From assembly GCA_020631855.1 (NCBI GenBank), contig JACKGU010000001.1, positions 231,601 through 295,600 on the forward strand: a DNA stretch of 64,000 bases, in the 5' to 3' direction. Made by a program: the position numbers and the translations under genes. Position 1 is the first letter of the stretch. Every line of letters starts with the position of its first letter. The notes under the pieces are model-generated. The model was not told the origin of the DNA and did not search any database. It saw only the letters and a program-made list of their open reading frames with translations. Positions 1 to 64,000 of this stretch are shown here, piece by piece. This DNA comes from Candidatus Nomurabacteria bacterium. GTDB taxonomy: Bacteria > Patescibacteriota > WWE3 > UBA101185 > UBA10185.

Positions 1-2622
1 ACTTACTACTGCAACAGATGTTACACCGTCCCCGTCGTTTAGGCGAATAAGCTTTACCCCTTGTGTGGCTCGCCCCAGAGTTGGGAGTTGTTCCTCGTCA
101 AGCCTAATAAATTTACCTGTTCTGGTTGCAATTATAATGTCGTTTTCCACTGTTGTATTTATCATTCTGGCAGCAATTAGGTCGCCGGTTTTATCTGAAA
201 CCTTGTAAGTTAATATTCCTGAGCCTCCTCTGTTCTGTTTTTTATATTCGCTGAGATCGGTTTTTTTACCCATTCCTTTAGAGCTAACTACTAGAAGCTT
301 AAAGTCTTTTTGTTCTTTATCTTGAGGGACACGAACCATGCCTATTACGGAGTCTCCTTTTTTCTTGAACTTAATGCCTGTGACTCCTGCTGCTGCTCTT
401 CCCATTTGCCTGACATCGTTTTCATTGAAGCGAATCGACATTCCCATTTTAGTTGTAAGTATGATATCGTCTTGGCCCTTTGTTATTCTCACCCATGCCA
501 GATTATCCCCCTCGGTTAAGTTAATGGCTATAATTCCCGAAGTTCGAATATTTGCGAAGTCGTTCATTGAGGTTTTTTTAACTCTACCAAGCTCGGTACC
601 GAAGAATATAAAGCCTTGTTCGGCTTCCATTTGTGCGGGGGTTAAGGTTAGCATGGACTGTACATACTCACTTTGCCGAATGTTTAAAAAGTTAACAAGT
701 GCTGTTCCTTTCGAAGACTTTCCTGTTTCCGGAATCTCCCAGATTCTAAGTTTATATACTTTTCCTGTGTTGGTAAAAAACAAAGCGTAATCGTGAGTTT
801 CGCATAAGCGAATAGTGTTAACAACATCTTCCTCTTTCAGTTCCTGGCCTTTTACACCCTTTCCTCCCCTACCCTGTTTCTTATAGATATTTTCGTTTAG
901 CCTTTTTATGTAACCATTCTCAGATATTGTTATAATGCATTGCTCGTTAGGGATTAAATCTTCATCTGCAATTTCTCCTATTTTTCCTTTAACAACTTTT
1001 GTGTGCCTTTCGTCTGCGTATTTTTGCTTTATCTCTAAGAGTTCGTTTTTTACCTCGTTAATTATTAGTTGAGGTGAGCCCAACAAAGCCTCAAATCCTT
1101 CAATGGTGTTTACAATTTCTGCGAGCTCGTCTTCAATTTTTTTGCGCTCTAATGCGGCCAACTTTCTTAGCTGCATGTCAAGAATGGCTTGTGCCTGTAT
1201 GTGGCTCAAAGCAAACTTTGACATAAGGCCTGTTTTTGCAGTTTCCGCGTCTTTGCTGGCCCTGATTAATTTTATAACCTCGTCCAGATTATCAAGGGCT
1301 ATTTTTAAACCTTGTAGCACATGCTCGCGGGATTTAACCTTTTTGAGTAGAAATAGTGTCCTTTTAACTACAATTTCTTGTCGGTGCTTTAAAAACTCCT
1401 CTAAAATTATTTTTAGGGTCATTAGTTTAGGTTCTCCGTTTAGTAGAGCAACCATGTTTGTGTTAAATGTGTTTTGTAAAGGGGTGTACTTATAGAGCTG
1501 GTTTTGTACTTTTTTAACAATGGCGTCTTTTTTAAGTTCTATAACAATCCTCATGCCCTCTCTGTTTGATTCATCTCGTAGTTCTGCGATATCTTTTATT
1601 TTCTTTTCGTGTACAAGGGCCGCAATTTTGGATACTAGGGTGGCTTTTATTACTTGGTAGGGTATTTCGGTAACAATTATTCTTGTTCTCCCGGCTTTCG
1701 TTTCTTCAATTTCCATTTTTGCTCTTGTTACAACCCTTCCCCTACCTGTAGCATACATTTGAAGAATTTCTTTCTGATCGTATATGGTGCCGCCTGTTGG
1801 AAAATCAGGCCCTTTTATAAATTGCGTAAGGTCCTCGACTGTTGCTGCGGAAACGAAGTCGGTTTTAGTGACTTTTAGTCGGTAATTGAGCAGGGCCGGG
1901 CTGTCGGGTTCTTTTGAGTCAATAACATCGATTATGTCTTCGTCGGTGGGTTCAGGCCCTATGTTCGTTGCTTTATTAATAAGTAATTCAAGCCCATCAA
2001 TAATTTCCCCTAAGTTATGAGGAGGGATATTAGTGGCCATGCCTACAGCAATTCCTGTTACCCCGTTTAATAAAAGATTTGGTAGTACAGATGGTAAATA
2101 GACCGGTTCTTCTACCTGTAAGTCATTAACTACATGATTCACAGTTTCTTTATCTATGTCTTTATATAGTTCTTCAGCTATTTTTTGCAGTTTACATTCT
2201 GTATACCTAAATGCTGCGGGGCTGTCTCCGTCTATGCTTCCGAAATTTCCTTGCGGGAAAATTAGTGGGTACCTAAGGGTAAAGTCTTGTCCCATTCTGA
2301 CAAGTGCATCGTAGATTGAGGCGTCGCCGTGAGGGTGATACTTTTTCATAACTTCGCCTACTACTGCTGCGCATTTGTGAAACTTTCCACTCACTTGCAT
2401 GTTTTGGTCCTGCATCGCATAAATTATGCGTCTTTGTACCGGTTTAAGACCATCTCTAACGTCCGGAAGTGCTCTTGAAACAATTACGCTCATGGCATAG
2501 TCTAAGTAAGCTTTTTGCATTTCTTTGGAGATGTCTGCTTTAATTATTGTTGGATCCAACTGTTCGTTTAATACGTCATCGTCACTGTTTTCTGCGATTG
2601 TTTTTATTTCTTCGTCTGCCAT
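1..2622 (-). CDS. gyrA: DNA gyrase subunit A (C-terminal part runs off window start)
   Basis: Manual translation of the minus strand from ATG at 2622-2620 gives MADEEIKTIAENSDDD...MSVIVSRALPDVRDGLKPVQRRIIYAM...HPHGDASIYDALVRMGQDF...GNFGSIDGD. These are canonical GyrA N-terminal motifs including the catalytic-Tyr region. The reading frame stays open to position 1. It is not in the ORF track because it runs off the window edge. Confidence 0.9.
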   Translation of the reverse strand, partial: MADEEIKTIAENSDDDVLNEQLDPTIIKADISKEMQKAYLDYAMSVIVSRALPDVRDGLKPVQRRIIYAMQDQNMQVSGKFHKCAAVVGEVMKKYHPHGDASIYDALVRMGQDFTLRYPLIFPQGNFGSIDGDSPAAFRYTECKLQKIAEELYKDIDKETVNHVVNDLQVEEPVYLPSVLPNLLLNGVTGIAVGMATNIPPHNLGEIIDGLELLINKATNIGPEPTDEDIIDVIDSKEPDSPALLNYRLKVTKTDFVSAATVEDLTQFIKGPDFPTGGTIYDQKEILQMYATGRGRVVTRAKMEIEETKAGRTRIIVTEIPYQVIKATLVSKIAALVHEKKIKDIAELRDESNREGMRIVIELKKDAIVKKVQNQLYKYTPLQNTFNTNMVALLNGEPKLMTLKIILEEFLKHRQEIVVKRTLFLLKKVKSREHVLQGLKIALDNLDEVIKLIRASKDAETAKTGLMSKFALSHIQAQAILDMQLRKLAALERKKIEDELAEIVNTIEGFEALLGSPQLIINEVKNELLEIKQKYADERHTKVVKGKIGEIADEDLIPNEQCIITISENGYIKRLNENIYKKQGRGGKGVKGQELKEEDVVNTIRLCETHDYALFFTNTGKVYKLRIWEIPETGKSSKGTALVNFLNIRQSEYVQSMLTLTPAQMEAEQGFIFFGTELGRVKKTSMNDFANIRTSGIIAINLTEGDNLAWVRITKGQDDIILTTKMGMSIRFNENDVRQMGRAAAGVTGIKFKKKGDSVIGMVRVPQDKEQKDFKLLVVSSKGMGKKTDLSEYKKQNRGGSGILTYKVSDKTGDLIAARMINTTVENDIIIATRTGKFIRLDEEQLPTLGRATQGVKLIRLNDGDGVTSVAVVS

Positions 2623-2631
2623 AGCCTAGTC

Positions 2632-2660
2632 ATGATAGCAGTTTTTTTTATATGTATCAA
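2632..2660 (-). promoter_or_regulatory. Sigma70-like promoter for gyrA (-35 TTGATA, 17-nt spacer, -10 TATCAT on the minus strand); implies a near-leaderless gyrA mRNA
   Basis: Minus-strand sequence is TTGATAcatataaaaaaaactgcTATCATgactaggctATG. The -35 lies at 2660-2655 and the -10 at 2637-2632. The start codon is only about 10 nt downstream. Confidence 0.35.
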
Positions 2661-2663
2661 TTT

Positions 2664-2782
2664 ATAATTTCGTTACTTAAAACTACTTGCATAAGCTAGT
2701 AGATGTAGTTTACCCAACATGTTAGGCTTTGTAATGCAAAGAAATTACAGCAAACCACCTGCATAAGCCGGCGGTAGTTGAT
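2664..2782 (+). repeat. Copy A of an interspersed ~119-bp double-hairpin repeat (starts ATAATTTCGTTACTTAAAACTAC, ends GGCGGTAGTTGAT)
   Basis: Near-identical copies at 7518-7637, 7636-7754 and 35352-35470, a partial copy at 27399-27498 and a fragment at 28249-28293. It contains two stem-loops with loop TGCRTAAGC. Confidence 0.85.
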
Positions 2783-2902
2783 TAAGTGCTTCTTTTTGTT
2801 TAAAAAAGTAGCAGCTTAGATTATTTTCTGTAAGAAACCGATAGACTGGTTGTAGCAATAGACGTCTCTTGTAAATTCCCGAACATAAACTAGAATATAG
2901 CT

Positions 2903-4252
2903 GTGCAAAAGCTTATAGATACAGTAAAAAAACTTCATGATAAAGAATATCGAAAAGCCGGACATTCGGTTTTTGACCATGTACTGGCAGTTTATAACTA
3001 TCTGTTGGATTTAGATATTGACGATCGGGTTATGCTCCAGGCTGCTTTGATCCACCATTCCTTGCCGGAACACGAGGCCGCAGTTACGAAAGTGTGTGAC
3101 GCGGAAACTATAGCTTTTGCTAAAAATTACCAACAGGTAAGGCAGCTGCGTATTAATGTAAAGCCTTATTTCGATGCAGATAGAATAGTTGCTGCAATTA
3201 ATACCTTTGAAGATACTCGTTTGTTGGTTTTGCGATTGGTAGATAAGGCAGTAGATTCAGGTAGTTTATTTGCTCTACTGCCGGAAGATAGAAAAAAACA
3301 AGCAATTAAAAGAATATACTACTATGCGCCGCTCGCAAATCTTCTTGGTTTATCTAAAGTTCAGAGGGTTTTGGAAGAAAATTCCTTTAAAACTCTGTAT
3401 CCGGAGAAGTACTATGAGGTGGAAGATTTTGTTGCCGAGAAGGCTGGAGGTTTGGGCTTAGTGTTAAAAGATGCAATAAGTTTTATCGACTCTATATTAT
3501 ACGAAAACTCTATTCCCGCTACAGTTGAGGGAAGAATTAAAACTATCCCCTCTTTGTTTAAAAAAGCTTGGTCAAAGACAAACAATGGTCCTCAGGATGT
3601 AGCTGATCTTTTAGCAATACGAGTTATAACCGATTCTGTTGCCAATTGTTATGCGGCGGAAAGTTTATTAAACAACATATGGCATGCCTCCGAATCTTTG
3701 CGTAATGACTACATACAAAACCCAAAACCTAGCGGATATAGATCCTTGCATTTAACATACCGTATGTCGGAAGAGCTTATGATTGAGGTTCAGTTCAAAA
3801 CTGCCGAAATGCATGAATATAACGAGCACGGAGCTGCAAGTCATATAATTTATAAATTCGGACCATCTTTTAAGCAAGTGTTGCTAGAAAATTCTGGGTT
3901 TTTGAAGAGGTTAAATTTTTTAGAAAACTCAGAAAATTCAAATATTAAAATTCCTACCAAAAATATATTTGCATATACTCCAAAAGGAGATGTTGTAAAG
4001 CTACCTGCCGGTTCTACAGTAGTGGATTTTGCCTTTTCCTTGCACTCCGATTTAGGTCTAGCTTGTAATGGGGCCTTGGTAAATAATTCCATTAGACCTT
4101 TGAAATATGAACTGCAGACGGGAGATACCGTAACTATATTGTTGAAAAAGTCACACAACCCCGTTTCCCGAGACTGGCTGCAGATTGCAAAAACCAAACG
4201 AGCAAGATCTGCAATAAGAAAAGCAATAAGAAAGTCTTCCGAGACCCAATAG
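2903..4252 (+). CDS. RelA/SpoT-homolog (RSH) (p)ppGpp synthetase. The synthetase motifs and TGS domain are intact, the hydrolase HD motif reads HH, and there is no ACT domain.
   Basis: Synthetase motifs present: DLLAIRVITDSVANCYAAESLLNNIWH, GYRSLH, EVQFKTAEMHEYNEHGAASH. TGS-like segment: FAYTPKGDVVKLPAGSTVVDFAFSLHSDLG. The N-terminus has RKAGHSVFDHVLAV, but where Rel/SpoT has LLHDxxED this protein has ALIHHSLPEHE. Confidence 0.75.
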   Translation: MQKLIDTVKKLHDKEYRKAGHSVFDHVLAVYNYLLDLDIDDRVMLQAALIHHSLPEHEAAVTKVCDAETIAFAKNYQQVRQLRINVKPYFDADRIVAAINTFEDTRLLVLRLVDKAVDSGSLFALLPEDRKKQAIKRIYYYAPLANLLGLSKVQRVLEENSFKTLYPEKYYEVEDFVAEKAGGLGLVLKDAISFIDSILYENSIPATVEGRIKTIPSLFKKAWSKTNNGPQDVADLLAIRVITDSVANCYAAESLLNNIWHASESLRNDYIQNPKPSGYRSLHLTYRMSEELMIEVQFKTAEMHEYNEHGAASHIIYKFGPSFKQVLLENSGFLKRLNFLENSENSNIKIPTKNIFAYTPKGDVVKLPAGSTVVDFAFSLHSDLGLACNGALVNNSIRPLKYELQTGDTVTILLKKSHNPVSRDWLQIAKTKRARSAIRKAIRKSSETQ

Positions 4253-4390
4253 AGCATACGATGCCCATGCTGTTTCTGTTTTTAAAGTCGCCGAATTGTG
4301 TCAGTAAGCGGTTCGGTAGGTATAGAGAGACACACATTGGTTTGTCATAAGTAGCGACAGAAAGTAATTGTGTCGCAAAACTGCGGAATT

Positions 4391-5341
4391 TCACTTTTTT
4401 TGATTGTTGATGGTTTTTTCCAGTGCAGGAGCAATATCTTTTTTTCTGCTCATTTTCGGTCCTATGTCGGCTATGTCGTTTTCGAAAGAAGCTGTAAATG
4501 CTTTTTCTGCCACTGCCTGCTCTTTTTTTGTTTCGCAGATTATCTTAGAATTTATCTGTAAAATATCGGTAATGACGAAAAAAGCCATATCTATGTCCAG
4601 TTTTTGCTTAAGATTCTTCAAGGCAGGAAGTATTTTATCTTTCATTTCTATTACGATTTCAGGCTCAACTGTTTCTATCTGATTTATGAGAACATTTTTA
4701 CCTCCAAAATCGAATATTTTGTAATCCTTAACTACCAGATCTTCAACAGAAAGACCGGCTATATTGGATTTAGCCTTAAAGATTTCGAATGTAAGGTCGG
4801 AGATTATTAGTCCTAGCGCACGGGCCATATCGTGTGCGTATAAATAATCTTCCCCTGTTGTAGTGCTGGATTTCAACCCCTGTGTATCAGAAAGGATAGA
4901 TGAAAGAAGTATTCCCATTATCCCCTTGGCAGGTTTAATGGAGTTGAATTTAAAATATTCATAAACAAGCGTAGCTGTAGACCCCAGAGGCTTGATGTCA
5001 ATTCTTATTGGATGCGGCACATTAACATTTGTTTTATGGTGGTCGATAATCTCAATAATATTTTCTACTATAACCTTTTCGCTTCTTTGAGAATCCTCCG
5101 AGTGATCGACTAGCACGAAAGAATCCGAAGCATCTATTTCAAAATCTTCTATAGTCTTTGGGAGAGGCATTTCGAATTTGTTGAAGACAAATTCTGTTTC
5201 AGCATTTGCCTTTTCGGCCGATACCGCAATCAGTTCCGCGTCCTCGTACCTTCCTATGAGTCGAAGATATTCAGCATATGCTACCGGAGCTGCGACAGAA
5301 TCAAGATCCGGAGATTTATGTCCGATTACAAAAATTCTCAT
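4391..5341 (-). CDS. ppaC: Manganese-dependent inorganic pyrophosphatase (family II, DHH-DHHA2)
   Basis: N-terminus MRIFVIGHKSPDLDSVAAPVAYAEYL matches the family II PPase signature. DHH motif at IIDHH. Length about 316 aa. Confidence 0.75.
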   Translation of the reverse strand: MRIFVIGHKSPDLDSVAAPVAYAEYLRLIGRYEDAELIAVSAEKANAETEFVFNKFEMPLPKTIEDFEIDASDSFVLVDHSEDSQRSEKVIVENIIEIIDHHKTNVNVPHPIRIDIKPLGSTATLVYEYFKFNSIKPAKGIMGILLSSILSDTQGLKSSTTTGEDYLYAHDMARALGLIISDLTFEIFKAKSNIAGLSVEDLVVKDYKIFDFGGKNVLINQIETVEPEIVIEMKDKILPALKNLKQKLDIDMAFFVITDILQINSKIICETKKEQAVAEKAFTASFENDIADIGPKMSRKKDIAPALEKTINNQKK

Positions 5342-5414
5342 TGATCTTCATTTATACCACTTAAGATAGTAGGTTTCAAATTGTGTTTAGGTTTAGGGCT
5401 TGGATTTGAAGGTT

Positions 5415-7439
5415 TTATGTTACGTCGACGTCAGCATTTTTTGCATGAGTTTGAATAAATCTTTTTCTCGGAGCTACCTCTTCTCCCATCAGATTGCTGA
5501 ATACCTCGTCAGCGTGTGCGGCGTCCCCTAGTGTTATAAGCTTTAGTCTTCTAGTTTCAGGGTTCATTGTTGTATCCCAAAGTTCGTTGTCATTCATTTC
5601 TCCCAAACCCTTGAACCTTTGGATCAGGGATTTTTTTCCAATGTCAGTTTTTAAAAAAGCCTCAAGCTCTCGCTCATCTGTAATATATTGTTTGTTTTTC
5701 CCATACACGGCTTTAAATAAAGGTGGCACGGCTACATACAAGTTGCCGTTTTCTATAAGCTGCGGCATGTGTCTGAAGAAGAACGTAAGGTGTAGTGTGA
5801 CAATGTGCGCGCCGTCTACGTCAGCATCTGACATAATAATCAACTTACCGTATCTTAGTCTCGACACATCAAATTGCTCTCCAATACCGGTTCCTATCGC
5901 GATTATTAAAGGCTTAAATTTATCTGACTTAACTATTTTATCCAATCGCGCCCTTTCGGTATTTAGAGGTTTTCCAAAGACCGGCAATACTGCCTGATAC
6001 ATTCTATTTCTTCCTTGCTTGGCGGGACCTGCAGCAGAATCTCCTTCTACAATAAAAAGCTCGGTTTTTTCCGAGTTTTTTTCTGAGCAGTCGGATAGTT
6101 TTCCCGGGAGTACTCCTCCCGTATCTAATGCGCCCTTGCGAATTACGGTGTCTCTGGCTGCTTTTGCAGCAATTCGTGCTTTGAGAGCCAAAAGGTTCTT
6201 GTCAATTATTGCTTGTGCGTCTTTTGGATTTTCTTCCAGATAAACTTCGAGTGCCTCTTTTGTCACTGTTTCTACTGCTGTTCTTGCTTCCGAAGTTCCA
6301 AGCTTTCCCTTTGTTTGCCCTTCGTATTGAAGTTGGGCAGAGTCAATGTTAACCGATACTATTGCGGTTATTCCTTCTTTGAGATCGTCTCCTGAAAGAG
6401 CTTCGGCCTTATCTTTTATTAAATTATGTTTTTTGGCGTAATCATTGATTGTTTTAGTTAGCGCGCTCCTGAAGCCGGTTAAATGCGTTCCCCCCTCCCC
6501 TGTTCGAAGGTGGTTTGCAAATGTTAGTACGTTTTCGGCATATGAGTTGTTGTATTGAAACGCTATTTCAACATCGATATTCTCATAGTTTTTATGTATA
6601 TGGAAAATTTCCGGGTGCATAGGTTTTCGTGATCTGTTTAGAGATTTAATGTAGGCTTTTACGCCGCCTTCAAAATAGAAACAGTATCTCTGATCTGTTC
6701 TATGATCTATAATGTCAAATTTAATGTTTGCGGTTAAATAAGCGTATTCTCTTAACTGATTAACAAAAAATTTATATTTAAAATCCACTGTTTCAAAAAT
6801 GGTTTCGTCCGGTTTAAATTGCACAATTGTTCCTGACTCGGCATCCCACTCTTCCAGCTTCAAGCTCCATTCAGCATTTTTTACTTTTGAAATTGGGTTT
6901 TTAGGGTCTAGAGGCTCTACTTTTCTTAATACTTTCCCCCCGTCGGCATATTCCTGAATAACCAGCTCATCTCCTCTTTTTACAATTACTCGGCACCATT
7001 CTGAAAGTGCGTTTACTACTGAAGCACCTACTCCGTGTAAACCGCTGGATACTTTGTACCCTCCTGCACCAAACTTACCTCCTGCATGAAGCTTAGTGAA
7101 AGCAAGCTCGAGCGCCGACACACCGTAGCCCTTTTTTTCATCGTATGGTATACCTCTGCCGTTATCATAAATTGCCACTGATCCGTCTTTAAAAAACTCT
7201 ACTTTTATATAGTTTGCATACCCTGCCATTGCTTCGTCCATTGAATTGTTAACTACCTCTGTGACTAAGTGGTGCAAGCCTTGTTGCCCAGTTGAGCCGA
7301 TATACATTCCAGGCCTCTTTCTTACCGGATCAAGGCCTTCAAGAACCTGAATCTGATCAGATCCGTAGTTGTTATCCAGGTCAGCCTTTGATTTTTTTGT
7401 TTTTTCTTCTTTCGCCATTGCTTTAAGATTGTATAGCAT
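5415..7439 (-). CDS. gyrB: DNA gyrase subunit B
   Basis: GHKL ATPase and TOPRIM motifs: DPVRKRPGMYIGS, DNGRGIP, LHAGGKFG, GLHGVGASVVNALS, EGDSAAG, PLxGKxLN-like. Length 674 aa. The start may be the downstream Met (MAKEEK). Confidence 0.9.
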   Translation of the reverse strand: MLYNLKAMAKEEKTKKSKADLDNNYGSDQIQVLEGLDPVRKRPGMYIGSTGQQGLHHLVTEVVNNSMDEAMAGYANYIKVEFFKDGSVAIYDNGRGIPYDEKKGYGVSALELAFTKLHAGGKFGAGGYKVSSGLHGVGASVVNALSEWCRVIVKRGDELVIQEYADGGKVLRKVEPLDPKNPISKVKNAEWSLKLEEWDAESGTIVQFKPDETIFETVDFKYKFFVNQLREYAYLTANIKFDIIDHRTDQRYCFYFEGGVKAYIKSLNRSRKPMHPEIFHIHKNYENIDVEIAFQYNNSYAENVLTFANHLRTGEGGTHLTGFRSALTKTINDYAKKHNLIKDKAEALSGDDLKEGITAIVSVNIDSAQLQYEGQTKGKLGTSEARTAVETVTKEALEVYLEENPKDAQAIIDKNLLALKARIAAKAARDTVIRKGALDTGGVLPGKLSDCSEKNSEKTELFIVEGDSAAGPAKQGRNRMYQAVLPVFGKPLNTERARLDKIVKSDKFKPLIIAIGTGIGEQFDVSRLRYGKLIIMSDADVDGAHIVTLHLTFFFRHMPQLIENGNLYVAVPPLFKAVYGKNKQYITDERELEAFLKTDIGKKSLIQRFKGLGEMNDNELWDTTMNPETRRLKLITLGDAAHADEVFSNLMGEEVAPRKRFIQTHAKNADVDVT

Positions 7440-7517
7440 GTTGGATTATGTTTCAAATTATTGGAGTTTGCTGTAGATCGTTAGGTTTAAATGGGCAAAG
7501 AGAAAAACATGCTATTT

Positions 7518-7754
7518 TATAATTTCGTTACTTACAACTATTTTCGCAAGCTAGCAGATGTAGTTCGCACAACATGCTGGGCTTTGCAGTGCAAAGAAAT
7601 TACAGTAAGCCACCTGTGTAAGCTGGTGGTAGTTGATAATTTCGTTACTTACAACTATTTTCGCAAGCTAGCAGATGTAGTTCGCACAACATGCTGGGCT
7701 TTGCAGTGCAAAGAAATTACAGTAAGCCACCTGCGTAAGCTGGTGGTAGTTGAT
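7518..7754 (+). repeat. Tandem duplication (two copies, 7518-7637 and 7636-7754) of the ~119-bp double-hairpin repeat, immediately 5' of the gyrB start
   Basis: The two copies differ by a single substitution (CCACCTGTGTAAGC versus CCACCTGCGTAAGC). Track ORF 7491-7760 is an artefact of this repeat. Confidence 0.9.
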
Positions 7755-8483
7755 CTATGAATTTATTGTTAAAGCGAAGTATTCCAGAGCAAAGCGCTTG
7801 TTTACATTTGTGTTTTGTATCGCATCTGTTATTTCAAGTAGAGCCTCAAGACAAAGCAAATCTTTCTGTTCCATTCTCTCTTTAAGTTGGTTCCCGATTA
7901 TAGTCAGAACATCAAGTATTACATCCGCGTCTTCTTTTGAAAGTTCCTCTGCCCACTCGAGCCTTTGCTGAATTGTCATATATTGTTTTAAATCATGTCT
8001 TCCGGAAGCAGTGTTTGGTTGTTTCGGCTGTTTGTTATTTAGTTCAGAGTCTATGTTTGTTAATGTTATTAATTTGCATCTTGAGCGAACTGTTTGAAGC
8101 AATTTTTCAGGAGCGGGAGTTTCAAGTATAATAAGCATTGAGACTCCCATGTCCTCTAGTGTTTTCAGAAAGGCGTTTTGTGCTTGAACCGTCATTTTGT
8201 GGGCGCTACGAACAATAAGAGTCTTATAGCTGTAATGATGTGGTCTAAGAGTACAATATGTGTTCGCAATTCTAATTTGATCTATGCCTATGGAGTTTCT
8301 ATTGTTTTTAGGCGATATTATTAAAACATCGGGGTTGTTTTCGGGATCGGTGTGGTAGATGTCTTGTAGTAAATTATCAAGATATGTTTTGGAAGCATTA
8401 TAATTTGAACTTTGTAAAATGTGGCTACCTTTTTCCATAGATAAATTAAAGTATATATCTTTTCTTATTGCATACGTTACCAA
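7755..8483 (-). CDS. holB: DNA polymerase III delta-prime subunit-like (clamp-loader AAA+ protein with degenerate Walker A)
   Basis: AQNAFLKTLED (AANALLKTLEEP-like) and VRSRC (SRC motif). There is no GxxGxGKT. The start may be the internal Met (MEKGSH). Confidence 0.55.
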   Translation of the reverse strand: MVTYAIRKDIYFNLSMEKGSHILQSSNYNASKTYLDNLLQDIYHTDPENNPDVLIISPKNNRNSIGIDQIRIANTYCTLRPHHYSYKTLIVRSAHKMTVQAQNAFLKTLEDMGVSMLIILETPAPEKLLQTVRSRCKLITLTNIDSELNNKQPKQPNTASGRHDLKQYMTIQQRLEWAEELSKEDADVILDVLTIIGNQLKERMEQKDLLCLEALLEITDAIQNTNVNKRFALEYFALTINS

Positions 8484-8575
8484 ATTGCTGTTATGATTAA
8501 AAGTGATTTATACAAAATGTTATATTATACAAGTTAATCTTGATAATCTAACGGTTTGTAAAATATCGCTGCCCT

Positions 8576-10345
8576 ATGTCGAATACAATAACCAACAAAG
8601 GAATAGAAGACGTATTGTTTGAAAGAGGCCTTATTAATGACGATCAACTTTCGGCAATAAAGTTTGAACACGTTAACACAGGAAGAAGTACCTCCCAAAT
8701 AATAAAAGATAGGGCCTATGTAAGTACTCAGGACTTTCTAAAAGCCTTTGGAGAAGTCTACGGCATAGAATTTGTAGATTTATCCGAACTTAAGATAAAC
8801 CCTAATATTCTAGAAATTATTCCTGCAAGTTTACTAAAGAAATATCAGTGTGTGCCTTTTGAGCAAAATGGAGATGTGTTGTCTGTGGCTATGGTTGATC
8901 CGCTCGATTTACAGAACATTGAATTTATGGAAAGAAAATCCGGATTTAAAGTTAAACCGTACATTACTACCCCTGCTGATATAGATAAAGTTCTTGCCGA
9001 CACACAGGGAAAAGCAATTAGTGAAGAAATTAGTGCTGCGCTTGAGGAGTTAAGTCAGAATACTTTAAAGCTTAAGGGCGATTCCGGAGATTTGAATGCC
9101 GATGAAGCAACCATTAGCGATGCACCTATAGCAAGAATCGTAGGCATGATACTTGAAACAGCTGTAAAGATTGGCGCCTCAGATGTTCATATCGAGCCTA
9201 GAGAGACGGACACACGTTTGCGTTATAGAGTTGACGGTGTTTTACAGGAAAAACGAACTTTCCCAAGAGAAATGCACGACTCTATTATTGCTCGTATTAA
9301 AATCCTTGCCAACATGAAAATAGACGAAAAGAGAATTCCTTTGGACGGTAGGTTTAAGGTTGCTGTCGGTAACACAGGGACTGATCTAAGAGTTTCAACT
9401 CTCCCAACTGTATATGGCGAAAAGGTAGTTATCCGATTATTAAAAGAGGAAGGTGCGATTTTTACATTTAAAGATTTAGGTTTGCGCGGACTGTCTTTAC
9501 GAAGGCTCGAGGAAGCTTTGATTAAGCCTGTGGGTATGGTGTTGGTAACAGGTCCTACTGGTTCAGGTAAAACTGTTACATTGGCTTCAGCTCTTGCGAA
9601 GCTAAATTCAGTGCGTGTAAATATTGTGTCGATTGAAGATCCGGTTGAAATTAGAGTTCCCGGAGTATCTCATGTGCAAGTTAATCCTCAGGCTGGTTTG
9701 ACTTTTGCCACCGGGTTAAGAGCTTTTTTGCGCCAAGACCCTAACATAATAATGGTAGGAGAAATTAGAGATGGTGAAACTGCCGAACTGGCAATACATG
9801 CCGCTTTAACAGGCCACCTTGTTTTATCCACGTTACACACAAACTCCTCATCCGGAGCTTTACCAAGGCTTCTTGATATGGGAGTAGAAAGCTTTTTGCT
9901 TGCTTCTACTGTCAACGCAATTTTGGCCCAAAGATTGGTTAGGAAGATTTGTGAAAACTGTAAAGAAGAGTATGAGGCTCCTGCGGAGGTCGAAGAAGAT
10001 ATCAGAAAGATACTAGATGACATAAAAAGTTCAGATATTATTATGCATAAAGATCCAGATATAGCTAAAGCGATTCAGAGTGTAAAGTCAGATAAGATTA
10101 AGTTGTACAAAGGTAAGGGCTGTGATAAGTGCGGGCAGTCTGGTTACAAAGGACGAATAGGTATTTTTGAGGTTTTGGAAAATTCTACCAACATTGCGGC
10201 TCTAACTTTGGAGCATAAGCCCGAATCAATAATTCAAGAAGCTGCTGTGGCAGAGGGCATGCTCACTTTAATGAAAGACGGGTATTTAAGAGTAGTTGAG
10301 GGCATCACGACCCTTGAAGAAGTAATGAGGGTTTCGAAAGGATAG
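8576..10345 (+). CDS. pilB: Type IV pilus assembly ATPase PilB (GspE family) with N-terminal GSPII_E_N-like domain
   Basis: Walker A GPTGSGKT, secretion-ATPase motifs, and C-terminal Cys cluster CxxC...CxxC. 589 aa. Confidence 0.85.
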   Translation: MSNTITNKGIEDVLFERGLINDDQLSAIKFEHVNTGRSTSQIIKDRAYVSTQDFLKAFGEVYGIEFVDLSELKINPNILEIIPASLLKKYQCVPFEQNGDVLSVAMVDPLDLQNIEFMERKSGFKVKPYITTPADIDKVLADTQGKAISEEISAALEELSQNTLKLKGDSGDLNADEATISDAPIARIVGMILETAVKIGASDVHIEPRETDTRLRYRVDGVLQEKRTFPREMHDSIIARIKILANMKIDEKRIPLDGRFKVAVGNTGTDLRVSTLPTVYGEKVVIRLLKEEGAIFTFKDLGLRGLSLRRLEEALIKPVGMVLVTGPTGSGKTVTLASALAKLNSVRVNIVSIEDPVEIRVPGVSHVQVNPQAGLTFATGLRAFLRQDPNIIMVGEIRDGETAELAIHAALTGHLVLSTLHTNSSSGALPRLLDMGVESFLLASTVNAILAQRLVRKICENCKEEYEAPAEVEEDIRKILDDIKSSDIIMHKDPDIAKAIQSVKSDKIKLYKGKGCDKCGQSGYKGRIGIFEVLENSTNIAALTLEHKPESIIQEAAVAEGMLTLMKDGYLRVVEGITTLEEVMRVSKG

Positions 10346-10365
10346 CACATCGGTGCTTAAATAAA

Positions 10366-11439
10366 ATGGCAATAAACGCTTCACAGTTATTGGAAAAAGT
10401 AATAGAGGTTAACGCTTCGGATTTGCATTTGGTTGTCGGAATGCCCCCTTCCATAAGAGTTAATACAGTTCTATCTCGCCTTGATGATTACGGCATATTA
10501 AGTATTGAAGATATTCAATATTTTATTTCAAAAATACTTTCGCAAGATCAGCAAAATCTTTTTGATTTGAATAAAGAGCTAGATCTTTCAGTGGCTTTAA
10601 GCAACAAAGCTAGATTCAGAGTTAATGTTTTTTATCAAAAAGGATACCCTTCTGTAGCTTTAAGACTTATTCCCATGCTCGTTCCGAGCCTAGATTCCCT
10701 AAATTTACCGCCCATTATAAAAAATATAGGCGAATTAAAGCAGGGGTTAGTGTTAGTTGTCGGTCCTACAGGTAACGGCAAATCTACTACAATCGCTTCT
10801 ATGATAGATTACATCAATGAAACTCGTTCTGAGCACATTGTTACCGTTGAAGATCCTATTGAATACATTTTCACCAGCAAAAAATCTTTAATAGAGCAAA
10901 GAGAAATGTATTTAGATACTCATTCTTGGGAAGCGGCGCTAAAATCTGTTTTAAGACAAGACCCGAACGTTGTTTTTATTGGAGAGATGCGGGATAAAGA
11001 AACAATGGAGTCTGTTTTGAATATTGCTGAGACTGGTCATTTAGTTTTTGCAACTTTACATACAAACTCAGCTGCGCAAAGCTTGGATAGAGTTATTAGC
11101 TCGTTTCCCGAAACTCAGCAACTGCAGGTAAGGCTCCAACTATCTCAGGTCATCGAAGCGGTAATTTCTCAAAGGCTACTCCCCTCCCCTAATAAGGGCA
11201 CAGTTCCGGCCGTTGAGTTGTTGCTTGCCACTGATGCAGTTAGAAGTCTTATTAGAGAGGGCAAGGCTTATCAAATTGATAATGTTATAAGCACCGGTGC
11301 GACGTATGGAATGATGACTTTAGATGCAAGCTTGGCCTTGCTGGTTTCACAAAACTATGTAGATCTTGAAGAGGCCATGAAAAGGTCGCTAAATCCTGAA
11401 AATTTGAGAAGAATGTTAAAGATGGGAGGTTCTAAGTAA
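10366..11439 (+). CDS. pilT: Type IV pilus retraction ATPase PilT
   Basis: GPTGNGKSTT Walker A, PilT-family length (357 aa), ASDLHL N-terminal motif. Confidence 0.85.
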   Translation: MAINASQLLEKVIEVNASDLHLVVGMPPSIRVNTVLSRLDDYGILSIEDIQYFISKILSQDQQNLFDLNKELDLSVALSNKARFRVNVFYQKGYPSVALRLIPMLVPSLDSLNLPPIIKNIGELKQGLVLVVGPTGNGKSTTIASMIDYINETRSEHIVTVEDPIEYIFTSKKSLIEQREMYLDTHSWEAALKSVLRQDPNVVFIGEMRDKETMESVLNIAETGHLVFATLHTNSAAQSLDRVISSFPETQQLQVRLQLSQVIEAVISQRLLPSPNKGTVPAVELLLATDAVRSLIREGKAYQIDNVISTGATYGMMTLDASLALLVSQNYVDLEEAMKRSLNPENLRRMLKMGGSK

Positions 11440-12642
11440 ATGGCTCTTTACGAATATACGGGTGTAGACAACCTTGGGACAAGAAGATCCGGGAAAGTAG
11501 ACGCAAGATCTGTTGATACGGCTATTGCTCTGTTAAAAAACCAAAATATTCATGTTTTAAATATTGCCGAGAGCAAAGGAACTCTAATTAGCAATATCGG
11601 AGATCTACGAGGAGTTCCGTTTTCAGAGGTAGTTTCTTTTACAAGGCAGATGTCCACAATGATCGGGGCCGGTCTTCCAATCGCAAAAACTTTGGATGTG
11701 CTATCGCAGCAAACTACAAACACCAGGTTTAGAGTTATTTTAGGAGATATTTTACGTGATGTGGAGGGAGGAACTTCTATAGCAGCTTCGTTTAGTAAGT
11801 ATCCGGATGTCTTTTCCAAAACATATCAATCTTTAGTGCGTGCGGGAGAAGCTTCGGGAAAGTTGGATCAAATATTATTGCGTCTGGCCGATACTATGGA
11901 ATCTCAGCGAGAATTAAGAGCGAAATTTAAAACCGCAATGATATATCCGGTTTTGGTAATGGTTGCCATGGTTGGTGTCTTTTTTATGCTAATGGTAGTT
12001 GTTGTTCCGAAACTAGCCGATATGTACGAAAGCCTAGATGCGGAATTGCCAATTATTACTCAACTTATGATTAATCTTTCGGATTTCATGGTCAACAATT
12101 TAATAGTCATAATTCTTGGAATGTTCGGCGGATTATATCTAATTAGATCTTTTTCAAAGACTCCCGGAGGAAGAGAATTTTTTATCAAACTAACCTATGT
12201 CCTGCCCGTTTTTGGCGCAGTTAACAAAAAGAGGGATCTAACAGAATTTTGTCGAACCCTCGGTTTGCTTCTTACTTCTGCTGTTCCTATTGTTGAGGCT
12301 CTCGAGATTGTACACGACGTAGTCTCTTATTATCACTATAAAAATGGGGCTAAGTCCGCGGCCCAGACAATTGAAAAAGGAGGAACTCTCTCGGGGTACT
12401 TAAAAAGCGATTCCAGCTTTCCCCCGATAATAGGAAATATGGCTGCTACAGGTGAGGAAACGGGTAAGCTCGATGAGGTTTTAGATAGACTTGCTGAATT
12501 TTTCAACAGAGAAACGCAGCATGCTGTAGAAGGTCTGTCTGCAGCTCTTGAGCCGTTGATTTTAATAATGTTGGGAGGTATGGTAGCTGTTCTAATCATT
12601 TCGATAATTACTCCTATTTACAAAATTACAACCTCTATCTAG
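11440..12642 (+). CDS. pilC: Type IV pilus platform protein PilC (GspF family)
   Basis: Two GspF repeats and three TM segments. It immediately follows pilT (the stop and start are adjacent). Confidence 0.85.
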   Translation: MALYEYTGVDNLGTRRSGKVDARSVDTAIALLKNQNIHVLNIAESKGTLISNIGDLRGVPFSEVVSFTRQMSTMIGAGLPIAKTLDVLSQQTTNTRFRVILGDILRDVEGGTSIAASFSKYPDVFSKTYQSLVRAGEASGKLDQILLRLADTMESQRELRAKFKTAMIYPVLVMVAMVGVFFMLMVVVVPKLADMYESLDAELPIITQLMINLSDFMVNNLIVIILGMFGGLYLIRSFSKTPGGREFFIKLTYVLPVFGAVNKKRDLTEFCRTLGLLLTSAVPIVEALEIVHDVVSYYHYKNGAKSAAQTIEKGGTLSGYLKSDSSFPPIIGNMAATGEETGKLDEVLDRLAEFFNRETQHAVEGLSAALEPLILIMLGGMVAVLIISIITPIYKITTSI

Positions 12643-12713
12643 GTTATTTGAGGATGTTTTTGTAGGGCAGTTTAGCTTTGTAATTAAATAGAAAATTGAA
12701 AGGGGGTGAAGAA

Positions 12714-13232
12714 ATGACAAAACTAAACAAAAGAAACGAAAAAGGTTTTACATTAGTTGAACTTTTAATCGTTATAGCAATTATTGGTGTACTTGCAGGT
12801 GCAATATTAATAGTTATTAACCCTGCACAGTTATTGGCTAAGTCCAGAGATTCACAAAGACTACAGGATTTAGACTCTCTAAATAAGGCAATAACATTAG
12901 CTATTGCAGAGCAAGAGATAACAATAACTACCACCACAGGTAACTCCGGAACAGGAACTAGGTCTGTAACAGGAGGAGGATGGGTCGGCTTTACACTTTT
13001 CACAGGTAAGACCGCCGGTTTAGGAAAGTATATTCCAACACTTCCTGTTGATCCTACAAACACAGGAAACTACGTGTATTCATACGCGGCAGATGCAACT
13101 TCCGGATCTTATGAATTGAACGCTGTTTTAGAGTCAACAGATAACCAGGCAAAAATGGGAACTGACGGAGGCTCCAGCGCAACTAAGTGGGAAGTAGGTA
13201 CGAACTTGGAACTCATTGATCCGACCCCGTAG
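12714..13232 (+). CDS. pilA: Type IV major pilin (prepilin)
   Basis: MTKLNKRNEKG|FTLVELLIVIAIIGVLA is a class III signal peptide with Gly-1/Phe+1 and Glu+5. A strong SD (AAGGGGG) sits 7 nt upstream of ATG 12714. The track start 12696 is a TTG. Confidence 0.85.
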   Translation: MTKLNKRNEKGFTLVELLIVIAIIGVLAGAILIVINPAQLLAKSRDSQRLQDLDSLNKAITLAIAEQEITITTTTGNSGTGTRSVTGGGWVGFTLFTGKTAGLGKYIPTLPVDPTNTGNYVYSYAADATSGSYELNAVLESTDNQAKMGTDGGSSATKWEVGTNLELIDPTP

Positions 13233-13351
13233 TAATTGTGTGCGCTTCGTGATCGCGCATACTTTTTATGGTCTTTAACTGAGTTAACTAAGTTAAATAT
13301 TTTCTTTAGACTTATGTCTATGTCTGAGGAAAAGGTTAAGTATGCATCTGA

Positions 13352-13378
13352 GGTGCGGAGCCCAAAGGGCTCCGCACC
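13352..13378 (+). terminator. Perfect 12-bp GC-rich hairpin (GGTGCGGAGCCC-AAA-GGGCTCCGCACC) directly after the major pilin gene. It is followed by A8, not T. Possible U-tract-less terminator or mRNA stabiliser.
   Basis: Palindrome read directly from the sequence. Its position after a highly expressed pilin gene is typical for partial terminators. Confidence 0.4.
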
Positions 13379-13504
13379 ATCAAAAAAAATACTGCAATCC
13401 CCTCCTCTCTTTACGGCAAGTATTCTGTAAAACTCTTCACCTTTAAAGAATTTTTGTTATACTAATTTAAGTTAATATTTATTTAAACTGCCTAGCGTAA
13501 TGAA

Positions 13505-14428
13505 TTGGAGAAAATTATGGATTATATAACAGTTTTACTTTATGCAATGCTCTTTATATCAGGAGCTTTTTTGGGATCTTTTATTAATGTAGTGGCCGAT
13601 CGTGCCAGCAAAGGTCAGAGCTTTTTATTTGGCCGCTCTAAGTGCGAGACCTGTAACAAGGTTTTGTCGCCAAGAGATTTGATTCCGGTGCTGTCCTATT
13701 TACTAGCAAAAGGAAAATGCAGGCACTGTAAAGAGAAACTATCTTTGTGGTATCCGATATCCGAAATTGTTACCGGAGCTCTTTTTGCAGGTTTGGCTTA
13801 TTATCTGAATCTTTTTGTTAATGTTTCATACGCTTATGTTTGGGTGTTTTACGTATATTTTGCAATAGTCGGCATGTCCTACATTGCCTTGTTTTTAGCA
13901 GATATCAAATATATGCTTTTGCCGACAAAAATAGTTGTTCCAACAATAGCTTTTGTATTGCTGTTTTTAGCCGGTAATGTGGGCTTTACAATTATATCCT
14001 CATATAAAGCTTTGCAGGCAGATGATTTCGGTAAGTATTTAATAGAGTCGGGGTACTGGCAGACACAGATTTTGCTCATGCTAAGGTCTGTAGCCTATTC
14101 AGTAGGCAGCGCGGCGGCAATTGCTTTATTCTTTTGGATTTTAACCAAAATTAAGCAGGGTCAAGCTATGGGTAAGGGGGATATAAAACTGGCTTTTCTT
14201 ATTGGTCTGGTAAACGGATTTCCTTTTAATGTTCTCGCAATTTTCCTAGGATTCTTAATGGGCGCACTTTACAGCGTAGGTTTATTGGCATTAAAAAAGA
14301 AAACCTTACAAAGCACAATTCCTTTTGGACCATTTCTTATCGTAGGCAGTGTAGTGTCCATCGTTTACGGAGCACAATTACTAAATTGGTTCTTTTCTCT
14401 ATCTAACTTAGTTCCCGCTGCAATGTAG
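13505..14428 (+). CDS. pilD: Prepilin peptidase / N-methyltransferase PilD (A24 family)
   Basis: N-terminal CxxC...CxxC zinc motif (CETCNK...CRHCKE), multiple TM segments, GKGDIKLAF catalytic-Asp region. Confidence 0.85.
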   Translation: MEKIMDYITVLLYAMLFISGAFLGSFINVVADRASKGQSFLFGRSKCETCNKVLSPRDLIPVLSYLLAKGKCRHCKEKLSLWYPISEIVTGALFAGLAYYLNLFVNVSYAYVWVFYVYFAIVGMSYIALFLADIKYMLLPTKIVVPTIAFVLLFLAGNVGFTIISSYKALQADDFGKYLIESGYWQTQILLMLRSVAYSVGSAAAIALFFWILTKIKQGQAMGKGDIKLAFLIGLVNGFPFNVLAIFLGFLMGALYSVGLLALKKKTLQSTIPFGPFLIVGSVVSIVYGAQLLNWFFSLSNLVPAAM

Positions 14429-14469
14429 TTTTGTAGGAAAATTCTTATTTGGTTTGATTTAATTTGTGA

Positions 14470-14498
14470 GGGGCCCGCATCTAAAGATGCGGGCCCCC
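14470..14498 (+). terminator. Perfect 12-bp GC-rich hairpin (GGGGCCCGCATC-TAAAG-GATGCGGGCCCC) after pilD, with no U-tract
   Basis: Palindrome read from the sequence. It has the same architecture as the hairpin after pilA. Confidence 0.4.
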
Positions 14499-14604
14499 AC
14501 CCTTTCGCCCATCCCCTTCTCTACGTTACTCTCATTCTTTGAAATTTTCTTTTCAAGACAACTGCTTTGTTGACTACCATCTGTCTTTTGTATAACATTT
14601 GTAT

Positions 14605-15171
14605 ATGCGACCCATACTGTCTACTGTAAAAAATCGTTTAGCCACATTTTCGTCTGCAAAAAAGACCACAAAAATTCTTTTAATACTTCTAGCGGGCACA
14701 TTTTTAATATTTGGATTTTTATTATTAAGTTCCATGGTTTGCTCTAAAAATAGCTCCTTATTTTGCTCCCGGCTTGCAGTATTATCAAATAATTCGGCTG
14801 ACCAAAAAACAGGGCAAGAACCGAACAACAGTATCTTTTCAAGCCCGGGAATCATTGAAACAGAAACGGGTATTTGGGATGGGCCTAAGTTTATTAGTAG
14901 CGGGGTGACGGGCTCTGAAAGTATTATATATAATGGAAATCTGGCGGCAGCCGATCTATCGAAACCTTCCATGACGCTGACAAAGAATAATGTTTCTACA
15001 GAAATAATTATTGATACAAACACCTTGAATCTTTATTACGCACCACATTCGGACTCGGCAAATCATGAAAACTACCCTATTTCTTCCCTCGAAGATCTCT
15101 TCTTAAAATTGAAAGACGGTGATTTTGTATCATATTTTCCTGGAAAGTTTATAATTGTTCTGTACTATTAA
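14605..15171 (+). CDS. Hypothetical membrane-anchored protein (one N-terminal TM segment)
   Basis: ORF with hydrophobic segment ILLILLAGTFLIFGFLLLSSMV. The first ATG is at 14605 (the track start 14599 is a TTG). Confidence 0.45.
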   Translation: MRPILSTVKNRLATFSSAKKTTKILLILLAGTFLIFGFLLLSSMVCSKNSSLFCSRLAVLSNNSADQKTGQEPNNSIFSSPGIIETETGIWDGPKFISSGVTGSESIIYNGNLAAADLSKPSMTLTKNNVSTEIIIDTNTLNLYYAPHSDSANHENYPISSLEDLFLKLKDGDFVSYFPGKFIIVLYY

Positions 15172-15190
15172 GGCTGCAGGTATTAACAAA

Positions 15191-18100
15191 ATGTACTTAA
15201 TTAAAAACATATTTTTACGATTAAAAATAAAAAGCTTTATTACAGTTGCAAATCCTTTAGCAGCCGGTGCTTTATTTTTAGCAACACTAATTTTTAGTGC
15301 TTCGAGCTTTAGTATTTTTGCACAGGCATGCGCTCCTGATAGTGGGGAACATCACACCTATGATGAATACTTTGTCAACCCGAGGTGTGGTCTTTGGGAT
15401 TTTCCTTGTATAGGCAGTCAATGCGTCGTTAATGAAGGCTACGGTAATCAATGCAACGCCGGTATAGCCAACAATTGTTTGGCGAAAACCAATCAACTGT
15501 CTGAGGGCGAATGTACTGCCATTGGTTATGCTTTTCCTTGTTACTATACCAATATTTGGCCACAACCGCCGTGCTCCACATGTGGGAGCACCGCGGCTGC
15601 AGCGAACCCTCTTTGTGGATCAGATGAATATACCCCATCTGTGTGCACTGTTGCCCCCGATGCTGCCTGCCCTACTAGCACCGTCCCAATACCTGATACA
15701 GACACGCCGGTTACCATTGAAGTTAGAGGTGTTAAGAATGTTCCACGTGACGAGGGCCATGTCTATGGGTTGATGTGGTTTAATAGCGAGAATTCTAGTA
15801 ATGCAGTACGTGTTGACCTTGAAAGGCAAAATGATGCTCTTGGAAATTATACTGGAATTTATAGGAAAACTTTTACACCTTGTGCTACTTACGGCAAGTG
15901 CTATTCTGGGACCGCCAATGAGATGTTGTGGTTCGATGTCTGGATGTCTAATGATAACATAGGTTCGGACACATTTTATTGCGATGACGCAAACTTCTGG
16001 ACCACCCCTCCTACAGCGTCTGAGGATCCTCCATACGCAAGCTTAGCTATTGAGAATCTAACAAGGTCACTTTATTATTCTACGGCTGATGCCGTTTTCA
16101 TAAATGACAATGAAAGAGTTAGAGTTATCGGACAAGGTTTTTCTAATCCAAGTTCTCCTGACATAAATCAAATGAATTTAAGATCGTGCAGTTCTTCTCA
16201 AACTTGCCTCGATGCGAACTCGTCGACAACTGTTGCAACTAGTTCTACCGGTATAGTAGAGACCGAGCTCTCATTCAGTGCCGGAGCGGTTATTAGATAT
16301 TTGGTTAACGCTAGGAATACTACTGCGGCAGGAGCTAATCAGTGGTGCGTTGGATATACTGATCCGGGCTCGTTCGTAAAGTGCGTAAGAAATAATCTAC
16401 CCAACCCTTCCTATAAAGATCTTATAACTTTAAGAATTAATAACTCTCCGCACGCATCGCTTTCAGCTACAGATACAGATACTGGAACTAACTACACAAA
16501 TTCTAGTTTTACAATTTCTCAAGGTACAACACTAAGCTTTACGGCTAACGCTAGCGATACCTATGCAGGCGGAAATCCGGGTATTGTAACCGGAATTTAT
16601 CTAAAAAAATGCAATGACGCCAATAATTGCTCCGGTCTGACCCAAGTCTCTGAGGTTGCAAGTTGCACTAGCGACTCGGGAGTCTCAACTTGTTCTACAC
16701 AGCCTTCGCAATACATAACCTTTAATACTCCCGGAACTTACAAATTTTTAGTAAATGCTGCAGATAATGCTGACCCGAAGGCCTGGTGCTACAGTTACCC
16801 AAATTATAACTATTCGGCCCTTGATGCATATAAGCCTTGTAAAAGAGGCTCAGACACTTTGCCGAATGTGTTAACAATCACCGTGACTGCCGTTAATCAA
16901 GCACCTACAGGTTCCATCGAAACTATAAACTGTTCCTTAGGAGGAAGAGTCTGTGATACTGATGGGGATCGTAATATTATCGTAGTCCCAGGTAACATAA
17001 TTTCTTTTCAGGCTGTTGGTCAGGATGATGGTGGAATCAACTACACAAGAATTGCTTATTGCGAGACTGCCAATTGTGCAAGCCCTACAACGCTGACTAG
17101 CGCTTCTGGGGCTGTCGCATTCTACAATCGCACTTTCTTTCCGGCAGATATAGGGAAGAGCTACTACTTCTTTGTAACGGCAGATGACAATGGGTCTCCC
17201 ACACTTAGTTGTTCAGGAAATCCTTCAGCCTCAACTTATTGCGATAGGCCTTCTAACACAATAGACAAATACACTGTTACTGTGAGCGCAGCTCCAAACG
17301 CATTGCCTGAAGGAACTATTCAATTAGGTACTTCGGCACCCGGTACGATCCAGACTCTAAATCTTGGAGATTCAGGTACTATCGTAGCTAATGTAACTGA
17401 CAGCGATGGCTACATTAACTCTAGCCAAATCATTTACTGCCCTAGCGGCTTTAATAATTGCAGCCCAGCTGACGGTAGTGGTCTGATACTTTCAACTTGC
17501 GGCGTGAACGTTTCACAATGTTCCATTGGATACACTTTTAATACTGTTGGGCCTGCCTATTTTGTTGTCAGAGCTACCGATGATGACTCCGGTGTGTGTT
17601 CGGGGCAGTCTGCCGCCGCAGCTTCCAGATGCGATAGGTCCCTTCCTCTCGACGAAGATAGGTTGACAGTAAATGTCGTTAACAATACCGGTACCACCGA
17701 AAGCTTAACGGGTATTACCTATAACGTTAGTGATGTGGCGGCATGTAGTAATATTACGACCTCGCCAAGGCTCACTTCGGGTGCTGTACAGGAGAGTCTT
17801 TCGGTCACCTATATTAACCACGCAGGTACTTCATATAACGGGAACTGGACAGATGCCAACGGAAACTTTGAAATCAGCAATATACCTATTCCGGAAAACG
17901 GAGATTTGTGTGCGACCGGTAGTTTTACCGACAGTGTCGATTCAAGGTACAGGTACGACTTAGTTTGTTACTCAGATGGAACAACCGTGCAGACACTTAA
18001 CACAAGCTCGACCTGTGCCAGCAATATTACACTCCCAGGCTCTGGAAGCAACAATTATTTCGGTTATGTGAAAGTAGACACTTACCAAGAAGCTTGGTAT

Positions 18101-18940
18101 AGAGTTATTGGAGGTATAGTTGTAAGTTTAGGTGATATAGCTAATACAATAACCAATCCTTATGATTCCGCCCTTGCTTTCTTGGCAACTAGACTAAGCC
18201 TTACTAACGTAAATGTCTCAGCTTTTAGCCGCGGTGCTTTTGATGTGACGAATGGCAAAATAGCACAGCCAGATGCTAATGAAGCTTCTAGCCAAAGATA
18301 TTTCAGCAACATGCCGCCTGAGTTAACTTTTTGGGATACATCTTTTAATTTTGATCCCCCTGCTGGCACCCTAGATTCTCCCCTGCCTTCGGGAAATATT
18401 TGGGGACTTACTAAAGACGTATATAAAATTTCTGCGGCCTCATTAAATGGTATTTTGTCTAGTTCTACTGATGTACTGACATATAATGTTGATTCTAAGA
18501 ATTTAGCAATAATATATGTAATTGCAGACAGCCCAACAGATGTGCTCGTAAAGCGAAGACTGAACACAGGAACAGGGAAACTAATGTTTATAGGAAGTGA
18601 GAATGTTAACTTTGTTTTTGACAGTTCGGTTGGAGTTGGGTGCAATACCAATACGGTTAACAGCATATTTAGAGCAGCCATTATTACTCAGGGTAGCGTG
18701 TATTTTAATACTTCTGGAACCAACAACGACAGCTGTATAGTTGTAGATGGACCTCTCATTGCGGGTGTACCTAATGACAATACTACCGGGAGAATATATT
18801 TATTTAGAAACATGAGTGCGGCCCCAACCGGTAATAGAATTCCTACCGAACAGGTTAGATATAATCCGCAGTATATATACTTGACCGACGAGACTACCGG
18901 TATTATGGTCACGGACGTTATTTGGGAGGAGCTCGAATGA
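15191..18940 (+). CDS. Giant (about 1250 aa) secreted Cys/Ser/Thr/Asn-rich protein; candidate pilus-associated adhesin
   Basis: N-terminal hydrophobic signal-anchor (PLAAGALFLATLIFSASSFSIFAQA), more than 60 Cys, a long uninterrupted ORF, and a stop TGA that overlaps the ATG of the downstream PilX-like gene (ATGA). Confidence 0.6.
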   Translation: MYLIKNIFLRLKIKSFITVANPLAAGALFLATLIFSASSFSIFAQACAPDSGEHHTYDEYFVNPRCGLWDFPCIGSQCVVNEGYGNQCNAGIANNCLAKTNQLSEGECTAIGYAFPCYYTNIWPQPPCSTCGSTAAAANPLCGSDEYTPSVCTVAPDAACPTSTVPIPDTDTPVTIEVRGVKNVPRDEGHVYGLMWFNSENSSNAVRVDLERQNDALGNYTGIYRKTFTPCATYGKCYSGTANEMLWFDVWMSNDNIGSDTFYCDDANFWTTPPTASEDPPYASLAIENLTRSLYYSTADAVFINDNERVRVIGQGFSNPSSPDINQMNLRSCSSSQTCLDANSSTTVATSSTGIVETELSFSAGAVIRYLVNARNTTAAGANQWCVGYTDPGSFVKCVRNNLPNPSYKDLITLRINNSPHASLSATDTDTGTNYTNSSFTISQGTTLSFTANASDTYAGGNPGIVTGIYLKKCNDANNCSGLTQVSEVASCTSDSGVSTCSTQPSQYITFNTPGTYKFLVNAADNADPKAWCYSYPNYNYSALDAYKPCKRGSDTLPNVLTITVTAVNQAPTGSIETINCSLGGRVCDTDGDRNIIVVPGNIISFQAVGQDDGGINYTRIAYCETANCASPTTLTSASGAVAFYNRTFFPADIGKSYYFFVTADDNGSPTLSCSGNPSASTYCDRPSNTIDKYTVTVSAAPNALPEGTIQLGTSAPGTIQTLNLGDSGTIVANVTDSDGYINSSQIIYCPSGFNNCSPADGSGLILSTCGVNVSQCSIGYTFNTVGPAYFVVRATDDDSGVCSGQSAAAASRCDRSLPLDEDRLTVNVVNNTGTTESLTGITYNVSDVAACSNITTSPRLTSGAVQESLSVTYINHAGTSYNGNWTDANGNFEISNIPIPENGDLCATGSFTDSVDSRYRYDLVCYSDGTTVQTLNTSSTCASNITLPGSGSNNYFGYVKVDTYQEAWYRVIGGIVVSLGDIANTITNPYDSALAFLATRLSLTNVNVSAFSRGAFDVTNGKIAQPDANEASSQRYFSNMPPELTFWDTSFNFDPPAGTLDSPLPSGNIWGLTKDVYKISAASLNGILSSSTDVLTYNVDSKNLAIIYVIADSPTDVLVKRRLNTGTGKLMFIGSENVNFVFDSSVGVGCNTNTVNSIFRAAIITQGSVYFNTSGTNNDSCIVVDGPLIAGVPNDNTTGRIYLFRNMSAAPTGNRIPTEQVRYNPQYIYLTDETTGIMVTDVIWEELE

Positions 18941-19884
18941 TGTTAAGCACTATCTCTAAAATGAATTACAGAAGAATTAATGAAATAAAATCGGAGGCAG
19001 GCCAGGTTCTATTGTTTGTGGTTGTAACCATGACAGTTGCCCTTGCTTTGGGAGTAGGCGTATCTCTACAAACCATCTCCACTATATCTGATGTTGCGGA
19101 TACAGATACTGCGCAAAGAGTGTTGGCCGCAGCCGAGGGTGGAGGAGAGAGGGCTTTATCTTTGAAACAGACAGATTTAGCAAATTTAGCAAATGCAAAA
19201 AAAGCAAATAACCTTCCAGGGTACCAAAATTTATGTGCCCCAGCTTTTGGAGATTCTGTTACGGGGGAATTTTTGTGCAAGTTGAACTTTACGCCTGCTG
19301 CAGACTCGGGTGATCCTATATTACTTGAATCTCAGATTGGCGTTGAGTACTTTACATTTAATAAGGAAACCCAAGATGGAACACCCTATTACGAATTTGC
19401 ACTTGGACAGAACAAAGTAAAAGAAGTTGTTATGAACGAATCCAAATCAATAGCAGATATAAAGGTGTGTTGGACCGGAGAGGATGGTTTGTTTTATACA
19501 TCGTATAGCAATAGTGCAAATTTTTATAGACAGGACATTATTTGCCCAGTTGTGGGATGTCCTTCAGGAGTGGGTTCGAACGCCATATCTTCTACAGCAA
19601 GCGATATTTCCGGCTTTAATCAATGTGCTACTCTAAGTACCGGTGATTATGGTACTACTCCGAAGGGGCTTCGATTTAGAACTTTAGGAGCCGACACTAG
19701 GGTTGCCGTAGTCACCGCATCGCCCTTTTTTCCTCCCCAGGGTATTAAAATAACGTCTACAGGTCTACTTGCTGTTCCTGGACAGCCCCCGATAAAAAAA
19801 ATAGTTAGAGTTTATAGGTCTTTTGCTTATGCTCCTGCTCCTTTTGACTTTGCGATTTATTCCGAATCTGAATTAAGTAAATAA
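18937..19884 (+). CDS. PilX-N-like minor pilus protein
   Basis: N-terminal GQVLLFVVVTMTVALALGVG resembles the PilX N-terminal domain. RBS GGGAGGA sits 6 nt upstream. The ATG overlaps the stop of the giant gene. Confidence 0.55.
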   Translation: MMLSTISKMNYRRINEIKSEAGQVLLFVVVTMTVALALGVGVSLQTISTISDVADTDTAQRVLAAAEGGGERALSLKQTDLANLANAKKANNLPGYQNLCAPAFGDSVTGEFLCKLNFTPAADSGDPILLESQIGVEYFTFNKETQDGTPYYEFALGQNKVKEVVMNESKSIADIKVCWTGEDGLFYTSYSNSANFYRQDIICPVVGCPSGVGSNAISSTASDISGFNQCATLSTGDYGTTPKGLRFRTLGADTRVAVVTASPFFPPQGIKITSTGLLAVPGQPPIKKIVRVYRSFAYAPAPFDFAIYSESELSK

Positions 19885-20108
19885 ACCTTATAGTATAGCT
19901 ATTTTACTATTTAAAAAATTTAATTTCTAAATAAGCCCACCCGCTTGACACTCCCCCGCTATTTGATGCATACTTACTGTATGAGTTTTCTGCCCAACAC
20001 CTTTCTCTCACTCTTCTATAATTTGTTTAATAAAAGAGTTTCTGTTTTAACAATCACCTCACGGCATACAAGATTTATTAGATTTTATCTTGGAGGGAGG
20101 TGTAAGAT

Positions 20109-20543
20109 ATGAAAAACATTAAAAATAATTCAAAAGGTTTTACACTTATTGAGCTCTTGATAGTCATCGTTATTATTGGTATCTTGGCAGGTATTGTGCT
20201 CACGGTTTTAAATCCAGCAAGACAACAACAGCGAGCAAGAGAAACAGTTTTGAGAGCTAATACAGAAAAAGTGTGTCTCGCACTTCATTCGTGTGCGGTA
20301 ACAAGCTCCTCAGCTTTAAACTGTGATGATTGGACCGATATAGGTGCTATAAATCCGACCGGTACGCCTACAGGCTCAACTTATCCAATAAGCCCTAGCC
20401 CTGCGACAGCCGCTGGTGACACAATAACAATTACAGGCACTCTAGGTTCCTGTGTATTTACTTGTAATTACAACTTTACTAACTCAACGGCTGGTCAATT
20501 AGCCCTTGGCACGGGCGCTACTTGCCTCATTGGAGTTCAGTAG
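20109..20543 (+). CDS. Type IV pilin/pseudopilin (prepilin N-terminus KG|FTLIELLIVIVIIGILAG)
   Basis: Class III signal peptide. Strong RBS GGAGGGAGG. Confidence 0.8.
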   Translation: MKNIKNNSKGFTLIELLIVIVIIGILAGIVLTVLNPARQQQRARETVLRANTEKVCLALHSCAVTSSSALNCDDWTDIGAINPTGTPTGSTYPISPSPATAAGDTITITGTLGSCVFTCNYNFTNSTAGQLALGTGATCLIGVQ

Positions 20544-20559
20544 TTTTTCAGTGAATTCT

Positions 20560-20592
20560 ATGCCCCTTCTCCAGAAGGGGCATTTTCTTTTT
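20560..20592 (+). terminator. Rho-independent terminator (ATGCCCCTT-CTCCAG-AAGGGGCAT followed by TTTCTTTTT)
   Basis: 9-bp stem plus T-rich tail, 17 nt after the pilin stop codon. Confidence 0.6.
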
Positions 20593-20665
20593 CTGAACAC
20601 CTTAAAAAATGTTGTATATTTGTATCGTTCAGAAAGTGTGTTAACATTTATATAGTAAACTGCCT

Positions 20666-21205
20666 ATGTATAAAATAAAAAAAATTTCACAATCAAAAAA
20701 TAAAGGCTTTACGTTAATAGAGTTGCTCATTGTAGTTTCTGTATTGGGCATATTGGGAGGAGTTTTAACCACAGTTATAAACCCTAAAGTACAAAGAGCT
20801 AAAGCTCAGGATTCTGTTTATGCAACAAATATTCAAAAGCTTGCAGAGGGCATTGAGGCATATTACATTACCGGAAATGGCGTAGCGTATCCGGCTGAGG
20901 ACCCTTCGGGATCTTTAAGTAACGTAATAGCAGACCCGAATAATAACTTATCAAAATACATCGCAACATGGCCGACGGATGCTGCTTATGAATATAGAGT
21001 TTCCAGTGATTCCACAAACGCTTGCTTAAGCGTGCCTATGGCATCAGATCCCGATGTTCGCATAAAGTATGTTTTTAAGTCTTCGACCTCTGGAGCTTGT
21101 TCTGGAAGAGTTGTTAGAGATTGTACGTACAGTTGTTATGAGGGTTCAAGTTTCAATACCAACCTTGATGGTTGTAATTCTTTGACCGGAAATGCCTGTA
21201 ATTAA
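20666..21205 (+). CDS. Type IV pilin/pseudopilin (NKG|FTLIELLIVVSVLGILGG)
   Basis: Class III signal peptide. Confidence 0.8.
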   Translation: MYKIKKISQSKNKGFTLIELLIVVSVLGILGGVLTTVINPKVQRAKAQDSVYATNIQKLAEGIEAYYITGNGVAYPAEDPSGSLSNVIADPNNNLSKYIATWPTDAAYEYRVSSDSTNACLSVPMASDPDVRIKYVFKSSTSGACSGRVVRDCTYSCYEGSSFNTNLDGCNSLTGNACN

Positions 21206-21225
21206 TTTAATGGGTTTTTTACATT

Positions 21226-21723
21226 ATGTATAACAAAAGAAACAAAAATTTAAATCCCGGTTCAGGATTTACATTAATAGAGATTCTGATAGTAGTCGTG
21301 ATAATTACGGTCATTAGCGGAGCAATTTTATCTTTAATAAACTCCGAAGGCTTAAGAGGCAAATCTCGTGATGCTCAGAGAGTTGCTGATATTAAAAAAA
21401 CTCAAAGTGCTTTGGAACTATATTTTGCTGACAACAGGCAGTACCCTGATACATCTTCAGATAAATCTGAGCTGGCGGATATAAGCAGTTTTCTGAGCAG
21501 CTACATGAGTGTAACTCCTACGGACCCCTTAAATACTGGGCAAGTTGACAACCTGTGTGGCAACAGCGCGGTCTATAAATATGTCTATCAATCTGATGGT
21601 TCAGAGTATTATTTAGGAGTTAATATGGAGGATAGTAGGTCAGCCGAGCCTTCCCCTTGTACGGACTTTAGCCTTTTTTGTAACTCTGCCGAAGCAACCT
21701 GTTATGCGGTTCGTAATCCTTAA
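21226..21723 (+). CDS. GspG/PulG-like pseudopilin
   Basis: GSG|FTLIEILIVVVII...RDAQRVADIKKTQSALELYFADNRQYP matches the GspG core motif. Confidence 0.8.
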   Translation: MYNKRNKNLNPGSGFTLIEILIVVVIITVISGAILSLINSEGLRGKSRDAQRVADIKKTQSALELYFADNRQYPDTSSDKSELADISSFLSSYMSVTPTDPLNTGQVDNLCGNSAVYKYVYQSDGSEYYLGVNMEDSRSAEPSPCTDFSLFCNSAEATCYAVRNP

Positions 21724-21725
21724 AG

Positions 21726-22208
21726 ATGCAAACTAGAAGTTCATCCGGCTTAACTTTAATTGAATTAACTATTACTCTTGGCATTATTGTTATTCTAGCT
21801 TCTGTTTTGCTATTGGTAATGGAAATACCCGAACTTGAGCAAAAAGCAAGAGATAATAAGAGACTTAGTGACATTGCTACTATAGAGCGGATAATAAACG
21901 AGTATGCAAATAACGCTAAAAGCTTTCCGGGCATTGCGAATACAACTTACGCAAGCAATGTAATACCTGATGAAGAAGAAGGCCAGGATATCTTGGTGTC
22001 GGGGTGGATATACGCCGATTTCACGCTATACTCCCCTACTCTACCCATTGATCCTAAAAACACAGATAACCACGTTTATTCTTATAGACATAATGGTAAG
22101 GCTTACGAAATAAACGCGTCTTTAGAATACTTTGACAACTTAATGCAAGAAGACAACGGAGACGACCCCGCTCTATATGAGGTGGGTACAAATTTGAGTA
22201 TTTTGTGA
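21726..22208 (+). CDS. Pilin-like protein with atypical leader (SSG|LTLIELTITLGIIVIL)
   Basis: Prepilin-like N-terminus with Leu at +1. Confidence 0.65.
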   Translation: MQTRSSSGLTLIELTITLGIIVILASVLLLVMEIPELEQKARDNKRLSDIATIERIINEYANNAKSFPGIANTTYASNVIPDEEEGQDILVSGWIYADFTLYSPTLPIDPKNTDNHVYSYRHNGKAYEINASLEYFDNLMQEDNGDDPALYEVGTNLSIL

Positions 22209-22238
22209 GATTTATTAAAAGTCTGTATACTTAAATAA

Positions 22239-22769
22239 ATGAAAAGATATACTGCTCAATCAGGCTTTACGCTTATAGAAATGATGATGGTTATTGCCAT
22301 TATGGCAATACTTTCTGGGTTTCTACTTCCCGGTTTGGGGAAATATTTAGACTCTCAATCTCTGTTTCAAGCTCAAGACCAAGTTAAAGGAGATTTACGC
22401 TCTATTCAAACCAGAGCTCTCACCGGAGCCGGTTTTAATGGCACGTATAAGTATTGGGGTGTAATGTTTGTTAACGACCAAAATAAATATGAATATTTTT
22501 TATCGGCTTCAAACAATGACACTACTTGCACTAATGCGGATTTTGACACCCAAGGTACCAGTCAGAGACTACCGGGAAACATGAAAATAGTAAAAACCGA
22601 TTCCGGGGCAGCATCTAATTGTTACTATTTTGCATTTGATAGCGGAAACGCAAATTTTGCCTCTGGGGCTGGTAATATATACATTGGTAACGGGACAAGT
22701 TGCGTCAAAATTACTATAAATTCTGCTGGATTTATTACAGCAGATAGATCTATTGTTGCTTGTAATTAA
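22239..22769 (+). CDS. Pseudopilin (GspH/FimT-like; QSG|FTLIEMMMVIAIMAIL)
   Basis: Class III signal peptide. Confidence 0.75.
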   Translation: MKRYTAQSGFTLIEMMMVIAIMAILSGFLLPGLGKYLDSQSLFQAQDQVKGDLRSIQTRALTGAGFNGTYKYWGVMFVNDQNKYEYFLSASNNDTTCTNADFDTQGTSQRLPGNMKIVKTDSGAASNCYYFAFDSGNANFASGAGNIYIGNGTSCVKITINSAGFITADRSIVACN

Positions 22770-22819
22770 GTTTTGCATCTTAGTATTGCAGTTGAATGCC
22801 GGTATTTAAGGCTACTTAT

Positions 22820-23386
22820 ATGCTATTAAAAGTTAAAAAATTTGTTCAAAATATATATTGGAGGCAAAATCGCCATTTCACAAATTCTCCGCAAGCCGGA
22901 CTGGGGCTTATTGAGACTGTTGTTGCTATGGGAATGTCAGTTTTGGTTATAACCACCCTAGTGTCCTTGTCGGTTTTTACCTTGCGTTCTTCGGTTCGCA
23001 GCAATATGTTTTTACGAGCTTCCAAATTAGCAAACAAACAAATGGAGCTGGTTAGAGCATATAGAGATCAGTCTGCTCTATCCTGGGAACAATTTTTAGT
23101 TACATTAGATGATTGTGACGGTGCAGGACAATTTTGCTTTATGGATGACAATGTTGTTGTTCAGGGTGACAAGTATCGAGACGGCACAGCCCTTAATTTA
23201 GTGACTGTGTATTTTAATATAATTGATCCGGCCAACGATCATCCAAACGATAGCCCTCCAGATGTTGATCCGGAAGATCCCGTTATTAGAGTTTCTGTTA
23301 TAGCTTCTTGGAGCGATATTGCGGGGGGCTCTGCCGATAAAAGTGTTTATGTATATACCGATTTATCTAATTGGCAGAATAAATAA
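22820..23386 (+). CDS. Minor pilin-like protein (AG|LGLIETVVAMGMSVLVITTL)
   Basis: Prepilin-like hydrophobic N-terminus with Glu+5. The start was chosen at an internal Met, so the 5' end is uncertain. Confidence 0.55.
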   Translation: MLLKVKKFVQNIYWRQNRHFTNSPQAGLGLIETVVAMGMSVLVITTLVSLSVFTLRSSVRSNMFLRASKLANKQMELVRAYRDQSALSWEQFLVTLDDCDGAGQFCFMDDNVVVQGDKYRDGTALNLVTVYFNIIDPANDHPNDSPPDVDPEDPVIRVSVIASWSDIAGGSADKSVYVYTDLSNWQNK

Positions 23387-23986
23387 ATGATTTTTGCGAA
23401 TACTAAATATTTACATAGAGTCAAGCCGGTCTGTAAAAGAAAGGATCGGGACGAACAGAAAGGATTTACTTTGCTCGAGTTACTCATTGTCATTGCTCTG
23501 TTGACAATTACTGTTGGGGTCACGGGTGACATAATTTTATCTTTGGTAAGAAGCTACAGTAAAACAAGGGTAACAAATGAGGTTGAACAAACAGGAAATC
23601 TGGCAATGTCTAAGATTGAAAAAGAGTTTCGCGCTGCCCTCTCAGTTTCCTCCCCTGCGCTAGGGGATACTGGAGATGAGCTAAGTTTTATTAGGGTAAT
23701 AGATGGAGTAGAACACACAATTACCTATACAGTAGAAGTTACCGGCGGGCTACTTAGGAGAGAAGACATAAACGGGACAAATATTTCCACTGCTGCAATA
23801 ATTGATGGGGAGGAATCGGCAATTAAAAACCCGGATACCGCTTTTAGCCTAGTCCAGGAAAATCCTTATGTTGTAAAAATAAATTTTGAGCTTAGACAGG
23901 GAGACTCAACACTTCCTGAGACAAGTCCTTTCGCGTCGAAAATTGATCTAGAAACAACTGTAGTAGCCAGAGGATCTTATAGATAG
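23387..23986 (+). CDS. Pseudopilin (GspJ/PilW-like; QKG|FTLLELLIVIALLTI)
   Basis: Class III signal peptide after a 26-aa leader. Confidence 0.7.
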   Translation: MIFANTKYLHRVKPVCKRKDRDEQKGFTLLELLIVIALLTITVGVTGDIILSLVRSYSKTRVTNEVEQTGNLAMSKIEKEFRAALSVSSPALGDTGDELSFIRVIDGVEHTITYTVEVTGGLLRREDINGTNISTAAIIDGEESAIKNPDTAFSLVQENPYVVKINFELRQGDSTLPETSPFASKIDLETTVVARGSYR

Positions 23987-23997
23987 GTAGACTATTT

Positions 23998-24873
23998 ATG
24001 TTTATTTTATTAAGTAAGTTTTGTTCCGGAAGGGTTAAAAATAAATTAAATACCTTCGCAGACGACCATCCCTATTCAGAAAGCGGCCAGGTCTTGGTAA
24101 TAATGGTTTTTGTTATGGTCATTGCTCTTGCTCTGGGCGTATCGATGTCAAACAAGTTCTTATCCGGGACTAGAAATATTACAAACGCTACCCTTGGCTT
24201 GCGGGCACAGGGAGTTGCAGAAGCCGGAATAGAGAACATTTTATTAAAAACAAATGACGAGCTTTACGACTATATTCAATACAACAGCTGCGGGGACAGC
24301 TGTATTGTCTCTTGGACAAACGCCGACGGACTAGTTGAAACAGCTACAATAACGCTAAGCACTCTAGGTAGTTCTTCTGATGCTTATATTTTTCAAATAT
24401 CTCAGAACGAAGTAGAGGAGATAAATTTAAACGGTTACCCCGAGGATACTTCGCTGACTCTTTGCTGGGATGATGATTTTTCTGAGTACACTAGTGTCTA
24501 TGCTGAACTGCTGTCCGGCACTGTTGGTAGTTATACTCTTACACCCCTTGCTTATAACTCCATAAATTATGGCGGAAACAGCAATGGGTTTGACTCTGCC
24601 TCGAGCCAGTTAGGGTATGATAGCTGTTTTGATGTAAATTCAGGCTCCGATCCTTTATCATTAAGAATTCGTATTTTTGGTTCAGATGCAACCATCGCAA
24701 TAATACCCTCTTCTTCTACAGACCTTCCTGCCCAGGGAGTGCTAATTGAATCGGTCGGTGAGGTAGCAGGAACTTATAAGAAAGTTGCAGTAATAAGAAA
24801 AGACGCTTTCATGGGCCCGGAATTTAGCTATGTGCTTTTTTCAACTTCTGAAAACAGCCCGTTGTCTAATTGA
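23998..24873 (+). CDS. Second PilX-N-like minor pilus protein
   Basis: GQVLVIMVFVMVIALALGVSMS N-terminal segment, similar to the 18937-19884 protein. Confidence 0.55.
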   Translation: MFILLSKFCSGRVKNKLNTFADDHPYSESGQVLVIMVFVMVIALALGVSMSNKFLSGTRNITNATLGLRAQGVAEAGIENILLKTNDELYDYIQYNSCGDSCIVSWTNADGLVETATITLSTLGSSSDAYIFQISQNEVEEINLNGYPEDTSLTLCWDDDFSEYTSVYAELLSGTVGSYTLTPLAYNSINYGGNSNGFDSASSQLGYDSCFDVNSGSDPLSLRIRIFGSDATIAIIPSSSTDLPAQGVLIESVGEVAGTYKKVAVIRKDAFMGPEFSYVLFSTSENSPLSN

Positions 24874-24916
24874 TTTAGGAGTAGAATATTTTTTAAATAT
24901 TCTGTAGACTTATATT

Positions 24917-25969
24917 ATGCCCATTATAGGACTTGATCTGGGCCGCCATCAATTTAGGGCGGTAGAATTAGAACAACAAAAAGGTTTTTATATTCTTAAA
25001 AACTACGGTAACTATGAAGGCAGGATGCTCGATTTGGATTTTCGTTCTCCTGACGCTGTCGCAAACTATACCAACGCACTCAAAGAGTTCATTCGAGAGA
25101 GAGATTTTTCAACATCAGGAGTTATCGTAGCATTGCCTGAGCAAGAGGTCTTTATACGGGTCATTAGTACTCCCAAGCTTTCACAAAAAGAGTTAAATAA
25201 TTTTATAAAAATGAATGCTGAGGAATACATTCCTATCCCGATGTCTGAGGTAACTTTTGACGCTCAAATAATAGACTCTAACGAAGTTGTGGATAAAGAA
25301 GATTCCGAAACCGGTAAAACAATGAGCGCCTTGTTAGTGGCTTCAAAAAACGATATCCTAAAAAAATACGTCGAGCTTATAAAATCCGCAGGATTCGTCC
25401 CCAAAGGCATAGAACCAGAAACCTTGTCGATAGAGAGAGTATTAGGGGATACCTTGGATCGTCCAAGCGCGTGCATTATTGTGAATATTGGAGTTTTTTC
25501 TACTCAAATAATAGTTAGTTATAGAGGTTTTGTTCGCTTCACTCGAACCGTGTCGGTAGGCGGAAGCGACCTGACTAAAGCTGTTCAGAAAGCTCTGAAT
25601 TTAGAATTCAATCAGGCAGAAGAATATAAAAAAGCTTACGGTTTAGACGAGAGCCAGGTTGACGGCAAGGTTTACAATGCTATTAAGCCCGTATTTGACA
25701 ATATTCTACTTGAAATAAACAGATCTAAAATGTACTACACAACGCACAATCCTTCTGTTATCATTAACAGAGTAATACTTTCCGGAGGAACTGCCCTTAT
25801 GCCGGGTACACTGCTTTATATTGCAAATAAACTTGATGTTGAAGCCGAGCTTTCCAATCCCTGGAGAACTATAAAAATTTCCGAAAAATTACAAAAAGAT
25901 CGCGATAACCTAATTAAACAAGGGCCAATGTATTCAACAGCGGTTGGACTAGCCCTAAAGGAGGTGTAA
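24917..25969 (+). CDS. pilM: Type IV pilus assembly protein PilM (actin-like)
   Basis: IIGLDLG N-terminal phosphate-1 motif; 350 aa. Confidence 0.8.
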   Translation: MPIIGLDLGRHQFRAVELEQQKGFYILKNYGNYEGRMLDLDFRSPDAVANYTNALKEFIRERDFSTSGVIVALPEQEVFIRVISTPKLSQKELNNFIKMNAEEYIPIPMSEVTFDAQIIDSNEVVDKEDSETGKTMSALLVASKNDILKKYVELIKSAGFVPKGIEPETLSIERVLGDTLDRPSACIIVNIGVFSTQIIVSYRGFVRFTRTVSVGGSDLTKAVQKALNLEFNQAEEYKKAYGLDESQVDGKVYNAIKPVFDNILLEINRSKMYYTTHNPSVIINRVILSGGTALMPGTLLYIANKLDVEAELSNPWRTIKISEKLQKDRDNLIKQGPMYSTAVGLALKEV

Positions 25970-25974
25970 CTGCC

Positions 25975-26565
25975 ATGTCACAAAGTATAAATCTAATTCC
26001 ACAAGAAGAGGTAGTCTCTCAGCAAAAACAGAGTGTTGTTAAGCTGAGCTCTGTATTTTCTGTTGTATTACTTGTTTTAGTGGCTATATACGCTGTGTAT
26101 ATGGTTTACACCGTAAATCAAATTAAAAGTGCAACCAGACAGCATGAACAAAATATCGCTAATCACAGAAAAGACATAAATTCCCTAAAAGAAATAGAGA
26201 TTCTAGCCCGTTCGCTTGACGGCAGATATAAGTTGCTATCGGAGGTTTTGGATAAGAGGCAGAATTATTCTATTTTGCTTGAGGAAATAACCAAGAGAAT
26301 GCCCGTAACTACAAGAATTGATTCTTGGAACATTTCAGCACCCGGGACAGTTATGATTTCAGGAGTAGCAGACGATTACCTTGCTATTGCAAAGCTTTTG
26401 GATAATATGTCTCAGAAAGATTTTGTTGATGCAGGAGAAGGTATGGAGTCTTTGTTGACTGACATTACGTTAAACTCGGTTCAATTAGATAATCAGGACA
26501 CCGATGTTAGTTTTGCTCTCACTGTAAAATACGATTCTAAATTAATTTCGGGAGTGAGAAAATAA
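25975..26565 (+). CDS. pilN: PilN-like bitopic protein
   Basis: N-terminal INLIPQEE (INLLP motif), a single TM segment, then a coiled-coil. Confidence 0.65.
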   Translation: MSQSINLIPQEEVVSQQKQSVVKLSSVFSVVLLVLVAIYAVYMVYTVNQIKSATRQHEQNIANHRKDINSLKEIEILARSLDGRYKLLSEVLDKRQNYSILLEEITKRMPVTTRIDSWNISAPGTVMISGVADDYLAIAKLLDNMSQKDFVDAGEGMESLLTDITLNSVQLDNQDTDVSFALTVKYDSKLISGVRK

Positions 26566-26566
26566 T

Positions 26567-27397
26567 ATGAAAAAAATTAACATAGATACCTTAGCGATAA
26601 AACAAATGGTGGCAAACTTTTTAGTGCCTCTGATTTCTTTAGGCCTTGTAACCGCAATAGGATTTTTAGTACTCTATCCTACTATCTCGAATAGACCTAT
26701 GTACGAAGAAAAGCTAGAGGCTTCAAGGGCATTAGATGAGCAGTTATTAACGAAGCTCGAGAAATTAAATTATCTTGTGGACTATAAGAGTGCCGTAGAT
26801 GAGAATAACTCTCTACTTTCGGATGTTTTAGCTCAAAAGCCTTTAGTTCCCGAACTTCTGACCCAGCTTGATATTATTGCAAAAGAAGCGGGCTTGGGCG
26901 TTGAAAAATTAAGTTACTCTTTTGGAGCCGGCAAAGATACCGCCGAAGGCACCTTAACAGATATAAATGTCAATATGGGGATTATTGGAACTTACGATCA
27001 ACTTGTTGCTTTTTTTAGAGCTTTAGAAAAAGCCGGACGGCTGGTTAACGTAGATAACTACAGGTACACCCTTACCGAAGATAATGCTTTGTCTATAAAT
27101 CTTACTTTTTCTTCCCCTTACGTTGATGTGAAAACCGATGCAGTTACTGATGATCCTATTGCTTTTGACATTTCTGACACTAAGTTTGTGTCGTTAATGT
27201 CATCTCTTAAAGAATTTAAGGTTTACAGAATATCTGTAGATGACTACATAGAAGTTCCTGCAACACCAGAAATTCCGACACAGCAGGGTGAGCAGCCTTT
27301 AGATGCTCCGGCAGAAGTCGGAGTACTTCAACAGCCCGGTGGTGCCGAAGCTCCGGCTCAAGTACCTGTCGTTCCGACCGAAGAGCCCCTTAACTAG
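26567..27397 (+). CDS. pilO: PilO-like bitopic protein
   Basis: Single TM segment, coiled-coil, Pro/Glu-rich C-terminal tail. Position after pilM/pilN. Confidence 0.6.
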   Translation: MKKINIDTLAIKQMVANFLVPLISLGLVTAIGFLVLYPTISNRPMYEEKLEASRALDEQLLTKLEKLNYLVDYKSAVDENNSLLSDVLAQKPLVPELLTQLDIIAKEAGLGVEKLSYSFGAGKDTAEGTLTDINVNMGIIGTYDQLVAFFRALEKAGRLVNVDNYRYTLTEDNALSINLTFSSPYVDVKTDAVTDDPIAFDISDTKFVSLMSSLKEFKVYRISVDDYIEVPATPEIPTQQGEQPLDAPAEVGVLQQPGGAEAPAQVPVVPTEEPLN

Positions 27398-27398
27398 A

Positions 27399-27498
27399 GC
27401 ATTAGCTAATAGATGTAGCTGTAGTTTACCCAACATATTGGGTTTTGCAGCGCAAAGCAATTACAGTAAACCGCCTGCGTAAGCTGGTGGTGGTTGAT
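27399..27498 (+). repeat. Partial copy (3' about 100 bp, second hairpin intact) of the ~119-bp repeat, right after the pilO stop
   Basis: GCATTAGCTAATAGATGTAG...CCGCCTGCGTAAGCTGGTGGTGGTTGAT aligns to copies A, B and E. The stem pairs CCGCC/GGTGG, which requires a G-U wobble. Confidence 0.8.
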
Positions 27499-27526
27499 AG
27501 TACAGGAGATTGCTGTTATATAGCAG

Positions 27527-28234
27527 TTATTCCTTCTGTTGCGTTTTCTTTATATGTAGTTTTTTAGAAGCTTCTTTTCGCCATTTCTCTATTTCTTTAT
27601 GATTTCCGCTTAAAAGCACCTCCGGTACTTTTAAGCCCATAAAATCTTGCGGTCTGGTATATTGAGGAAATTCGGGCATATCGTCATCTGTGAAAGACTC
27701 TATTTCCGCAGCCTCTTCTTTTTCAAGTACGCCTGGTAAAAGCCTTGAGACGCTTTCAATAATTGAAAGTGCTGGAAGTTCCCCTCCTGACAAAACAAAG
27801 TCGCCTAAAGAGACAGCCCTTATTTCAACTTTTTTATCAAGTATGGTGTTTAATTCAAAAATTCTACTGTCCATTCCTTCGTATCGCCCGCAAACTATAG
27901 TTATTCTATTAAAGTTTTTAAGATCTCTTGCCATTTTTTGGTTGTATGTCTCACCTTGGGGAGAAGTAACTATAATTATGTTTTTTTCTTCCGGTACGTA
28001 ATTTGCAATAGATTTATTTATAGCCTTGAAAAGAGGTTCTATCATGAGAAGCATGCCTATTCCCCCTCCATAGGGTTTATCGTCTATAGTTCCGTATGAG
28101 TCAAGCGGGAAGTCTCTTAAATTTATAGAATTTACCTTAATTAGTTCTCTTTCGATAGCTTTTTTATATGGTAAGACTTTTAGAAAAGAGTTAATAAGCT
28201 CGGGAAATACAGTAATAACGTCAAAATTAATCAT
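27527..28234 (-). CDS. trmD: tRNA (guanine37-N1)-methyltransferase
   Basis: MINFDVITVFPE...YGGGIGMLL is the SPOUT TrmD signature. Confidence 0.9.
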   Translation of the reverse strand: MINFDVITVFPELINSFLKVLPYKKAIERELIKVNSINLRDFPLDSYGTIDDKPYGGGIGMLLMIEPLFKAINKSIANYVPEEKNIIIVTSPQGETYNQKMARDLKNFNRITIVCGRYEGMDSRIFELNTILDKKVEIRAVSLGDFVLSGGELPALSIIESVSRLLPGVLEKEEAAEIESFTDDDMPEFPQYTRPQDFMGLKVPEVLLSGNHKEIEKWRKEASKKLHIKKTQQKE

Positions 28235-28248
28235 TAATTCTTTTGTTT

Positions 28249-28293
28249 ATAATTTCGTTACTTAAAACTACTTTCGTATTGTTGAAGATTAGC
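28249..28293 (+). repeat. Degenerate 5' fragment of the ~119-bp repeat (ATAATTTCGTTACTTAAAACTACTTTCG...) 15 bp upstream of the trmD start codon
   Basis: The first about 28 nt are identical to copy A, then it diverges. It overlaps the stop of the KH-protein gene. Confidence 0.6.
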
Positions 28294-28555
28294 TATTTGT
28301 GCTTTCGGCCTCTTCGCTTTCACCGTCTTCGCTTATATCGACATATACTTTAACATTATCTTTGATTGCCTTCGCTCTTGCCAACGCTCTTATATTATTT
28401 ATGGTTCTTCCCTCTTTTCCTATAACCACGCCCATGTCCTCTTTTGCAGGTTTAATTAAAATTCTGACAATCGAGCCTTCAACCGTTTCCTCTATTTTCA
28501 TTTCATCTGGGTGTTTTACTATATTTTTGACAATATATTCTAAAAATTCTTTCAT
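28289..28555 (-). CDS. KH-domain RNA-binding protein (YlqC/UPF0109 family)
   Basis: VVIGKEGRTINNIRALARA KH GxxG motif. Located between rpsP and trmD, as in Firmicutes. Confidence 0.8.
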   Translation of the reverse strand: MKEFLEYIVKNIVKHPDEMKIEETVEGSIVRILIKPAKEDMGVVIGKEGRTINNIRALARAKAIKDNVKVYVDISEDGESEEAESTNS

Positions 28556-28571
28556 ATGCTTTCAGTCGCAG

Positions 28572-29006
28572 TTATTCGGCAGCTGCTGTTGCTTCCTCTG
28601 CTGTTTCGGCCAGCTCCTGCGCAATTTCCTCTTTAGTTTCCGCCTCACTGTTCATAGAATCTTTTTCGGGCTGATCCTTATTATCTTCGGCCCCTTTTGT
28701 AGTGTTAGATCCTTCTGTGGCAGAGCTTTCGGATGATTTTTGTTCATTCTGACGTGTATATTTTTTAAATTCGTATTCGCCGTTTAAGAGGGCTGTCACA
28801 GCGTCTGTAACTAGCGCTCCTTTGGATTTCCACTGTTCAACCTTATCTTTATCGATTTCGTATTGTACCGGCTTTACCGAAGGATTGTAGTGGCCTAGAA
28901 TATCTAAATACTTGCCGTTTCTCTTGTCTTTGGTTGTAGACACGACAATCTTAAATGCGTGTGCCTTTTTTCTGCCTATTTTAGCTAATCTTATTGTGAC
29001 TGACAT
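28572..29006 (-). CDS. rpsP: 30S ribosomal protein S16 with about 60-aa acidic C-terminal extension
   Basis: MSVTIRLAKIGRKKAHAFKIVV...GHYNP. Confidence 0.9.
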   Translation of the reverse strand: MSVTIRLAKIGRKKAHAFKIVVSTTKDKRNGKYLDILGHYNPSVKPVQYEIDKDKVEQWKSKGALVTDAVTALLNGEYEFKKYTRQNEQKSSESSATEGSNTTKGAEDNKDQPEKDSMNSEAETKEEIAQELAETAEEATAAAE

Positions 29007-29023
29007 AGTACTAGTGGATTGTA

Positions 29024-29716
29024 TCAGACAGAGGTAAGCTTGTCCAATGCATTTTTAGCTGCACTTTGCTCTGCTTTTTGCTTACTTTTCCCCTCCCCTA
29101 CTCCATACTGTTCCTCGTCTAGATATACTGCCACTCTGAATGTTTTTTCATGGTCAGCGCCCCAAGATTCGAGAACTCTGTAGTATGGAGTAATACCGGT
29201 TTTCTCTTGTGCGGTCTCTTGAAATTTAGATTTAGCGTCTTTATAGGTCTCATCTTCAACTATCTGCTCTACTTTGTAAAATAAGTTTTTTTCAGTAAAT
29301 TGACGGCAAAAATCCAATCCTTTATCAAGATATAGAGCTCCAAGGACGGCTTCAAATGTATTTGCAAGTATATATTCTCTGTCTCGACCGCCCGAAGTTT
29401 CCTCGCCTTTGGACAAAAATAACAATTCTCCGTAACCAAGTCTTCTGGCATCGTGGGCAAGAGATTTTGTACACACTACCGCGGACCTGAAGTTTGTTAG
29501 ATCTCCCTCCGGAGAATTCGGGTACATCTTAAACAGATATTCTGAAGATAGCAATTGGAGTACCGCATCGCCTAAAAATTCCAGTCTTTCGTTGGAAGTG
29601 TTAATTTCTGGATTTTCGTTTAAATAAGACCTGTGTGTAAATGCTTTTTCAAAAACGGCTTCGTTCGCTATTGTTGTTTCGATTATACTTTCAAATTTTT
29701 CTTTATTAAAAGTCAT
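29024..29716 (-). CDS. rnc: Ribonuclease III
   Basis: ERLEFLGDAVL catalytic signature plus a C-terminal dsRBD. Confidence 0.9.
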   Translation of the reverse strand: MTFNKEKFESIIETTIANEAVFEKAFTHRSYLNENPEINTSNERLEFLGDAVLQLLSSEYLFKMYPNSPEGDLTNFRSAVVCTKSLAHDARRLGYGELLFLSKGEETSGGRDREYILANTFEAVLGALYLDKGLDFCRQFTEKNLFYKVEQIVEDETYKDAKSKFQETAQEKTGITPYYRVLESWGADHEKTFRVAVYLDEEQYGVGEGKSKQKAEQSAAKNALDKLTSV

Positions 29717-29749
29717 AAAAATAGTTTCACTATAAGAACTGTGCTTTGA

Positions 29750-29983
29750 CTATTCTAATTTGTCTCCTAAATAATCCATCAGCTCCCCTACTGTTTCAAA
29801 CTCTTGTTTTCTGCTTAATAAATCTTCTATCTCATACATATCTTCGATTTCGGTCAGAATATCAATCAGCTCAAATTCCCCAATATTTAAATCGTCTTCA
29901 AAATAGGAGTCGTCATGTATCTCTTCAATTTCGACTCCTGCCCTGTCTGCTATTAACTCTTTAATTTCTTTTTTATAATTCAT
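29750..29983 (-). CDS. Acyl-carrier-protein homolog lacking the phosphopantetheine-attachment serine
   Basis: Aligns to AcpP ([23 protein letters not shown] versus FEDDLNIGEFELIDILTEIEDMY); the DSL motif is replaced by EFE. It lies upstream of rnc, as acpA does in Bacillus. Confidence 0.7.
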   Translation of the reverse strand: MNYKKEIKELIADRAGVEIEEIHDDSYFEDDLNIGEFELIDILTEIEDMYEIEDLLSRKQEFETVGELMDYLGDKLE

Positions 29984-30019
29984 ATTATTCTGTTTATAAT
30001 CTATCTCGGTGTGTTCCGA

Positions 30020-30478
30020 TTAATTATGAACCTCTTTCTTTTCTAAATCTACTACTGCACCTAATACCCCATTAATAAATTTACTGGATGTATCATTTCC
30101 GAACTCCTTGCTAAGTTCAATTGCTTCGTCAATAGCAACCTTTTGTGGCGTGTTGCTGTTGTAAAGGATCTCAAACACAGAAATTCGCAGGATTATTAAA
30201 TCAATTTTTGATATTTTGTCAACCGGCCATTCGGGAGCACAGTATGAAATTGTCCCATCGATTTTATCTGTTTCTTTCTGTACGCCATTTAATATCTCAA
30301 AAAGAAGCCGCTGGTCATAAGATTTATCTTTTTCCCCAAGCACATCCTCGGCCGTCTCTATGGTATTTTCGATAGAGTAGGTTGAGTCTGGATCCGCCTC
30401 CTGTTGCTGGGGCATGCTAAATAGTACTGCTACCGCGAGTCTTCTGGCGCTGTGTCTGGGATCTTTAGTGTTTTTCAT
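30020..30478 (-). CDS. nusB: Transcription antitermination factor NusB
   Basis: RHSARRLAVAVLF and FINGVLGAV motifs. Confidence 0.8.
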   Translation of the reverse strand: MKNTKDPRHSARRLAVAVLFSMPQQQEADPDSTYSIENTIETAEDVLGEKDKSYDQRLLFEILNGVQKETDKIDGTISYCAPEWPVDKISKIDLIILRISVFEILYNSNTPQKVAIDEAIELSKEFGNDTSSKFINGVLGAVVDLEKKEVHN

Positions 30479-30622
30479 CGGCAGTTGCCCTTGTTAATTT
30501 TTGTACGCAGACCATATTTCATGAAACTAAATAGCTGTATTTAGTTCAATTCTTCTCTCATATTGCCATTTTAAGTGCAATTTGGCTCTGTATTAGTTTG
30601 CGATGTAACAGAACAGAACAGA

Positions 30623-30775
30623 CTATTCCTTACCGCAAGAGTCACAAACTCTGTGAGGGAGTTTTTGAGCTTTACAATGCTCGCACTGTACGGTTTGTAC
30701 AACTTGTTGCTGCATCTTTTCGTCTCTTTTTCTTCGGACTCTTCCTTTACTATGTTTTCTTTTAGGTCTTGGCAT
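30623..30775 (-). CDS. rpmF: 50S ribosomal protein L32 (not in ORF track, below 60 aa)
   Basis: Manual translation gives MPRPKRKHSKGRVRRKRDEKMQQQVVQTVQCEHCKAQKLPHRVCDSCGKE, which is the L32 zinc-ribbon signature. Confidence 0.85.
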   Translation of the reverse strand: MPRPKRKHSKGRVRRKRDEKMQQQVVQTVQCEHCKAQKLPHRVCDSCGKE

Positions 30776-31000
30776 ACCCTAGTAAAGTACCACTATAAGG
30801 ATGAATTAGCAAGAGGTTTTGAGAGCTTGGTATGCGAGAAGAACTGGGGCGGGGGTTTTAGCGGCTTGAGTCATTTACTCGTTTGTCAAGAAGATGAAAT
30901 TTTTTCGTTGATTCGGTGTTGCCAGCGCAGAGTTCCATGTACTGGAATATTTTTTTGCGTAGCTTATCGTTTCTTAGTCTGTATGGGACCTTAAGGGCAC

Positions 31001-32674
31001 CTATGTGTTACGAACTGTATTAGGTAATAATAAGGCTTTAACTATTTTTTCCACTCTTTGAGCGGGATTTTCTTTTTTAGGTTCACCGGCTACTAATGCT
31101 ACATCTTCAATAGCATGGGGCTGCGATCGTGGATTGCTTATAAATAAACCCTCTATCAAATCTAAATCTAAGAAAGAAAGATCTTGTTGTTGTTCAGGAG
31201 TAGGATTATTTACATCTCGCATGTATGTACTGCCACCGTCTAAAGATACCGTACGCTTGTATTCCCAGCCAGTTCTATCTGGTTTATATTTGTGTCTCAT
31301 TGTAATTTCCACATCACCTTTAGATATAATCAGTGTATGAAAATCCCCCTCTTTTTCAGCGAGCTTTATTCTAACACCCTCTGTACTTACTGTAATAACT
31401 TGCACTACTCTTCTTTCTGATTTAATACCAGTATCATACCCAGCATTGGCAACGGTGGTATGAGAAAGAGTCGCTTCCACATAATCTGCTGTGTTTAGTT
31501 CTGGTATCCAACGAGCAGCAATATCTACGTTACACGCTTTTCCATCACAGCTGGCCCCATAAAGATGAGTCACCTCTGTATTTTGAGGTTGTTCACCTTG
31601 TTCACCTTGTTCCTCTAACTTTCTGGCAAAGAAAGGGAAACAAGGCTCATCCGGACCATTCCTGTCATGGCGAGTTGTCGTAGAAGCTACATCAAGAAGT
31701 GAGTCCTTGGCCGTTTTCTCGCACACGGCAAGTGCCGGAAATCTTGCCTTATCCTTAGGGGTAATTATACGAGAAATATTTGCTCCGGCGGCTACAAGCA
31801 GTCTATTTAACAGTGCGGTCTGTTCTTCATCCCTGTCTTTAAGTCCAGCGCTGTCAGACATTTTGATAAAACCTCGTACTAGAGAGTATATAGAAGGTAC
31901 GCCCAAATCCTGTAACTTAGCAATTCGTTCTATCGCATATTGCGGCAAAGTTTCTATTTCCCTTGTTAAATTATAATACAATCTTGCTGTCTCAGGGCCG
32001 CACCGCTTATAAATATCTATGATTGTCAAAATATTGTGTTCAGCTTTGAGCGGGCTTTCTGGATACTGAATTCTGCCAGCATCAAGGTCTGTTTTTGCAA
32101 GTACAAGCAGGGCCATAAGAGCCTCTGCGTGGGGTAGGGTTTCGAGCAAAGCAAGATCTCCATTGAGTTTCAAAATTTTGGGTAACCTTCTATTTAAAAC
32201 ATCGGGAAATGGCAGTTGCCGCAATAATTGAGCGACTCTCGTGTTAAAATTAGGACTCTGTTCGGCTAAAATTTCTCGCTCTCTACCTGTTTCGAGTTCG
32301 GCAAGCAGGTTCTCACGAGAACCAATATAGGATGTCCCGTCGCCCTGTTTTTTTAGTATTACTGTCTTGCCTTCCTCCGATCCATCCTTGACATTAAAAA
32401 TTATGGTAACCGCTCCGTGTTTTCCTGGTCCCCCCTTTTCTGTGCGAATAGTGAGGGAGCCTTGGTCTCCACTTAGCCCAAAGGTTTGTTCTACTTTATT
32501 AGCGTCTGTGGGTTCAGTAGAGATCATAAAAGGTTTTAATAAACTCATGTTCTCATTGTAACAAGAACAATTTATGCTGTAAACCTCTCTTGAAACTAAG
32601 TCTGTTGCGTAAGTGCCGTAAGACCATAGAACAAATTTGTAGTTAGCACCCTTGCTGCTGTAAGATAGAGACAC
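31001..32674 (-). CDS. Hypothetical protein, 557 aa, in a GC-rich islet; no recognisable domains
   Basis: Long uninterrupted ORF with GC visibly higher than neighbours. The start may be the internal Met (MSLLKPF). Confidence 0.55.
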   Translation of the reverse strand: MSLSYSSKGANYKFVLWSYGTYATDLVSREVYSINCSCYNENMSLLKPFMISTEPTDANKVEQTFGLSGDQGSLTIRTEKGGPGKHGAVTIIFNVKDGSEEGKTVILKKQGDGTSYIGSRENLLAELETGREREILAEQSPNFNTRVAQLLRQLPFPDVLNRRLPKILKLNGDLALLETLPHAEALMALLVLAKTDLDAGRIQYPESPLKAEHNILTIIDIYKRCGPETARLYYNLTREIETLPQYAIERIAKLQDLGVPSIYSLVRGFIKMSDSAGLKDRDEEQTALLNRLLVAAGANISRIITPKDKARFPALAVCEKTAKDSLLDVASTTTRHDRNGPDEPCFPFFARKLEEQGEQGEQPQNTEVTHLYGASCDGKACNVDIAARWIPELNTADYVEATLSHTTVANAGYDTGIKSERRVVQVITVSTEGVRIKLAEKEGDFHTLIISKGDVEITMRHKYKPDRTGWEYKRTVSLDGGSTYMRDVNNPTPEQQQDLSFLDLDLIEGLFISNPRSQPHAIEDVALVAGEPKKENPAQRVEKIVKALLLPNTVRNT

Positions 32675-32742
32675 CCCTCTCGTTAAATAAGGTCTTAGTT
32701 CACAACAGTGAGAAAAAATTTCAGATATAGCTTTATAGTATC

Positions 32743-33300
32743 TTATTTCCCAAAACCAATAATGCTTAAAAAACTCTCCCCGTATTTTCTGGATTGCAGA
32801 ATCTTTAGGCTTGTTCCTATAAGCTGTTCCTCCAAATTCAGGTCCTTGGAATGAGAAAAAGCTATCAAGCCCCCCTTTTCTAGTATTTCCGCTAAATTTT
32901 TTAATAAAAATTTATGTTTCAAATCGCTATAAAAAGGATCGCAGAAAATAACATTGTATTTTTTGTATATATTAGCAATGTATTTTATGCAATCGCTGTG
33001 AAATATTTGTGCTAGATCCTGAAGTCCGCATGTTGATAGATTTTCTTGAATTGTAGTAATTGCTCTTTTGTTATGATCTACAAAATCGCAATGTTTTGCC
33101 CCTCTGCTTAGCGCCTCAATTCCGGCACTACCTGAGCCCGCGAAAAGGTCTAAACAGTTTGCATTTACTATTTTCTCACCAATAATGTTGAAAAGGGCTT
33201 GTTTAAAAACATCCTTATGAACCCTTATTCCTTCGATGTCGGGTATTTTCAGTTTTCTATTTTTTGCAGTTCCTGACGTGACTCTAGTTGTAATATCCAT
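32743..33300 (-). CDS. rsmD: 16S rRNA (guanine966-N2)-methyltransferase RsmD
   Basis: DLFAGSGSAGIEALSRGA and DPFY motifs. Confidence 0.85.
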   Translation of the reverse strand: MDITTRVTSGTAKNRKLKIPDIEGIRVHKDVFKQALFNIIGEKIVNANCLDLFAGSGSAGIEALSRGAKHCDFVDHNKRAITTIQENLSTCGLQDLAQIFHSDCIKYIANIYKKYNVIFCDPFYSDLKHKFLLKNLAEILEKGGLIAFSHSKDLNLEEQLIGTSLKILQSRKYGESFLSIIGFGK

Positions 33301-33303
33301 GTG

Positions 33304-35322
33304 TTAATTAGATACAGCCATAGAGGCATGTTCGTCAAGTTTCTGTTTCAAATTAGGTAAGTCCTCCAGTTGGCCGTAAAGCTCTTCCGCCGCCTTTTTA
33401 GCTGTTCTAACGGCTTTCAGATCACTAAAATCGGCGTATTTAAAGTTTTTAAATCCATGTTGTTGGGTTCCGTAAATGTTTCCTTGACCTCTGTATTTCA
33501 TATCTATTTCTGCCAGTTTTAGCCCCGAGCTTGTGATTTCTAAATTTTTTAATCTTGTATAGGAATTTTTTGAATATCCCGACATGAACAAGAAGCAGAA
33601 TCCTTCTTTTGCTCCTCTTCCAACCCTTCCTCGTAGTTGATGCAATGAGGCCAGCCCATAACGTTCCGCACTTTCTATCACAATTATTGTAGCCTCGGGA
33701 ATATCGACTCCCACTTCAATCACCGGTGTCGAGATTAAAAACTTTATTTTACCTGTGCGAAAATTGTCTAAGGTTTGATTTTTCTCTTTTTCACTCATAC
33801 GCCCATGCAACAACCCAACGGCCTTGCCCTTTAGACTGCCTTGTTGAAGCCGCTGAAACTCCGTTTCAGCGGCCCTAATATTCTCAAAATCCTCATTTGT
33901 GGAAGATTCAATAAATGGGCAAACTATAAACGTAGGTTCGTTTCTCTTTCTAATCCATTCAAATACCTTATTTCTCTGAGACTCGGAGATTACTTTTGTT
34001 GTAATCTTTTTTTCTGTATTCGGTACAGTATCTAAAGTAGAAATTTCAAGATGTCCGTATATAGTGAGTGCTAAGGTTCGAGGTATGGGTGTTGCCGTCA
34101 TAGACAAAAGATGGGGTTTTATTTCATTTGTTCCCATGACTTTTGATCTTTGTTCGACTCCGAATCGGTGTTGTTCGTCAATAATTACAAGTCCCAAATT
34201 TTTGACCCCTTTTTTTAAGTGAAGTAATGCGTGAGTTCCAATTATTATGCTTGGTGTGCTTTCTTCGATAGGCTGTTTCTCGCTGCCCGTTATAAGCAGA
34301 ACTTTAATCCCCAAAGGTTCTAGAAATTTTTTAAATGTTGAATAGTGCTGTTGGGCTAAAATTCCTGTTGGCGCCATGTATATTGTGCTGTGCCCGTTTA
34401 GTAAAGTATTATATGCTGCTGCAACAGCAACAATGGTTTTACCTGAGCCAACGTCCCCCTCAAGGAGTCTGTTCATAGGTCGTTCCCTATCCGTGTCATT
34501 TAGAATTTCTTCTATAGCTTTTTCCTGGGAATTTGTTAATGAAAACCCAAGATTTTTTGTAAAGTTAGATACATCAAGTTTTTTATAATCAAGCCTGTAT
34601 GCTGAAAAGGCGCTTTTCCACGTATCCTTTGTCTTTTGAACTTTAAGCAGCTCTATAACCAACTCTCTAAATGCTAAACTCTTCTCTGCTTGGGAGATGT
34701 CTTGTGTACCTTCTGGCATGTGCAGGTGGCATAATGCGGTAGGCAGGTCTAGAAGATTGTATTCTGAAAGTAATTTTTCCGGCAAATATTCCCCTATAGC
34801 CCCTTCTTCTAAAAGTTTTGGTAAAATGTCGTTAATCCTAGACCTCAGCCACTTTGAAGTTAGGCCTGCTGTTTCAGGATAAATTGGTACAATCCTTGCA
34901 GTACTAACCCCTTGTTTATCGATTTCTTCAAATTGTGGAGAAGGCATAGATATTTTATTATTGAAGACTTGAACTTTCCCGCTAAAGTAATATTCATTTT
35001 CTAGTTTTATGCTTTTTGCAATATATTGTTGATTAAACCAAACAACCTCAACTTTTCCCGATGAGTCCCCTACTACGGCCTTCGTAAGACGTTTGCCGGT
35101 TTTGGTATAAATATTGTCTATTTTGTTTATTTTGGCCTTTATGGTCACATTTTTATCTGGTTCCAGTTCGGCAATATTGGTTATTTTTGAATAGTCTTCG
35201 TATCTAATCGGTCGGTGGTAAAGTAAATCTTCTATGGAGTATATACCGAGTTTTGCCAGCAAATCTTTGTATTTTGGGCCGATTTTTGCTATTGTAGCCA
35301 CATTAGAGCTTATTTTATGCAT
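33304..35322 (-). CDS. recG: ATP-dependent DNA helicase RecG
   Basis: Wedge domain, Walker A GDVGSGKT, DEQHRFG, TATPIPRTLAL. Confidence 0.9.
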   Translation of the reverse strand: MHKISSNVATIAKIGPKYKDLLAKLGIYSIEDLLYHRPIRYEDYSKITNIAELEPDKNVTIKAKINKIDNIYTKTGKRLTKAVVGDSSGKVEVVWFNQQYIAKSIKLENEYYFSGKVQVFNNKISMPSPQFEEIDKQGVSTARIVPIYPETAGLTSKWLRSRINDILPKLLEEGAIGEYLPEKLLSEYNLLDLPTALCHLHMPEGTQDISQAEKSLAFRELVIELLKVQKTKDTWKSAFSAYRLDYKKLDVSNFTKNLGFSLTNSQEKAIEEILNDTDRERPMNRLLEGDVGSGKTIVAVAAAYNTLLNGHSTIYMAPTGILAQQHYSTFKKFLEPLGIKVLLITGSEKQPIEESTPSIIIGTHALLHLKKGVKNLGLVIIDEQHRFGVEQRSKVMGTNEIKPHLLSMTATPIPRTLALTIYGHLEISTLDTVPNTEKKITTKVISESQRNKVFEWIRKRNEPTFIVCPFIESSTNEDFENIRAAETEFQRLQQGSLKGKAVGLLHGRMSEKEKNQTLDNFRTGKIKFLISTPVIEVGVDIPEATIIVIESAERYGLASLHQLRGRVGRGAKEGFCFLFMSGYSKNSYTRLKNLEITSSGLKLAEIDMKYRGQGNIYGTQQHGFKNFKYADFSDLKAVRTAKKAAEELYGQLEDLPNLKQKLDEHASMAVSN

Positions 35323-35351
35323 ATTATTATTTTATCGTATCATTTAATTTT

Positions 35352-35470
35352 ATAATTTCGTTAATTAAAACTACTCGCGTTAGCTAGTAGATGCAGTTTA
35401 CTCAACATGCGGGGCTTTGCAACTTAAAGAAATTACAGCAAACCGCCCGCGTAAGCTGGCGGTAGTTGAT
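35352..35470 (+). repeat. Copy E of the ~119-bp double-hairpin repeat, 30 bp upstream of the recG start
   Basis: ATAATTTCGTTAATTAAAACTACTCGCGTTAGCTAGTAG...CCGCCCGCGTAAGCTGGCGGTAGTTGAT. Both hairpins are intact, with compensatory substitutions relative to A and B. Confidence 0.85.
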
Positions 35471-35506
35471 TATTTTAATTAAATTGTACTGTGATTTTAG
35501 GATTTT

Positions 35507-36343
35507 ATGAATCTTGAACCTAGTTTCAGTCCCAAAGGGACGAGGGAAAGACACTACGAATTTAATGGCGCCGACGGTGACCTTTTTGGTTTTACAGTTG
35601 ACCACATTGAGCAAGTAAATCCTTCACGAGGTTACATGAGCGCTTTATCAAGAGCTGAGATCGGCAAAGGCTCTGCCTCCTTAACTATCGAGGTGGTTCA
35701 TCACGCAGGCTTTCCCCGCTCAAATCTTATTGATGCTCAAGGGGCAGATGAGAGAGGTCTAATCTCACTACCTTTTTCCTCGCTATTCTTTGCATTAAAG
35801 GTTTCTCGGCCCTTGCAGGCTGTTGAAATTGACTACCTAAATCAAAGTGCTCCTGGAGATACAGCAGAAATAATTAGTGCGCATCGAGCGTTCTTGTTAC
35901 AAGGAAATCTAGTTCCCCTCATCACGCCCGTCTCGGGAATTCATGCATTGGAAATAACTCGCAAAGACAATAAAACAGGATTCTACCCTCAACCTGGATC
36001 TGGGTTTCATGGATATTCTGCATACATTCCCACAAGAGCTTTTCAGGGCTATGTAGTGACAACTATAGACCCTGCTTTAATGCGTAGACTTTTTCATCCA
36101 GTTTATGAAAGCTCTCGCATTGTTGGAGCCGATACGATTTGCGGTTCTACATATGTAAGACCCATAAACATTATTAGGCCCGATCAATTGTATTTACTTG
36201 ACAGTCAAGCATTTTGGAATTTGTTGCCGGCGTTTCGTGATGGCGGGATATTATACGGTCGTGAGAAACCTAGGCAAAATATACCCCTAAATATTAGGGA
36301 ATTGACTTTTCCAGTTTGTGTTTTGCCCGATCTGAAGTTTTAA
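35507..36343 (+). CDS. Hypothetical protein (278 aa), GC-rich islet
   Basis: Long ORF, about 47% GC by eye, no recognisable motifs. Confidence 0.5.
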   Translation: MNLEPSFSPKGTRERHYEFNGADGDLFGFTVDHIEQVNPSRGYMSALSRAEIGKGSASLTIEVVHHAGFPRSNLIDAQGADERGLISLPFSSLFFALKVSRPLQAVEIDYLNQSAPGDTAEIISAHRAFLLQGNLVPLITPVSGIHALEITRKDNKTGFYPQPGSGFHGYSAYIPTRAFQGYVVTTIDPALMRRLFHPVYESSRIVGADTICGSTYVRPINIIRPDQLYLLDSQAFWNLLPAFRDGGILYGREKPRQNIPLNIRELTFPVCVLPDLKF

Positions 36344-36528
36344 TAGCTGCAGTACCTTTAAGATTAGTTTTTCGGTTATTGTTAGTACGGCTCTTGTAAT
36401 TATAAAATTATCAATTAATTCTATTTTCTTTCTTTTTTAATAAGATTTTGCCCATAAGAAATTTTGAGGGTTTGGGGTTTAGCTTTTTTCTCTTTCTTAT
36501 TATTCTTCTGTTATAATTCTAACGTTAT

Positions 36529-37104
36529 ATGGCAATTTTTGAAGGTGAAACTCCTTATACAAATAGCACCAGATTTGAGTTAATCGAGCAAGGTACAGGT
36601 GGTGTCAAAATTATAGTTTATATTGCTGGTAAAGCAGGGGTGGGGCTAGAAATAGAGGCTGAAATTTTGAGGTTTTATGGCCCCAGCCCAGCTGTTGCAA
36701 GAGGGGGCGATTTGTTTGTTTCCTCTGTAAGGACCACTACTGGTTTCGGGTTAGAAATTTTCTCACCTAAAGCTGTTTTACCTGCCACCACTGGTTCTTC
36801 CGGCCCTTTTCAATTGCGTCCAAAAATTCTGGAACTGCCTCTCTGGTTTACTCAAGATAAAGGTAAGGATACTGCTCGATCTAACAACCATTTCGATGTT
36901 ACTTATTTATCAATTTTAGCAACTCAACCTGAAGCAAGTCTTGTTGGGTATGACGAAAATCTTCGAAGATGGCGCTTTAATGATCCTAAAGTTAAAGTAA
37001 ACGTGGGTTTGTTTAATCAGATCATTTTACAACGCCAGCATGACGAGATATTTTATCGTGACGGTTTACCTCCCCGAAAATACATCTTGCAAAGGAATAT
37101 TTGA
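36529..37104 (+). CDS. Hypothetical protein (191 aa), GC-rich islet
   Basis: ORF co-oriented with the 35507 gene; no recognisable motifs. Confidence 0.45.
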   Translation: MAIFEGETPYTNSTRFELIEQGTGGVKIIVYIAGKAGVGLEIEAEILRFYGPSPAVARGGDLFVSSVRTTTGFGLEIFSPKAVLPATTGSSGPFQLRPKILELPLWFTQDKGKDTARSNNHFDVTYLSILATQPEASLVGYDENLRRWRFNDPKVKVNVGLFNQIILQRQHDEIFYRDGLPPRKYILQRNI

Positions 37105-37364
37105 GATTGCTTTAAATCACATAAGGCAATACACTCGTAGCAATAATACTCAAAGTGCAAAGAATAACAATAAACTTAACAAGATTTTTTTTGTTAAAGA
37201 TCCGCTTAAGTTTTTTGCTTCTATAAAACTTAAACTTTTTTTTATGTCCCGGTAATGATATTAGATCCATAACGCCCCTGAGCGTGGGTAGTTTTTTATT
37301 TTCTTTTAAGATTTTTTTAAACACTGCGCTATTCCTATAAATAAATTTTTTCGTAGTTTTATGA

Positions 37365-38564
37365 CTATTCCAGTCTTATAAAAGTACGTTTTCCAAATTT
37401 AATAATATCGCCTTTTATAAACTTATGCACTGAGTTGGGTTCTGTTACTTTGTTGCCATTCAGTTCAAGTCCTCCTTGAGATATTGTTCTTTTTATTTCT
37501 CCTGACGAGAATTTATTTCCAAGTTCTTTTCTTATAAAATCAAGAATGGTTTGACTTCCGGTGCTTGTGCTTTGAGTAAAAAGCTCTTCTGAGATTTCTT
37601 TATTTTGCACAGTTTCTTCAAAGACCCTTGCTGCGGTTTTTGCGTCTTCTGTGGAGTGGTAAAATGTGACTATTTCTTCGGCCAACATTTTTTTAAAGAT
37701 CATTGGGTTTGCACCGTTATTCATTTCTTTCTTCATTTTCTCTATGTCCTCTAAAGGTATCCTTGTAGAAAGTTCAAAGTAATCGAATATAACCTCGTCG
37801 ACAATTGACATCACCATTCCATACATGTCAATTGCGGATGCAGTAACTGGTATAAAATTCTTTAGGCTTTTTCCCATTGGTCGGCCATCGCTTCCGGTAA
37901 GCAATTTCATAACTACTGCGGATTGAGGCTTCAAATTAAACGCGGGCATTAATTTTCTTCCGGCTAAGAGGTTAAAAGTCTGGTCTGTACCTCCCATCTC
38001 TACATCTGCTTTTAGTACGACCGAATCGTACCCTTGCATTAAGGGATACAAGAATTCATCGAGCCCGATTGGTTTGTTTGCTTTGTAACGCAACATAAAA
38101 GTTTCTCTGTCTAGCATTTGGGAAACAGTAAACTGCTTTGCTAGGTTGATGATCTGATTAAAGTCTAAAGGTTTTAACCACTCAGAGTTATGTCTTATTT
38201 CTACCTGTTCGGGAATTACTGTTTTAAAAAATTGCTCTACATATGTTTTTTCATTTTCGGCTATGTCGTGTGTGTTAGTTTCATCTCGCATGTCTACTTT
38301 ATCGGAATGATCGCCTATTAAAGTTGTAAAGTCTCCTATTATCAAAGTTACTCTATGCCCAAGTTCCTGAAAATCTCTTATTTTTCTTTGTACAACCGCA
38401 TGCCCCAAATGAATAAGAGGGCCTGTAACATCAATTCCTAATTTTATGTGAAGTTGTTTTCCTGATAAGAGTTTTTCTTCCAATTCTTTGTAGGTGAATA
38501 TTTCGTGCACTCCCCTAGTTAGTATGTCTTTAATTTTCTCTTTGTCGGTACTGACTTTTGACAT
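37365..38564 (-). CDS. tyrS: Tyrosyl-tRNA synthetase with C-terminal S4 domain
   Basis: HIGH-type motif HLGHAV, KMSKS-like PMGKS, S4-like C-terminus. Confidence 0.8.
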   Translation of the reverse strand: MSKVSTDKEKIKDILTRGVHEIFTYKELEEKLLSGKQLHIKLGIDVTGPLIHLGHAVVQRKIRDFQELGHRVTLIIGDFTTLIGDHSDKVDMRDETNTHDIAENEKTYVEQFFKTVIPEQVEIRHNSEWLKPLDFNQIINLAKQFTVSQMLDRETFMLRYKANKPIGLDEFLYPLMQGYDSVVLKADVEMGGTDQTFNLLAGRKLMPAFNLKPQSAVVMKLLTGSDGRPMGKSLKNFIPVTASAIDMYGMVMSIVDEVIFDYFELSTRIPLEDIEKMKKEMNNGANPMIFKKMLAEEIVTFYHSTEDAKTAARVFEETVQNKEISEELFTQSTSTGSQTILDFIRKELGNKFSSGEIKRTISQGGLELNGNKVTEPNSVHKFIKGDIIKFGKRTFIRLE

Positions 38565-38665
38565 TGAGTAATTATAGCATTATGCAAAGATATTTCGCAT
38601 AACCAAATCTGTATCAAATACCTACAATTAAGGAGCTTTGTTCATAAATGTTATAATTACCTGAT

Positions 38666-41359
38666 ATGTTTAAGAACCTGTTTTTCCTATTTGGTGCCAA
38701 ACCTAAATATAGATCAATTCAAAGAAATAAGAAAAATCGATTTAAGTTTATACCGTTCGATAAAGCTTTTGGTAAATCCGGAGAAAAGGTAAAGATTGAT
38801 AAAAATAATGTATCGCCCAAGCTTCTTGTGGCTACGTATTTAGCAACCGGGGCGTTAATAGCTGTGATTTTAGGCATAGTCGTTCTAATTATTGTCTTTG
38901 CAACTTTTTCTAGAGATCTGCCCGACCCGAATAAGCTTCTTGAGAGAGATCGTGAGCTATCCACGAGACTTTATGATAGAAACGGTAAACCTTTGTTTGA
39001 GGTTTATGGAGAAAAAAATAGGCAATTAATTCAGGTTTCGGATGTTTCTCCTAATCTGGTTTATGCAACATTGGCTACGGAAGACGCCAACTTTTATTCA
39101 CACCGAGGCTTTTTTCTTAAAGGAATGTTAAGAGCACTTGTTAATATGGTTAAAGGTGAAGGTCTTCAAAGTGGCTCGACAATTACTCAGCAGGTAGCAA
39201 AAAATGCAGCCTTGTCGCAGGATCGCACCATAACCAGAAAGGTTAAAGAAATAATTTTAGCCTTACAGCTGGAAAATAAATACTCAAAGGAGCAAATTTT
39301 ACAAATGTATTTAAACGAAACTCCATATGGAGGGCAAAATTATGGTGTTTTGACTGCCGCAAAGGCTTATTTTAATAAACACCCACGTGACCTGACGTTG
39401 GCCGAAGCGGCATATATTGCAGGTTTACCCCAAAGCCCGACTAGCTATTCTTTTTACGGCCCGACTCCGGAAAAAGGTATAGCAAGAAAAAATTATGTTC
39501 TGTCCCTGCTTAAGGATTATGGTTGGCAGGGAGAGGATGGTAAAAGGCACTATATTACTGAGGAAGAGTATGAACGTGCAGCAAACGAAGAACTTTTATT
39601 CCAGAAGCCCGATATTCAATTTGAAGCACCTCATTTTGTCTTTTATACCAAAGATTATCTTTCTCAGTTATTTGGCCCGGACATGGTGGAACAAGGAGGA
39701 CTACAAGTCACAACGACACTCGATCTTGATCTGCAAAGGGAGGCAGAAAAGATAGTAAGAGAAGAAGTTGATAAATCAGCTTATCTTAATGTAGGGAACG
39801 GCGCTTTGGTAGCTGTTCAGCCCGGCACAGGGAACATTTTAGCTATGGTTGGTTCTAAAGACTATTCCGCTGATTCCGCTCCCGAAGGATGTACGCCAGG
39901 AATTGCAGGTGAAGATGGTTGTGTTTTTGACCCTAATGTTAATGTCACTACATCCTTAAGGCAGCCCGGTTCCTCCATTAAGCCTATTACCTACGCTACC
40001 ATGCTCGAGCAAGGTTACACAGCCGCTTATCCGTTTTTAGACGTAGAATCCAAATTTGCAGGCTCTGCTCCTGACAAACCTTATATTCCCAAAAACTATG
40101 ACGGAAAATATCGAGGGCCTATGTCTATGAGACGCTCTCTTGCTAATTCGCTCAATATCCCAGCAGTAAAAGCTCTGGAGATTGTTGGAATACAAAATAT
40201 GCTCAACACAGCAGAAGAGATGGGAATAACAACACTAACCAGGAAAAATGAATACGGCTTGTCGTTGGCTTTAGGCGCAGGAGAAACAAAGCTACTTGAA
40301 ATGACAAATGCTTTTGCGGTGTTTGCTAATAATGGTGAATACGCAACACCAACTCCAATTATTGAAGTCAAAAATGCTCGAGGTGAGGTTATTTACAAAG
40401 CTGTGCCTGCAAAACACAACGCTATTTCACCTGAGACAGCCTTTATTATAAGCGATATTCTTTCTGATGACGGTGCTCGATCTGACGTTTTTGGAACAGG
40501 AAGCTTATTAAACATTCCTGGTCATAAAGTTGCAGTAAAGACGGGTACAACTAATGATCTTCGCGATAACTATGCTGTGGGGTATACCCCAATAGTAGCA
40601 GTAGGAGTATGGGTTGGTAATAATAACAACGAAGCTATGAGTAATGTTGCTTCAGGTATAACCGGCGCCACCCCTATCTACCACCGCTTTATGGCCGCTT
40701 TCTTAGAAGGCAAGGAGGAGCAAAAGTTTGAGGCTCCATCAAATGTTGAGAAGGTAACTGTGGATTCTCTGACAGGCATGTTACCCTATGCTGATTTTTC
40801 ACAGCGCCCCGAGTGGTTTATTAAAGGAACAGAACCCACATCCCCAAGTGAGTGGTATCAGCGAATTGAAATTTGTAAACCGGACGGCTTGCTTGCGAGC
40901 CAGTCATGCAGAGAGGCTGATAAAACTTCTGTAGAAACTTTTATTGATATTCAAGCAGAGCTTGAAAAATGGCAAGTTTACGTAGACAAGTGGATTGGAG
41001 AAAACTTTTCGGGAGACTCCAAATACTTTCCTCCACGTACAGTTTCTTCTTTAAAGTTTGATGGCGGAGATGTGCAGAAAGACACTAATCCGGTTGTAAG
41101 TATCGCAAATTTTAAAAACGGATCTGATGCCCCTTTGGAGTTTAGATTAAAAGTCGAGGTTTCCTCCCCTAATGACATAGATTACGTAAAAATTTATTTA
41201 GATGGAAACGAAGTCACAAAGGATAAATCTGAGCCCTTTGGATATAATTTTACATTTACTTCCGCCGACGTTGGTAAGCATGAGTTTAAAGCTTCCGCGG
41301 TTGACGAGGACGGCCGCGAAGGCGACGTTAAGATAAGTTTAGAGATAGTGCCTTATTAA
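38666..41359 (+). CDS. Class A penicillin-binding protein (glycosyltransferase plus transpeptidase) with C-terminal extension
   Basis: GT51 motifs EDANFYSHRGF and GSTITQQVAKN. TP motifs SSIK and KTGTTND. N-terminal TM segment. Confidence 0.85.
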   Translation: MFKNLFFLFGAKPKYRSIQRNKKNRFKFIPFDKAFGKSGEKVKIDKNNVSPKLLVATYLATGALIAVILGIVVLIIVFATFSRDLPDPNKLLERDRELSTRLYDRNGKPLFEVYGEKNRQLIQVSDVSPNLVYATLATEDANFYSHRGFFLKGMLRALVNMVKGEGLQSGSTITQQVAKNAALSQDRTITRKVKEIILALQLENKYSKEQILQMYLNETPYGGQNYGVLTAAKAYFNKHPRDLTLAEAAYIAGLPQSPTSYSFYGPTPEKGIARKNYVLSLLKDYGWQGEDGKRHYITEEEYERAANEELLFQKPDIQFEAPHFVFYTKDYLSQLFGPDMVEQGGLQVTTTLDLDLQREAEKIVREEVDKSAYLNVGNGALVAVQPGTGNILAMVGSKDYSADSAPEGCTPGIAGEDGCVFDPNVNVTTSLRQPGSSIKPITYATMLEQGYTAAYPFLDVESKFAGSAPDKPYIPKNYDGKYRGPMSMRRSLANSLNIPAVKALEIVGIQNMLNTAEEMGITTLTRKNEYGLSLALGAGETKLLEMTNAFAVFANNGEYATPTPIIEVKNARGEVIYKAVPAKHNAISPETAFIISDILSDDGARSDVFGTGSLLNIPGHKVAVKTGTTNDLRDNYAVGYTPIVAVGVWVGNNNNEAMSNVASGITGATPIYHRFMAAFLEGKEEQKFEAPSNVEKVTVDSLTGMLPYADFSQRPEWFIKGTEPTSPSEWYQRIEICKPDGLLASQSCREADKTSVETFIDIQAELEKWQVYVDKWIGENFSGDSKYFPPRTVSSLKFDGGDVQKDTNPVVSIANFKNGSDAPLEFRLKVEVSSPNDIDYVKIYLDGNEVTKDKSEPFGYNFTFTSADVGKHEFKASAVDEDGREGDVKISLEIVPY

Positions 41360-41404
41360 GTAAATATTGCTAAGACAGGCTAGCTCGGATCTTTTTGTTA
41401 GTAT

Positions 41405-42376
41405 TTAGTTCGTATCCACCGCAGGTCTAAAAATAGGTTTTGGTCCTAACGTTCTTACTTGTAAATCTTCTTGGCCTATTGGAGATTGTAACGCTTTCGC
41501 AATGGCCTCTGATATAACATCTCCAACCGTTTCTTTGCCGTTTCTGCCGTCACTACCTGTGTCAGTTGTGTATGGTTTAGCCGGTCCGAAGATTTGCAAA
41601 ATGCGGTTTGCTGTTTTTCCCGCCGTATCCGCAATAGCAAATTGACGCCATGTATCACTTTCTCCATGTAGTAAAGTACCAATCTCCTCATTACCATCTA
41701 TGATCGCTAAGAGCTGAAGCAATGTGTCGAGTTCATTCCTTGCTATTACCCGAGTTTGAGGCTTTGCCAAGGAATCCTTTTCATCTTCTGGTAAAATTCC
41801 AAGTGAGAGTATTAGAAAAATTGCTTCCTCTTCCGTCATTTCTTTTTCCATCATTGTTGCTGCTTTATAAAAGTTAGCAACTCTACGTTTTATATCAGCA
41901 GGGTTTGCTATTACCCCACCCTCCATCGATCCTAACTGTAGCAAACCTTCGAGCACTCCGCTAGCTGTCTCTATAGCTATTAGCCTACTTTCATGAGCAC
42001 TTCTCGCCCCTTGTTGTCGGGTTGCCCTTAACCTTTCCTCCGCATTTTGAAACTCAAGAAATCCTGCAGAATTGAGGATTTCCAGAGCATCGACTGGGGA
42101 AAGTGATTCGGTGAAAGCACCCGAATGTCCTACTTTCTGGGCGTTATTAGTCTCTAGTTTCAGCGCCTTTCCGCAGGTATCGTACAACTGAAATAAAGTA
42201 GCTTTACGTTGATTTCGTTTACTCCAGTAATTAGGACTTCCTATCTTCTCTTCCCCCTCGATGTTCTCAGTTGTTACTGCGGCCAGATCATCACTTAGTC
42301 TATGTGCATCTTCCGCAAGCTGCTTCACGGTTTCCGTACCTGGTTCTGTTTGTAATTGCAAATGGGGTTTTCTCAT
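41405..42376 (-). CDS. Hypothetical protein (323 aa), GC-rich islet
   Basis: Long ORF, elevated GC, no recognisable motifs. Confidence 0.5.
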   Translation of the reverse strand: MRKPHLQLQTEPGTETVKQLAEDAHRLSDDLAAVTTENIEGEEKIGSPNYWSKRNQRKATLFQLYDTCGKALKLETNNAQKVGHSGAFTESLSPVDALEILNSAGFLEFQNAEERLRATRQQGARSAHESRLIAIETASGVLEGLLQLGSMEGGVIANPADIKRRVANFYKAATMMEKEMTEEEAIFLILSLGILPEDEKDSLAKPQTRVIARNELDTLLQLLAIIDGNEEIGTLLHGESDTWRQFAIADTAGKTANRILQIFGPAKPYTTDTGSDGRNGKETVGDVISEAIAKALQSPIGQEDLQVRTLGPKPIFRPAVDTN

Positions 42377-42464
42377 CCTTATTTCCTTTAAAATTATTAT
42401 TTATCCTGTAATTATACATTTTTTTTACACATTTTAGCAACTCCGAAAAGCCAACACTTGCAGC

Positions 42465-44537
42465 TTAATTAATGCCTATTAGAGGCAGGTCCCAGCTTCC
42501 TTCTTGGTCTTGATTTGTTAAGTTTTTTGTTCTTAAACCCTCGACTCTAGTGATTTCTTCTACAACCAAATTTTTAATACGTTGCAGCTCTTCAGCTTTT
42601 TGAGCGGTGCTATATATTCTTATGGTAACAGCTTTTGTTGCGGATTTTAAATCTACGCCATCTTGGTAGACGTCAAGCGCTGTTATTCGGCCAACTCCTG
42701 CTATCTTTTCAATATTTTTTACTACGGGCCCAAGAGATCTTTTCTCTTTACAAACTATGGTAATATCGAAATCCATCGTATGTGCGTTGTGCAGAGCTAA
42801 TCTCTTATTAGCTACGGCTAAGTTATCTTTAAGCGCTTGGGATAGCCTCTCGGTGTACAGGACGAAACTGTCCACATATAATTCCCCCACCTCGGTGTCT
42901 TTCACTAAGATCGTTGCTCTAGCAGGTTTGTTAGTTTCAGATCTTTCTTCTGTGTTTTGAGAGCTGGGGCTTTCTTTTAGCTCGTATTCTTTTTGATCTA
43001 TATTCAGGTTCAAAAAAAGCGAGGCAAGAATTTTTCTTACCCTCTTGTTCAAATCGAGCACTGATTCCCCGTCTCTTAAAGTTGTTAGAACTTGTAGTGT
43101 TTTAATTTCTTTGTAGTTCTCGTAAATTTTGGGATCCCCCTCTAAGGTATATGTTTTTCCTAGCTCAAAAATTTCAGGTTGTCTTAAATTTAGTTTTGCA
43201 TAGTGCGTTAAGATCGGTTTAAGAGTTTCTTTTATAGTATATCTTAGACCTGCTTTCTCTTCTGTTAGGGCGTTAACTAGTTTAACCTGCCTTTGGTTTT
43301 CAGGATCGGCAGGCACAAGTGGGTCGGTAGAGTGCTCGTGTAGTCCTATGCTGCATAATATGTCTCGTATCTTTTCTTCGAGTACATAACTTGTGGGTGT
43401 TATTTCTTTTGGAGGCGTTGTTGTCATTTTTGCCATCGGTATGTTCGAGAACCCGTAAATTCTTAGTATGTCAGAAACTATATCGTCCTCGACACAGACG
43501 TCTGTTCTAAAGTAAGGAACCTCGAGAACCAACGCCTCCTCCTCCTCTTTTAGTATTTTGTAATCAAGATTTGTTAGAATTTGTTTTATTTTGTCTTTCT
43601 CTATGAGCAACCCGCCTATTTTTAGGATTCGATCAAACCTCAACCGCATATTTTTAGGTAACCATCTTTCGCTGTCCGGGAAGTAATCTCCGTTTTCGTA
43701 TGCGCTCCCTCCTGCAATGTCCAAAATAAGTTTTGTTGCTCTGTCTATAGCAAGCTTATTGTTGTAAGGATGGAGGAATTTGTCGTATCTTTGAACTGTT
43801 TCGTTTATTATTTTTAGTTTACGTGAGTTTTTTCTTACGCTGGTTTGATCGTAGCTTCCGGAATCAAGTAAAATGTCGGTTGTACTTTGATCAATAGCAA
43901 CTGCCTCACCCCCCACTATCCCCCCGATAATAGTTGGCTTGTCGTTTGTGCTTAGTATAGTTATGTCTTCATCTAAAGTTATACTTTCTCCAAGAAGTGT
44001 AGTTATGCTCTCCCCCTTTATCGCTTTTCTAAAAGTTATTTCGCGTGTTTCCATTTTACTTAGATCGTGTGCGTGCAGGGGCTGCCCAAGTTCAACCATT
44101 ACATAATTTGTTATGTCCACTATGTTGTTTATAGGAACCATTCCGTACTCGATTAGTCTTTTTTTAAGCCACTCAGGTGATTCTTTTACTTTTACATTGT
44201 AGATTACCCTTGTATAAAAACGATTAACAAAACCTTTGTCTTTAACTGTAATTTTAACTTTTTCTTTCTCGGGTAACATTGCAAGTTCTTGTGTGTGCAT
44301 TTCCGGCATCTTTAGAGAAACATTTTCAAATGCAGCCAGATCACGTGCGCATCCGATAATACCAAGCCAATCTGCTCTGTCCATCCTATGTTCCAGATCT
44401 AAAATTTCGTTTCCAAATTCTGATTTTTCTATTGGTTTGTCCAAAAGCAGCCCCAAAAAAGTAAATGAGCTAGCTAGCTCAAAGGCCGTCTTGTTTATAG
44501 CTACATATTGTTTTAGCCACTCTAAAGGTATTTTCAT
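42465..44537 (-). CDS. pheT: Phenylalanyl-tRNA synthetase beta subunit (short form lacking the N-terminal OB-fold tRNA-binding domain)
   Basis: B1 start MKIPLEWLKQYV runs directly into the RADWLGIIGCARD region. B3/4 and B5 domains and a C-terminal FDX-ACB-like domain are present. Confidence 0.8.
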   Translation of the reverse strand: MKIPLEWLKQYVAINKTAFELASSFTFLGLLLDKPIEKSEFGNEILDLEHRMDRADWLGIIGCARDLAAFENVSLKMPEMHTQELAMLPEKEKVKITVKDKGFVNRFYTRVIYNVKVKESPEWLKKRLIEYGMVPINNIVDITNYVMVELGQPLHAHDLSKMETREITFRKAIKGESITTLLGESITLDEDITILSTNDKPTIIGGIVGGEAVAIDQSTTDILLDSGSYDQTSVRKNSRKLKIINETVQRYDKFLHPYNNKLAIDRATKLILDIAGGSAYENGDYFPDSERWLPKNMRLRFDRILKIGGLLIEKDKIKQILTNLDYKILKEEEEALVLEVPYFRTDVCVEDDIVSDILRIYGFSNIPMAKMTTTPPKEITPTSYVLEEKIRDILCSIGLHEHSTDPLVPADPENQRQVKLVNALTEEKAGLRYTIKETLKPILTHYAKLNLRQPEIFELGKTYTLEGDPKIYENYKEIKTLQVLTTLRDGESVLDLNKRVRKILASLFLNLNIDQKEYELKESPSSQNTEERSETNKPARATILVKDTEVGELYVDSFVLYTERLSQALKDNLAVANKRLALHNAHTMDFDITIVCKEKRSLGPVVKNIEKIAGVGRITALDVYQDGVDLKSATKAVTIRIYSTAQKAEELQRIKNLVVEEITRVEGLRTKNLTNQDQEGSWDLPLIGIN

Positions 44538-45586
44538 AGGTATGCCAGCTTGCCTCCATATAAAGTACGCAAATCGCTAACGCCAAATTTTTGCATTACC
44601 AGTCTATCTAATCCCATTCCAAAAGCGAAGCCTGTATAAATTTCAGGGTCTATTCCACACATTTTTAGTGTGTTATAGTGAATCATCCCTGAACCTAAAG
44701 CCTCGATCCACCCACGATATTTACAGACATCGCAACCTTCCCCACCACAAAACTTACATTGCATATCTACTCCCACCCCCGGCGAAACCTCGGGGTAATA
44801 TTTGTACCTGAACCTAACCTTTGTGTCTTCACCGTAGAGGTATTTATGAGCCTGCTCCAGCGTACTCATTAGATGTTGTATAGTGATTCCCTTGTCGACC
44901 ACAAAACCTTGATATTGGTTAAAGTACGCTCCATTTGTCGAACTTAGGGTTTCGTTTCGGAAACATTTCCCCGGAACAACTACTCTAATAGGAGGTTCGT
45001 AGTTTGTTAAAATTCTTGCTTCCACAGACGAGGTGTGTGTTCTTAAGACTATGTCCATTTCATCTCCGAGCTGTTGTATAAAAAGGGTGTCTTGCAAATC
45101 TGTGGCAGGGTGGCCTTCGGGTAAATTAAGCTTTCTAAAATTGAACAGTGCAGTTTCTATTTCAGGCCCCTCGGCTACTGAGAATCCGCTATACCTAAAA
45201 AATTCATTTAGCTGTCGGATGACCTGAGTTGTAGGGTGCAAAAAGCCTGCATTAGTAGCTTTTTCAGGCAATGTTAAATCAAGCAAAGGGTCGTTAAGGC
45301 TTTCCTCTGCGAGTAAATTCTTTTTATCATTTATTTTGTTTTTCTGTTCTTCTATAAGAGTATTTATTTTCGGTCCATATAGCTTTTTTTCTTCAGAAGA
45401 TAGAGAAGGGATTTTTTTAACTAACATTGTAGTCAGCCCCGCTGACTTTGATAGATATTTAAGGTAGACTTCGTTAATTTTTGCCTCTGAGGTTGCAGTT
45501 TCCAAATCAAGCTCAAATTGTTTTTGTATTTCTGTTATGTTTTGCTGCATCTTTACTATAGTATGACAGAAAGGCTTATCTGGCAA
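44534..45586 (-). CDS. pheS: Phenylalanyl-tRNA synthetase alpha subunit
   Basis: Class II motifs (FRNE...), C-terminal GWIEALGSGMIH. 4-bp overlap with pheT. Confidence 0.85.
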   Translation of the reverse strand: MPDKPFCHTIVKMQQNITEIQKQFELDLETATSEAKINEVYLKYLSKSAGLTTMLVKKIPSLSSEEKKLYGPKINTLIEEQKNKINDKKNLLAEESLNDPLLDLTLPEKATNAGFLHPTTQVIRQLNEFFRYSGFSVAEGPEIETALFNFRKLNLPEGHPATDLQDTLFIQQLGDEMDIVLRTHTSSVEARILTNYEPPIRVVVPGKCFRNETLSSTNGAYFNQYQGFVVDKGITIQHLMSTLEQAHKYLYGEDTKVRFRYKYYPEVSPGVGVDMQCKFCGGEGCDVCKYRGWIEALGSGMIHYNTLKMCGIDPEIYTGFAFGMGLDRLVMQKFGVSDLRTLYGGKLAYL

Positions 45587-46170
45587 TATTCACATAAGGT
45601 CTTCTTAGATTAATTTCAATTGTTTAATTTTTATTATGATTGGCCTTTTGTCGGGTAAAATTAGCAAACATAGTGAATCCTCTACCATTAAGCTAAAATA
45701 TAGGTGAAATAAATATTATGGTTAGTACCTTGCGCAGAGAGAATTTAATGCCTCAGAGACTGATGGTGGCATAAGTTTTCATTACGAATCGATAGAGCTA
45801 TTCTGTAATGGATTAAGCCTAGATGCAAGCGAACCTCTTCCTGTACCTAGCCCGTGTGCTGGAATACACGCGTGTCTAGATGTTGCAGTAAATGGTTCTG
45901 TTTCAGTGACTTCGGTATGCGAAAGGAGCTGCTCCTTTTATATTCGGGGGGGGGTGGTTCTCCCCGGTTATGAAGCAAAGCTCTGAGCAAGGGCAGTTAA
46001 AAAGAACATTGTGTTTATCGGAATAAGGTTTTTTGGTTCTAGTTACACCTATAGTTATAAAGACGCTGGGGGATCAGAAGGTTATAGATACGATAAAGGG
46101 TAGTTTTTTGATGCTGATATAGCTCTCGCGCAAAATACTCAAGATCTTTATAGAGATAGAAATAGGAGAC

Positions 46171-46200
46171 GGGCTTTAGGTCGCGAAGCCCTATTTATTT
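46171..46200 (+). terminator. Candidate intrinsic terminator (GGGCTT-TAGGTCGCG-AAGCCC followed by TATTTATTT) inside the long pheS/PP2C intergenic region
   Basis: 6-bp GC stem plus a T-rich tail. No annotated plus-strand gene lies upstream of it. Confidence 0.3.
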
Positions 46201-46311
46201 GAGGAAATAATAAGTAAAAACACTAGATTTCTGAAATTTGATGCTTGCTTCCGCCTCTTTTTTATTGGAGAATAAAGATTATGTATTTCTTTGTGATTAA
46301 ATATCAAGAAA

Positions 46312-47286
46312 ATGATTAAGAGGGTGGGTCGCCAAGGTGAGCCCGTGGAGCGACAAGCTAATGAGGCGCTAAAAATTCTAGGTATTACGCGCCTAGTTGA
46401 GCCAAAAGATCCGCGAGTGCCCTCGGGTGATGCTGTTGTCGTGTCTAAGCGAATAGGGGCCTTCTGTGTCATCGACGGAGTTGGCGGAAGCGTAAATGGC
46501 CCGGAAGTTAAAGGTGACAGTCGGGCTGCAGGTATAGTAGCACGCGCAGTAGAGAAAAGAATTGAAGATGTTTCCCGTCCTATTGATAGTACAAAGCTCG
46601 CCGTTGAATTTCTGCTAGGTCTTCAAAGTGATGCTAAGTCTGAGTTAGAAGCTGTGGGCAGATACGAACGTCATTCTGCAGAAAAATATATTGGCGCTAC
46701 CCTAACCGCAGTTCTAGTCGGTAAAGTCAAAATTGCTGTGTTAAATGTAGGAGACTGTCGTGCAGTATACTTTCCAAGGAAAGGCAAAACTTACGAGCCA
46801 CCAAAGCATCTAACTCTTGATGATACACGTTTAGTTCAGATTTTGGCTGCGCGAGAGGGCGCAGAAAGGGAGTTGTTGTTAAAGCAGCAAAAAGCTATGG
46901 CAGCTATGGAAGACCCCTCATTGTATACGATTCCAGGAAATACCCTACCCATTGGCATGGATACTTTCTTGCGAACGACGGCCGAAGTTACTAATATGGT
47001 GTCGTCGTTCGCAAGCACTGGGTCTGTAGAAGGGAATGTGGAGATATACGATAGGAGCGATTTGGGGCCAGGTTTATTGCTCCTTATGAGCGATGGGACT
47101 CATGAGGTCTGTTCGGACCCTGCTCTGCTGAGGGTCCTTAATGGATTAAAGCCTCGCCAGAATCCTGCAGAAGCAGTAAGAGACCTAGTTATAGCAGAAA
47201 GGAATCGTTTAGGTCAAGGTCGTTGTAGATACAAGATCGACGATGCCAGTAATATATGTGTGACGCTAGGACAGCCCAAGTTGTGA
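46312..47286 (+). CDS. PP2C/PPM-family Ser/Thr protein phosphatase (apparently catalytic)
   Basis: VIDGVGGSVNG, GATLTAVLV...VLNVGDCRAVYF, LLLLMSDGTHEV and DDASNICVTL match the PPM metal-binding motifs. About 52% GC. Confidence 0.65.
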   Translation: MIKRVGRQGEPVERQANEALKILGITRLVEPKDPRVPSGDAVVVSKRIGAFCVIDGVGGSVNGPEVKGDSRAAGIVARAVEKRIEDVSRPIDSTKLAVEFLLGLQSDAKSELEAVGRYERHSAEKYIGATLTAVLVGKVKIAVLNVGDCRAVYFPRKGKTYEPPKHLTLDDTRLVQILAAREGAERELLLKQQKAMAAMEDPSLYTIPGNTLPIGMDTFLRTTAEVTNMVSSFASTGSVEGNVEIYDRSDLGPGLLLLMSDGTHEVCSDPALLRVLNGLKPRQNPAEAVRDLVIAERNRLGQGRCRYKIDDASNICVTLGQPKL

Positions 47287-47525
47287 ATGTCATGTTTGCA
47301 TAGTTAAAAGGTCTCTTATATAACTTTATACTGCCAAATATCTTCCATGGGCGGCAACCGTAGTAAAAGTCCCAAGGCAATAAATGATGATCTTAGATAC
47401 AACTGTGCGTTTGAATCTTTCGTGCGTTCCTTCATTCTTTATTACCCATCCTGTTTTTTTTGACGAACATAAAGTTCTATGGTAACTTTTTGTTAATATT
47501 TTTTTGTTACCAATAAATTACAGAT

Positions 47526-48365
47526 ATGCCTCACGAACAAACTGATACAGAGCATCCAGAAATGGGAGAATTTCGTATAAAACATTTTAATGATCAAGAA
47601 ATTCTGGATACTGTCTGTGTTGAGGGTGTGTGCAGCGCCCTTAAGGGTCCCGGCACTGCAGTTGAGCAGTTTGCTCTACCCGCCGAGGCAGTGGGGTTAG
47701 TATTGGTACATGCTCGTAGTACACACGGTCATGGCCCAAGAGATATGGAAGCTGATCCTACAACTGCGGCTGCGCGCCAAGCTTCAGAAATTTTTAAAGA
47801 GCATCTTGTACAGCACTTAGCAAGGCGGCCGCAGTATGGTAATGATTACGATGCACTTTTAGCTTCTTACCAAGCTATTGAACCTGCTTTATTACCTCGG
47901 GGTGATAATCTTGCAATTTCGGTAGCCTGTTTGTTAGTGCGGCAAGAAGGCGTGGCATTTTCTAATCTTGGAGATACCCGTGTGTACATGGTTAACCCAA
48001 AAACCGGCACAGCGCGTTCTCTAACTTTAGATACTCCTGCCACGGCGCATCGAAGAGAATACGATAAAGCACAAGCTTTTAGAGATCAAGATGGGGCACG
48101 AATTCTAGTTGATGGGCCGAGAAATCCACGATCTGGCTTTGTGGGTAATAGTAATTTTCCTCCAGCCATTGAAGTTAGTAACCGAGGCTTTCTCGGACTT
48201 AATGAAGCATGGTTAGTAGTCACTACCCGGGAAATTAATAGTTGTTTAACTGCGCTCGATCTTGCTCAATTAAGTGGTGCACTCAATCAACCTGTTCTTT
48301 TCCAAAGGGACGTATTGAATAGGGTTCAAAAAGGTGCTGTGGCTGTTATTGCTTTAGGACACTAA
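47526..48365 (+). CDS. Divergent PP2C-like protein with degenerate metal-binding motifs (possible pseudophosphatase)
   Basis: Keeps AISVACLLV...FSNLGDTRVYMV (GDSR-like). The DGxGG, SDG and DN-T motifs are replaced (LVHARSTHGHG, TTREI, GAVAVIAL). Confidence 0.5.
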   Translation: MPHEQTDTEHPEMGEFRIKHFNDQEILDTVCVEGVCSALKGPGTAVEQFALPAEAVGLVLVHARSTHGHGPRDMEADPTTAAARQASEIFKEHLVQHLARRPQYGNDYDALLASYQAIEPALLPRGDNLAISVACLLVRQEGVAFSNLGDTRVYMVNPKTGTARSLTLDTPATAHRREYDKAQAFRDQDGARILVDGPRNPRSGFVGNSNFPPAIEVSNRGFLGLNEAWLVVTTREINSCLTALDLAQLSGALNQPVLFQRDVLNRVQKGAVAVIALGH

Positions 48366-48467
48366 CATGCACCTTGATTCGTGCTCAATACTATGAGTTC
48401 TTTGTGTTTCACGTTGTGTTAATTACCTATGCGTTATTTAGAGATATGTTAGGTAGGGTTTTTGCTT

Positions 48468-48821
48468 CTATTTAATGGCTTTAACTTTGTTTACCACTTC
48501 TTCAAAAGCTTTAGGATCGTTTATAGCAATCTCAGAAAGCATCTTTCTGTTAAGCACTATGCCGGTTTTAGGCAGTATATGCATGAATGTGCTGTAATTT
48601 ATTTCATGCTGGGTCAGGGCTCCGCTTATCCTTGAAATCCAGAGTTTTCTCATGTCTCTTCGTCTTATTCTGCGTCCTGCAAAGGCGTGCTCCCCTGCCC
48701 TTAGGACTGCCTCATTGGCTCGTCTAAAGAGTTTACTACGAGTTCCTCTGTAGCCTTTTGCTAGTTTTATTATGCTTCTATGTTTATTTCTGGCTCTTGG
48801 GCCACCTTTAACTCTAGTCAT
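48468..48821 (-). CDS. rplT: 50S ribosomal protein L20
   Basis: MTRVKGGPRARNKHRSIIKLAKGYRG. Confidence 0.9.
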   Translation of the reverse strand: MTRVKGGPRARNKHRSIIKLAKGYRGTRSKLFRRANEAVLRAGEHAFAGRRIRRRDMRKLWISRISGALTQHEINYSTFMHILPKTGIVLNRKMLSEIAINDPKAFEEVVNKVKAIK

Positions 48822-48824
48822 CGT

Positions 48825-49148
48825 TTATTCCTTTTCTATTGGAGCAACTTTTTTCTTACTCACCTTTTTTGAGGTAGTTGCTTTGGAGTTACTTTTTGTT
48901 TCCGTAGCCGCCGCTTCAACGTTCTCTGATTCTACTACATTTAATGTTATTTTGGAACCGCTTTTGCCTAGCATTTGTTTGATGTTTTTTATGTATCCTT
49001 TGCTGACTACAGCGCCCAAACCTCTTTTGCGGGTTTTTTTATTGGCTGACCACTTTCTCTTTAAATGTCCGGTTCTATTTTGTTTTTTTAGTATAATTCC
49101 GTTTTTAGTTATTTTTACCCTTTTTGATAGTGTTTTTCTTGTTTTCAT
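48825..49148 (-). CDS. rpmI: 50S ribosomal protein L35 with about 45-aa Lys/Ala/Glu-rich C-terminal tail
   Basis: MKTRKTLSKRVKITKNGIILKKQNRTGHLKRK. Confidence 0.85.
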   Translation of the reverse strand: MKTRKTLSKRVKITKNGIILKKQNRTGHLKRKWSANKKTRKRGLGAVVSKGYIKNIKQMLGKSGSKITLNVVESENVEAAATETKSNSKATTSKKVSKKKVAPIEKE

Positions 49149-49150
49149 AT

Positions 49151-49672
49151 TTATCCTTTGTTAAGCACTGCTATTATGTTTCTGCCTTGAATTCTAATTT
49201 GATCTTCAAGTTTTGCAATGTCTGTAAGAGCGGCTACAAATTTTTCTACTTTTTCTACTCCTATTTCAGGATGTGCTTGCTCTCTTCCTTTCATCACTAC
49301 TGTGACTTTTACTTGGTTACCGTCCATTAAAAACTCACGTGCGCGATCTGTTTTAACTTTTATTGCCCCTTCGTCTATGTAAGGGCCAAATCTAAACTCC
49401 TTTAACTTGCTTTTTTTGGCTTTAGCTTTTATTTCCGAGCTCTTTTTTCTCTCCTTATAAAGATATTTGTTAAAGTCCAAAATTTTAGCTATTGGCGGTT
49501 TTGCGTTTTCGGTAATTACTACCAGATCAAGTTCTTTTGATCTTGCTACTGCCAGTGCCTCTGATGTACTTAGAACACCTAGGTTTTCGCCATCCCCATC
49601 GTCTACTATTCGTAATTCAGGGTATCTTATTCGGTCATTTGTTTTGTAGTATTTGCTTTTTTCTTGTTTCAT
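49151..49672 (-). CDS. infC: Translation initiation factor IF-3
   Basis: IRYPELRIVDDGDGENLGVLSTSEALAVARSKELDLVVI. Confidence 0.9.
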   Translation of the reverse strand: MKQEKSKYYKTNDRIRYPELRIVDDGDGENLGVLSTSEALAVARSKELDLVVITENAKPPIAKILDFNKYLYKERKKSSEIKAKAKKSKLKEFRFGPYIDEGAIKVKTDRAREFLMDGNQVKVTVVMKGREQAHPEIGVEKVEKFVAALTDIAKLEDQIRIQGRNIIAVLNKG

Positions 49673-49752
49673 TCGTTAAACGAACCAAAATTACCATAAC
49701 AATGGGTGTTTGGTCAAATAATTCCTTGTTAGTTAGGGTTGGTTTTGGGAGA

Positions 49753-49833
49753 GGGGGGGGGGGGGGGCGGGGGGGGGCGGGGGGGGCCCGCCCCCCGCCC
49801 CCCCCCCCCCGCCCCCCCCCCCCCCCCCCCCCC
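49753..49833. repeat. About 81-bp homopolymeric tract: about 34 nt of poly-G immediately followed by about 47 nt of poly-C (a perfect G-run/C-run inverted repeat)
   Basis: Read directly from the sequence. It is extremely atypical for this AT-rich genome. The track ORFs encoding poly-Gly/poly-Pro here are artefacts. Confidence 0.9.
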
Positions 49834-49867
49834 GACCGGATCTCAAAAGACCCGGCCTCAGGATTCT

Positions 49868-50473
49868 TTACTCCCCAATCGAATTAAACTCAAAGTCAAA
49901 AATACCGACAGCCCCCTGCTTTGTATCGGACACGGTACCGGTAGAAAACCTTACAACCAGTCCCTTTACTGCCCCCGCGTCAATACTTCCTAAACTAAAT
50001 CCCTGTGTCTTCCACTTTACAATCGTATCTCTACCATAAGATACTCCGAGCTCAGTCTCATCAGCTGTCCCATCTGAGTTAGCGTCATTCCACTCTATTA
50101 TCTCAACGTATATTAGCTGCCTAAGCTCATCGGGATCATTGGCTGTGAGATAGTCGGAATTAGTAGTTACTGTGACTCTGGAACTGCCGTTGTTATACAA
50201 CTTCACTAAATAGTCCGCAGTCCAGTTAGACGAAATATTACTAAAAGACGGCCCTTGTATCTCATCTGCCAAATTTGCGCCATCCGCACCTAAAGACAGG
50301 TCCCTCAACAGCTTTAGATCAGCACTGCCTACACTAAAAGTAGAGCCAAGCACTTGCCCTTTGTCGACAAAAGCAGCATAAGCAACACCCGCAAAAGAGC
50401 AAAGCAATAACACGAGAACCAACACACCCGCACTTGCATGCATTTTTTTATTTATTTTTTTAAACATTTTCAC
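49868..50473 (-). CDS. Secreted protein with SipW-cognate (TasA/camelysin-type) signal peptide
   Basis: N-terminus ...AGVLVLVLLLCSFAGVAYAAFVDKGQVLGSTFSVGSADLKL matches the AAFxD...xTFxxGxLDL pattern. Confidence 0.5.
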   Translation of the reverse strand: MKMFKKINKKMHASAGVLVLVLLLCSFAGVAYAAFVDKGQVLGSTFSVGSADLKLLRDLSLGADGANLADEIQGPSFSNISSNWTADYLVKLYNNGSSRVTVTTNSDYLTANDPDELRQLIYVEIIEWNDANSDGTADETELGVSYGRDTIVKWKTQGFSLGSIDAGAVKGLVVRFSTGTVSDTKQGAVGIFDFEFNSIGE

Positions 50474-50491
50474 CTCCTTTCTAAATACTCT

Positions 50492-51331
50492 CTACAGTAG
50501 CGCTTGCTTATAAACAAATTTATGTGAAAAACTTTTATTATAAGAATTTATAGGTATATGAACTCGATCTTGCGACCTTATTTCTTGGTTATTATGCAAT
50601 GATTTATTGCCAAAATTTTCCTCATCATCTCTTTGCCCCTTTGCAGAATCTAGCTGAAACATGCTTTTTATGCTTATAAATTCAGAGTCGGAAACAACTA
50701 CATGGTCTATTAAATTAATGCCCAAGCCTTTTCCAAATTCTGCTAAAATTTTTGTGAGAGAAATATCCTCGGAACTGGGTGTGGGGTCATTCGAGGGATG
50801 ATTGTGAACCAAAATGATCGAAACAGCACCTTTAAGCAAAGCCATTCGGAAGATCTCCCTACAACTGACTAAAGTTTGATTTACTGTTCCTATAGTCAGC
50901 AGATCTAACGAAATTAAGTTATTTCTGGTGTCCAAATTTAGTAAATACAAATGTTCCACCTCTTGATTCATAAGTCTAGAACGCACCACCTCAAATACAT
51001 CTTTAGGGCTTGATATTTTTCTATTTCGTATATTTTCAACAGTCGTTAGGCGGGCAAACATTTCTTTTAAGGCGAGGAGCGAGGATATTTTGGCAGGCCC
51101 TAAACCTTTCACCTTCAAGAGTTGTTCTTTTGGAGCATTAATAACACACCTAAGTCCTCCGAGCTGAGACAGTATGTTAGTACTTAGTTCAATAACACCA
51201 ACTCCGCTAACACCTGTTCTAAGTATTATTGCTAACAACTCTGCGTCGGTAAGATGTGAGGAGCCGAGAGTTTCAATTTTCTCCCGTGGCAAAAGATCTG
51301 TTCGATCGAATAGTTTGGAATTTTTATGCAT
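50492..51331 (-). CDS. radC: RadC-like JAB/MPN-domain protein
   Basis: HhH region (LTDAELLAIILRTG) and JAMM motif (HNHPSNDPTPSSED). The start may be 51331 (MHKNS) or 51361. Confidence 0.75.
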   Translation of the reverse strand: MHKNSKLFDRTDLLPREKIETLGSSHLTDAELLAIILRTGVSGVGVIELSTNILSQLGGLRCVINAPKEQLLKVKGLGPAKISSLLALKEMFARLTTVENIRNRKISSPKDVFEVVRSRLMNQEVEHLYLLNLDTRNNLISLDLLTIGTVNQTLVSCREIFRMALLKGAVSIILVHNHPSNDPTPSSEDISLTKILAEFGKGLGINLIDHVVVSDSEFISIKSMFQLDSAKGQRDDEENFGNKSLHNNQEIRSQDRVHIPINSYNKSFSHKFVYKQALL

Positions 51332-51390
51332 ACTCACAATATAGGTTATTGCAACATGCATTTGTATATTGTATTCTAACTTTAGTAGAT

Positions 51391-51672
51391 ATGCTCAGCT
51401 ACAAAATTGGTAAAAAAATAAAAAAAGTTAGAGTAGACAATAAACTTTCTCAAAGAAGGTTTGGGGAAAAAATTGGCTTATCGGCTAAAACTATTTCGGC
51501 CTATGAGTGCGGTCGAATTTCTCCGCCCTATCACGTACTTGAGCAAATTTCACACACATACAATGCTGTCCTTGTGAACCCGCCAATAGCAAAAATAAAA
51601 TTTATTGAAAAACAGCTCGAAGTTTTAGAGCAAGCGTTACAAACATTAAAAACCGAGCTTAGACAGTTTTAA
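51391..51672 (+). CDS. XRE-family helix-turn-helix transcriptional regulator (93 aa)
   Basis: IGKKIKKVRVDNKLSQRRFGEKIGLSAKTISAYECGRISP is a classical HTH_XRE. The start was chosen at ATG 51391; the track ORF from 51256 overlaps radC. Confidence 0.65.
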   Translation: MLSYKIGKKIKKVRVDNKLSQRRFGEKIGLSAKTISAYECGRISPPYHVLEQISHTYNAVLVNPPIAKIKFIEKQLEVLEQALQTLKTELRQF

Positions 51673-51731
51673 TCTCAATAACTGCGAGGTATGGGTAAAG
51701 CGGACAATAGAGATACGCTGAAATTAAGCTC

Positions 51732-52175
51732 CTATCTCTTTGAGAATTGAGGTCGCTTTCGAGCTTTTCTAAGGTAAGGCTTCTTTCTTTCAACCATCCT
51801 GGAATCTCGAGTCAATAGATCTAATTTCTTTAAATTCAGTTCGAATTCTTCGTCTATTTTAGCTAAAGCCCTGGAAATTCCGAGAACTACAGCTCCTAAC
51901 TGGGCTGATTTTCCGGAGCCAGATACTTTTATGGTTGCGCTAAACTGTGCTTCGGGGTGAGAAACACCAATTGCATGAAAAGGTTTAGTCCAAGCTAATG
52001 TTTCTTTTTCGGAAGGAAAGTACTCAGCAATAGGCATGCCATTTATCAGTATTTGGCCTTTTTCTTTATACAGAAAAACGCTTGCAACCGAGGTCTTTCT
52101 TCTGCCGGTTCCCGATATAAAATCTTTTCGCGGCTTCATTATTTCTTTATGAACTTCTGTTTGCTGTTTTTTCAT
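51732..52175 (-). CDS. rpsI: 30S ribosomal protein S9
   Basis: GTGRRKTSVASV...KPYLRKARKRPQFSKR. Confidence 0.9.
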   Translation of the reverse strand: MKKQQTEVHKEIMKPRKDFISGTGRRKTSVASVFLYKEKGQILINGMPIAEYFPSEKETLAWTKPFHAIGVSHPEAQFSATIKVSGSGKSAQLGAVVLGISRALAKIDEEFELNLKKLDLLTRDSRMVERKKPYLRKARKRPQFSKR

Positions 52176-52594
52176 TTTTGCTGCGCCTCATGAGGATGCT
52201 GATCGCCCTCATATATATATAAATTTGCCATTCTTATTTTTTGTAATTTGTTCTTGGGTAACATATTTTTAACTGCTCTTCTTATGACTTCGTTAGGCCT
52301 TCTGTCCAATAAACTCCTAAGGTTTTCATTTCTGATACCTCCAGGATAACCAGTGTGTCTGTAATATGTTTTGTCGTCAAGCTTTCTGCCGGTTACAGCT
52401 ACTTTTTTGGAATTAAGAACAACAACTTTGTCCCCAACATTGATATTAGGTGTATAAATGGCTTTGTTTTTACCAATGAGTAATTTTGCAATCTCTTGCG
52501 CAGCATCTCCTAATATTCTTCCGCGAACATCTATAAAATGCCACTCTTGTTGTATATATGTTATTTTTGGTGTTGTCGTTTTAAGTATTTTCAT
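52172..52594 (-). CDS. rplM: 50S ribosomal protein L13
   Basis: WHFIDVRGRILGDAAQEIAKLL. Confidence 0.9.
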   Translation of the reverse strand: MKILKTTTPKITYIQQEWHFIDVRGRILGDAAQEIAKLLIGKNKAIYTPNINVGDKVVVLNSKKVAVTGRKLDDKTYYRHTGYPGGIRNENLRSLLDRRPNEVIRRAVKNMLPKNKLQKIRMANLYIYEGDQHPHEAQQK

Positions 52595-52599
52595 TTTAA

Positions 52600-53139
52600 T
52601 TATTGTTCTTTCGCTACATTTGTTGAACTATCATCTATTACTTCCATAGCATTTTCAACCACGACCTCTGATTCACTTTTCTCAGATACCTTAGATCCCT
52701 TTGTTTTCTTTTCTATTGTTTTTTTTCCGTCGGCTTTTTCTGGCGTAACCTTTGCCTTAGAATCTTTTGTTTTGGTTTCCTTTGTTTTTACAAACTCCAG
52801 CCTTGCCATAGGAGCATTATCGCCATCTCTATAGCCTAGCTTTACTATTCTGGTGTATCCTCCCGGTCTTTTTTCAAAGGAAGGTGCGACATCGGAAAAT
52901 AATTTTTTAAGAGCCTCGTTTGATCGCAGTTTAGCATTTACTTTATTTAAAGCATCGAAAGAGTTTCCAGTGCGCGCTTTTGTTACCAACTTCTCAACAT
53001 AAGGCTTAACAAACTTTGCTTTTGCAAGCGTTGTTTCAACCTTACCGTGCAAAATGAGGGATGCAGACAAGTTTCTAAGCAAAGCTTTTCTATGGTCAGT
53101 ATCCCTATTCATCTTTTTTGTGTTTACACGGTGCCTCAT
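52600..53139 (-). CDS. rplQ: 50S ribosomal protein L17 with about 60-aa Lys-rich C-terminal tail
   Basis: MRHRVNTKKMNRDTDHRKALLRNL...GGYTRIVKLGYRDGDNAPMARLEF. Confidence 0.9.
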   Translation of the reverse strand: MRHRVNTKKMNRDTDHRKALLRNLSASLILHGKVETTLAKAKFVKPYVEKLVTKARTGNSFDALNKVNAKLRSNEALKKLFSDVAPSFEKRPGGYTRIVKLGYRDGDNAPMARLEFVKTKETKTKDSKAKVTPEKADGKKTIEKKTKGSKVSEKSESEVVVENAMEVIDDSSTNVAKEQ

Positions 53140-53140
53140 A

Positions 53141-54085
53141 TTATCTTAGATTTTCTTTTTCAAGTAACTTTATAATCTCTTTTACTGATTTCTCACCCAA
53201 ATTCTTAACGTCCGCTATTTCCTCATCGGTCATCTTTGCTAACTGACTTAGTTTTTCAATACCGTGTTTTCTCAATGCATTCACTGTTCTAGTAGGAAGT
53301 GATAGATCTTCTAAATATACATCGTCTTTAGATGAAGAATTTCCTGTGGTATCTTCAGCGGCATCGCTCTGAGAACTTGCAGGAACAATGATCTCTTCTA
53401 CGTATTCTTCTTTACTGGCAAATTTTGAAAAGAAATTTCTTAAAAGTGTAGCAGCTTCTGTTAATGCCTCTTCCGGCTTAACAGCACCATCAGTTTGAAC
53501 GGTTATAATCAGTTCATCCAGATCGGTAACATCCCCTTTTCTTGTTGGGGTAACCTCATATGAAACTTTGAGAACCGGAGAAAATAGAGCATCTATAACA
53601 ATTGCTCCAAGTTTGGCTGTTTCACGACTTTCTGCTATTGAGTAACCTACACCTTGCTCTATGATTAGTTCGGCTTCAAAAGTTGTTTTATCATCAGCAA
53701 GCTCTGCGATTACAAAATCCTTATTTATTACTTCAACTTCAGATGATATTTTTATATCTCCTGCAGTAACTGCACCTTTGCCCTTTTTCTTTATAGTCCC
53801 AATTACAGGAGAGTCAGAGTGAGATCTAACGACTATTTCCTTCATATTCAAGCAAAGATCCACTACGTCCTGTTTAACACCTGGGATTGTGGTGAATTGG
53901 TGGGTGATTCCCGGAAATGTAACTTGGGTTACTGCCGCACCTTTTATTGAAGTTAAAAGAACTCTTCGAATACTACTTCCAAGAGTGTTTCCGTAACCTT
54001 TTGGTAATGGCTTAAAACTAAAAACACCTACAGAGTTTTTCTCTGATACTTTATTAATTTTGATCTCATTTGGTTGTAATAACAC
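53141..54085 (-). CDS. rpoA: DNA-directed RNA polymerase alpha subunit
   Basis: N-terminal domain and alpha-CTD (DLSLPTRTVNALRKHGIEKLSQL). Confidence 0.9.
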   Translation of the reverse strand: MLLQPNEIKINKVSEKNSVGVFSFKPLPKGYGNTLGSSIRRVLLTSIKGAAVTQVTFPGITHQFTTIPGVKQDVVDLCLNMKEIVVRSHSDSPVIGTIKKKGKGAVTAGDIKISSEVEVINKDFVIAELADDKTTFEAELIIEQGVGYSIAESRETAKLGAIVIDALFSPVLKVSYEVTPTRKGDVTDLDELIITVQTDGAVKPEEALTEAATLLRNFFSKFASKEEYVEEIIVPASSQSDAAEDTTGNSSSKDDVYLEDLSLPTRTVNALRKHGIEKLSQLAKMTDEEIADVKNLGEKSVKEIIKLLEKENLR

Positions 54086-54101
54086 TTCGGTCTCCTTTAA
54101 A

Positions 54102-54704
54102 CTATCTAGAATAGAATTCTATAATTAACTGAACATTTATGTTTTCAGATAAATCTTCCAGCGTAGGCATTCTGGTGAATTTAACATATCTTTCGGTTAC
54201 ATTTGCCGTTAGCCAGTCCGGCATAACAAAACCTTCTCTTAGCTGAATCTTATCAAAACTAACGGGCTTAATAATATCGCCAACCTTTACCCTGTAGGAG
54301 GGGATATTAACAGGTTTACCATTCACAGTAAAGATGTTTGATCTAATAAACTGTCTTGCCTGGGCTCTTGAAACTGCAAAACCACTTCTGTAGACTGCTG
54401 TATCTAATCTTGTTTCAAGCTGCTGCATTAAAACCTCTCCTGAAACTCCTTTAACTCTTAGAGCTTCTTGAACATAGGTATTAAATTGTTTTTCCAGCAA
54501 TCCATAAATTCTTTTTACTTTCTGCTTTTCTCGTAATTGCTTTCCGTACTCGGATAACCTTCCTCGTGTGTTTCCGTGCTGACCCGGCGCATAAGCTTTC
54601 TTATTCATGGCACATTTCTCCGATTCACATCGGGTACCTTTTAGATAGAGCTTTTCGCCCTCTCTTCTACATAATCTGCATTTTGGTCCGTTATATCTTG
54701 CCAT
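54102..54704 (-). CDS. rpsD: 30S ribosomal protein S4
   Basis: MARYNGPKCRLCRREGEKLYLKGTRC. Confidence 0.9.
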   Translation of the reverse strand: MARYNGPKCRLCRREGEKLYLKGTRCESEKCAMNKKAYAPGQHGNTRGRLSEYGKQLREKQKVKRIYGLLEKQFNTYVQEALRVKGVSGEVLMQQLETRLDTAVYRSGFAVSRAQARQFIRSNIFTVNGKPVNIPSYRVKVGDIIKPVSFDKIQLREGFVMPDWLTANVTERYVKFTRMPTLEDLSENINVQLIIEFYSR

Positions 54705-54715
54705 AATTCTCCAAA

Positions 54716-55108
54716 TTAAACTCTTCTTTTATTCTTCGGCCTACACCCGTTATGAGGAATTGGGGTGATGTCCGCAATTGATGTTACTCTTAAACCGGCA
54801 CTTTTTAGGGCCTTAATAGAAGCAATCCTTCCCATTCCCGGCCCTTTAACTAAAACAGCTACTTCTCTCATGCCACTCTCGTAAGCCGCCTGAGCAGTAG
54901 CTTCTGTAGACTTAGTAGCAGCAAAAGGAGTAGATTTTCTCGAGCCTTTAAAGCCTGCTTTTCCGGTACTTCCCGAGAATAAAACATTACCTTTGTCATC
55001 AGTAAAAGTTATTAAAGTGTTATTAAAACCTGCCAAAATATAAACTCTTCCTGATGAAGGTGTAATTGACTTGCTTTTTGATGACTTCTTTTTTTTCTGT
55101 ACTGCCAT
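54716..55108 (-). CDS. rpsK: 30S ribosomal protein S11
   Basis: ...GSRKSTPFAA...HNGCRPKNKRRV. Confidence 0.9.
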   Translation of the reverse strand: MAVQKKKKSSKSKSITPSSGRVYILAGFNNTLITFTDDKGNVLFSGSTGKAGFKGSRKSTPFAATKSTEATAQAAYESGMREVAVLVKGPGMGRIASIKALKSAGLRVTSIADITPIPHNGCRPKNKRRV

Positions 55109-55109
55109 A

Positions 55110-55496
55110 TTATTTCTTAGTTAACTTTTTCTGCGTCCCGCCGACTGTCTTTCTTTTTCCTTTTCTTGTACGGGCGTTAGTGCTTGTTCTTTGTCCTCTG
55201 GCGGGCAAGCCTTTCTTGTGGCGTTCCCCTCTGTAGGACCTAATTTCCTGCAACCTTCTGATGTTTTGAGTTACTATTCTTCTTAACTCGCCTTCAATTG
55301 GTAGAGCAAGCTTTTCAACATGCGCTCTTATCGAAGCTATTTGTGCGTCCGAAAGATCTTTCGCTCTTATATCAGGATCTATTTTTGTGGCTTCAAGGAT
55401 CTCGTTGCTTTTTTTTAAACCTATGCCTCTCACATAAGTCAAAGCCACTTCGATTCTTTTATTTTCAGGTATATCTACTCCAAGTACTCTAGCCAT
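55110..55496 (-). CDS. rpsM: 30S ribosomal protein S13
   Basis: MARVLGVDIPENKRIEVALTYVRGIG. Confidence 0.9.
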   Translation of the reverse strand: MARVLGVDIPENKRIEVALTYVRGIGLKKSNEILEATKIDPDIRAKDLSDAQIASIRAHVEKLALPIEGELRRIVTQNIRRLQEIRSYRGERHKKGLPARGQRTSTNARTRKGKRKTVGGTQKKLTKK

Positions 55497-55497
55497 A

Positions 55498-55611
55498 TTA
55501 TCCTTGTCTCTGCTTGTGCTTTGGGTTTGTACAAATAACCCTTAACACTCCGCTCCTTCTTATTATTTTGCAGTTTCTGCAAATTGTTTTTACTGACGAT
55601 CTAACTTTCAT
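55498..55611 (-). CDS. rpmJ: 50S ribosomal protein L36 (not in ORF track)
   Basis: Manual translation gives [37 protein letters not shown]. Confidence 0.9.
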
Positions 55612-55830
55612 TTATCTAAACCTATAAGTAATTCGACCTCTTGTCAAATCATGAGGCGAAAACTCAACTTTTACCTTATCTCCAGGCAATATTCTTATTT
55701 TAAACTTTCTTAGCTTTCCTGCAAGTACAGACCAAGCCTCTTCCCCGGGGCCAAATTCTATCAAAAAAAGCCCCCCTGTTTGAGATTCTTTTACTATTCC
55801 TTCTTTTATAACTACTTCTTTAGTGTTCAT
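55612..55830 (-). CDS. infA: Translation initiation factor IF-1
   Basis: S1-like IF-1 sequence, 72 aa. Confidence 0.9.
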   Translation of the reverse strand: MNTKEVVIKEGIVKESQTGGLFLIEFGPGEEAWSVLAGKLRKFKIRILPGDKVKVEFSPHDLTRGRITYRFR

Positions 55831-55879
55831 CTACAAAATATACTGACGCGCCAAATTCTATCAAAATAAAGCTATAGCG

Positions 55880-56623
55880 TCAATTAAATACCGTTAGGAT
55901 TTTTGGCTCTGTTTTTCCGACAACAACGGTATGTTCGAACAACCCTGATAAACTACCATCTAAAGTCCTATATGTCCAGTCATCCCGCTCTAAAGCCAAC
56001 TCGGGCTTTCCTTTCTGATAAATAATTTCTATGGCTAAAACCATGTTTTCCTTTAATTTCATGCCTTTTCCGGGCTTTCCGTAGCACGGCACATATGGGT
56101 CCTCATGGAGCTGCTTGCCGATTCCATGCCCAACCAAATCTCTTGAAACGCTCCACCCATGCTTTTCAACCGCGGACTGCATTTCAAATGAAATATCCCC
56201 AAGCCTGTTGCCCTCTACAGCCTTGCTAATAGCCTTCTCAAGCCCCTCTTTGCCTGCTGACAGGAATTCTGACTCTTTTGACGTACCGACCTCAACGGTG
56301 TGAGATAAATCGGTGTGAAAGCCTAAATAAAGAGCTCCGAGGTCTATGCTGACAATATCACCATCTTTAAGACGGTAATCATTAGGCAACCCATGAACAA
56401 TACCCTCGTTTACGTTTATACAAGTTGTAAATCTGTAATTATCAACTGTCATGAAAGATGCTTTAGCGCCGCTGCCAGAAATATAATCAGCAGCTACAGA
56501 ATCCAGTTCAATCAACGATACTCCGGCCCTTACATTTGAGAGAACCGCGCTCATAGCTCCGGCAGATATTCTTCCGCAACGTGTCATTTTCTCAATATCA
56601 GAGTTTGATTTACTATAACCCAT
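55880..56623 (-). CDS. map: Methionine aminopeptidase type I
   Basis: Pita-bread fold metal-ligand motifs (D...D...H...E...E). Confidence 0.85.
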   Translation of the reverse strand: MGYSKSNSDIEKMTRCGRISAGAMSAVLSNVRAGVSLIELDSVAADYISGSGAKASFMTVDNYRFTTCINVNEGIVHGLPNDYRLKDGDIVSIDLGALYLGFHTDLSHTVEVGTSKESEFLSAGKEGLEKAISKAVEGNRLGDISFEMQSAVEKHGWSVSRDLVGHGIGKQLHEDPYVPCYGKPGKGMKLKENMVLAIEIIYQKGKPELALERDDWTYRTLDGSLSGLFEHTVVVGKTEPKILTVFN

Positions 56624-56624
56624 G

Positions 56625-57236
56625 CTAATCCTGAAGCACTTTAATTACTAACTCAGCAACTTCAGCGGGACTGCCCCCCGCATCTACTTCAAAAACTTTT
56701 CCTAAAGCTCTAAAATGATCTACAACCTTCATAGTGTCAGAATAGTATATCTCTAGTCTTTTATTAACTGACTCTTCGGTATCATCGGCCCTTTGAATCA
56801 AATTGCCTTTACATTTGGCCACCTCTTCAGGGGGTAGAGTATAAATATTGTATGTTTTACCGTCAGAATCACAGATCCTTCTTCCTGTAATTCTTCTCAC
56901 ACACTCTTCTCTGGATAATACGAGAACTATCACTTTGTCGTAGCCGGGATCAAAATACTTTAAATCAATCATCGCACGTCCCCAACCATCCAAAATATAA
57001 CCTTTAGCACAATCTTCCCTTGACACTCTCTCTTCTATCAAAGATGCCACTAGGTCTTGGGATACCAACACACCCTTACCCATAAGATCGTTTATCTCTT
57101 CAAACCTTGGGTGTGATGGAGGGATTTCCCTTAGTAGCTGCCCCGAAGATATTGCCGGAATTCCAAGGCGTTTAGACACTATATCCCCTACTGTACCTTT
57201 ACCTGAGCCTTGGGGGCCTAGCAACAAAACTTTCAT
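56625..57236 (-). CDS. adk: Adenylate kinase
   Basis: P-loop GPQGSGKGT; LID with Cys cluster. Confidence 0.9.
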   Translation of the reverse strand: MKVLLLGPQGSGKGTVGDIVSKRLGIPAISSGQLLREIPPSHPRFEEINDLMGKGVLVSQDLVASLIEERVSREDCAKGYILDGWGRAMIDLKYFDPGYDKVIVLVLSREECVRRITGRRICDSDGKTYNIYTLPPEEVAKCKGNLIQRADDTEESVNKRLEIYYSDTMKVVDHFRALGKVFEVDAGGSPAEVAELVIKVLQD

Positions 57237-57506
57237 TTATAATCCTAATAACGCCATCAGATCGCCTGCCTGATCTTTCATTTTTTTCTCCGATTTTTTA
57301 TCAATCTGCTTCAAAGCATCGTTTAACATGGCCTTGATATCAGATCTTTCCTCACCATCTATGACTATTTTTTCAATGCGCTTATCTCCTCTTACTAGTA
57401 CAGAGTTGTTGCCTTTTTCTTCCTGATGAAAAATTTGCTCTAATTGAGATTTTATATCTGACTGTAATTTTCTGGCTTTATTTACTGCTTTCAATTTATC
57501 TATCAT
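57237..57506 (-). CDS. YbaB/EbfC-like nucleoid-associated protein (tentative), inserted between secY and adk
   Basis: Pattern VLVRGDKRIEKIVIDGE...DIKAMLNDALKQ and a C-terminal MALLGL tail resemble the YbaB family. Low-complexity N-terminal helix. Confidence 0.45.
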   Translation of the reverse strand: MIDKLKAVNKARKLQSDIKSQLEQIFHQEEKGNNSVLVRGDKRIEKIVIDGEERSDIKAMLNDALKQIDKKSEKKMKDQAGDLMALLGL

Positions 57507-57519
57507 TAGAAATGCCTTT

Positions 57520-58776
57520 CTACCTTAAATACCCTTCATAACTTCTTGTAGCTTTCATTGAATCAATTTGGCGTACCGTTTCGAGAATAACAGAAACTAC
57601 AATCAATAAACCGGTACCGCCAATAGTTAAGTTTGATACGCCAAACAGTCTCTGAAGCAGATACGGCAAGATAGCTATTAAACCAAGAAAAACTGATCCT
57701 ACTAAGGTTAACCTTACAACAATCATGGTTAAATGGTCTTTGGTCGATTTGCCAGGTCTAATTCCAGGTATAAAGCCGCCTCTCTTTTTTATATCATCTG
57801 CAACCTTTTCAGGGTTAAATTGCAAAAATGTATAGAAAAAAGTAAAAGCAACAACTAACAGAAAGTAAAGTGCATTATATAAAAAGGATGTTGACGTAAA
57901 GTTATTAAATAAAAAAACTCCTAAAGAAACCAGCCTGTCGTTTCCGGAAGACATAAGAGGACTGCTCAAAAAAGAGGGGATTAAAACAATTGAAACTGCA
58001 AAAATAATAGGTATAACTCCGGCCTGGTTAATTTTTATCGGCAAGTAATTGGTAACTTTCTGGGATTTAGAGCCCCTGCGGCCATATTCCAGAGCTACAT
58101 TTCTTGTACCTTCGTTGACCAAAACGACACCGATAATTACAAGTAAGGACAGGAGTACGAAAGCTAATATTGTAGGAAGGTCGTAAGTAGAACGCTGTAT
58201 GTATGCCTGCAGCAATGATGCCGGCAACCTACTAATAATACCTACAAAAATTAGTAAAGAGACACCGTTTCCTACACCATACTCAGTAACTAAATCTCCT
58301 AACCATACTAAGAAAAGTACCCCCGCTGTAAGTGTGAATACTAAAACAGAGAGATCCAACACACCAAGGCTTTGAATCAATCCTTGTTTTTGGAACAAAA
58401 AATAAATTCCATATGCTTGAAGTATCGATATAGGTAGCGTTAGCCAGCGCGTATACTGATCAATCTTATCTCTGCCATATTGGCCCTCCTTCGAGAGCTC
58501 TTCGAGGCTCGGAATCATCAAGGTGAGAAGCTGGAGTATGATAGAAGCATTGATATAAGGACCTAAAGCTAAAGTTACTATAGAAAAGTTTTGAAAACCC
58601 CCACCCGTAAATAAATCAAAAAATCCAAAAATGGTGCTACCTGCAACATAGTTTCTTATTGCTGTCGCGTCTACGCCTGGAACCGGGACATGAGTTAGTA
58701 AACGAAAAACTAAAACTACAAAAAGTGTAAAAAGTATTTTTCTTCTTACTTCGACGTTTTTTAAAATTGTGAACAT
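57520..58776 (-). CDS. secY: Preprotein translocase SecY
   Basis: 10 TM segments and SecY signature regions. Confidence 0.9.
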   Translation of the reverse strand: MFTILKNVEVRRKILFTLFVVLVFRLLTHVPVPGVDATAIRNYVAGSTIFGFFDLFTGGGFQNFSIVTLALGPYINASIILQLLTLMIPSLEELSKEGQYGRDKIDQYTRWLTLPISILQAYGIYFLFQKQGLIQSLGVLDLSVLVFTLTAGVLFLVWLGDLVTEYGVGNGVSLLIFVGIISRLPASLLQAYIQRSTYDLPTILAFVLLSLLVIIGVVLVNEGTRNVALEYGRRGSKSQKVTNYLPIKINQAGVIPIIFAVSIVLIPSFLSSPLMSSGNDRLVSLGVFLFNNFTSTSFLYNALYFLLVVAFTFFYTFLQFNPEKVADDIKKRGGFIPGIRPGKSTKDHLTMIVVRLTLVGSVFLGLIAILPYLLQRLFGVSNLTIGGTGLLIVVSVILETVRQIDSMKATRSYEGYLR

Positions 58777-58780
58777 GAAT

Positions 58781-59224
58781 TTATTTTATAGTACAGCCTG
58801 CTTTTGTTAAAGCAGTATTAGCTGATTCCGAAAGTAAAAACCCATAAACTGTCACTTTAACTTCTATCTTTCCTGTGTTAAGAAGTTTGACACCGTGCTT
58901 TGGGAGTTTCTTTAAAATGCCTGCTTTAACAAAATCGGTTGGGGTCACTACAGAACCATCTTTAAACTTATTTAGCCTGCTTACTGAAATCCCTACAATA
59001 GATTTTGCTGTAGGGTTTCTAAATCCACCTATTTCCGGCATCTTTTTATATAAAGGTACCTGACCGCCTTCAAATCCAAAAGGAATGCTGTTTCCCGACC
59101 TGGCTTTCTGGCCTTTCTGGCCAAAACCTACAACATGCCCGCCTACTCCAGATCCGTATCCTCTCCCGAGTCTTTTAGCTTTTCTTTTCGTGCCTTTTAA
59201 TTTTGTTAAGTTATGTAACTCCAT
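58781..59224 (-). CDS. rplO: 50S ribosomal protein L15
   Basis: KRLGRGYGSGVGGH. Confidence 0.9.
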   Translation of the reverse strand: MELHNLTKLKGTKRKAKRLGRGYGSGVGGHVVGFGQKGQKARSGNSIPFGFEGGQVPLYKKMPEIGGFRNPTAKSIVGISVSRLNKFKDGSVVTPTDFVKAGILKKLPKHGVKLLNTGKIEVKVTVYGFLLSESANTALTKAGCTIK

Positions 59225-59670
59225 TATCTTCCTTTTATAGTTTCGAGCGCCTTAATGGTGCAAAATACATTAGTAATTTTATTTCTTGATCCTAAAAGCT
59301 TTGCCGAAACGTCCTTGATACCCGCTAACTCCATAACGTGTCTAACAGCTCCGCCGGCAATGATTCCAGAACCTTCAGGAGCAGGCATCATTTTTACTAT
59401 AGAGGCCTTGTATTTCATAACAACCGAATGTGCAATTGTATTGTTATTAATATTTATCTCTACAACATCTTTTCTCGCCTGCTTTGATGCTTTTCTTATA
59501 GCTGAAGAAATATCGGGCGCCTTCCCTAAAGCCGCCCCAACTGTGCCGCTTTTATTCCCGACAACAACCAGTGCGGTAAAACCCGGTTTATTTCCACCTT
59601 TATTCTTTTTTGAAACTCTCTTAGTTTCAACTATTCGTTCTTCGAACTGTGATGCATCATACTGTGGCAT
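59224..59670 (-). CDS. rpsE: 30S ribosomal protein S5
   Basis: S5 dsRBD and C-terminal domain. It directly abuts rplO, with no L30 gene between them. Confidence 0.9.
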   Translation of the reverse strand: MPQYDASQFEERIVETKRVSKKNKGGNKPGFTALVVVGNKSGTVGAALGKAPDISSAIRKASKQARKDVVEININNNTIAHSVVMKYKASIVKMMPAPEGSGIIAGGAVRHVMELAGIKDVSAKLLGSRNKITNVFCTIKALETIKGR

Positions 59671-59671
59671 A

Positions 59672-60031
59672 TTAAAATTCCAATCCTCCCTTTCGGGCTC
59701 CTTCTGCTAAAGAGGCTACTCTACCGTGGTATCTATAGCCGTTTCGATCAAATACTACTTTTGTGATCTTTTTTTCTAGTGCTACTTTAGCAAACTTTTC
59801 GCCTAAATCAAAGGCTGCAGCCACTTTATTTTTACCAACATGTGTTTCTTTTACCAAATTAAAAGCGGTTGCCAATGTTTTGCCTGTAGTGTCGTCTATT
59901 GCCTGGCAGTAAGTATATTTATTTGATCTATATACAGAGAGTCTTGGCTTTTCAGCTGTACCAACAATATTTTTCCTTGCTCTTAGTTTTCTTTTTATTT
60001 TGCTATTAGCAATATCAGATGTTCTTTGCAT
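59672..60031 (-). CDS. rplR: 50S ribosomal protein L18
   Basis: L18 sequence, 119 aa. Confidence 0.9.
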   Translation of the reverse strand: MQRTSDIANSKIKRKLRARKNIVGTAEKPRLSVYRSNKYTYCQAIDDTTGKTLATAFNLVKETHVGKNKVAAAFDLGEKFAKVALEKKITKVVFDRNGYRYHGRVASLAEGARKGGLEF

Positions 60032-60573
60032 TATTTTTTACCTGCCTTTCCGGCTTTTCTTCTAACTACCTCGCCTTTGTATTTTATACCCTTACCTTTG
60101 TAAGGCTCCGGTTTTCTAATTTTTCTAATCTTTGCTGCAGTTAGGCCAACTAATTGCTTATCGATTCCGTGAATTGTTATATTCTGATTACCATCTACTG
60201 CAAAGGTTATGCCTTCCGGAGCTTCAACCTCTACCGGATGCGAATAGCCTACCGAGAGAGATATTTTTTGAGGATTCTCGGACTTAACTCTATATCCTAC
60301 ACCAACTAGCTCGAGGTCTTTGGTGTAACCTTCTGTAACTCCTTGAACCATATTAGCAATTAGAGCCCTCGTTAAACCCCAAAATGCGGGAGTATTTTTT
60401 GTTTCCTTTAGTACTACGGTGGTTAAGTTATCTCCACTAATCTGTACTCCAATTTCGGGTCTTATTTCATGTGACAAATTACCTTTAGGACCTGACACAG
60501 AAACTACACCTTTTTCATAAGTGACTTTTACAGAAGCAGGTATAGTTATTTCTTTTTTACCAATTCTAGACAT
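60031..60573 (-). CDS. rplF: 50S ribosomal protein L6
   Basis: MSRIGKKEITIPASVKV. Confidence 0.9.
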   Translation of the reverse strand: MSRIGKKEITIPASVKVTYEKGVVSVSGPKGNLSHEIRPEIGVQISGDNLTTVVLKETKNTPAFWGLTRALIANMVQGVTEGYTKDLELVGVGYRVKSENPQKISLSVGYSHPVEVEAPEGITFAVDGNQNITIHGIDKQLVGLTAAKIRKIRKPEPYKGKGIKYKGEVVRRKAGKAGKK

Positions 60574-60970
60574 TGCTTACCTCACAAATTACCTCACCGC
60601 CCAATTTTTTCTTTTTTGCATCTACTGAGGTCATTACGCCTCTGGAAGTAGATACAATAACAGTTTTTTGATTTCCATATATAGGCTCTAAACCTGCGTG
60701 TCCCAAATAAACCCTTCTCCCAGGTTTTGAGACTCTTTTTGCATTTTTAAGAACCGGCATCCCATCTTTGTATGCAAGAGCAAGGTGTAATCTTTTAAAA
60801 GAAGAGTCTTTTTCTTTAAAAGTTTTTACCTCTTCAAGAAAGTGCCTCTCTTTAAGTACTTTCGCTACTGCTTCGCACTCTTTAGAATGAACAGTTTCAA
60901 TAAACTTATTCTTTGCCATGGAGGCATTCTTTAAAGAACTTAGCATGTTTGATAATAAATCTTGTGACAT
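60566..60970 (-). CDS. rpsH: 30S ribosomal protein S8
   Basis: S8 sequence, 134 aa. Confidence 0.9.
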   Translation of the reverse strand: MSQDLLSNMLSSLKNASMAKNKFIETVHSKECEAVAKVLKERHFLEEVKTFKEKDSSFKRLHLALAYKDGMPVLKNAKRVSKPGRRVYLGHAGLEPIYGNQKTVIVSTSRGVMTSVDAKKKKLGGEVICEVSNV

Positions 60971-60973
60971 GTT

Positions 60974-61159
60974 TTACCAGCTAGCCTTTCTTACACCCGG
61001 AATTTCACCTTTGTGTGCTAATTCTCTAAAACATTTTCTACAAATGCTGAATCGTCTCATAAAACCTCTTGGATTTCCACATAATTCACAGCGGTTGTAT
61101 TCTCTTGTTGAGAATTTCGCCGGTCTTTTCTGTTTTGCTATTAATGCTTTTTTTGCCAT
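60974..61159 (-). CDS. rpsZ: 30S ribosomal protein S14 type Z (zinc-binding)
   Basis: [25 protein letters not shown]. Confidence 0.9.
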
Positions 61160-61160
61160 A

Positions 61161-61703
61161 TTACGCTTCTTTCTTAAAAGGCATCCCTAATTTTTTTAAC
61201 AATGCCGTACTTTTTTGCTTGTTTCCATTCTTTATACAGAATGTGACCTGTATACTCCTAATTCCTTTTACCTTGTTAGGGTTAACTTCAGGGAACACTG
61301 TGTGTTCTTTTATTCCCACAGAGTAATTTCCGCTTCCGTCAAATGAGGCCAAGCTTAGCCCATTAAAATCTCTAACACGGGGCATGACGATATTAACAAA
61401 TTTTTCAAAAAAAGCCCACATTCTCGCATCTCGAAGTGTCACGCTGTAACCCACAACATCTCCCTGTCTTATCTTGAACCCTGCCTCTGACTTCTTAGCG
61501 GAGGAGGCTATCGGCTTCTGTCCTGCAATAGCAGACAATTCTTCGACAAAGGAATCAACAGCTTCTTTGCTCTCTCTAAAAGGCCCGATTCCAGCATTTA
61601 TAACAATCTTCGAAAGTTTTGGTGCCTGCATTAAATTAGTAAGACCTAAATCCTTAACCAACTCATTTGCTATTTTATCTTTATATATATCTCTTAAACT
61701 CAT
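61161..61703 (-). CDS. rplE: 50S ribosomal protein L5
   Basis: L5 sequence, 180 aa. Confidence 0.9.
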
Positions 61704-61704
61704 T

Positions 61705-62010
61705 TTAAATCTTATCTCCTGAGGCCTTTGAGGCTCTTATATATTTTTTTCCGTCGGCCTGCATTTTTATTTTTGTAGGCCTGTTTGCTTTATCATCAAA
61801 ATACATTACATTCGAAACGTGAATCGCCTTTTCAATCGACACAATTCCGCCTTCTTTAACTTGAGGGCCTGGCTTGAGATGCTTTGTGACCAGATTTATT
61901 CCCTCTACTACCACCTTGTCCTCATTTCTAAAGGTTTTTAAAACTTTGCCTTTTTTACCCTTGTCCTTACCGGTAATTATTTGAACTGTATCGCCTACTC
62001 TGATCTTCAC
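61705..62010 (-). CDS. rplX: 50S ribosomal protein L24
   Basis: MKIRVGDTVQIITGKDKGKKGKV. Confidence 0.9.
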   Translation of the reverse strand: MKIRVGDTVQIITGKDKGKKGKVLKTFRNEDKVVVEGINLVTKHLKPGPQVKEGGIVSIEKAIHVSNVMYFDDKANRPTKIKMQADGKKYIRASKASGDKI

Positions 62011-62375
62011 CAGACCTCCTTTGCCAATGAGGCAACTTTTAAGTACCCTCTGTCTCTAATTTCTCTTGCAACGGGGCCAAAAACTCTAGTACCGGCCATG
62101 TTCTTATCTTTGTTTATAACTACACCTGCATTATCGCTAAATCTAATGTAGGTTCCGTCACTTCTTCTGTACTCTTTTCGGGTTCTCACTATTATGGCTT
62201 TAACTACTGAGTGATCTTTCACCACGCCTTTAGAGGATGCGCCGTTCACTACGACTGTAATAATATCTCCGACCTTAGCAACCTTCTGCTTAGAGTTTCC
62301 CGGTATACCTATAACTTTCAAGCTTTTTGCTCCGCAGTTATCGGCTGAATTAATTACAGATCCTATGTGAATCAT
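62007..62375 (-). CDS. rplN: 50S ribosomal protein L14
   Basis: MIHIGSVINSADNCGAK. Confidence 0.9.
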   Translation of the reverse strand: MIHIGSVINSADNCGAKSLKVIGIPGNSKQKVAKVGDIITVVVNGASSKGVVKDHSVVKAIIVRTRKEYRRSDGTYIRFSDNAGVVINKDKNMAGTRVFGPVAREIRDRGYLKVASLAKEVW

Positions 62376-62605
62376 TCTAATACCTCCGTAACTTCCCAGG
62401 AAACATTCTTGCTGTAAGGCCTAGATTCAACAATTTTCACGTTATCTCCAACCTTCGCATTAACAATATTTCTTGCACTGTATTTCATAGTATTTTTAAG
62501 CATTTTTCCATAAAACGGGTGTCTTTTTGGCGACTCCACAGCAACCACAACTGTTTTCTGCATTTTATCGGCTATGACTTTTCCTACAAATATTTTTTTT
62601 GGCAT
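62372..62605 (-). CDS. rpsQ: 30S ribosomal protein S17
   Basis: S17 OB-fold sequence, 77 aa. Confidence 0.9.
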   Translation of the reverse strand: MPKKIFVGKVIADKMQKTVVVAVESPKRHPFYGKMLKNTMKYSARNIVNAKVGDNVKIVESRPYSKNVSWEVTEVLE

Positions 62606-62606
62606 A

Positions 62607-62807
62607 TCAATTTTTCTCCTCTAGCGCATTTACTGCGGTCTGAATTCTTGCAATATTCTTTCTGAGTTGCCTAAGCTTTGTAACATTTTTTTCCTTATTT
62701 TTCAAAAGATTCGCTACAAAATCTTCTTTATCTTTTTTTGCAACTTTTAACATTTCAAGCAGCTGCTCTCTGTTTTTATTTTTCAAATCTAGTTTAGTGT
62801 TAGTCAT
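62607..62807 (-). CDS. rpmC: 50S ribosomal protein L29
   Basis: 66-aa helical protein in the canonical position. Confidence 0.85.
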   Translation of the reverse strand: MTNTKLDLKNKNREQLLEMLKVAKKDKEDFVANLLKNKEKNVTKLRQLRKNIARIQTAVNALEEKN

Positions 62808-62814
62808 AATACTC

Positions 62815-63222
62815 CTACTCAGCAGACACGAACCTGGTTTTTACCGGTAACTTATCTGCGGCTCTCTTGAATGCTGCTTTGGCTACTTCTTCTGTGACCC
62901 CTGCTATTTCAAAAAGTATTTTTCCGGGTTTCACAACTGCAGCGTAATGTGACGCAGGGGACTTACCTCCGCCCATTCTTGTTTCGTTAGGCTTCTTTGT
63001 GATCGGCTTGTCAGGGAAAACCCTGATCCATACTTTACCTGTTCTCTTTGTCTTGTGCGCAATAGCTTTTCTGGCCGCCTCTATCTGCCTTGAAGTTATT
63101 AAACATCTATCATCGGCTTTTAAAGCATACTCACCAAAGGATATAGTACTACCTCTAACGGCGAGGCCTTTGTTGTTTCCACGCATACTTCTTCTAAATT
63201 TTACTTTTTTAGGCATCAACAT
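62815..63222 (-). CDS. rplP: 50S ribosomal protein L16
   Basis: [19 protein letters not shown]. Confidence 0.9.
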
Positions 63223-63224
63223 GT

Positions 63225-63857
63225 TTAAGCCTCCACCTCACCATTATAAATCCATACTTTAATACCTATGGTTCCGTATATCAAATGGCAAGTAACCTGT
63301 GCATAATCAATATCAGCTCTTAAAGTCTGCCTTGGAACCGGGCCTCGTGAAAATACATCAGATCTGGCTATAGAGTTACCTCCGCTTAATAAGCCGGATA
63401 TTTTGATCTTAACGCCCTTTGCCCCCTTATCCATAGCGGACGTTGTGGCCGCCATACATACTCTCCTGTAGGACATTCTGCGTTTTAACTGACGAGATAT
63501 ATAGTCTGCAACTAATCTTGCGTTTGCCTCAGCGTTTTTTACCTCTTCAACAGTTAATTTAACTTTTGCGTTAGTTAACTTTTTTATCTCTTTCTGAAGT
63601 TCTTCTACTCCGGAACCTCCTCTACCTATAACTAATCCCGGTTTAGAGACTCTTATAATAAGACTTACCTCGTTGTGCGACCTTTCGATTTCTACGCTTT
63701 CCAATCCTGCATTACCAAGTTTTTTGTCTAAAAAGTCACGAATAACCTTATCTTCTACCACTAGTTTTCCGAAACCTTTTTTATCGGTAGTCCAGCGAGA
63801 TTTCCAATCTTTTGTTATTCCTAATCTAAATCCGTAAGGATGAATCTTTTGTGCCAT
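63225..63857 (-). CDS. rpsC: 30S ribosomal protein S3
   Basis: [24 protein letters not shown] domain. Confidence 0.9.
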
Positions 63858-63858
63858 A

Positions 63859-64000
63859 TTATTCAGACTTCCTTTCGTCTAAGCCTACTACTATGTGGCA
63901 AGATCTCTTAAATATAGGGCTAAACCTTCCCCTTGCCTGAGGTCTTCCGGTTTTTCTCATTGGACCTTCGTTTACATATGATTCTGAAACAACCAAAGAC
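63859..64000 (-). CDS. rplV: 50S ribosomal protein L22 (C-terminal part; gene continues beyond window end)
   Basis: Manual translation gives ...VNEGPMRKTGRPQARGRFSPIFKRSCHIVVGLDERKSE followed by a stop 1 nt before the rpsC start. Confidence 0.8.
   Translation of the reverse strand, partial: SLVVSESYVNEGPMRKTGRPQARGRFSPIFKRSCHIVVGLDERKSE

Follow-up and report, generated by a model that had tools for sequence, protein, structure and literature searches.

The locus raises one question: what are the four blocks of unfamiliar genes that interrupt a string of housekeeping genes in a reduced Patescibacteria genome, and how did they come to be there? The window, i.e. the whole stretch of DNA analysed, is 64 kb (64,000 nucleotides) of a Candidatus Nomurabacteria contig. 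A sequence-only reading had described the blocks as GC-rich islets of lineage-specific genes, suggestive of horizontal acquisition or fast evolution and possibly serving host interaction or defence.

Locus layout and gene order

The four blocks hold six ORFs: I1 (block 1), I2a and I2b (block 2), I3 (block 3), I4a and I4b (block 4) (Table 1). Block coordinates and gene neighbours in the sequence-only reading are correct, as judged by ORF calls and by Pfam identification of the flanks (NusB, RsmD, RecG, TyrS, class A PBP, PheT, PheS, L20 and IF3). In public gene calls I1 starts at M50 (508 aa, 31001–32527). An AGGA ribosome-binding site is present upstream of I2a. I2b has a promoter-like TATAAT box 11 nt ahead of its ATG, resembling those of tyrS and pbp.

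Table 1. Features of the locus (window coordinates)
Feature	Position	Strand	Description
rpmF	30623–30775	-	
I1	31001–32674	-	ORF of 557 aa from GTG; between rsmD and rpmF, same strand as both
Intergenic repeat copy, 117-nt family	35343–35470	+	ends 37 bp before I2a
I2a	35507–36343	+	ORF of 278 aa; divergent from recG
I2b	36529–37104	+	ORF of 191 aa
I3	41405–42376	-	ORF of 323 aa; 88 bp downstream of pheT, convergent with pbp
pheS/I4a spacer	45587–46311	.	725 bp, non-coding; between divergent starts of pheS and I4a
I4a	46312–47286	+	ORF of 324 aa; Pfam PP2C_2 match
I4b	47526–48365	+	ORF of 279 aa; faint PP2C likeness near GDTR motif
117-nt repeat copy	2655–2782		
117-nt repeat, two copies	7510–7754		
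117-nt repeat copy	27415–27498		
117-nt repeat, partial 5' copy	28246–28289		

The order thrS-infC-rpmI-rplT-pheS-pheT-pbp-tyrS-recG-rsmD-rpmF-nusB is common to about 20 WWE3-type Patescibacteria loci, with mostly tight junctions. The interrupted junctions of the window measure 2881 bp at rplT-pheS (typically 35–175 bp in relatives), 1105 bp at pheT-pbp (7–774 bp), 2042 bp at tyrS-recG (114–744 bp) and 2264 bp at rsmD-nusB (222–991 bp). This comparison indicates that the four blocks are true insertions into the conserved housekeeping order. Block 4 separates pheST from rplT; the pheST promoter must therefore now sit in the 725-bp spacer. The longest ORF of this spacer is at most 47 aa, its best Rfam match has E=0.6 and its folding z-scores are -0.7 and -0.95. 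A G-run at about 45946–45955 within it differs in length or sequence between assemblies. Further along the window, near the blocks, a probable misjoin is seen at 49747–49833.

Distribution in relatives and in protein databases

A tblastn search of 104 related loci returns nothing at E<=1 for any of the six islet proteins. All six are thus absent from every related locus compared; the genes are lineage-specific and interrupt conserved synteny, as had been proposed, and are not core and syntenic across the sampled lineage. The closest sampled relatives have TyrS identity of only about 70%, so the islet genes could belong to the core of a genus that is not yet sampled. Within the species itself, every assembly carries each block that it covers.

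With I1 as query, HMMER run exhaustively against 1.84 billion representatives returns only the protein itself and one fragment. For I2a and I3, 5.8 billion protein clusters yield nothing beyond the cluster of the query itself. I1, I2a and I3 are ORFans: among 1.8–5.8 billion proteins, none from another species is homologous to them. I2b belongs to a 2-member cluster at 90% identity and has no viral relative. No match is found for I1, I2a or I2b in Pfam, NCBIfam, PHROG, PADLOC or PDB.

Relatives carry different cargo at the same junctions: pyruvate kinase, molybdopterin oxidoreductase, DUF2298, lipoproteins and further proteins that Pfam does not recognise. One related locus (L034) holds soluble orphans of 558, 487 and 404 aa without a Pfam match, with raised GC and native GC3. 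Since the genes at the same junctions are unrelated between genomes, the junctions are best taken as places between transcription units that tolerate insertion, rather than the targets of one specific mobile element.

Composition

GC contents of blocks 1–4 are 41.6, 40.3, 43.6 and 45.0%, against 39.4% for the whole window and an average of 39.2% for same-size windows. Same-size windows at least as GC-rich amount to 7.8, 20, 3.2 and 0%, respectively; only block 4 tops every one of them. The peak 500-bp GC within any block is 49.2%. Neighbouring housekeeping genes have 34–41.5% GC. The by-eye estimate of 45–52% in the blocks against 33–38% outside was right in that the blocks are mildly richer and overstated in its figures.

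Mean GC of the six islet genes is 0.437 versus 0.388 in the 61 other genes (Mann–Whitney p=1.5e-4). The excess lies in the first codon position (GC1 0.557 versus 0.464) and the second (GC2 0.423 versus 0.369); the third shows no difference (GC3 0.330 versus 0.332, p=0.78). GC and GC3 are 0.416 and 0.323 in I1, 0.432 and 0.344 in I2a, 0.405 and 0.297 in I2b. The most compositionally deviant gene of the window is I4a, with the highest GC (0.477) and a GC3 of 0.394. Synonymous codon usage is clearly off only in I4a (z=-4.1), marginal in I3 (z=-2.0) and within background in the others. Quantification thus upholds a higher group GC and a deviant codon usage in I4a, but native GC3 and near-native synonymous usage in five of the six genes.

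The islet proteins are richer in Arg, Ala and Pro and poorer in Lys. Their R/K ratio is 1.0–3.3 (2.7 in I2a) versus 0.57 in the background. Raised islet GC is a matter of amino-acid make-up, not of foreign codon usage. CGN codons account for 66/128 arginine codons in the islets (52%) versus 184/718 elsewhere (26%; Fisher p=1.4e-8), and the excess is present in all six genes. The CGN share is 30% in non-ribosomal background genes and 18% in the ribosomal block; low expression could be another cause of higher CGN usage.

Origin of the blocks

With a confidence a little above even, the blocks are regarded as long-resident, largely ameliorated cytoplasmic accessory genes at insertion-tolerant junctions, found in a single species or in a genus not yet sampled. 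Their acquisition would be an old event, the donor having proteins that were GC-richer or richer in Arg. Amelioration would since have run almost to completion at synonymous sites, third positions now standing at host equilibrium; the slow-changing relics would be the composition of codon positions 1 and 2, the R/K ratio and the use of CGN in place of AGR codons for arginine. Since no donor or homologue is found for four of the islet proteins, the argument for foreign ancestry is a purely compositional one. Among Patescibacteria both genomic islands and gene transfer are frequent, amelioration masks old transfers, and horizontally acquired regions have already been described in the phylum (PMC12455944).

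The islets resemble ameliorated transfers in that GC1 and GC2 fit a GC-richer genome and GC3 matches the host, and in that two-step synonymous states (CGN versus AGR arginine) lag. They differ in that no donor lineage can be named, and in that an amino-acid composition kept by selection should leave homologues, of which there are none for I1, I2a and I3. The amelioration model for horizontally transferred genes reportedly goes back to Lawrence and Ochman in 1997.

Somewhat unlikely, and the foremost alternative, is an origin without any transfer: native genes, fast-evolving or newly arisen in the lineage, their homology lost and their composition set by protein class and low expression. Such an origin is consistent with native GC3 and mostly native synonymous usage, with the lack of mobile-element hallmarks, with the lack of a donor for I1, I2a and I3 among billions of proteins, and with the L034 orphans at the same junctions. 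Islet variants that all alter or disrupt the protein (see below) would fit weak constraint. The direction of the shift argues otherwise. AT-biased pressure in a genome of 39% GC should push weakly constrained proteins to Lys, Ile and Asn, whereas the islet proteins are shifted to Arg, Ala and Pro beyond even conserved genes; the CGN excess in every islet gene also speaks against it. Nor is being unique enough to make a gene GC1-rich: 114 unique ORFs of relatives have a mean dGC1 of -0.022 and a mean dGC of +0.004, and only 6 of them show an islet-like pattern, most of these 6 being also raised in GC3.

Mobility, defence and secretion

Recent acquisition of the islets, as mobile-element cargo or as the defence or host-interaction island first proposed, is quite improbable. 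Its favourable points are the absence of the genes from all relatives, the differing cargo at the same junctions, the composition and codon usage of I4a, and a repeat element abutting one block. The last was reported as a copy 37 bp ahead of the I2a block, which is confirmed, but the 117-nt repeat adjoins only this one of the four blocks; hairpins are predicted in it, with little covariation. The host-like GC3 of the group and the presence of every covered block in all species assemblies weigh against recent arrival. No tRNA is present in the window. No islet ORF has a Pfam match to an integrase or transposase. No direct repeats bracket the blocks, only short chance-level repeats being found around each. 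PADLOC gives 0 matches at E<=1 for all six proteins, and PHROG yields a single match at E<0.1, between I4a and a family of unknown function (E=7e-4). No viral-contig or plasmid relatives of the islet proteins were found. By hydropathy scan none of the six has a signal peptide or membrane segment; no N-terminal hydrophobic stretch is flagged, N-termini are polar, and one borderline 19-residue window each lies inside I1 and I4a. The scan indicates that the islet products are soluble cytoplasmic proteins.

The proposal of horizontal acquisition therefore fails for a recent transfer, and is partly rescued, as old foreign ancestry, by R/K ratios of at least 1 and by the doubled CGN share. That of host-interaction or defence functions finds no backing in the PADLOC, PHROG, secretion and viral or plasmid searches.

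Coding status and natural variants

Among 100 random sequences of 64 kb with the composition of block 4, the longest stop-free run reaches 268 codons. Five islet ORFs (278–557 codons) exceed this maximum; I2b (191 codons) is only marginally beyond chance, 0.21 such runs being expected per 64 kb. The coding pattern GC1>GC2>GC3 is found in all six genes. Numerous independent assemblies, made from different samples and with different pipelines, show the blocks in identical arrangement.

Population variants were drawn from assemblies of populations otherwise about 99.9% identical. In 5 samples, one contig each, I3 is frameshifted by +AT at 42090; its ORF is also split in one NCBI MAG. I4a occurs with the alleles Q283* (nonsense), L273P, G56R and R150H in different assemblies. 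Every variant seen in the islet genes alters or disrupts the protein. Frameshift and nonsense alleles within such nearly identical populations mark I3 and I4a as dispensable.

That the blocks are not genes at all, but chance ORFs, decayed pseudogenes or assembly artefacts, is highly improbable: the marginal length of I2b, the disrupted alleles of I3 and I4a and the nearby misjoin would suit it, against the length of the other five ORFs, the codon-position pattern, the sequence identical in many independent assemblies and the match of I4a to a curated Pfam family.

Properties of the islet proteins

I4a matches Pfam PP2C_2 (PF13672) over residues 50–162 at 31.0 bits (cut-off 24); the earlier statement of no recognisable homology holds for I1, I2a, I2b and I3 and not for this protein. 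Its match to NCBIfam Stp1 (E=8.7e-8, 32 bits) lies far under the 230-bit equivalog cut-off. A single-sequence PDB search gives no match. The motifs DGVGG, GDCR, SDG and DD-x-SN are seen by eye in the order expected for PP2C. Candidate metal-binding Asp residues, read by eye and not from a residue-level PP2C alignment, are D40, D55-G56 (DGVGG), D261-G262 (SDG) and D310/D311. The profile match identifies I4a as a divergent PP2C-family (PPM) Ser/Thr phosphatase.

I4b has no Pfam match at E<=0.1. It matches NCBIfam Stp1 below the family threshold (E=0.22, 11 bits), PDB Stp1-type chains over residues 128–159 only (E about 0.7), and I4a by hhalign over 40 columns (33% identity, E=0.047). A single-sequence AlphaFold2 model is unusable (pLDDT 34.3). 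The protein is named 'protein phosphatase 2C family protein' at NCBI; the only PP2C motif that it shares is GDxR (GDTR). Judged by eye from its motifs, I4b may at best be a decayed PP2C-like partner of I4a, probably without catalytic activity. The two would most likely work together as a small module of regulatory dephosphorylation.

Like bacterial PP2C/PPM proteins (PF13672, Stp1/IreP family), I4a passes the Pfam threshold, its match covering the N-terminal half of the domain. Unlike them, it is very divergent, I4b retains only the GDTR strand-turn motif, and the window shows no kinase, FHA or STAS partner.

I3 is predicted to be all-helical; its AF2 model is all-alpha, but with a pLDDT of only 47. 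I1, I2a, I2b and I3 (191–557 aa, soluble, no homologue found) are candidate new folds.

That all six genes share one history is unlikely, though the codon-position disequilibrium common to all of them and rare among unique genes of relatives might suggest it. Under this reading a single GC-richer source, perhaps the host of the episymbiont or an unsampled mobile element, would have supplied all six genes at once, which then became distributed over four junctions within 17 kb. They would encode a lineage-specific cytoplasmic signalling set, made up of a PP2C phosphatase, a PP2C-like partner that is dead, and four new-fold proteins, maybe substrates or regulators of the phosphatase.

Comparison with known systems and significance

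The islets resemble ORFans of integration hotspots and plasticity zones: core genes flank variable cargo that is unrelated between genomes at the same junction, mostly without annotation, and dispensable. They differ in the lack of integrases, tRNAs and repeats, in having only 1–2 genes per block and in fully native third positions. Owing to these native third positions, composition-based island predictors would probably miss them. E. coli ORFans are short and AT-rich (PMC3514957); the islet genes are, by contrast, long and GC-richer than the core.

An islet judged GC-rich by eye can arise wholly from amino-acid composition. Accessory-gene insertion of this sort is ordinary and expected in the phylum, and raises no new question as a phenomenon. 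On a small scale the locus shows clearly how reduced Patescibacteria genomes go on gaining and shedding genes at the junctions of very old operons, here by splitting the rplT-pheS link within the thrS-infC-rpmI-rplT-pheST string.

Islet genes and their junctions

Six genes (I1, I2a, I2b, I3, I4a, I4b) in four blocks between housekeeping genes are genuine insertions, confined to one species, into an otherwise conserved gene order; they are not strong compositional islands. G + C content of the window is 39.4%. Within the window lie a type IV pilus cluster, a housekeeping gene string and a ribosomal-protein operon. Block coordinates and gene neighbours of the sequence-only reading are right, as judged by ORF calls and Pfam-identified flanks.

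Location of features in the window and, where a locus handle (L) is given, in loci of related genomes
Feature	Position	Strand	Context
117-nt intergenic repeat	2655-2782, 7510-7626, 7627-7754, 27415-27498, 28246-28289, 35343-35470	+ (all)	orientation independent of neighbouring genes
I1	31001-32674	-	between rpmF (30623-30775) and rsmD
I2a	35507-36343	+	block 2, recG side
I2b	36529-37104	+	block 2, after I2a
Small ORF	37112-37324	-	directly downstream of tyrS; other boundary of block 2
I3	41405-42376	-	between pbp and pheT
I4a	46312-47286	+	block 4, between pheS and rplT
I4b	47526-48365	+	block 4, between pheS and rplT
Near-ATG box, I2b	36503-36528		TATAAT
Near-ATG box, tyrS	38565-38590		TATAAT
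Near-ATG box, pbp	38640-38665		TATAAT
Near-ATG box, pheS	45551-45575		TATAGT variant
G-run	45946-45955		inside pheS-I4a spacer
Poly-G/poly-C arms	49747-49833		suspected misjoin
201-aa protein gene	49868-50473	-	just past suspected misjoin
Lipoprotein genes, L004	13556-16615		between recG and rsmD
pheS and pheT, L044	4281-6149		opposite strand
pheS and pheT, L048	4281-6161		opposite strand

About 20 related loci have the common order infC-rpmI-rplT-pheS-pheT-pbp-tyrS-recG-rsmD-nusB-acpP-rnc-trmD. Junctions measure 2881 bp (rplT-pheS), 1105 bp (pheT-pbp), 2042 bp (tyrS-recG) and 2264 bp (rsmD-nusB) in the window, and typically 35-175, 7-774, 114-744 and 222-991 bp, respectively, in relatives. 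Scans of 104 related loci by tblastn at E ≤ 1 and of 907 relatives' ORFs by phmmer give zero matches to the six islet proteins. For I1, an exhaustive HMMER search against 1.84 billion representatives retrieved nothing besides I1; for I2a and I3, searches of 5.8 billion clusters retrieved nothing besides the cluster to which each belongs. The claim that lineage-specific genes interrupt conserved synteny is thus borne out.

The six proteins are not detectably paralogous to one another, nor do they remotely resemble the products of orphan genes found at these junctions in relatives. Of relatives' junction genes, the only traces in the window were the rpsP and KH-domain genes, which were expected, and the small ORF adjoining tyrS. 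The related locus L008 has a homologue of the latter (70 aa) in the corresponding place (E = 4e-6), and the ORF probably encodes a conserved small protein bounding islet 2. Unrelated membrane proteins (703 and 663 aa) are encoded between rplT and pheS, on the opposite strand, in L004 and L045. The rsmD-nusB spacing is 2.2-3.7 kb in L004, L019 and L034, and junction orphans of L034 are soluble, without Pfam match, 558, 487 and 404 aa in length. These other genes at the same junctions mark the junctions as recurrent gene-gain sites, with cargo that is unrelated between genomes.

Coding capacity and protein identity

By length, five of the six islet ORFs (278-557 codons) surpass every stop-free run found in 100 random 64-kb sequences with the composition of block 4, the longest being 268; I2b, with 191 codons, is a marginal case on length alone. 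The coding pattern GC1 > GC2 > GC3 is present in all six. Shine-Dalgarno-like sequences precede I2a and I3. A TATAAT box lies 11 nt before the ATG of I2b, and boxes of the same kind 7-9 nt before the ATG of tyrS and pbp. With pheS included, the near-ATG boxes end 5-11 nt before the ATG, without Shine-Dalgarno sequence, a pattern suggestive of mRNAs that are leaderless, or nearly so, in this organism. Scans for sigma-70 promoters and terminators gave sites no commoner than in shuffled sequence.

I4a passes the Pfam PP2C_2 model (31 bits, cut-off 24) and keeps, by eye, the motifs DGVGG, GDCR, SDG and DD-x-SN. I4b, a putative PP2C-like protein, resembles PP2C solely around the GDTR motif and by eye is without the Asp-containing motifs. 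I1, I2a, I2b and I3 have no match in Pfam, NCBIfam or PDB; the supposed absence of recognisable homology holds for these four and fails for I4a. Single-sequence AlphaFold2 models are of low confidence (I4b, pLDDT 34; I3, pLDDT 47).

Nothing points to the defence or host-interaction functions proposed earlier. No match to any islet protein in PADLOC; no signal peptide or membrane segment in any of the six by hydropathy scan; viral-contig scans (I4a, I2b, I4b) and plasmid tblastn (I4a, I4b) empty. PHROGs gave one weak match, of I4a to a family of unknown function. No integrase among the islet ORFs, no tRNA, and no repeats bracketing the blocks were found.

The 725-bp pheS-I4a spacer shows no structured RNA or leader (Rfam E ≥ 0.6, folding z about -0.7 to -0.95). 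The G-run inside it varies among the compared assemblies: L001, L002, L051 and L052 have one G more, and L003 has T>G at 45955. Either a contingency-type tract or a sequencing artefact could account for this.

Composition

G + C content of blocks 1-4 is 41.6, 40.3, 43.6 and 45.0%, against a mean of 39.2% in same-size windows elsewhere, of which 7.8, 20, 3.2 and 0%, respectively, are at least as GC-rich. On total GC, block 4 is the only clear outlier and block 3 a marginal one. Housekeeping neighbours have 34-41.5% GC, and by these values the contrast first claimed, 45-52% vs 33-38%, was exaggerated. A weaker excess remains for the genes as a set: 0.437 in the six islet genes vs 0.388 in 61 other genes (p = 1.5e-4). 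It lies entirely in codon positions 1 (0.557 vs 0.464) and 2 (0.423 vs 0.369); GC3 is the same (0.330 vs 0.332, p = 0.78). Compared with products of other genes, islet proteins are enriched in Arg (+2.2 points), Pro (+1.8) and Ala (+1.6), depleted in Lys (-3.0), Ser (-1.6) and Ile (-1.4), with R/K ratios of 1.0-3.3 vs 0.57.

Codon usage is near background, within the background range of the synonymous-choice likelihood score, in five of six islet genes; I4a deviates (z = -4.1). One synonymous feature differs in all six: CGN codons make up 52% of arginine codons (66/128) vs 26% (184/718; Fisher p = 1.4e-8).

Same-species assemblies and variants

No sister species was found with a TyrS probe in genome or metagenome collections (best TyrS match 68-76%). 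By this probe the nearest public genomes, at identity of at most about 70%, are MAGs of Patescibacteria, many of them under the label candidate division WWE3. The same species recurs in several independent assemblies (NCBI, ENA, JGI, Logan) at ≥99.6% identity; every contig longer than 2.5 kb is at least 99.9% identical to the window. Samples containing the organism include SRR14234115, ERZ28655783 and SRR6747754.

Over about 18 kb, with alleles taken from assemblies, not read counts, a handful of variants separate these assemblies from the window, and several fall within islets. I3 is split by a +AT frameshift at 42090 in five contigs, each from a different sample, and also in one NCBI MAG. 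For I4a, Q283* (47158) is present in one contig of the comparison, and the 282-aa product occurs on two contigs; L273P, G56R (inside DGVGG) and R150H (inside GDCR) occur in different assemblies. Housekeeping genes of the same span show two single-contig missense changes only, besides three mismatches at the extreme end of one contig, which are probably assembly errors. At assembly level, disrupted alleles in otherwise near-identical assemblies indicate that I3 and I4a are dispensable in nature.

Repeat family and other features of the region

Features of the 117-nt repeat are a TATAAT-like box and three hairpins by prediction, of which two have a GCGTAAGC-type loop; covariation is thin, with four full copies only. 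Its core TGCRTAAGCYGGYGGT is present five times, against an expectation of 0.11, and is absent as an exact match from 104 related loci. Insertion mediated by the repeat was rejected, as just one of four blocks adjoins it.

At 49760 every other same-species assembly ceases aligning, within a stretch where a 40-nt poly-G arm stands opposite a poly-C arm. thrS lies directly upstream of infC in L050 and in every related locus reaching that far; the window instead runs into unrelated genes X201 and Y289, without thrS. An assembly misjoin, located at a genuine GC-rich hairpin that follows thrS, is more probable here than a real rearrangement. The 201-aa protein encoded just past the suspected misjoin has a membrane anchor or signal sequence at its N-terminus and occurs in this genome only; GC (0.436) and GC3 (0.416) of its gene are raised.

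In L004, the closest relative, three paralogous lipoprotein genes fill the recG-rsmD gap, which is 3 bp in the window. Their raised GC3 (0.38-0.46 vs locus GC 0.366) comes closer to the classical signature of transfer than any feature of the window does. pheS and pheT of L044 and L048 are only 25-35% identical to the window genes; in these lineages the PheRS genes seem to be replacements of a different type.

Origin of the islet genes

Of the earlier alternatives, horizontally acquired or fast-evolving accessory genes, the accessory insertions hold and strong compositional islands do not. Long-resident accessory genes of foreign ancestry are the somewhat favoured reading. An old acquisition would have GC1 and GC2 still fitting a GC-richer genome, would retain a CGN arginine excess, and would have GC3 at host level. 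Such an outcome is predicted for old acquisitions by the amelioration model of acquired genes, reportedly that of Lawrence and Ochman (1997), and raised GC1 and GC2, CGN excess and native GC3 favour foreign ancestry on this ground. The model is also cited in PMC12455944. The main weakness of foreign ancestry is that no donor or homologue was found; the source may be another Patescibacteria genome of similar GC, which is compatible with composition.

Native fast evolution or a low-expression effect, the main rival, is rather unlikely. Purely native fast-evolving genes should exceed the core in AT-driven residues (Lys, Ile, Asn), and the islets fall below it; unique ORFs of related genomes are without raised GC1 (mean dGC1 -0.022), 6 of 114 being islet-like. 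The native GC3 excludes a recent transfer out of a donor with distinct composition.

The finding is of modest importance. Its six proteins are four ORFans (I1, I2a, I2b and I3) and the PP2C/PP2C-like pair I4a and I4b. Gene insertions of such kind are an expected feature of Patescibacteria genomes (PMC12455944).

Follow-up and report, generated by a model that had tools for sequence, protein, structure and literature searches.

A diverged PP2C phosphatase and a putative degenerate PP2C paralogue in a species-private insert of a WWE3 genome

The insert between pheS and rplT

Two genes read from the same strand, hereafter P1 (324 aa) and P2 (279 aa), occupy an insert of 2.9 kb (45587-48467) that separates pheS from rplT in the window, i.e., the whole 64-kb stretch of DNA that was analysed (Table 1). 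The positions of both ORFs agree exactly with those in the initial annotation. Comparison with 36 related WWE3 genomes showed the gene order infC-rpmI-rplT-pheS-pheT with a rplT-pheS gap usually of about 50-70 nt, and no PP2C gene was found at the rplT/pheS junction of these genomes (about 600 kb of related loci). The description of the pair as an islet in the initial annotation thus agrees with the usual adjacency of rplT and pheS. The junction gathers unrelated genes in other WWE3 genomes, and the insert showed no similarity to the same-site inserts of those genomes or to the remaining window. Direct or inverted repeats flanking the insert, as marks of a mobile element, were not found. We describe the P1-P2 insert as accessory and confined to a single species of candidate division WWE3 (Patescibacteria).

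Table 1. Positions of the genes, motifs and non-coding features of the insert within the window.
Feature	Position	Strand	Remark
Left non-coding part of insert, 725 nt	45587..46311	.	between pheS (minus strand) and P1
P1, 324 aa, diverged PPM/PP2C Ser/Thr phosphatase	46312..47286	+	Pfam, NCBIfam, own profile, Foldseek
P1 motif-1 Asp, D40	46429..46431	+	SGDA opposite NQDA in P0004 alignment
P1 motif 2, DGVGG (D55-G59)	46474..46488	+	P0004 alignment, regex scan
P1 GDCR (147-150), central hairpin motif	46750..46761	+	P0004 alignment, own profile
Perfect 13-bp inverted repeat, 22-nt loop	46968..47015	+	within P1 flap-coding region
P1 motif 8, S260-D261-G262 (LLLLMSDG)	47089..47097	+	alignment, regex scan
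P1 Q283 codon, nonsense allele Q283* (47158 C>T)	47158..47160	+	L048, L052, 282-aa cluster member P0007
P1 motif 11, D310-D311 opposite canonical DN	47239..47244	+	P0004 alignment, regex scan
P1-P2 spacer, 239 nt, AT-rich (32.6% GC)	47287..47525	.	
P2, 279 aa, orphan, probably highly degenerate PP2C paralogue	47526..48365	+	
P2 H62-A-R-S-T-H-G-H-G70, earlier proposed as DGxGG counterpart	47709..47735	+	placement without statistical support
P2 residues 129-169 (LAISVACLLVRQEGVAFSNLGDTRVYMVNPKTGTARSLTLD), sole PP2C-like segment	47910..48032	+	includes GDTR (47970-47981)

The left non-coding part is missing in related WWE3 genomes where rplT abuts pheS. Its ORFs measure at most 47 aa, except for a 93-aa antisense ORF (46191-46472) overlapping the start of P1, and it contained no tRNA and no Rfam match. 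RNA structure was not convincing, with fold z-scores of only -1.4 on the plus strand and -2.1 on the minus strand; a terminator-like hairpin was located at 46171-46191 (+). A G9 run in this part differs in length among assemblies, and an extra G occurs at 45946 in contigs L048 and L049. The spacer between the genes contains a promoter-like site at 47304-47332 (+), and with the two genes set this far apart, P1 and P2 are not coupled in translation. Shine-Dalgarno strength was rejected as a discriminator, being uninformative here because the whole genome lacks Shine-Dalgarno sequences.

The GC content was 47.7% for P1 and 45.4% for P2 (window, 39.4%), which corrects an earlier value of about 52% for both genes. 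The excess lies in codon positions 1 and 2 (GC1 of 0.60 in P1 and 0.64 in P2), while GC3 (0.39 and 0.29, respectively) is host-like and the order GC1>GC2>GC3 is of the coding type in both genes. The GC excess stems from amino-acid composition; recent transfer from a high-GC donor was considered unlikely because GC3 is host-like.

A Pfam scan of the ORFs of at least 120 aa in the window returned no kinase, FHA, STAS or anti-sigma domain, consistent with the initial annotation, which had seen no partner kinase, anti-sigma factor or STAS protein there. Neighbours of the RsbU/SpoIIE partner-switching type (HATPase-type anti-sigma factor and STAS protein) were not found in the window; nor was there a Ser/Thr kinase gene beside the pair, as in operons of the Stk1-Stp1 or PknB-PstP type, the flanks being pheS and rplT and the window lacking any Pkinase match. 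PADLOC defence models gave no match at E<=10 for P1, P2 or a further orphan at 41405-42376, and viral contigs, phage records and plasmids yielded nothing for these three proteins. A type IV pilus cluster is encoded in the window, about 19 kb from P1 and P2.

Family assignment and predicted structure of P1 and P2

The two proteins had been described as a tandem PP2C-like pair, one apparently catalytic and one degenerate. For P1, alignment to the PPM models gave 31 bits against Pfam PP2C_2 (PF13672; cutoff 24, E=2.3e-7, residues 50-162) and 17.3 bits against PF00481, under the cutoff of 20.3; the NCBIfam Stp1 model matched at E=8.7e-8. With our own PP2C profile, P1 scored 55.7 bits, and its N-terminal, middle and C-terminal segments were each significant (C-terminal segment, 16.2 bits; 0/3000 shuffles as high). 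NCBI names it 'protein phosphatase 2C domain-containing protein'.

Motif-by-motif alignment of P1 with the PP2C protein P0004 placed R35, upstream of D40, opposite the conserved Arg and located the DGVGG, GDCR and SDG motifs and the DD-A-S terminal motif (310-313), all of which had been recognised before. Motif 11 is preceded by a five-residue insertion, CRYKI, and Ser60 follows DGVGG at the position of a His in many PP2Cs. The ligands of the binuclear metal centre (D40, D55-G56, D261 and D310) aligned, as did D148 of the GDxR hairpin. An AF2 model of moderate confidence, for which the input was a two-sequence alignment including one PP2C, had a pLDDT of 58 and a pTM of 0.60 (core blocks, 72-85). 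Foldseek searches with this model ranked the bacterial PP2Cs tPphA, Stp1 and PstP on top (E about 1e-8, TM 0.59-0.72), with 123 PDB matches at E<=0.001. The helical flap is enlarged in the model (about residues 165-240); the inverted repeat in the corresponding coding region has no second copy in the window and a predicted RNA fold of -29.4 kcal/mol (z = -3.8).

Homologues of P1 were scarce. The search, which was word-indexed and not exhaustive, returned P1 itself alone and, at E<=10, one PP2C more (P0004); no relatives were found in GTDB species genomes, a search of metagenome contigs with the P1 alignment recovered only four ordinary high-GC PP2Cs, and the PHROG collection gave a weak match to phrog_5650. 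By family, motifs and predicted fold, P1 genuinely belongs to the PPM/PP2C phosphatases, although it is very diverged, and the alignment of its metal-ligand motifs, its score above the Pfam gathering threshold and the match of its predicted fold to bacterial PP2Cs support the original view of it as apparently catalytic. It would be a cytoplasmic, metal-dependent and extremely diverged Ser/Thr phosphatase that dephosphorylates phospho-Ser/Thr proteins, with the corresponding kinase presumably encoded elsewhere.

WWE3 belongs to the Patescibacteria, many members of which are believed to be attached to host cells. This lifestyle and the pilus cluster would fit the earlier suggestion that P1 and P2 are secreted effectors mimicking eukaryote-type PP2C and acting on a host cell. 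We consider this extremely improbable: neither protein carries a hydrophobic N-terminal signal or a transmembrane segment, bacterial PP2C structures rank ahead of eukaryotic ones for P1, and the distant pilus cluster is unlinked to the two genes.

P2 is an orphan. An exhaustive phmmer search of 1.84e9 representatives recovered P2 alone, plus one spurious multi-stretch match, and a word-indexed search found nothing beyond P2 itself. No match was obtained in Pfam, PADLOC or PHROG; the Pfam models PP2C, PP2C_2 and SpoIIE detected neither the whole protein nor its central segment, and the whole protein and three segments gave nothing at E<=10 against the Pfam PPM models. The identical protein at NCBI is named 'protein phosphatase 2C family protein'. 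A regex scan of the full sequence confirmed that P2 keeps GDTR (149-152) and lacks DGxGG, [ST]DG and D[ND][AIVL][TS] anywhere; the only related dipeptides, DG at 189 and 196 and DN at 127, are not collinear with the motifs. P2 is certainly not a canonical phosphatase, since the canonical PPM motif set is absent. The specific replacements proposed in the initial annotation (LVHARSTHGHG for DGxGG, TTREI for SDG and GAVAVIAL for DNiT) are guesses from position, plausible in spacing, and no alignment statistic outside residues 129-169 backs them.

The assignment of P2 to the PP2Cs at all rests on one segment of 40 residues. Against the NCBIfam Stp1 model, P2 reached E=0.22 (11 bits, cutoff 230), and the segment matched PDB chains of Stp1 at E about 0.7. 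With our own small PP2C profile, the whole protein scored 8.3 bits (0/2000 shuffles as high) and residues 129-169 taken as a segment 14.1 bits (0/3000). Over 487 non-PP2C ORFs, P2 came first with 8.2 bits (runner-up, 3.4), and in a ranking of 489 real ORFs it stood directly after P1 and 5 bits ahead of the following ORF; hhalign gave P=0.005. The best local alignment of P1 with P2 was this collinear central segment with a common LTLD (1/2000 shuffles), in which G147-R150 of P1 lie opposite G149-R152 of P2. The best Pfam match of the segment, the unrelated DUF7125 (E=0.06), was rejected; real PP2Cs do not match DUF7125, and the literature searched does not mention it. Across all libraries, the segment is the only similarity of P2, and each time it leads to PP2C.

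Signal elsewhere in P2 was checked by segment HMM tests and by our own semi-global profile alignment. The N- and C-terminal parts had no collinear signal (86/150 shuffles of these parts equalled the semi-global profile score), and full-length similarity between P1 and P2 was not significant (100/1000 shuffles as good). A single-sequence AF2 model of P2 was unusable (pLDDT of 34), and Foldseek with this model found nothing at E<1. The order of secondary-structure elements, likewise of low confidence, comprised two long helices, strands, a helix, strands, helices and a final strand, which parallels P1.

These results leave the second half of the described pair on less firm ground than P1. P2 could be a lineage-specific orphan unrelated to PP2C, with a hairpin resemblance arising by chance, so that no active/inactive pair exists. 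All curated PP2C models miss P2, the library-wide E-values for Stp1 are at chance level, nothing beyond the central segment or over the full length is significant, and the rplT/pheS junction gathers unrelated genes in other WWE3 genomes. Under the single hypothesis set by its neighbour, however, the segment outranks 2000-3000 shuffles and 487 unrelated real ORFs, it pairs with the equivalent segment of P1 at nearly equal residue numbers, and the NCBI pipeline also arrived at a PP2C family name. We regard chance resemblance as possible though doubtful, and P2 as probably a dead PP2C paralogue, for which the absent motif set, the 40-residue segment, the location beside P1 and the NCBI name speak and the missing Pfam match, the weak Stp1 match and the unusable structure model do not.

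An active P2 using non-canonical ligands (e.g., E33-G34 substituting for D-G, the His cluster H62/H67/H69, D150 or D196-G197) appears very unlikely. An alternative, non-significant alignment does place VEGVCSALKGP of P2 opposite IDGVGGSVNGP of P1, and P2 contains an HGH, a DG dipeptide in two places and the retained Asp of GDxR. Yet all of these ligand placements are without statistical support, and D196-G197 lies only 27 residues past LTLD, compared with about 60 in PP2Cs, which on this reading of the alignment would mean deletion of a core strand. To our knowledge, moreover, no PPM works without the motif-2 Asp.

As a dead paralogue, P2 would most likely be an old tandem copy of a PP2C in which the central beta-hairpin is the sole recognisable remnant and which, having lost DGxGG, SDG and DN, could not form the canonical metal centre. 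If functional, it may have a non-catalytic role, e.g., as a binding partner or decoy. We infer its descent from a PP2C, as we would any activity and any interaction between P1 and P2.

Natural variation and its interpretation

Across 11 near-identical contigs, P1 showed four protein-altering variants (G56R, R150H, L273P and Q283*), and these variants were present in 8/11. G56R (46477 G>A; L001, L046, L047 and L050) falls in motif 2 and R150H (46760 G>A; L046, L047 and L050) in GDCR, while Q283* deletes the last 42 residues, the motif-11 Asp among them. P1 thus exists in nature as at least five alleles, four with a probably damaging change. P2 was identical on 18 contigs, and its only known variant is G70C (47733 G>T), in the H62-G70 stretch. 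No variants were seen in tyrS, pheT, pheS, rplT, rpmI or infC, the adjacent housekeeping genes had one variant in 8 kb, and no synonymous change was seen in 12 kb. The substitution density of P1 was about 14x a crude neutral proxy that rests on a single event (Poisson P=2e-4). The orphan at 41405-42376 carried one frameshift and one missense change.

The P1-P2 module is not essential, and the stop-codon and conserved-motif alleles show that P1 is dispensable or pressed to change; the disruptive alleles could mean that it is already decaying. One explanation extends this to the whole islet as decaying cargo, in which P1, P2 and the orphan are unselected remnants being lost. The protein-altering variants of P1, the lesions of the orphan, the near-invariance of the surrounding DNA and the absence of close relatives of P1 and P2 would all fit, and yet we find it unlikely: most contigs carry both ORFs at full length, P2 is almost invariant, codon-position composition is of the coding type with host-like GC3, and the density of P1 changes, for all that its proxy is a single event, is easier to reconcile with selection for change or loss than with drift.

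A bolder proposal treats the two genes as a rapidly evolving module, private to the species, that consists of an active PPM phosphatase and a non-catalytic partner derived from a PPM. The disruptive P1 alleles, arising repeatedly and independently in a population that is nearly clonal elsewhere, would then result from selection for inactivating or retuning this enzyme, e.g., in host or phage conflict, and not from mere decay. We hold this to be rather improbable; if it were true, P2 would rank with the most degenerate bacterial pseudoenzymes of the PPM family known so far. Overall, we lean toward a diverged PP2C (P1) accompanied by an old degenerate PP2C paralogue (P2) in a species-private insert.

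What is new here is the variant pattern of P1, the PP2C names of both proteins being already in NCBI; at present the locus amounts to an ordinary divergent PP2C and an uncharacterised neighbour, both labelled PP2C in public annotation. Four protein-altering alleles in 12 kb that are otherwise almost invariant are a small but concrete lead, and they bear on which accessory signalling genes such organisms are able to gain, tune and discard. If P2 is confirmed as derived from a PPM, it would show how far sequences with the PP2C fold can diverge in Patescibacteria, whose reduced genomes evolve fast.

Comparison with known systems

According to its model, P1 would have the fold in common with tPphA (Thermosynechococcus), Stp1 (Staphylococcus aureus and Streptococcus agalactiae) and PstP (Mycobacterium tuberculosis), and its motifs follow the same order as in these bacterial PPM/PP2Cs (R..D, DGxGG, GDxR, SDG, D[ND]). 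It differs from them in its low structure-based identity (15-20%), a Pfam match on the N-terminal half only, a flap longer by about 45 residues and an N-terminal extension of about 20 residues, as well as in the Ser for His after DGxGG and in DD instead of DN in motif 11. Phosphatase and kinase genes form operons in S. aureus (stp1-stk1) and M. tuberculosis (pstP-pknB), whereas P1 has no adjacent kinase gene.

Two adjacent same-strand PP2C-type genes, like P1 and P2, were also found on the metagenome contig L040. Those copies score 345 and 147 bits and lie a few bases apart, whereas P2 reaches only 8 bits and is separated from the end of P1 by 239 nt.

Among pseudoenzymes, RssB of Escherichia coli is a pseudophosphatase without some of the Mn2+-binding aspartates (PMC6546054), and PHLPP2 has been described as a pseudophosphatase (PMC12002173). 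The C-terminal domain of RssB, human TAB1 and PHLPP2 have demonstrable PPM folds that sequence profiles detect, in contrast to P2, in which the resemblance to PP2C covers only 40 residues and the fold is putative. If P2 has a PPM fold, it would, by analogy with RssB, lack the catalytic Asp residues and act non-catalytically. RssB carries a receiver domain in the same chain, whereas P2 is free-standing beside a PP2C gene; if confirmed as a PPM-derived pseudoenzyme, P2 would be a free-standing bacterial addition to the short list formed by RssB, TAB1 and PHLPP2.

P1 as a divergent PP2C

The two same-strand ORFs of the initial annotation, P1 and P2, were recovered with exactly the boundaries proposed there. 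P1 is a PP2C, a new and highly divergent addition to the bacterial PPM family. It matched the Pfam PP2C_2 model at 31 bits (gathering score 24; E=2.3e-7), with the match confined to residues 50–162, and the NCBIfam Stp1 model with E=8.7e-8. The sole remote relative found in a word-indexed search was a standard PP2C (P0004), and alignment of the two placed all canonical motifs in register, namely motif 1 (R35 and D40), motif 2 (D55-G-V-G-G59), GDCR (G147-D-C-R150), motif 8 (S260-D261-G262), and motif 11 (D310-D311). Against our own PP2C profile of six sequences (tPphA, P0004, and four metagenome proteins), the N-terminal, middle, and C-terminal thirds of P1 scored 25.1, 22.4, and 16.2 bits, respectively, and none of 3000 shuffles reached any of these values. 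The AlphaFold model of P1 (pLDDT 58, pTM 0.60; core blocks 72–85) found its best PDB matches in the bacterial PP2Cs tPphA, Stp1, and PstP (E ~1e-8; target-normalised TM 0.59–0.72). P1 differs from canonical PP2Cs in a short N-terminal extension, ~45 extra residues of predicted helix in the flap, and DD rather than DN in motif 11, and carries Ser60 where many PP2Cs have His. Its earlier description as apparently catalytic was fair, its activity being a prediction.

The enlarged-flap coding region contains a perfect 13-bp inverted repeat with a 22-nt loop (RNA hairpin −29.4 kcal/mol, z=−3.8) and with no second copy elsewhere in the window. This repeat may be what is left of a palindromic insertion by which the flap grew longer, or it may form a regulatory hairpin within the gene.

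The GC content of P1 (47.7%) and P2 (45.4%) was lower than the ~52% initially claimed for the pair. The GC excess lay in codon positions 1 and 2 (GC1 0.60 in P1 and 0.64 in P2), reflecting the Ala/Gly/Arg/Val-rich composition of the proteins, and GC3 (0.39 and 0.29, respectively) fell inside the range of neighbouring housekeeping genes. This pattern supported genuine coding frames and spoke against recent acquisition from a high-GC donor.

Features of the window
Feature	Position	Strand	Description
Type IV pilus cluster	8576-27397		seven or more pilin-like genes bearing N-methylation motifs
ORF in pilus cluster	15155-18940	+	1261 aa; no Pfam match
ORF in pilus cluster	18922-19884	+	320 aa; no Pfam match
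Regions 5' of start codons (examples)	38565-38590, 38640-38665, 45551-45575		
Orphan gene	41405-42376	-	323 aa; between pheT and PBP gene
Stretch 5' of P1	45587-46311		725 nt, without credible ORF; GC-rich core 45800-46000
Terminator-like hairpin	46171-46191	+	within the stretch 5' of P1
P1	46312-47286	+	324 aa
Inverted repeat	46968-47015	+	in P1
P1-P2 spacer			239 nt; AT-rich
P2	47526-48365	+	279 aa
HARSTHGHG	47709-47735		P2 residues 62-70; His-rich
Poly-G then poly-C tract	49752-49834		80 nt; just past infC
ORF beyond the tract	49868-50473		201 aa

The central segment of P2

A word-indexed search, and an exhaustive phmmer search of 1.84 billion representative proteins, returned P2 itself only, and P2 had no match in viral contigs, phage records, plasmids, Pfam, PADLOC, or PHROGs. 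Every similarity fell on residues 128–169, which resemble the hairpin around GDSR in PP2Cs; the library-wide E-values were at chance level (0.22 for NCBIfam Stp1; ~0.7 for seven PDB Stp1 chains). Evidence was stronger in tests posed against a single hypothesis, PP2C, suggested by the neighbouring gene. Against our profile, P2 scored 8.3 bits (E=8e-5 as a single comparison; 0 of 2000 shuffles as high) and its central segment alone 14.1 bits (0 of 3000). Comparison of P2 with PP2C by hhalign gave P=0.005. Among 489 real ORFs of at least 150 aa from the window and 36 WWE3 loci, P2 ranked second behind P1 (8.2 bits; next 3.4). The top P1–P2 local alignment was this same hairpin segment, at nearly the same residue numbers and with LTLD common to both.

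The N-terminal part of P2 was not significant against our profile and the C-terminal part had no match whatever; comparison of these parts with P1 was at chance level, and in 86 of 150 semi-global profile alignments a sequence with only these parts shuffled did as well as the real one. Pfam PP2C was not detected in the isolated central segment, whose best Pfam match was DUF7125 (E=0.06), a model that real PP2Cs do not match. The single-sequence structure model had a pLDDT of 34, and its fold search yielded noise. The identical protein carries the NCBI pipeline name "protein phosphatase 2C family protein", which is independent but unverifiable support for PP2C descent. We consider such descent moderately probable.

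DGxGG, [ST]DG, and DN-type motifs were found nowhere in P2; judged by its sequence, P2 is not a canonical PPM enzyme, whatever its fold. The reading of P2 as a degenerate PP2C therefore holds as to the missing motifs, but the PP2C likeness is confined to one central segment. The proposed replacements of DGxGG, SDG, and DNiT by LVHARSTHGHG, TTREI, and GAVAVIAL are sensibly spaced (44 residues follow TTR in P2 versus 45 after SDG in tPphA), but are guesses, as P2 gave no signal outside that segment; an alternative placement with E33-G34 opposite D-G is equally unsupported.

Insertion site and neighbourhood

The window (GC ~39%) includes a type IV pilus cluster, a ribosomal protein operon, pheST, and rplT-rpmI-infC, and is assigned to candidate division WWE3, Patescibacteria, by PheS similarity (full-length matches at 57–67% identity). 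A Shine-Dalgarno sequence is missing from almost all genes, and several (tyrS, PBP, pheS, secY) carry a TATAAT-like box 6–10 nt 5' of the ATG, which suggests that mRNAs of this organism are leaderless or very short-leader.

In 36 WWE3 genomes, the gene order was infC-rpmI-rplT-pheS-pheT with the PBP gene on the other strand, and rplT and pheS were usually ~50–70 nt apart. Here the two genes are separated by a 2.9-kb insert on the opposite strand. At the same junction, about ten relatives carried unrelated inserts of 0.5–2.6 kb, encoding large membrane proteins, an ABC transporter, and small Cys-rich ORFs (the last in locus L025), and no PP2C was found at the junction or in ~600 kb of related loci. 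This makes the junction a variable spot, with P1/P2 a cargo private to one species. The pheT–PBP gap is also variable among WWE3 genomes, and both look like recurrent integration spots in a conserved essential-gene cluster. No flanking repeats marked the insert as a mobile element. The stretch 5' of P1 had no Rfam match and weak RNA fold z-scores, and contains a G9 run whose length varies among assemblies; it may correspond to a small RNA or a dead gene.

The orphan gene in the pheT–PBP gap, where the flanking genes nearly abut in several relatives, had no match in Pfam, NCBIfam, PADLOC, or PHROG. Its product is Ala/Leu/Glu/Gly-rich, resembling P1 and P2 in composition, and its database copies are truncated or split (260 aa; 183+100 aa).

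As initially noted, obvious partner genes are missing from the window: no kinase, FHA, STAS, or anti-sigma domain was found among its ORFs of at least 120 aa. The suggestion of a secreted effector pair found no support, as neither P1 nor P2 has a signal-like or transmembrane segment.

Past infC, other assemblies of the same organism have, instead of the poly-G/poly-C tract, a long GC hairpin (G8-CCTCCGCGG-TAT-CCGCGGAGG-C6) followed by tandem GCCAACAATCCCCC repeats and thrS, and several contigs terminate at this point. The join at ~49.8 kb to the 201-aa ORF, radC, and the ribosomal operon therefore probably reflects chimeric assembly or rearrangement.

Population variants and known systems

A total of 18 contigs, originating from several samples, encode exactly the P2 protein. 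Twelve contigs (two short) were compared; they are 99.93–100% identical to the window, and 11 covered all of P1. Variants in the 12.2 kb common to the long contigs numbered just ten. P1 had four: G56R in DGxGG, R150H in GDxR, L273P, and Q283* (a truncation that loses motif 11). The orphan gene had A167T and a 1-nt deletion, the PBP gene had a single variant, and the other three were intergenic. Among the compared contigs, tyrS, pheT, pheS, rplT, rpmI, and infC had no variants, and synonymous changes occurred nowhere. P1 makes up 8% of the region but accounts for four of the ten variants (binomial P=0.006), an excess of ~14-fold over a crude neutral proxy that rests on a single event (Poisson P=2e-4); a variant P1 allele was present in 8 of the 11 contigs. 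As exact P2 identity was the criterion by which the contigs were chosen, the apparent invariance of P2 is to some extent an artefact of selection; even so, clustering at 90% gave only two distinct P2 sequences, versus six for P1 (five alleles and one 130-aa fragment). P1, the supposedly active partner, is therefore dispensable and either drifting or selected for change or loss.

An eleventh variant, P2 G70C, on the short contig L002 only, is the sole one known in P2 and hits the His-rich stretch taken initially as the DGxGG counterpart; the commonest P1 variant, G56R, sits in DGxGG itself. With one event each, this parallel may be coincidence.

PP2C names on both proteins were already in GenBank and the population data are new; the finding is real but modest. 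A high-GC metagenome contig (L040) has two genuine PP2C genes side by side (120-983 and 988-1776; 345 and 147 bits against our profile), the second with DGMGD rather than DGMGG; tandem PP2C pairs thus occur elsewhere. Among features of PPM or pseudophosphatase membership, P2 showed the central hairpin alone. A degenerate PP2C domain is found in E. coli RssB (PMC6546054). By analogy, P2 would be a free-standing PPM pseudophosphatase comparable to the RssB PP2C domain, TAB1, or PHLPP2.
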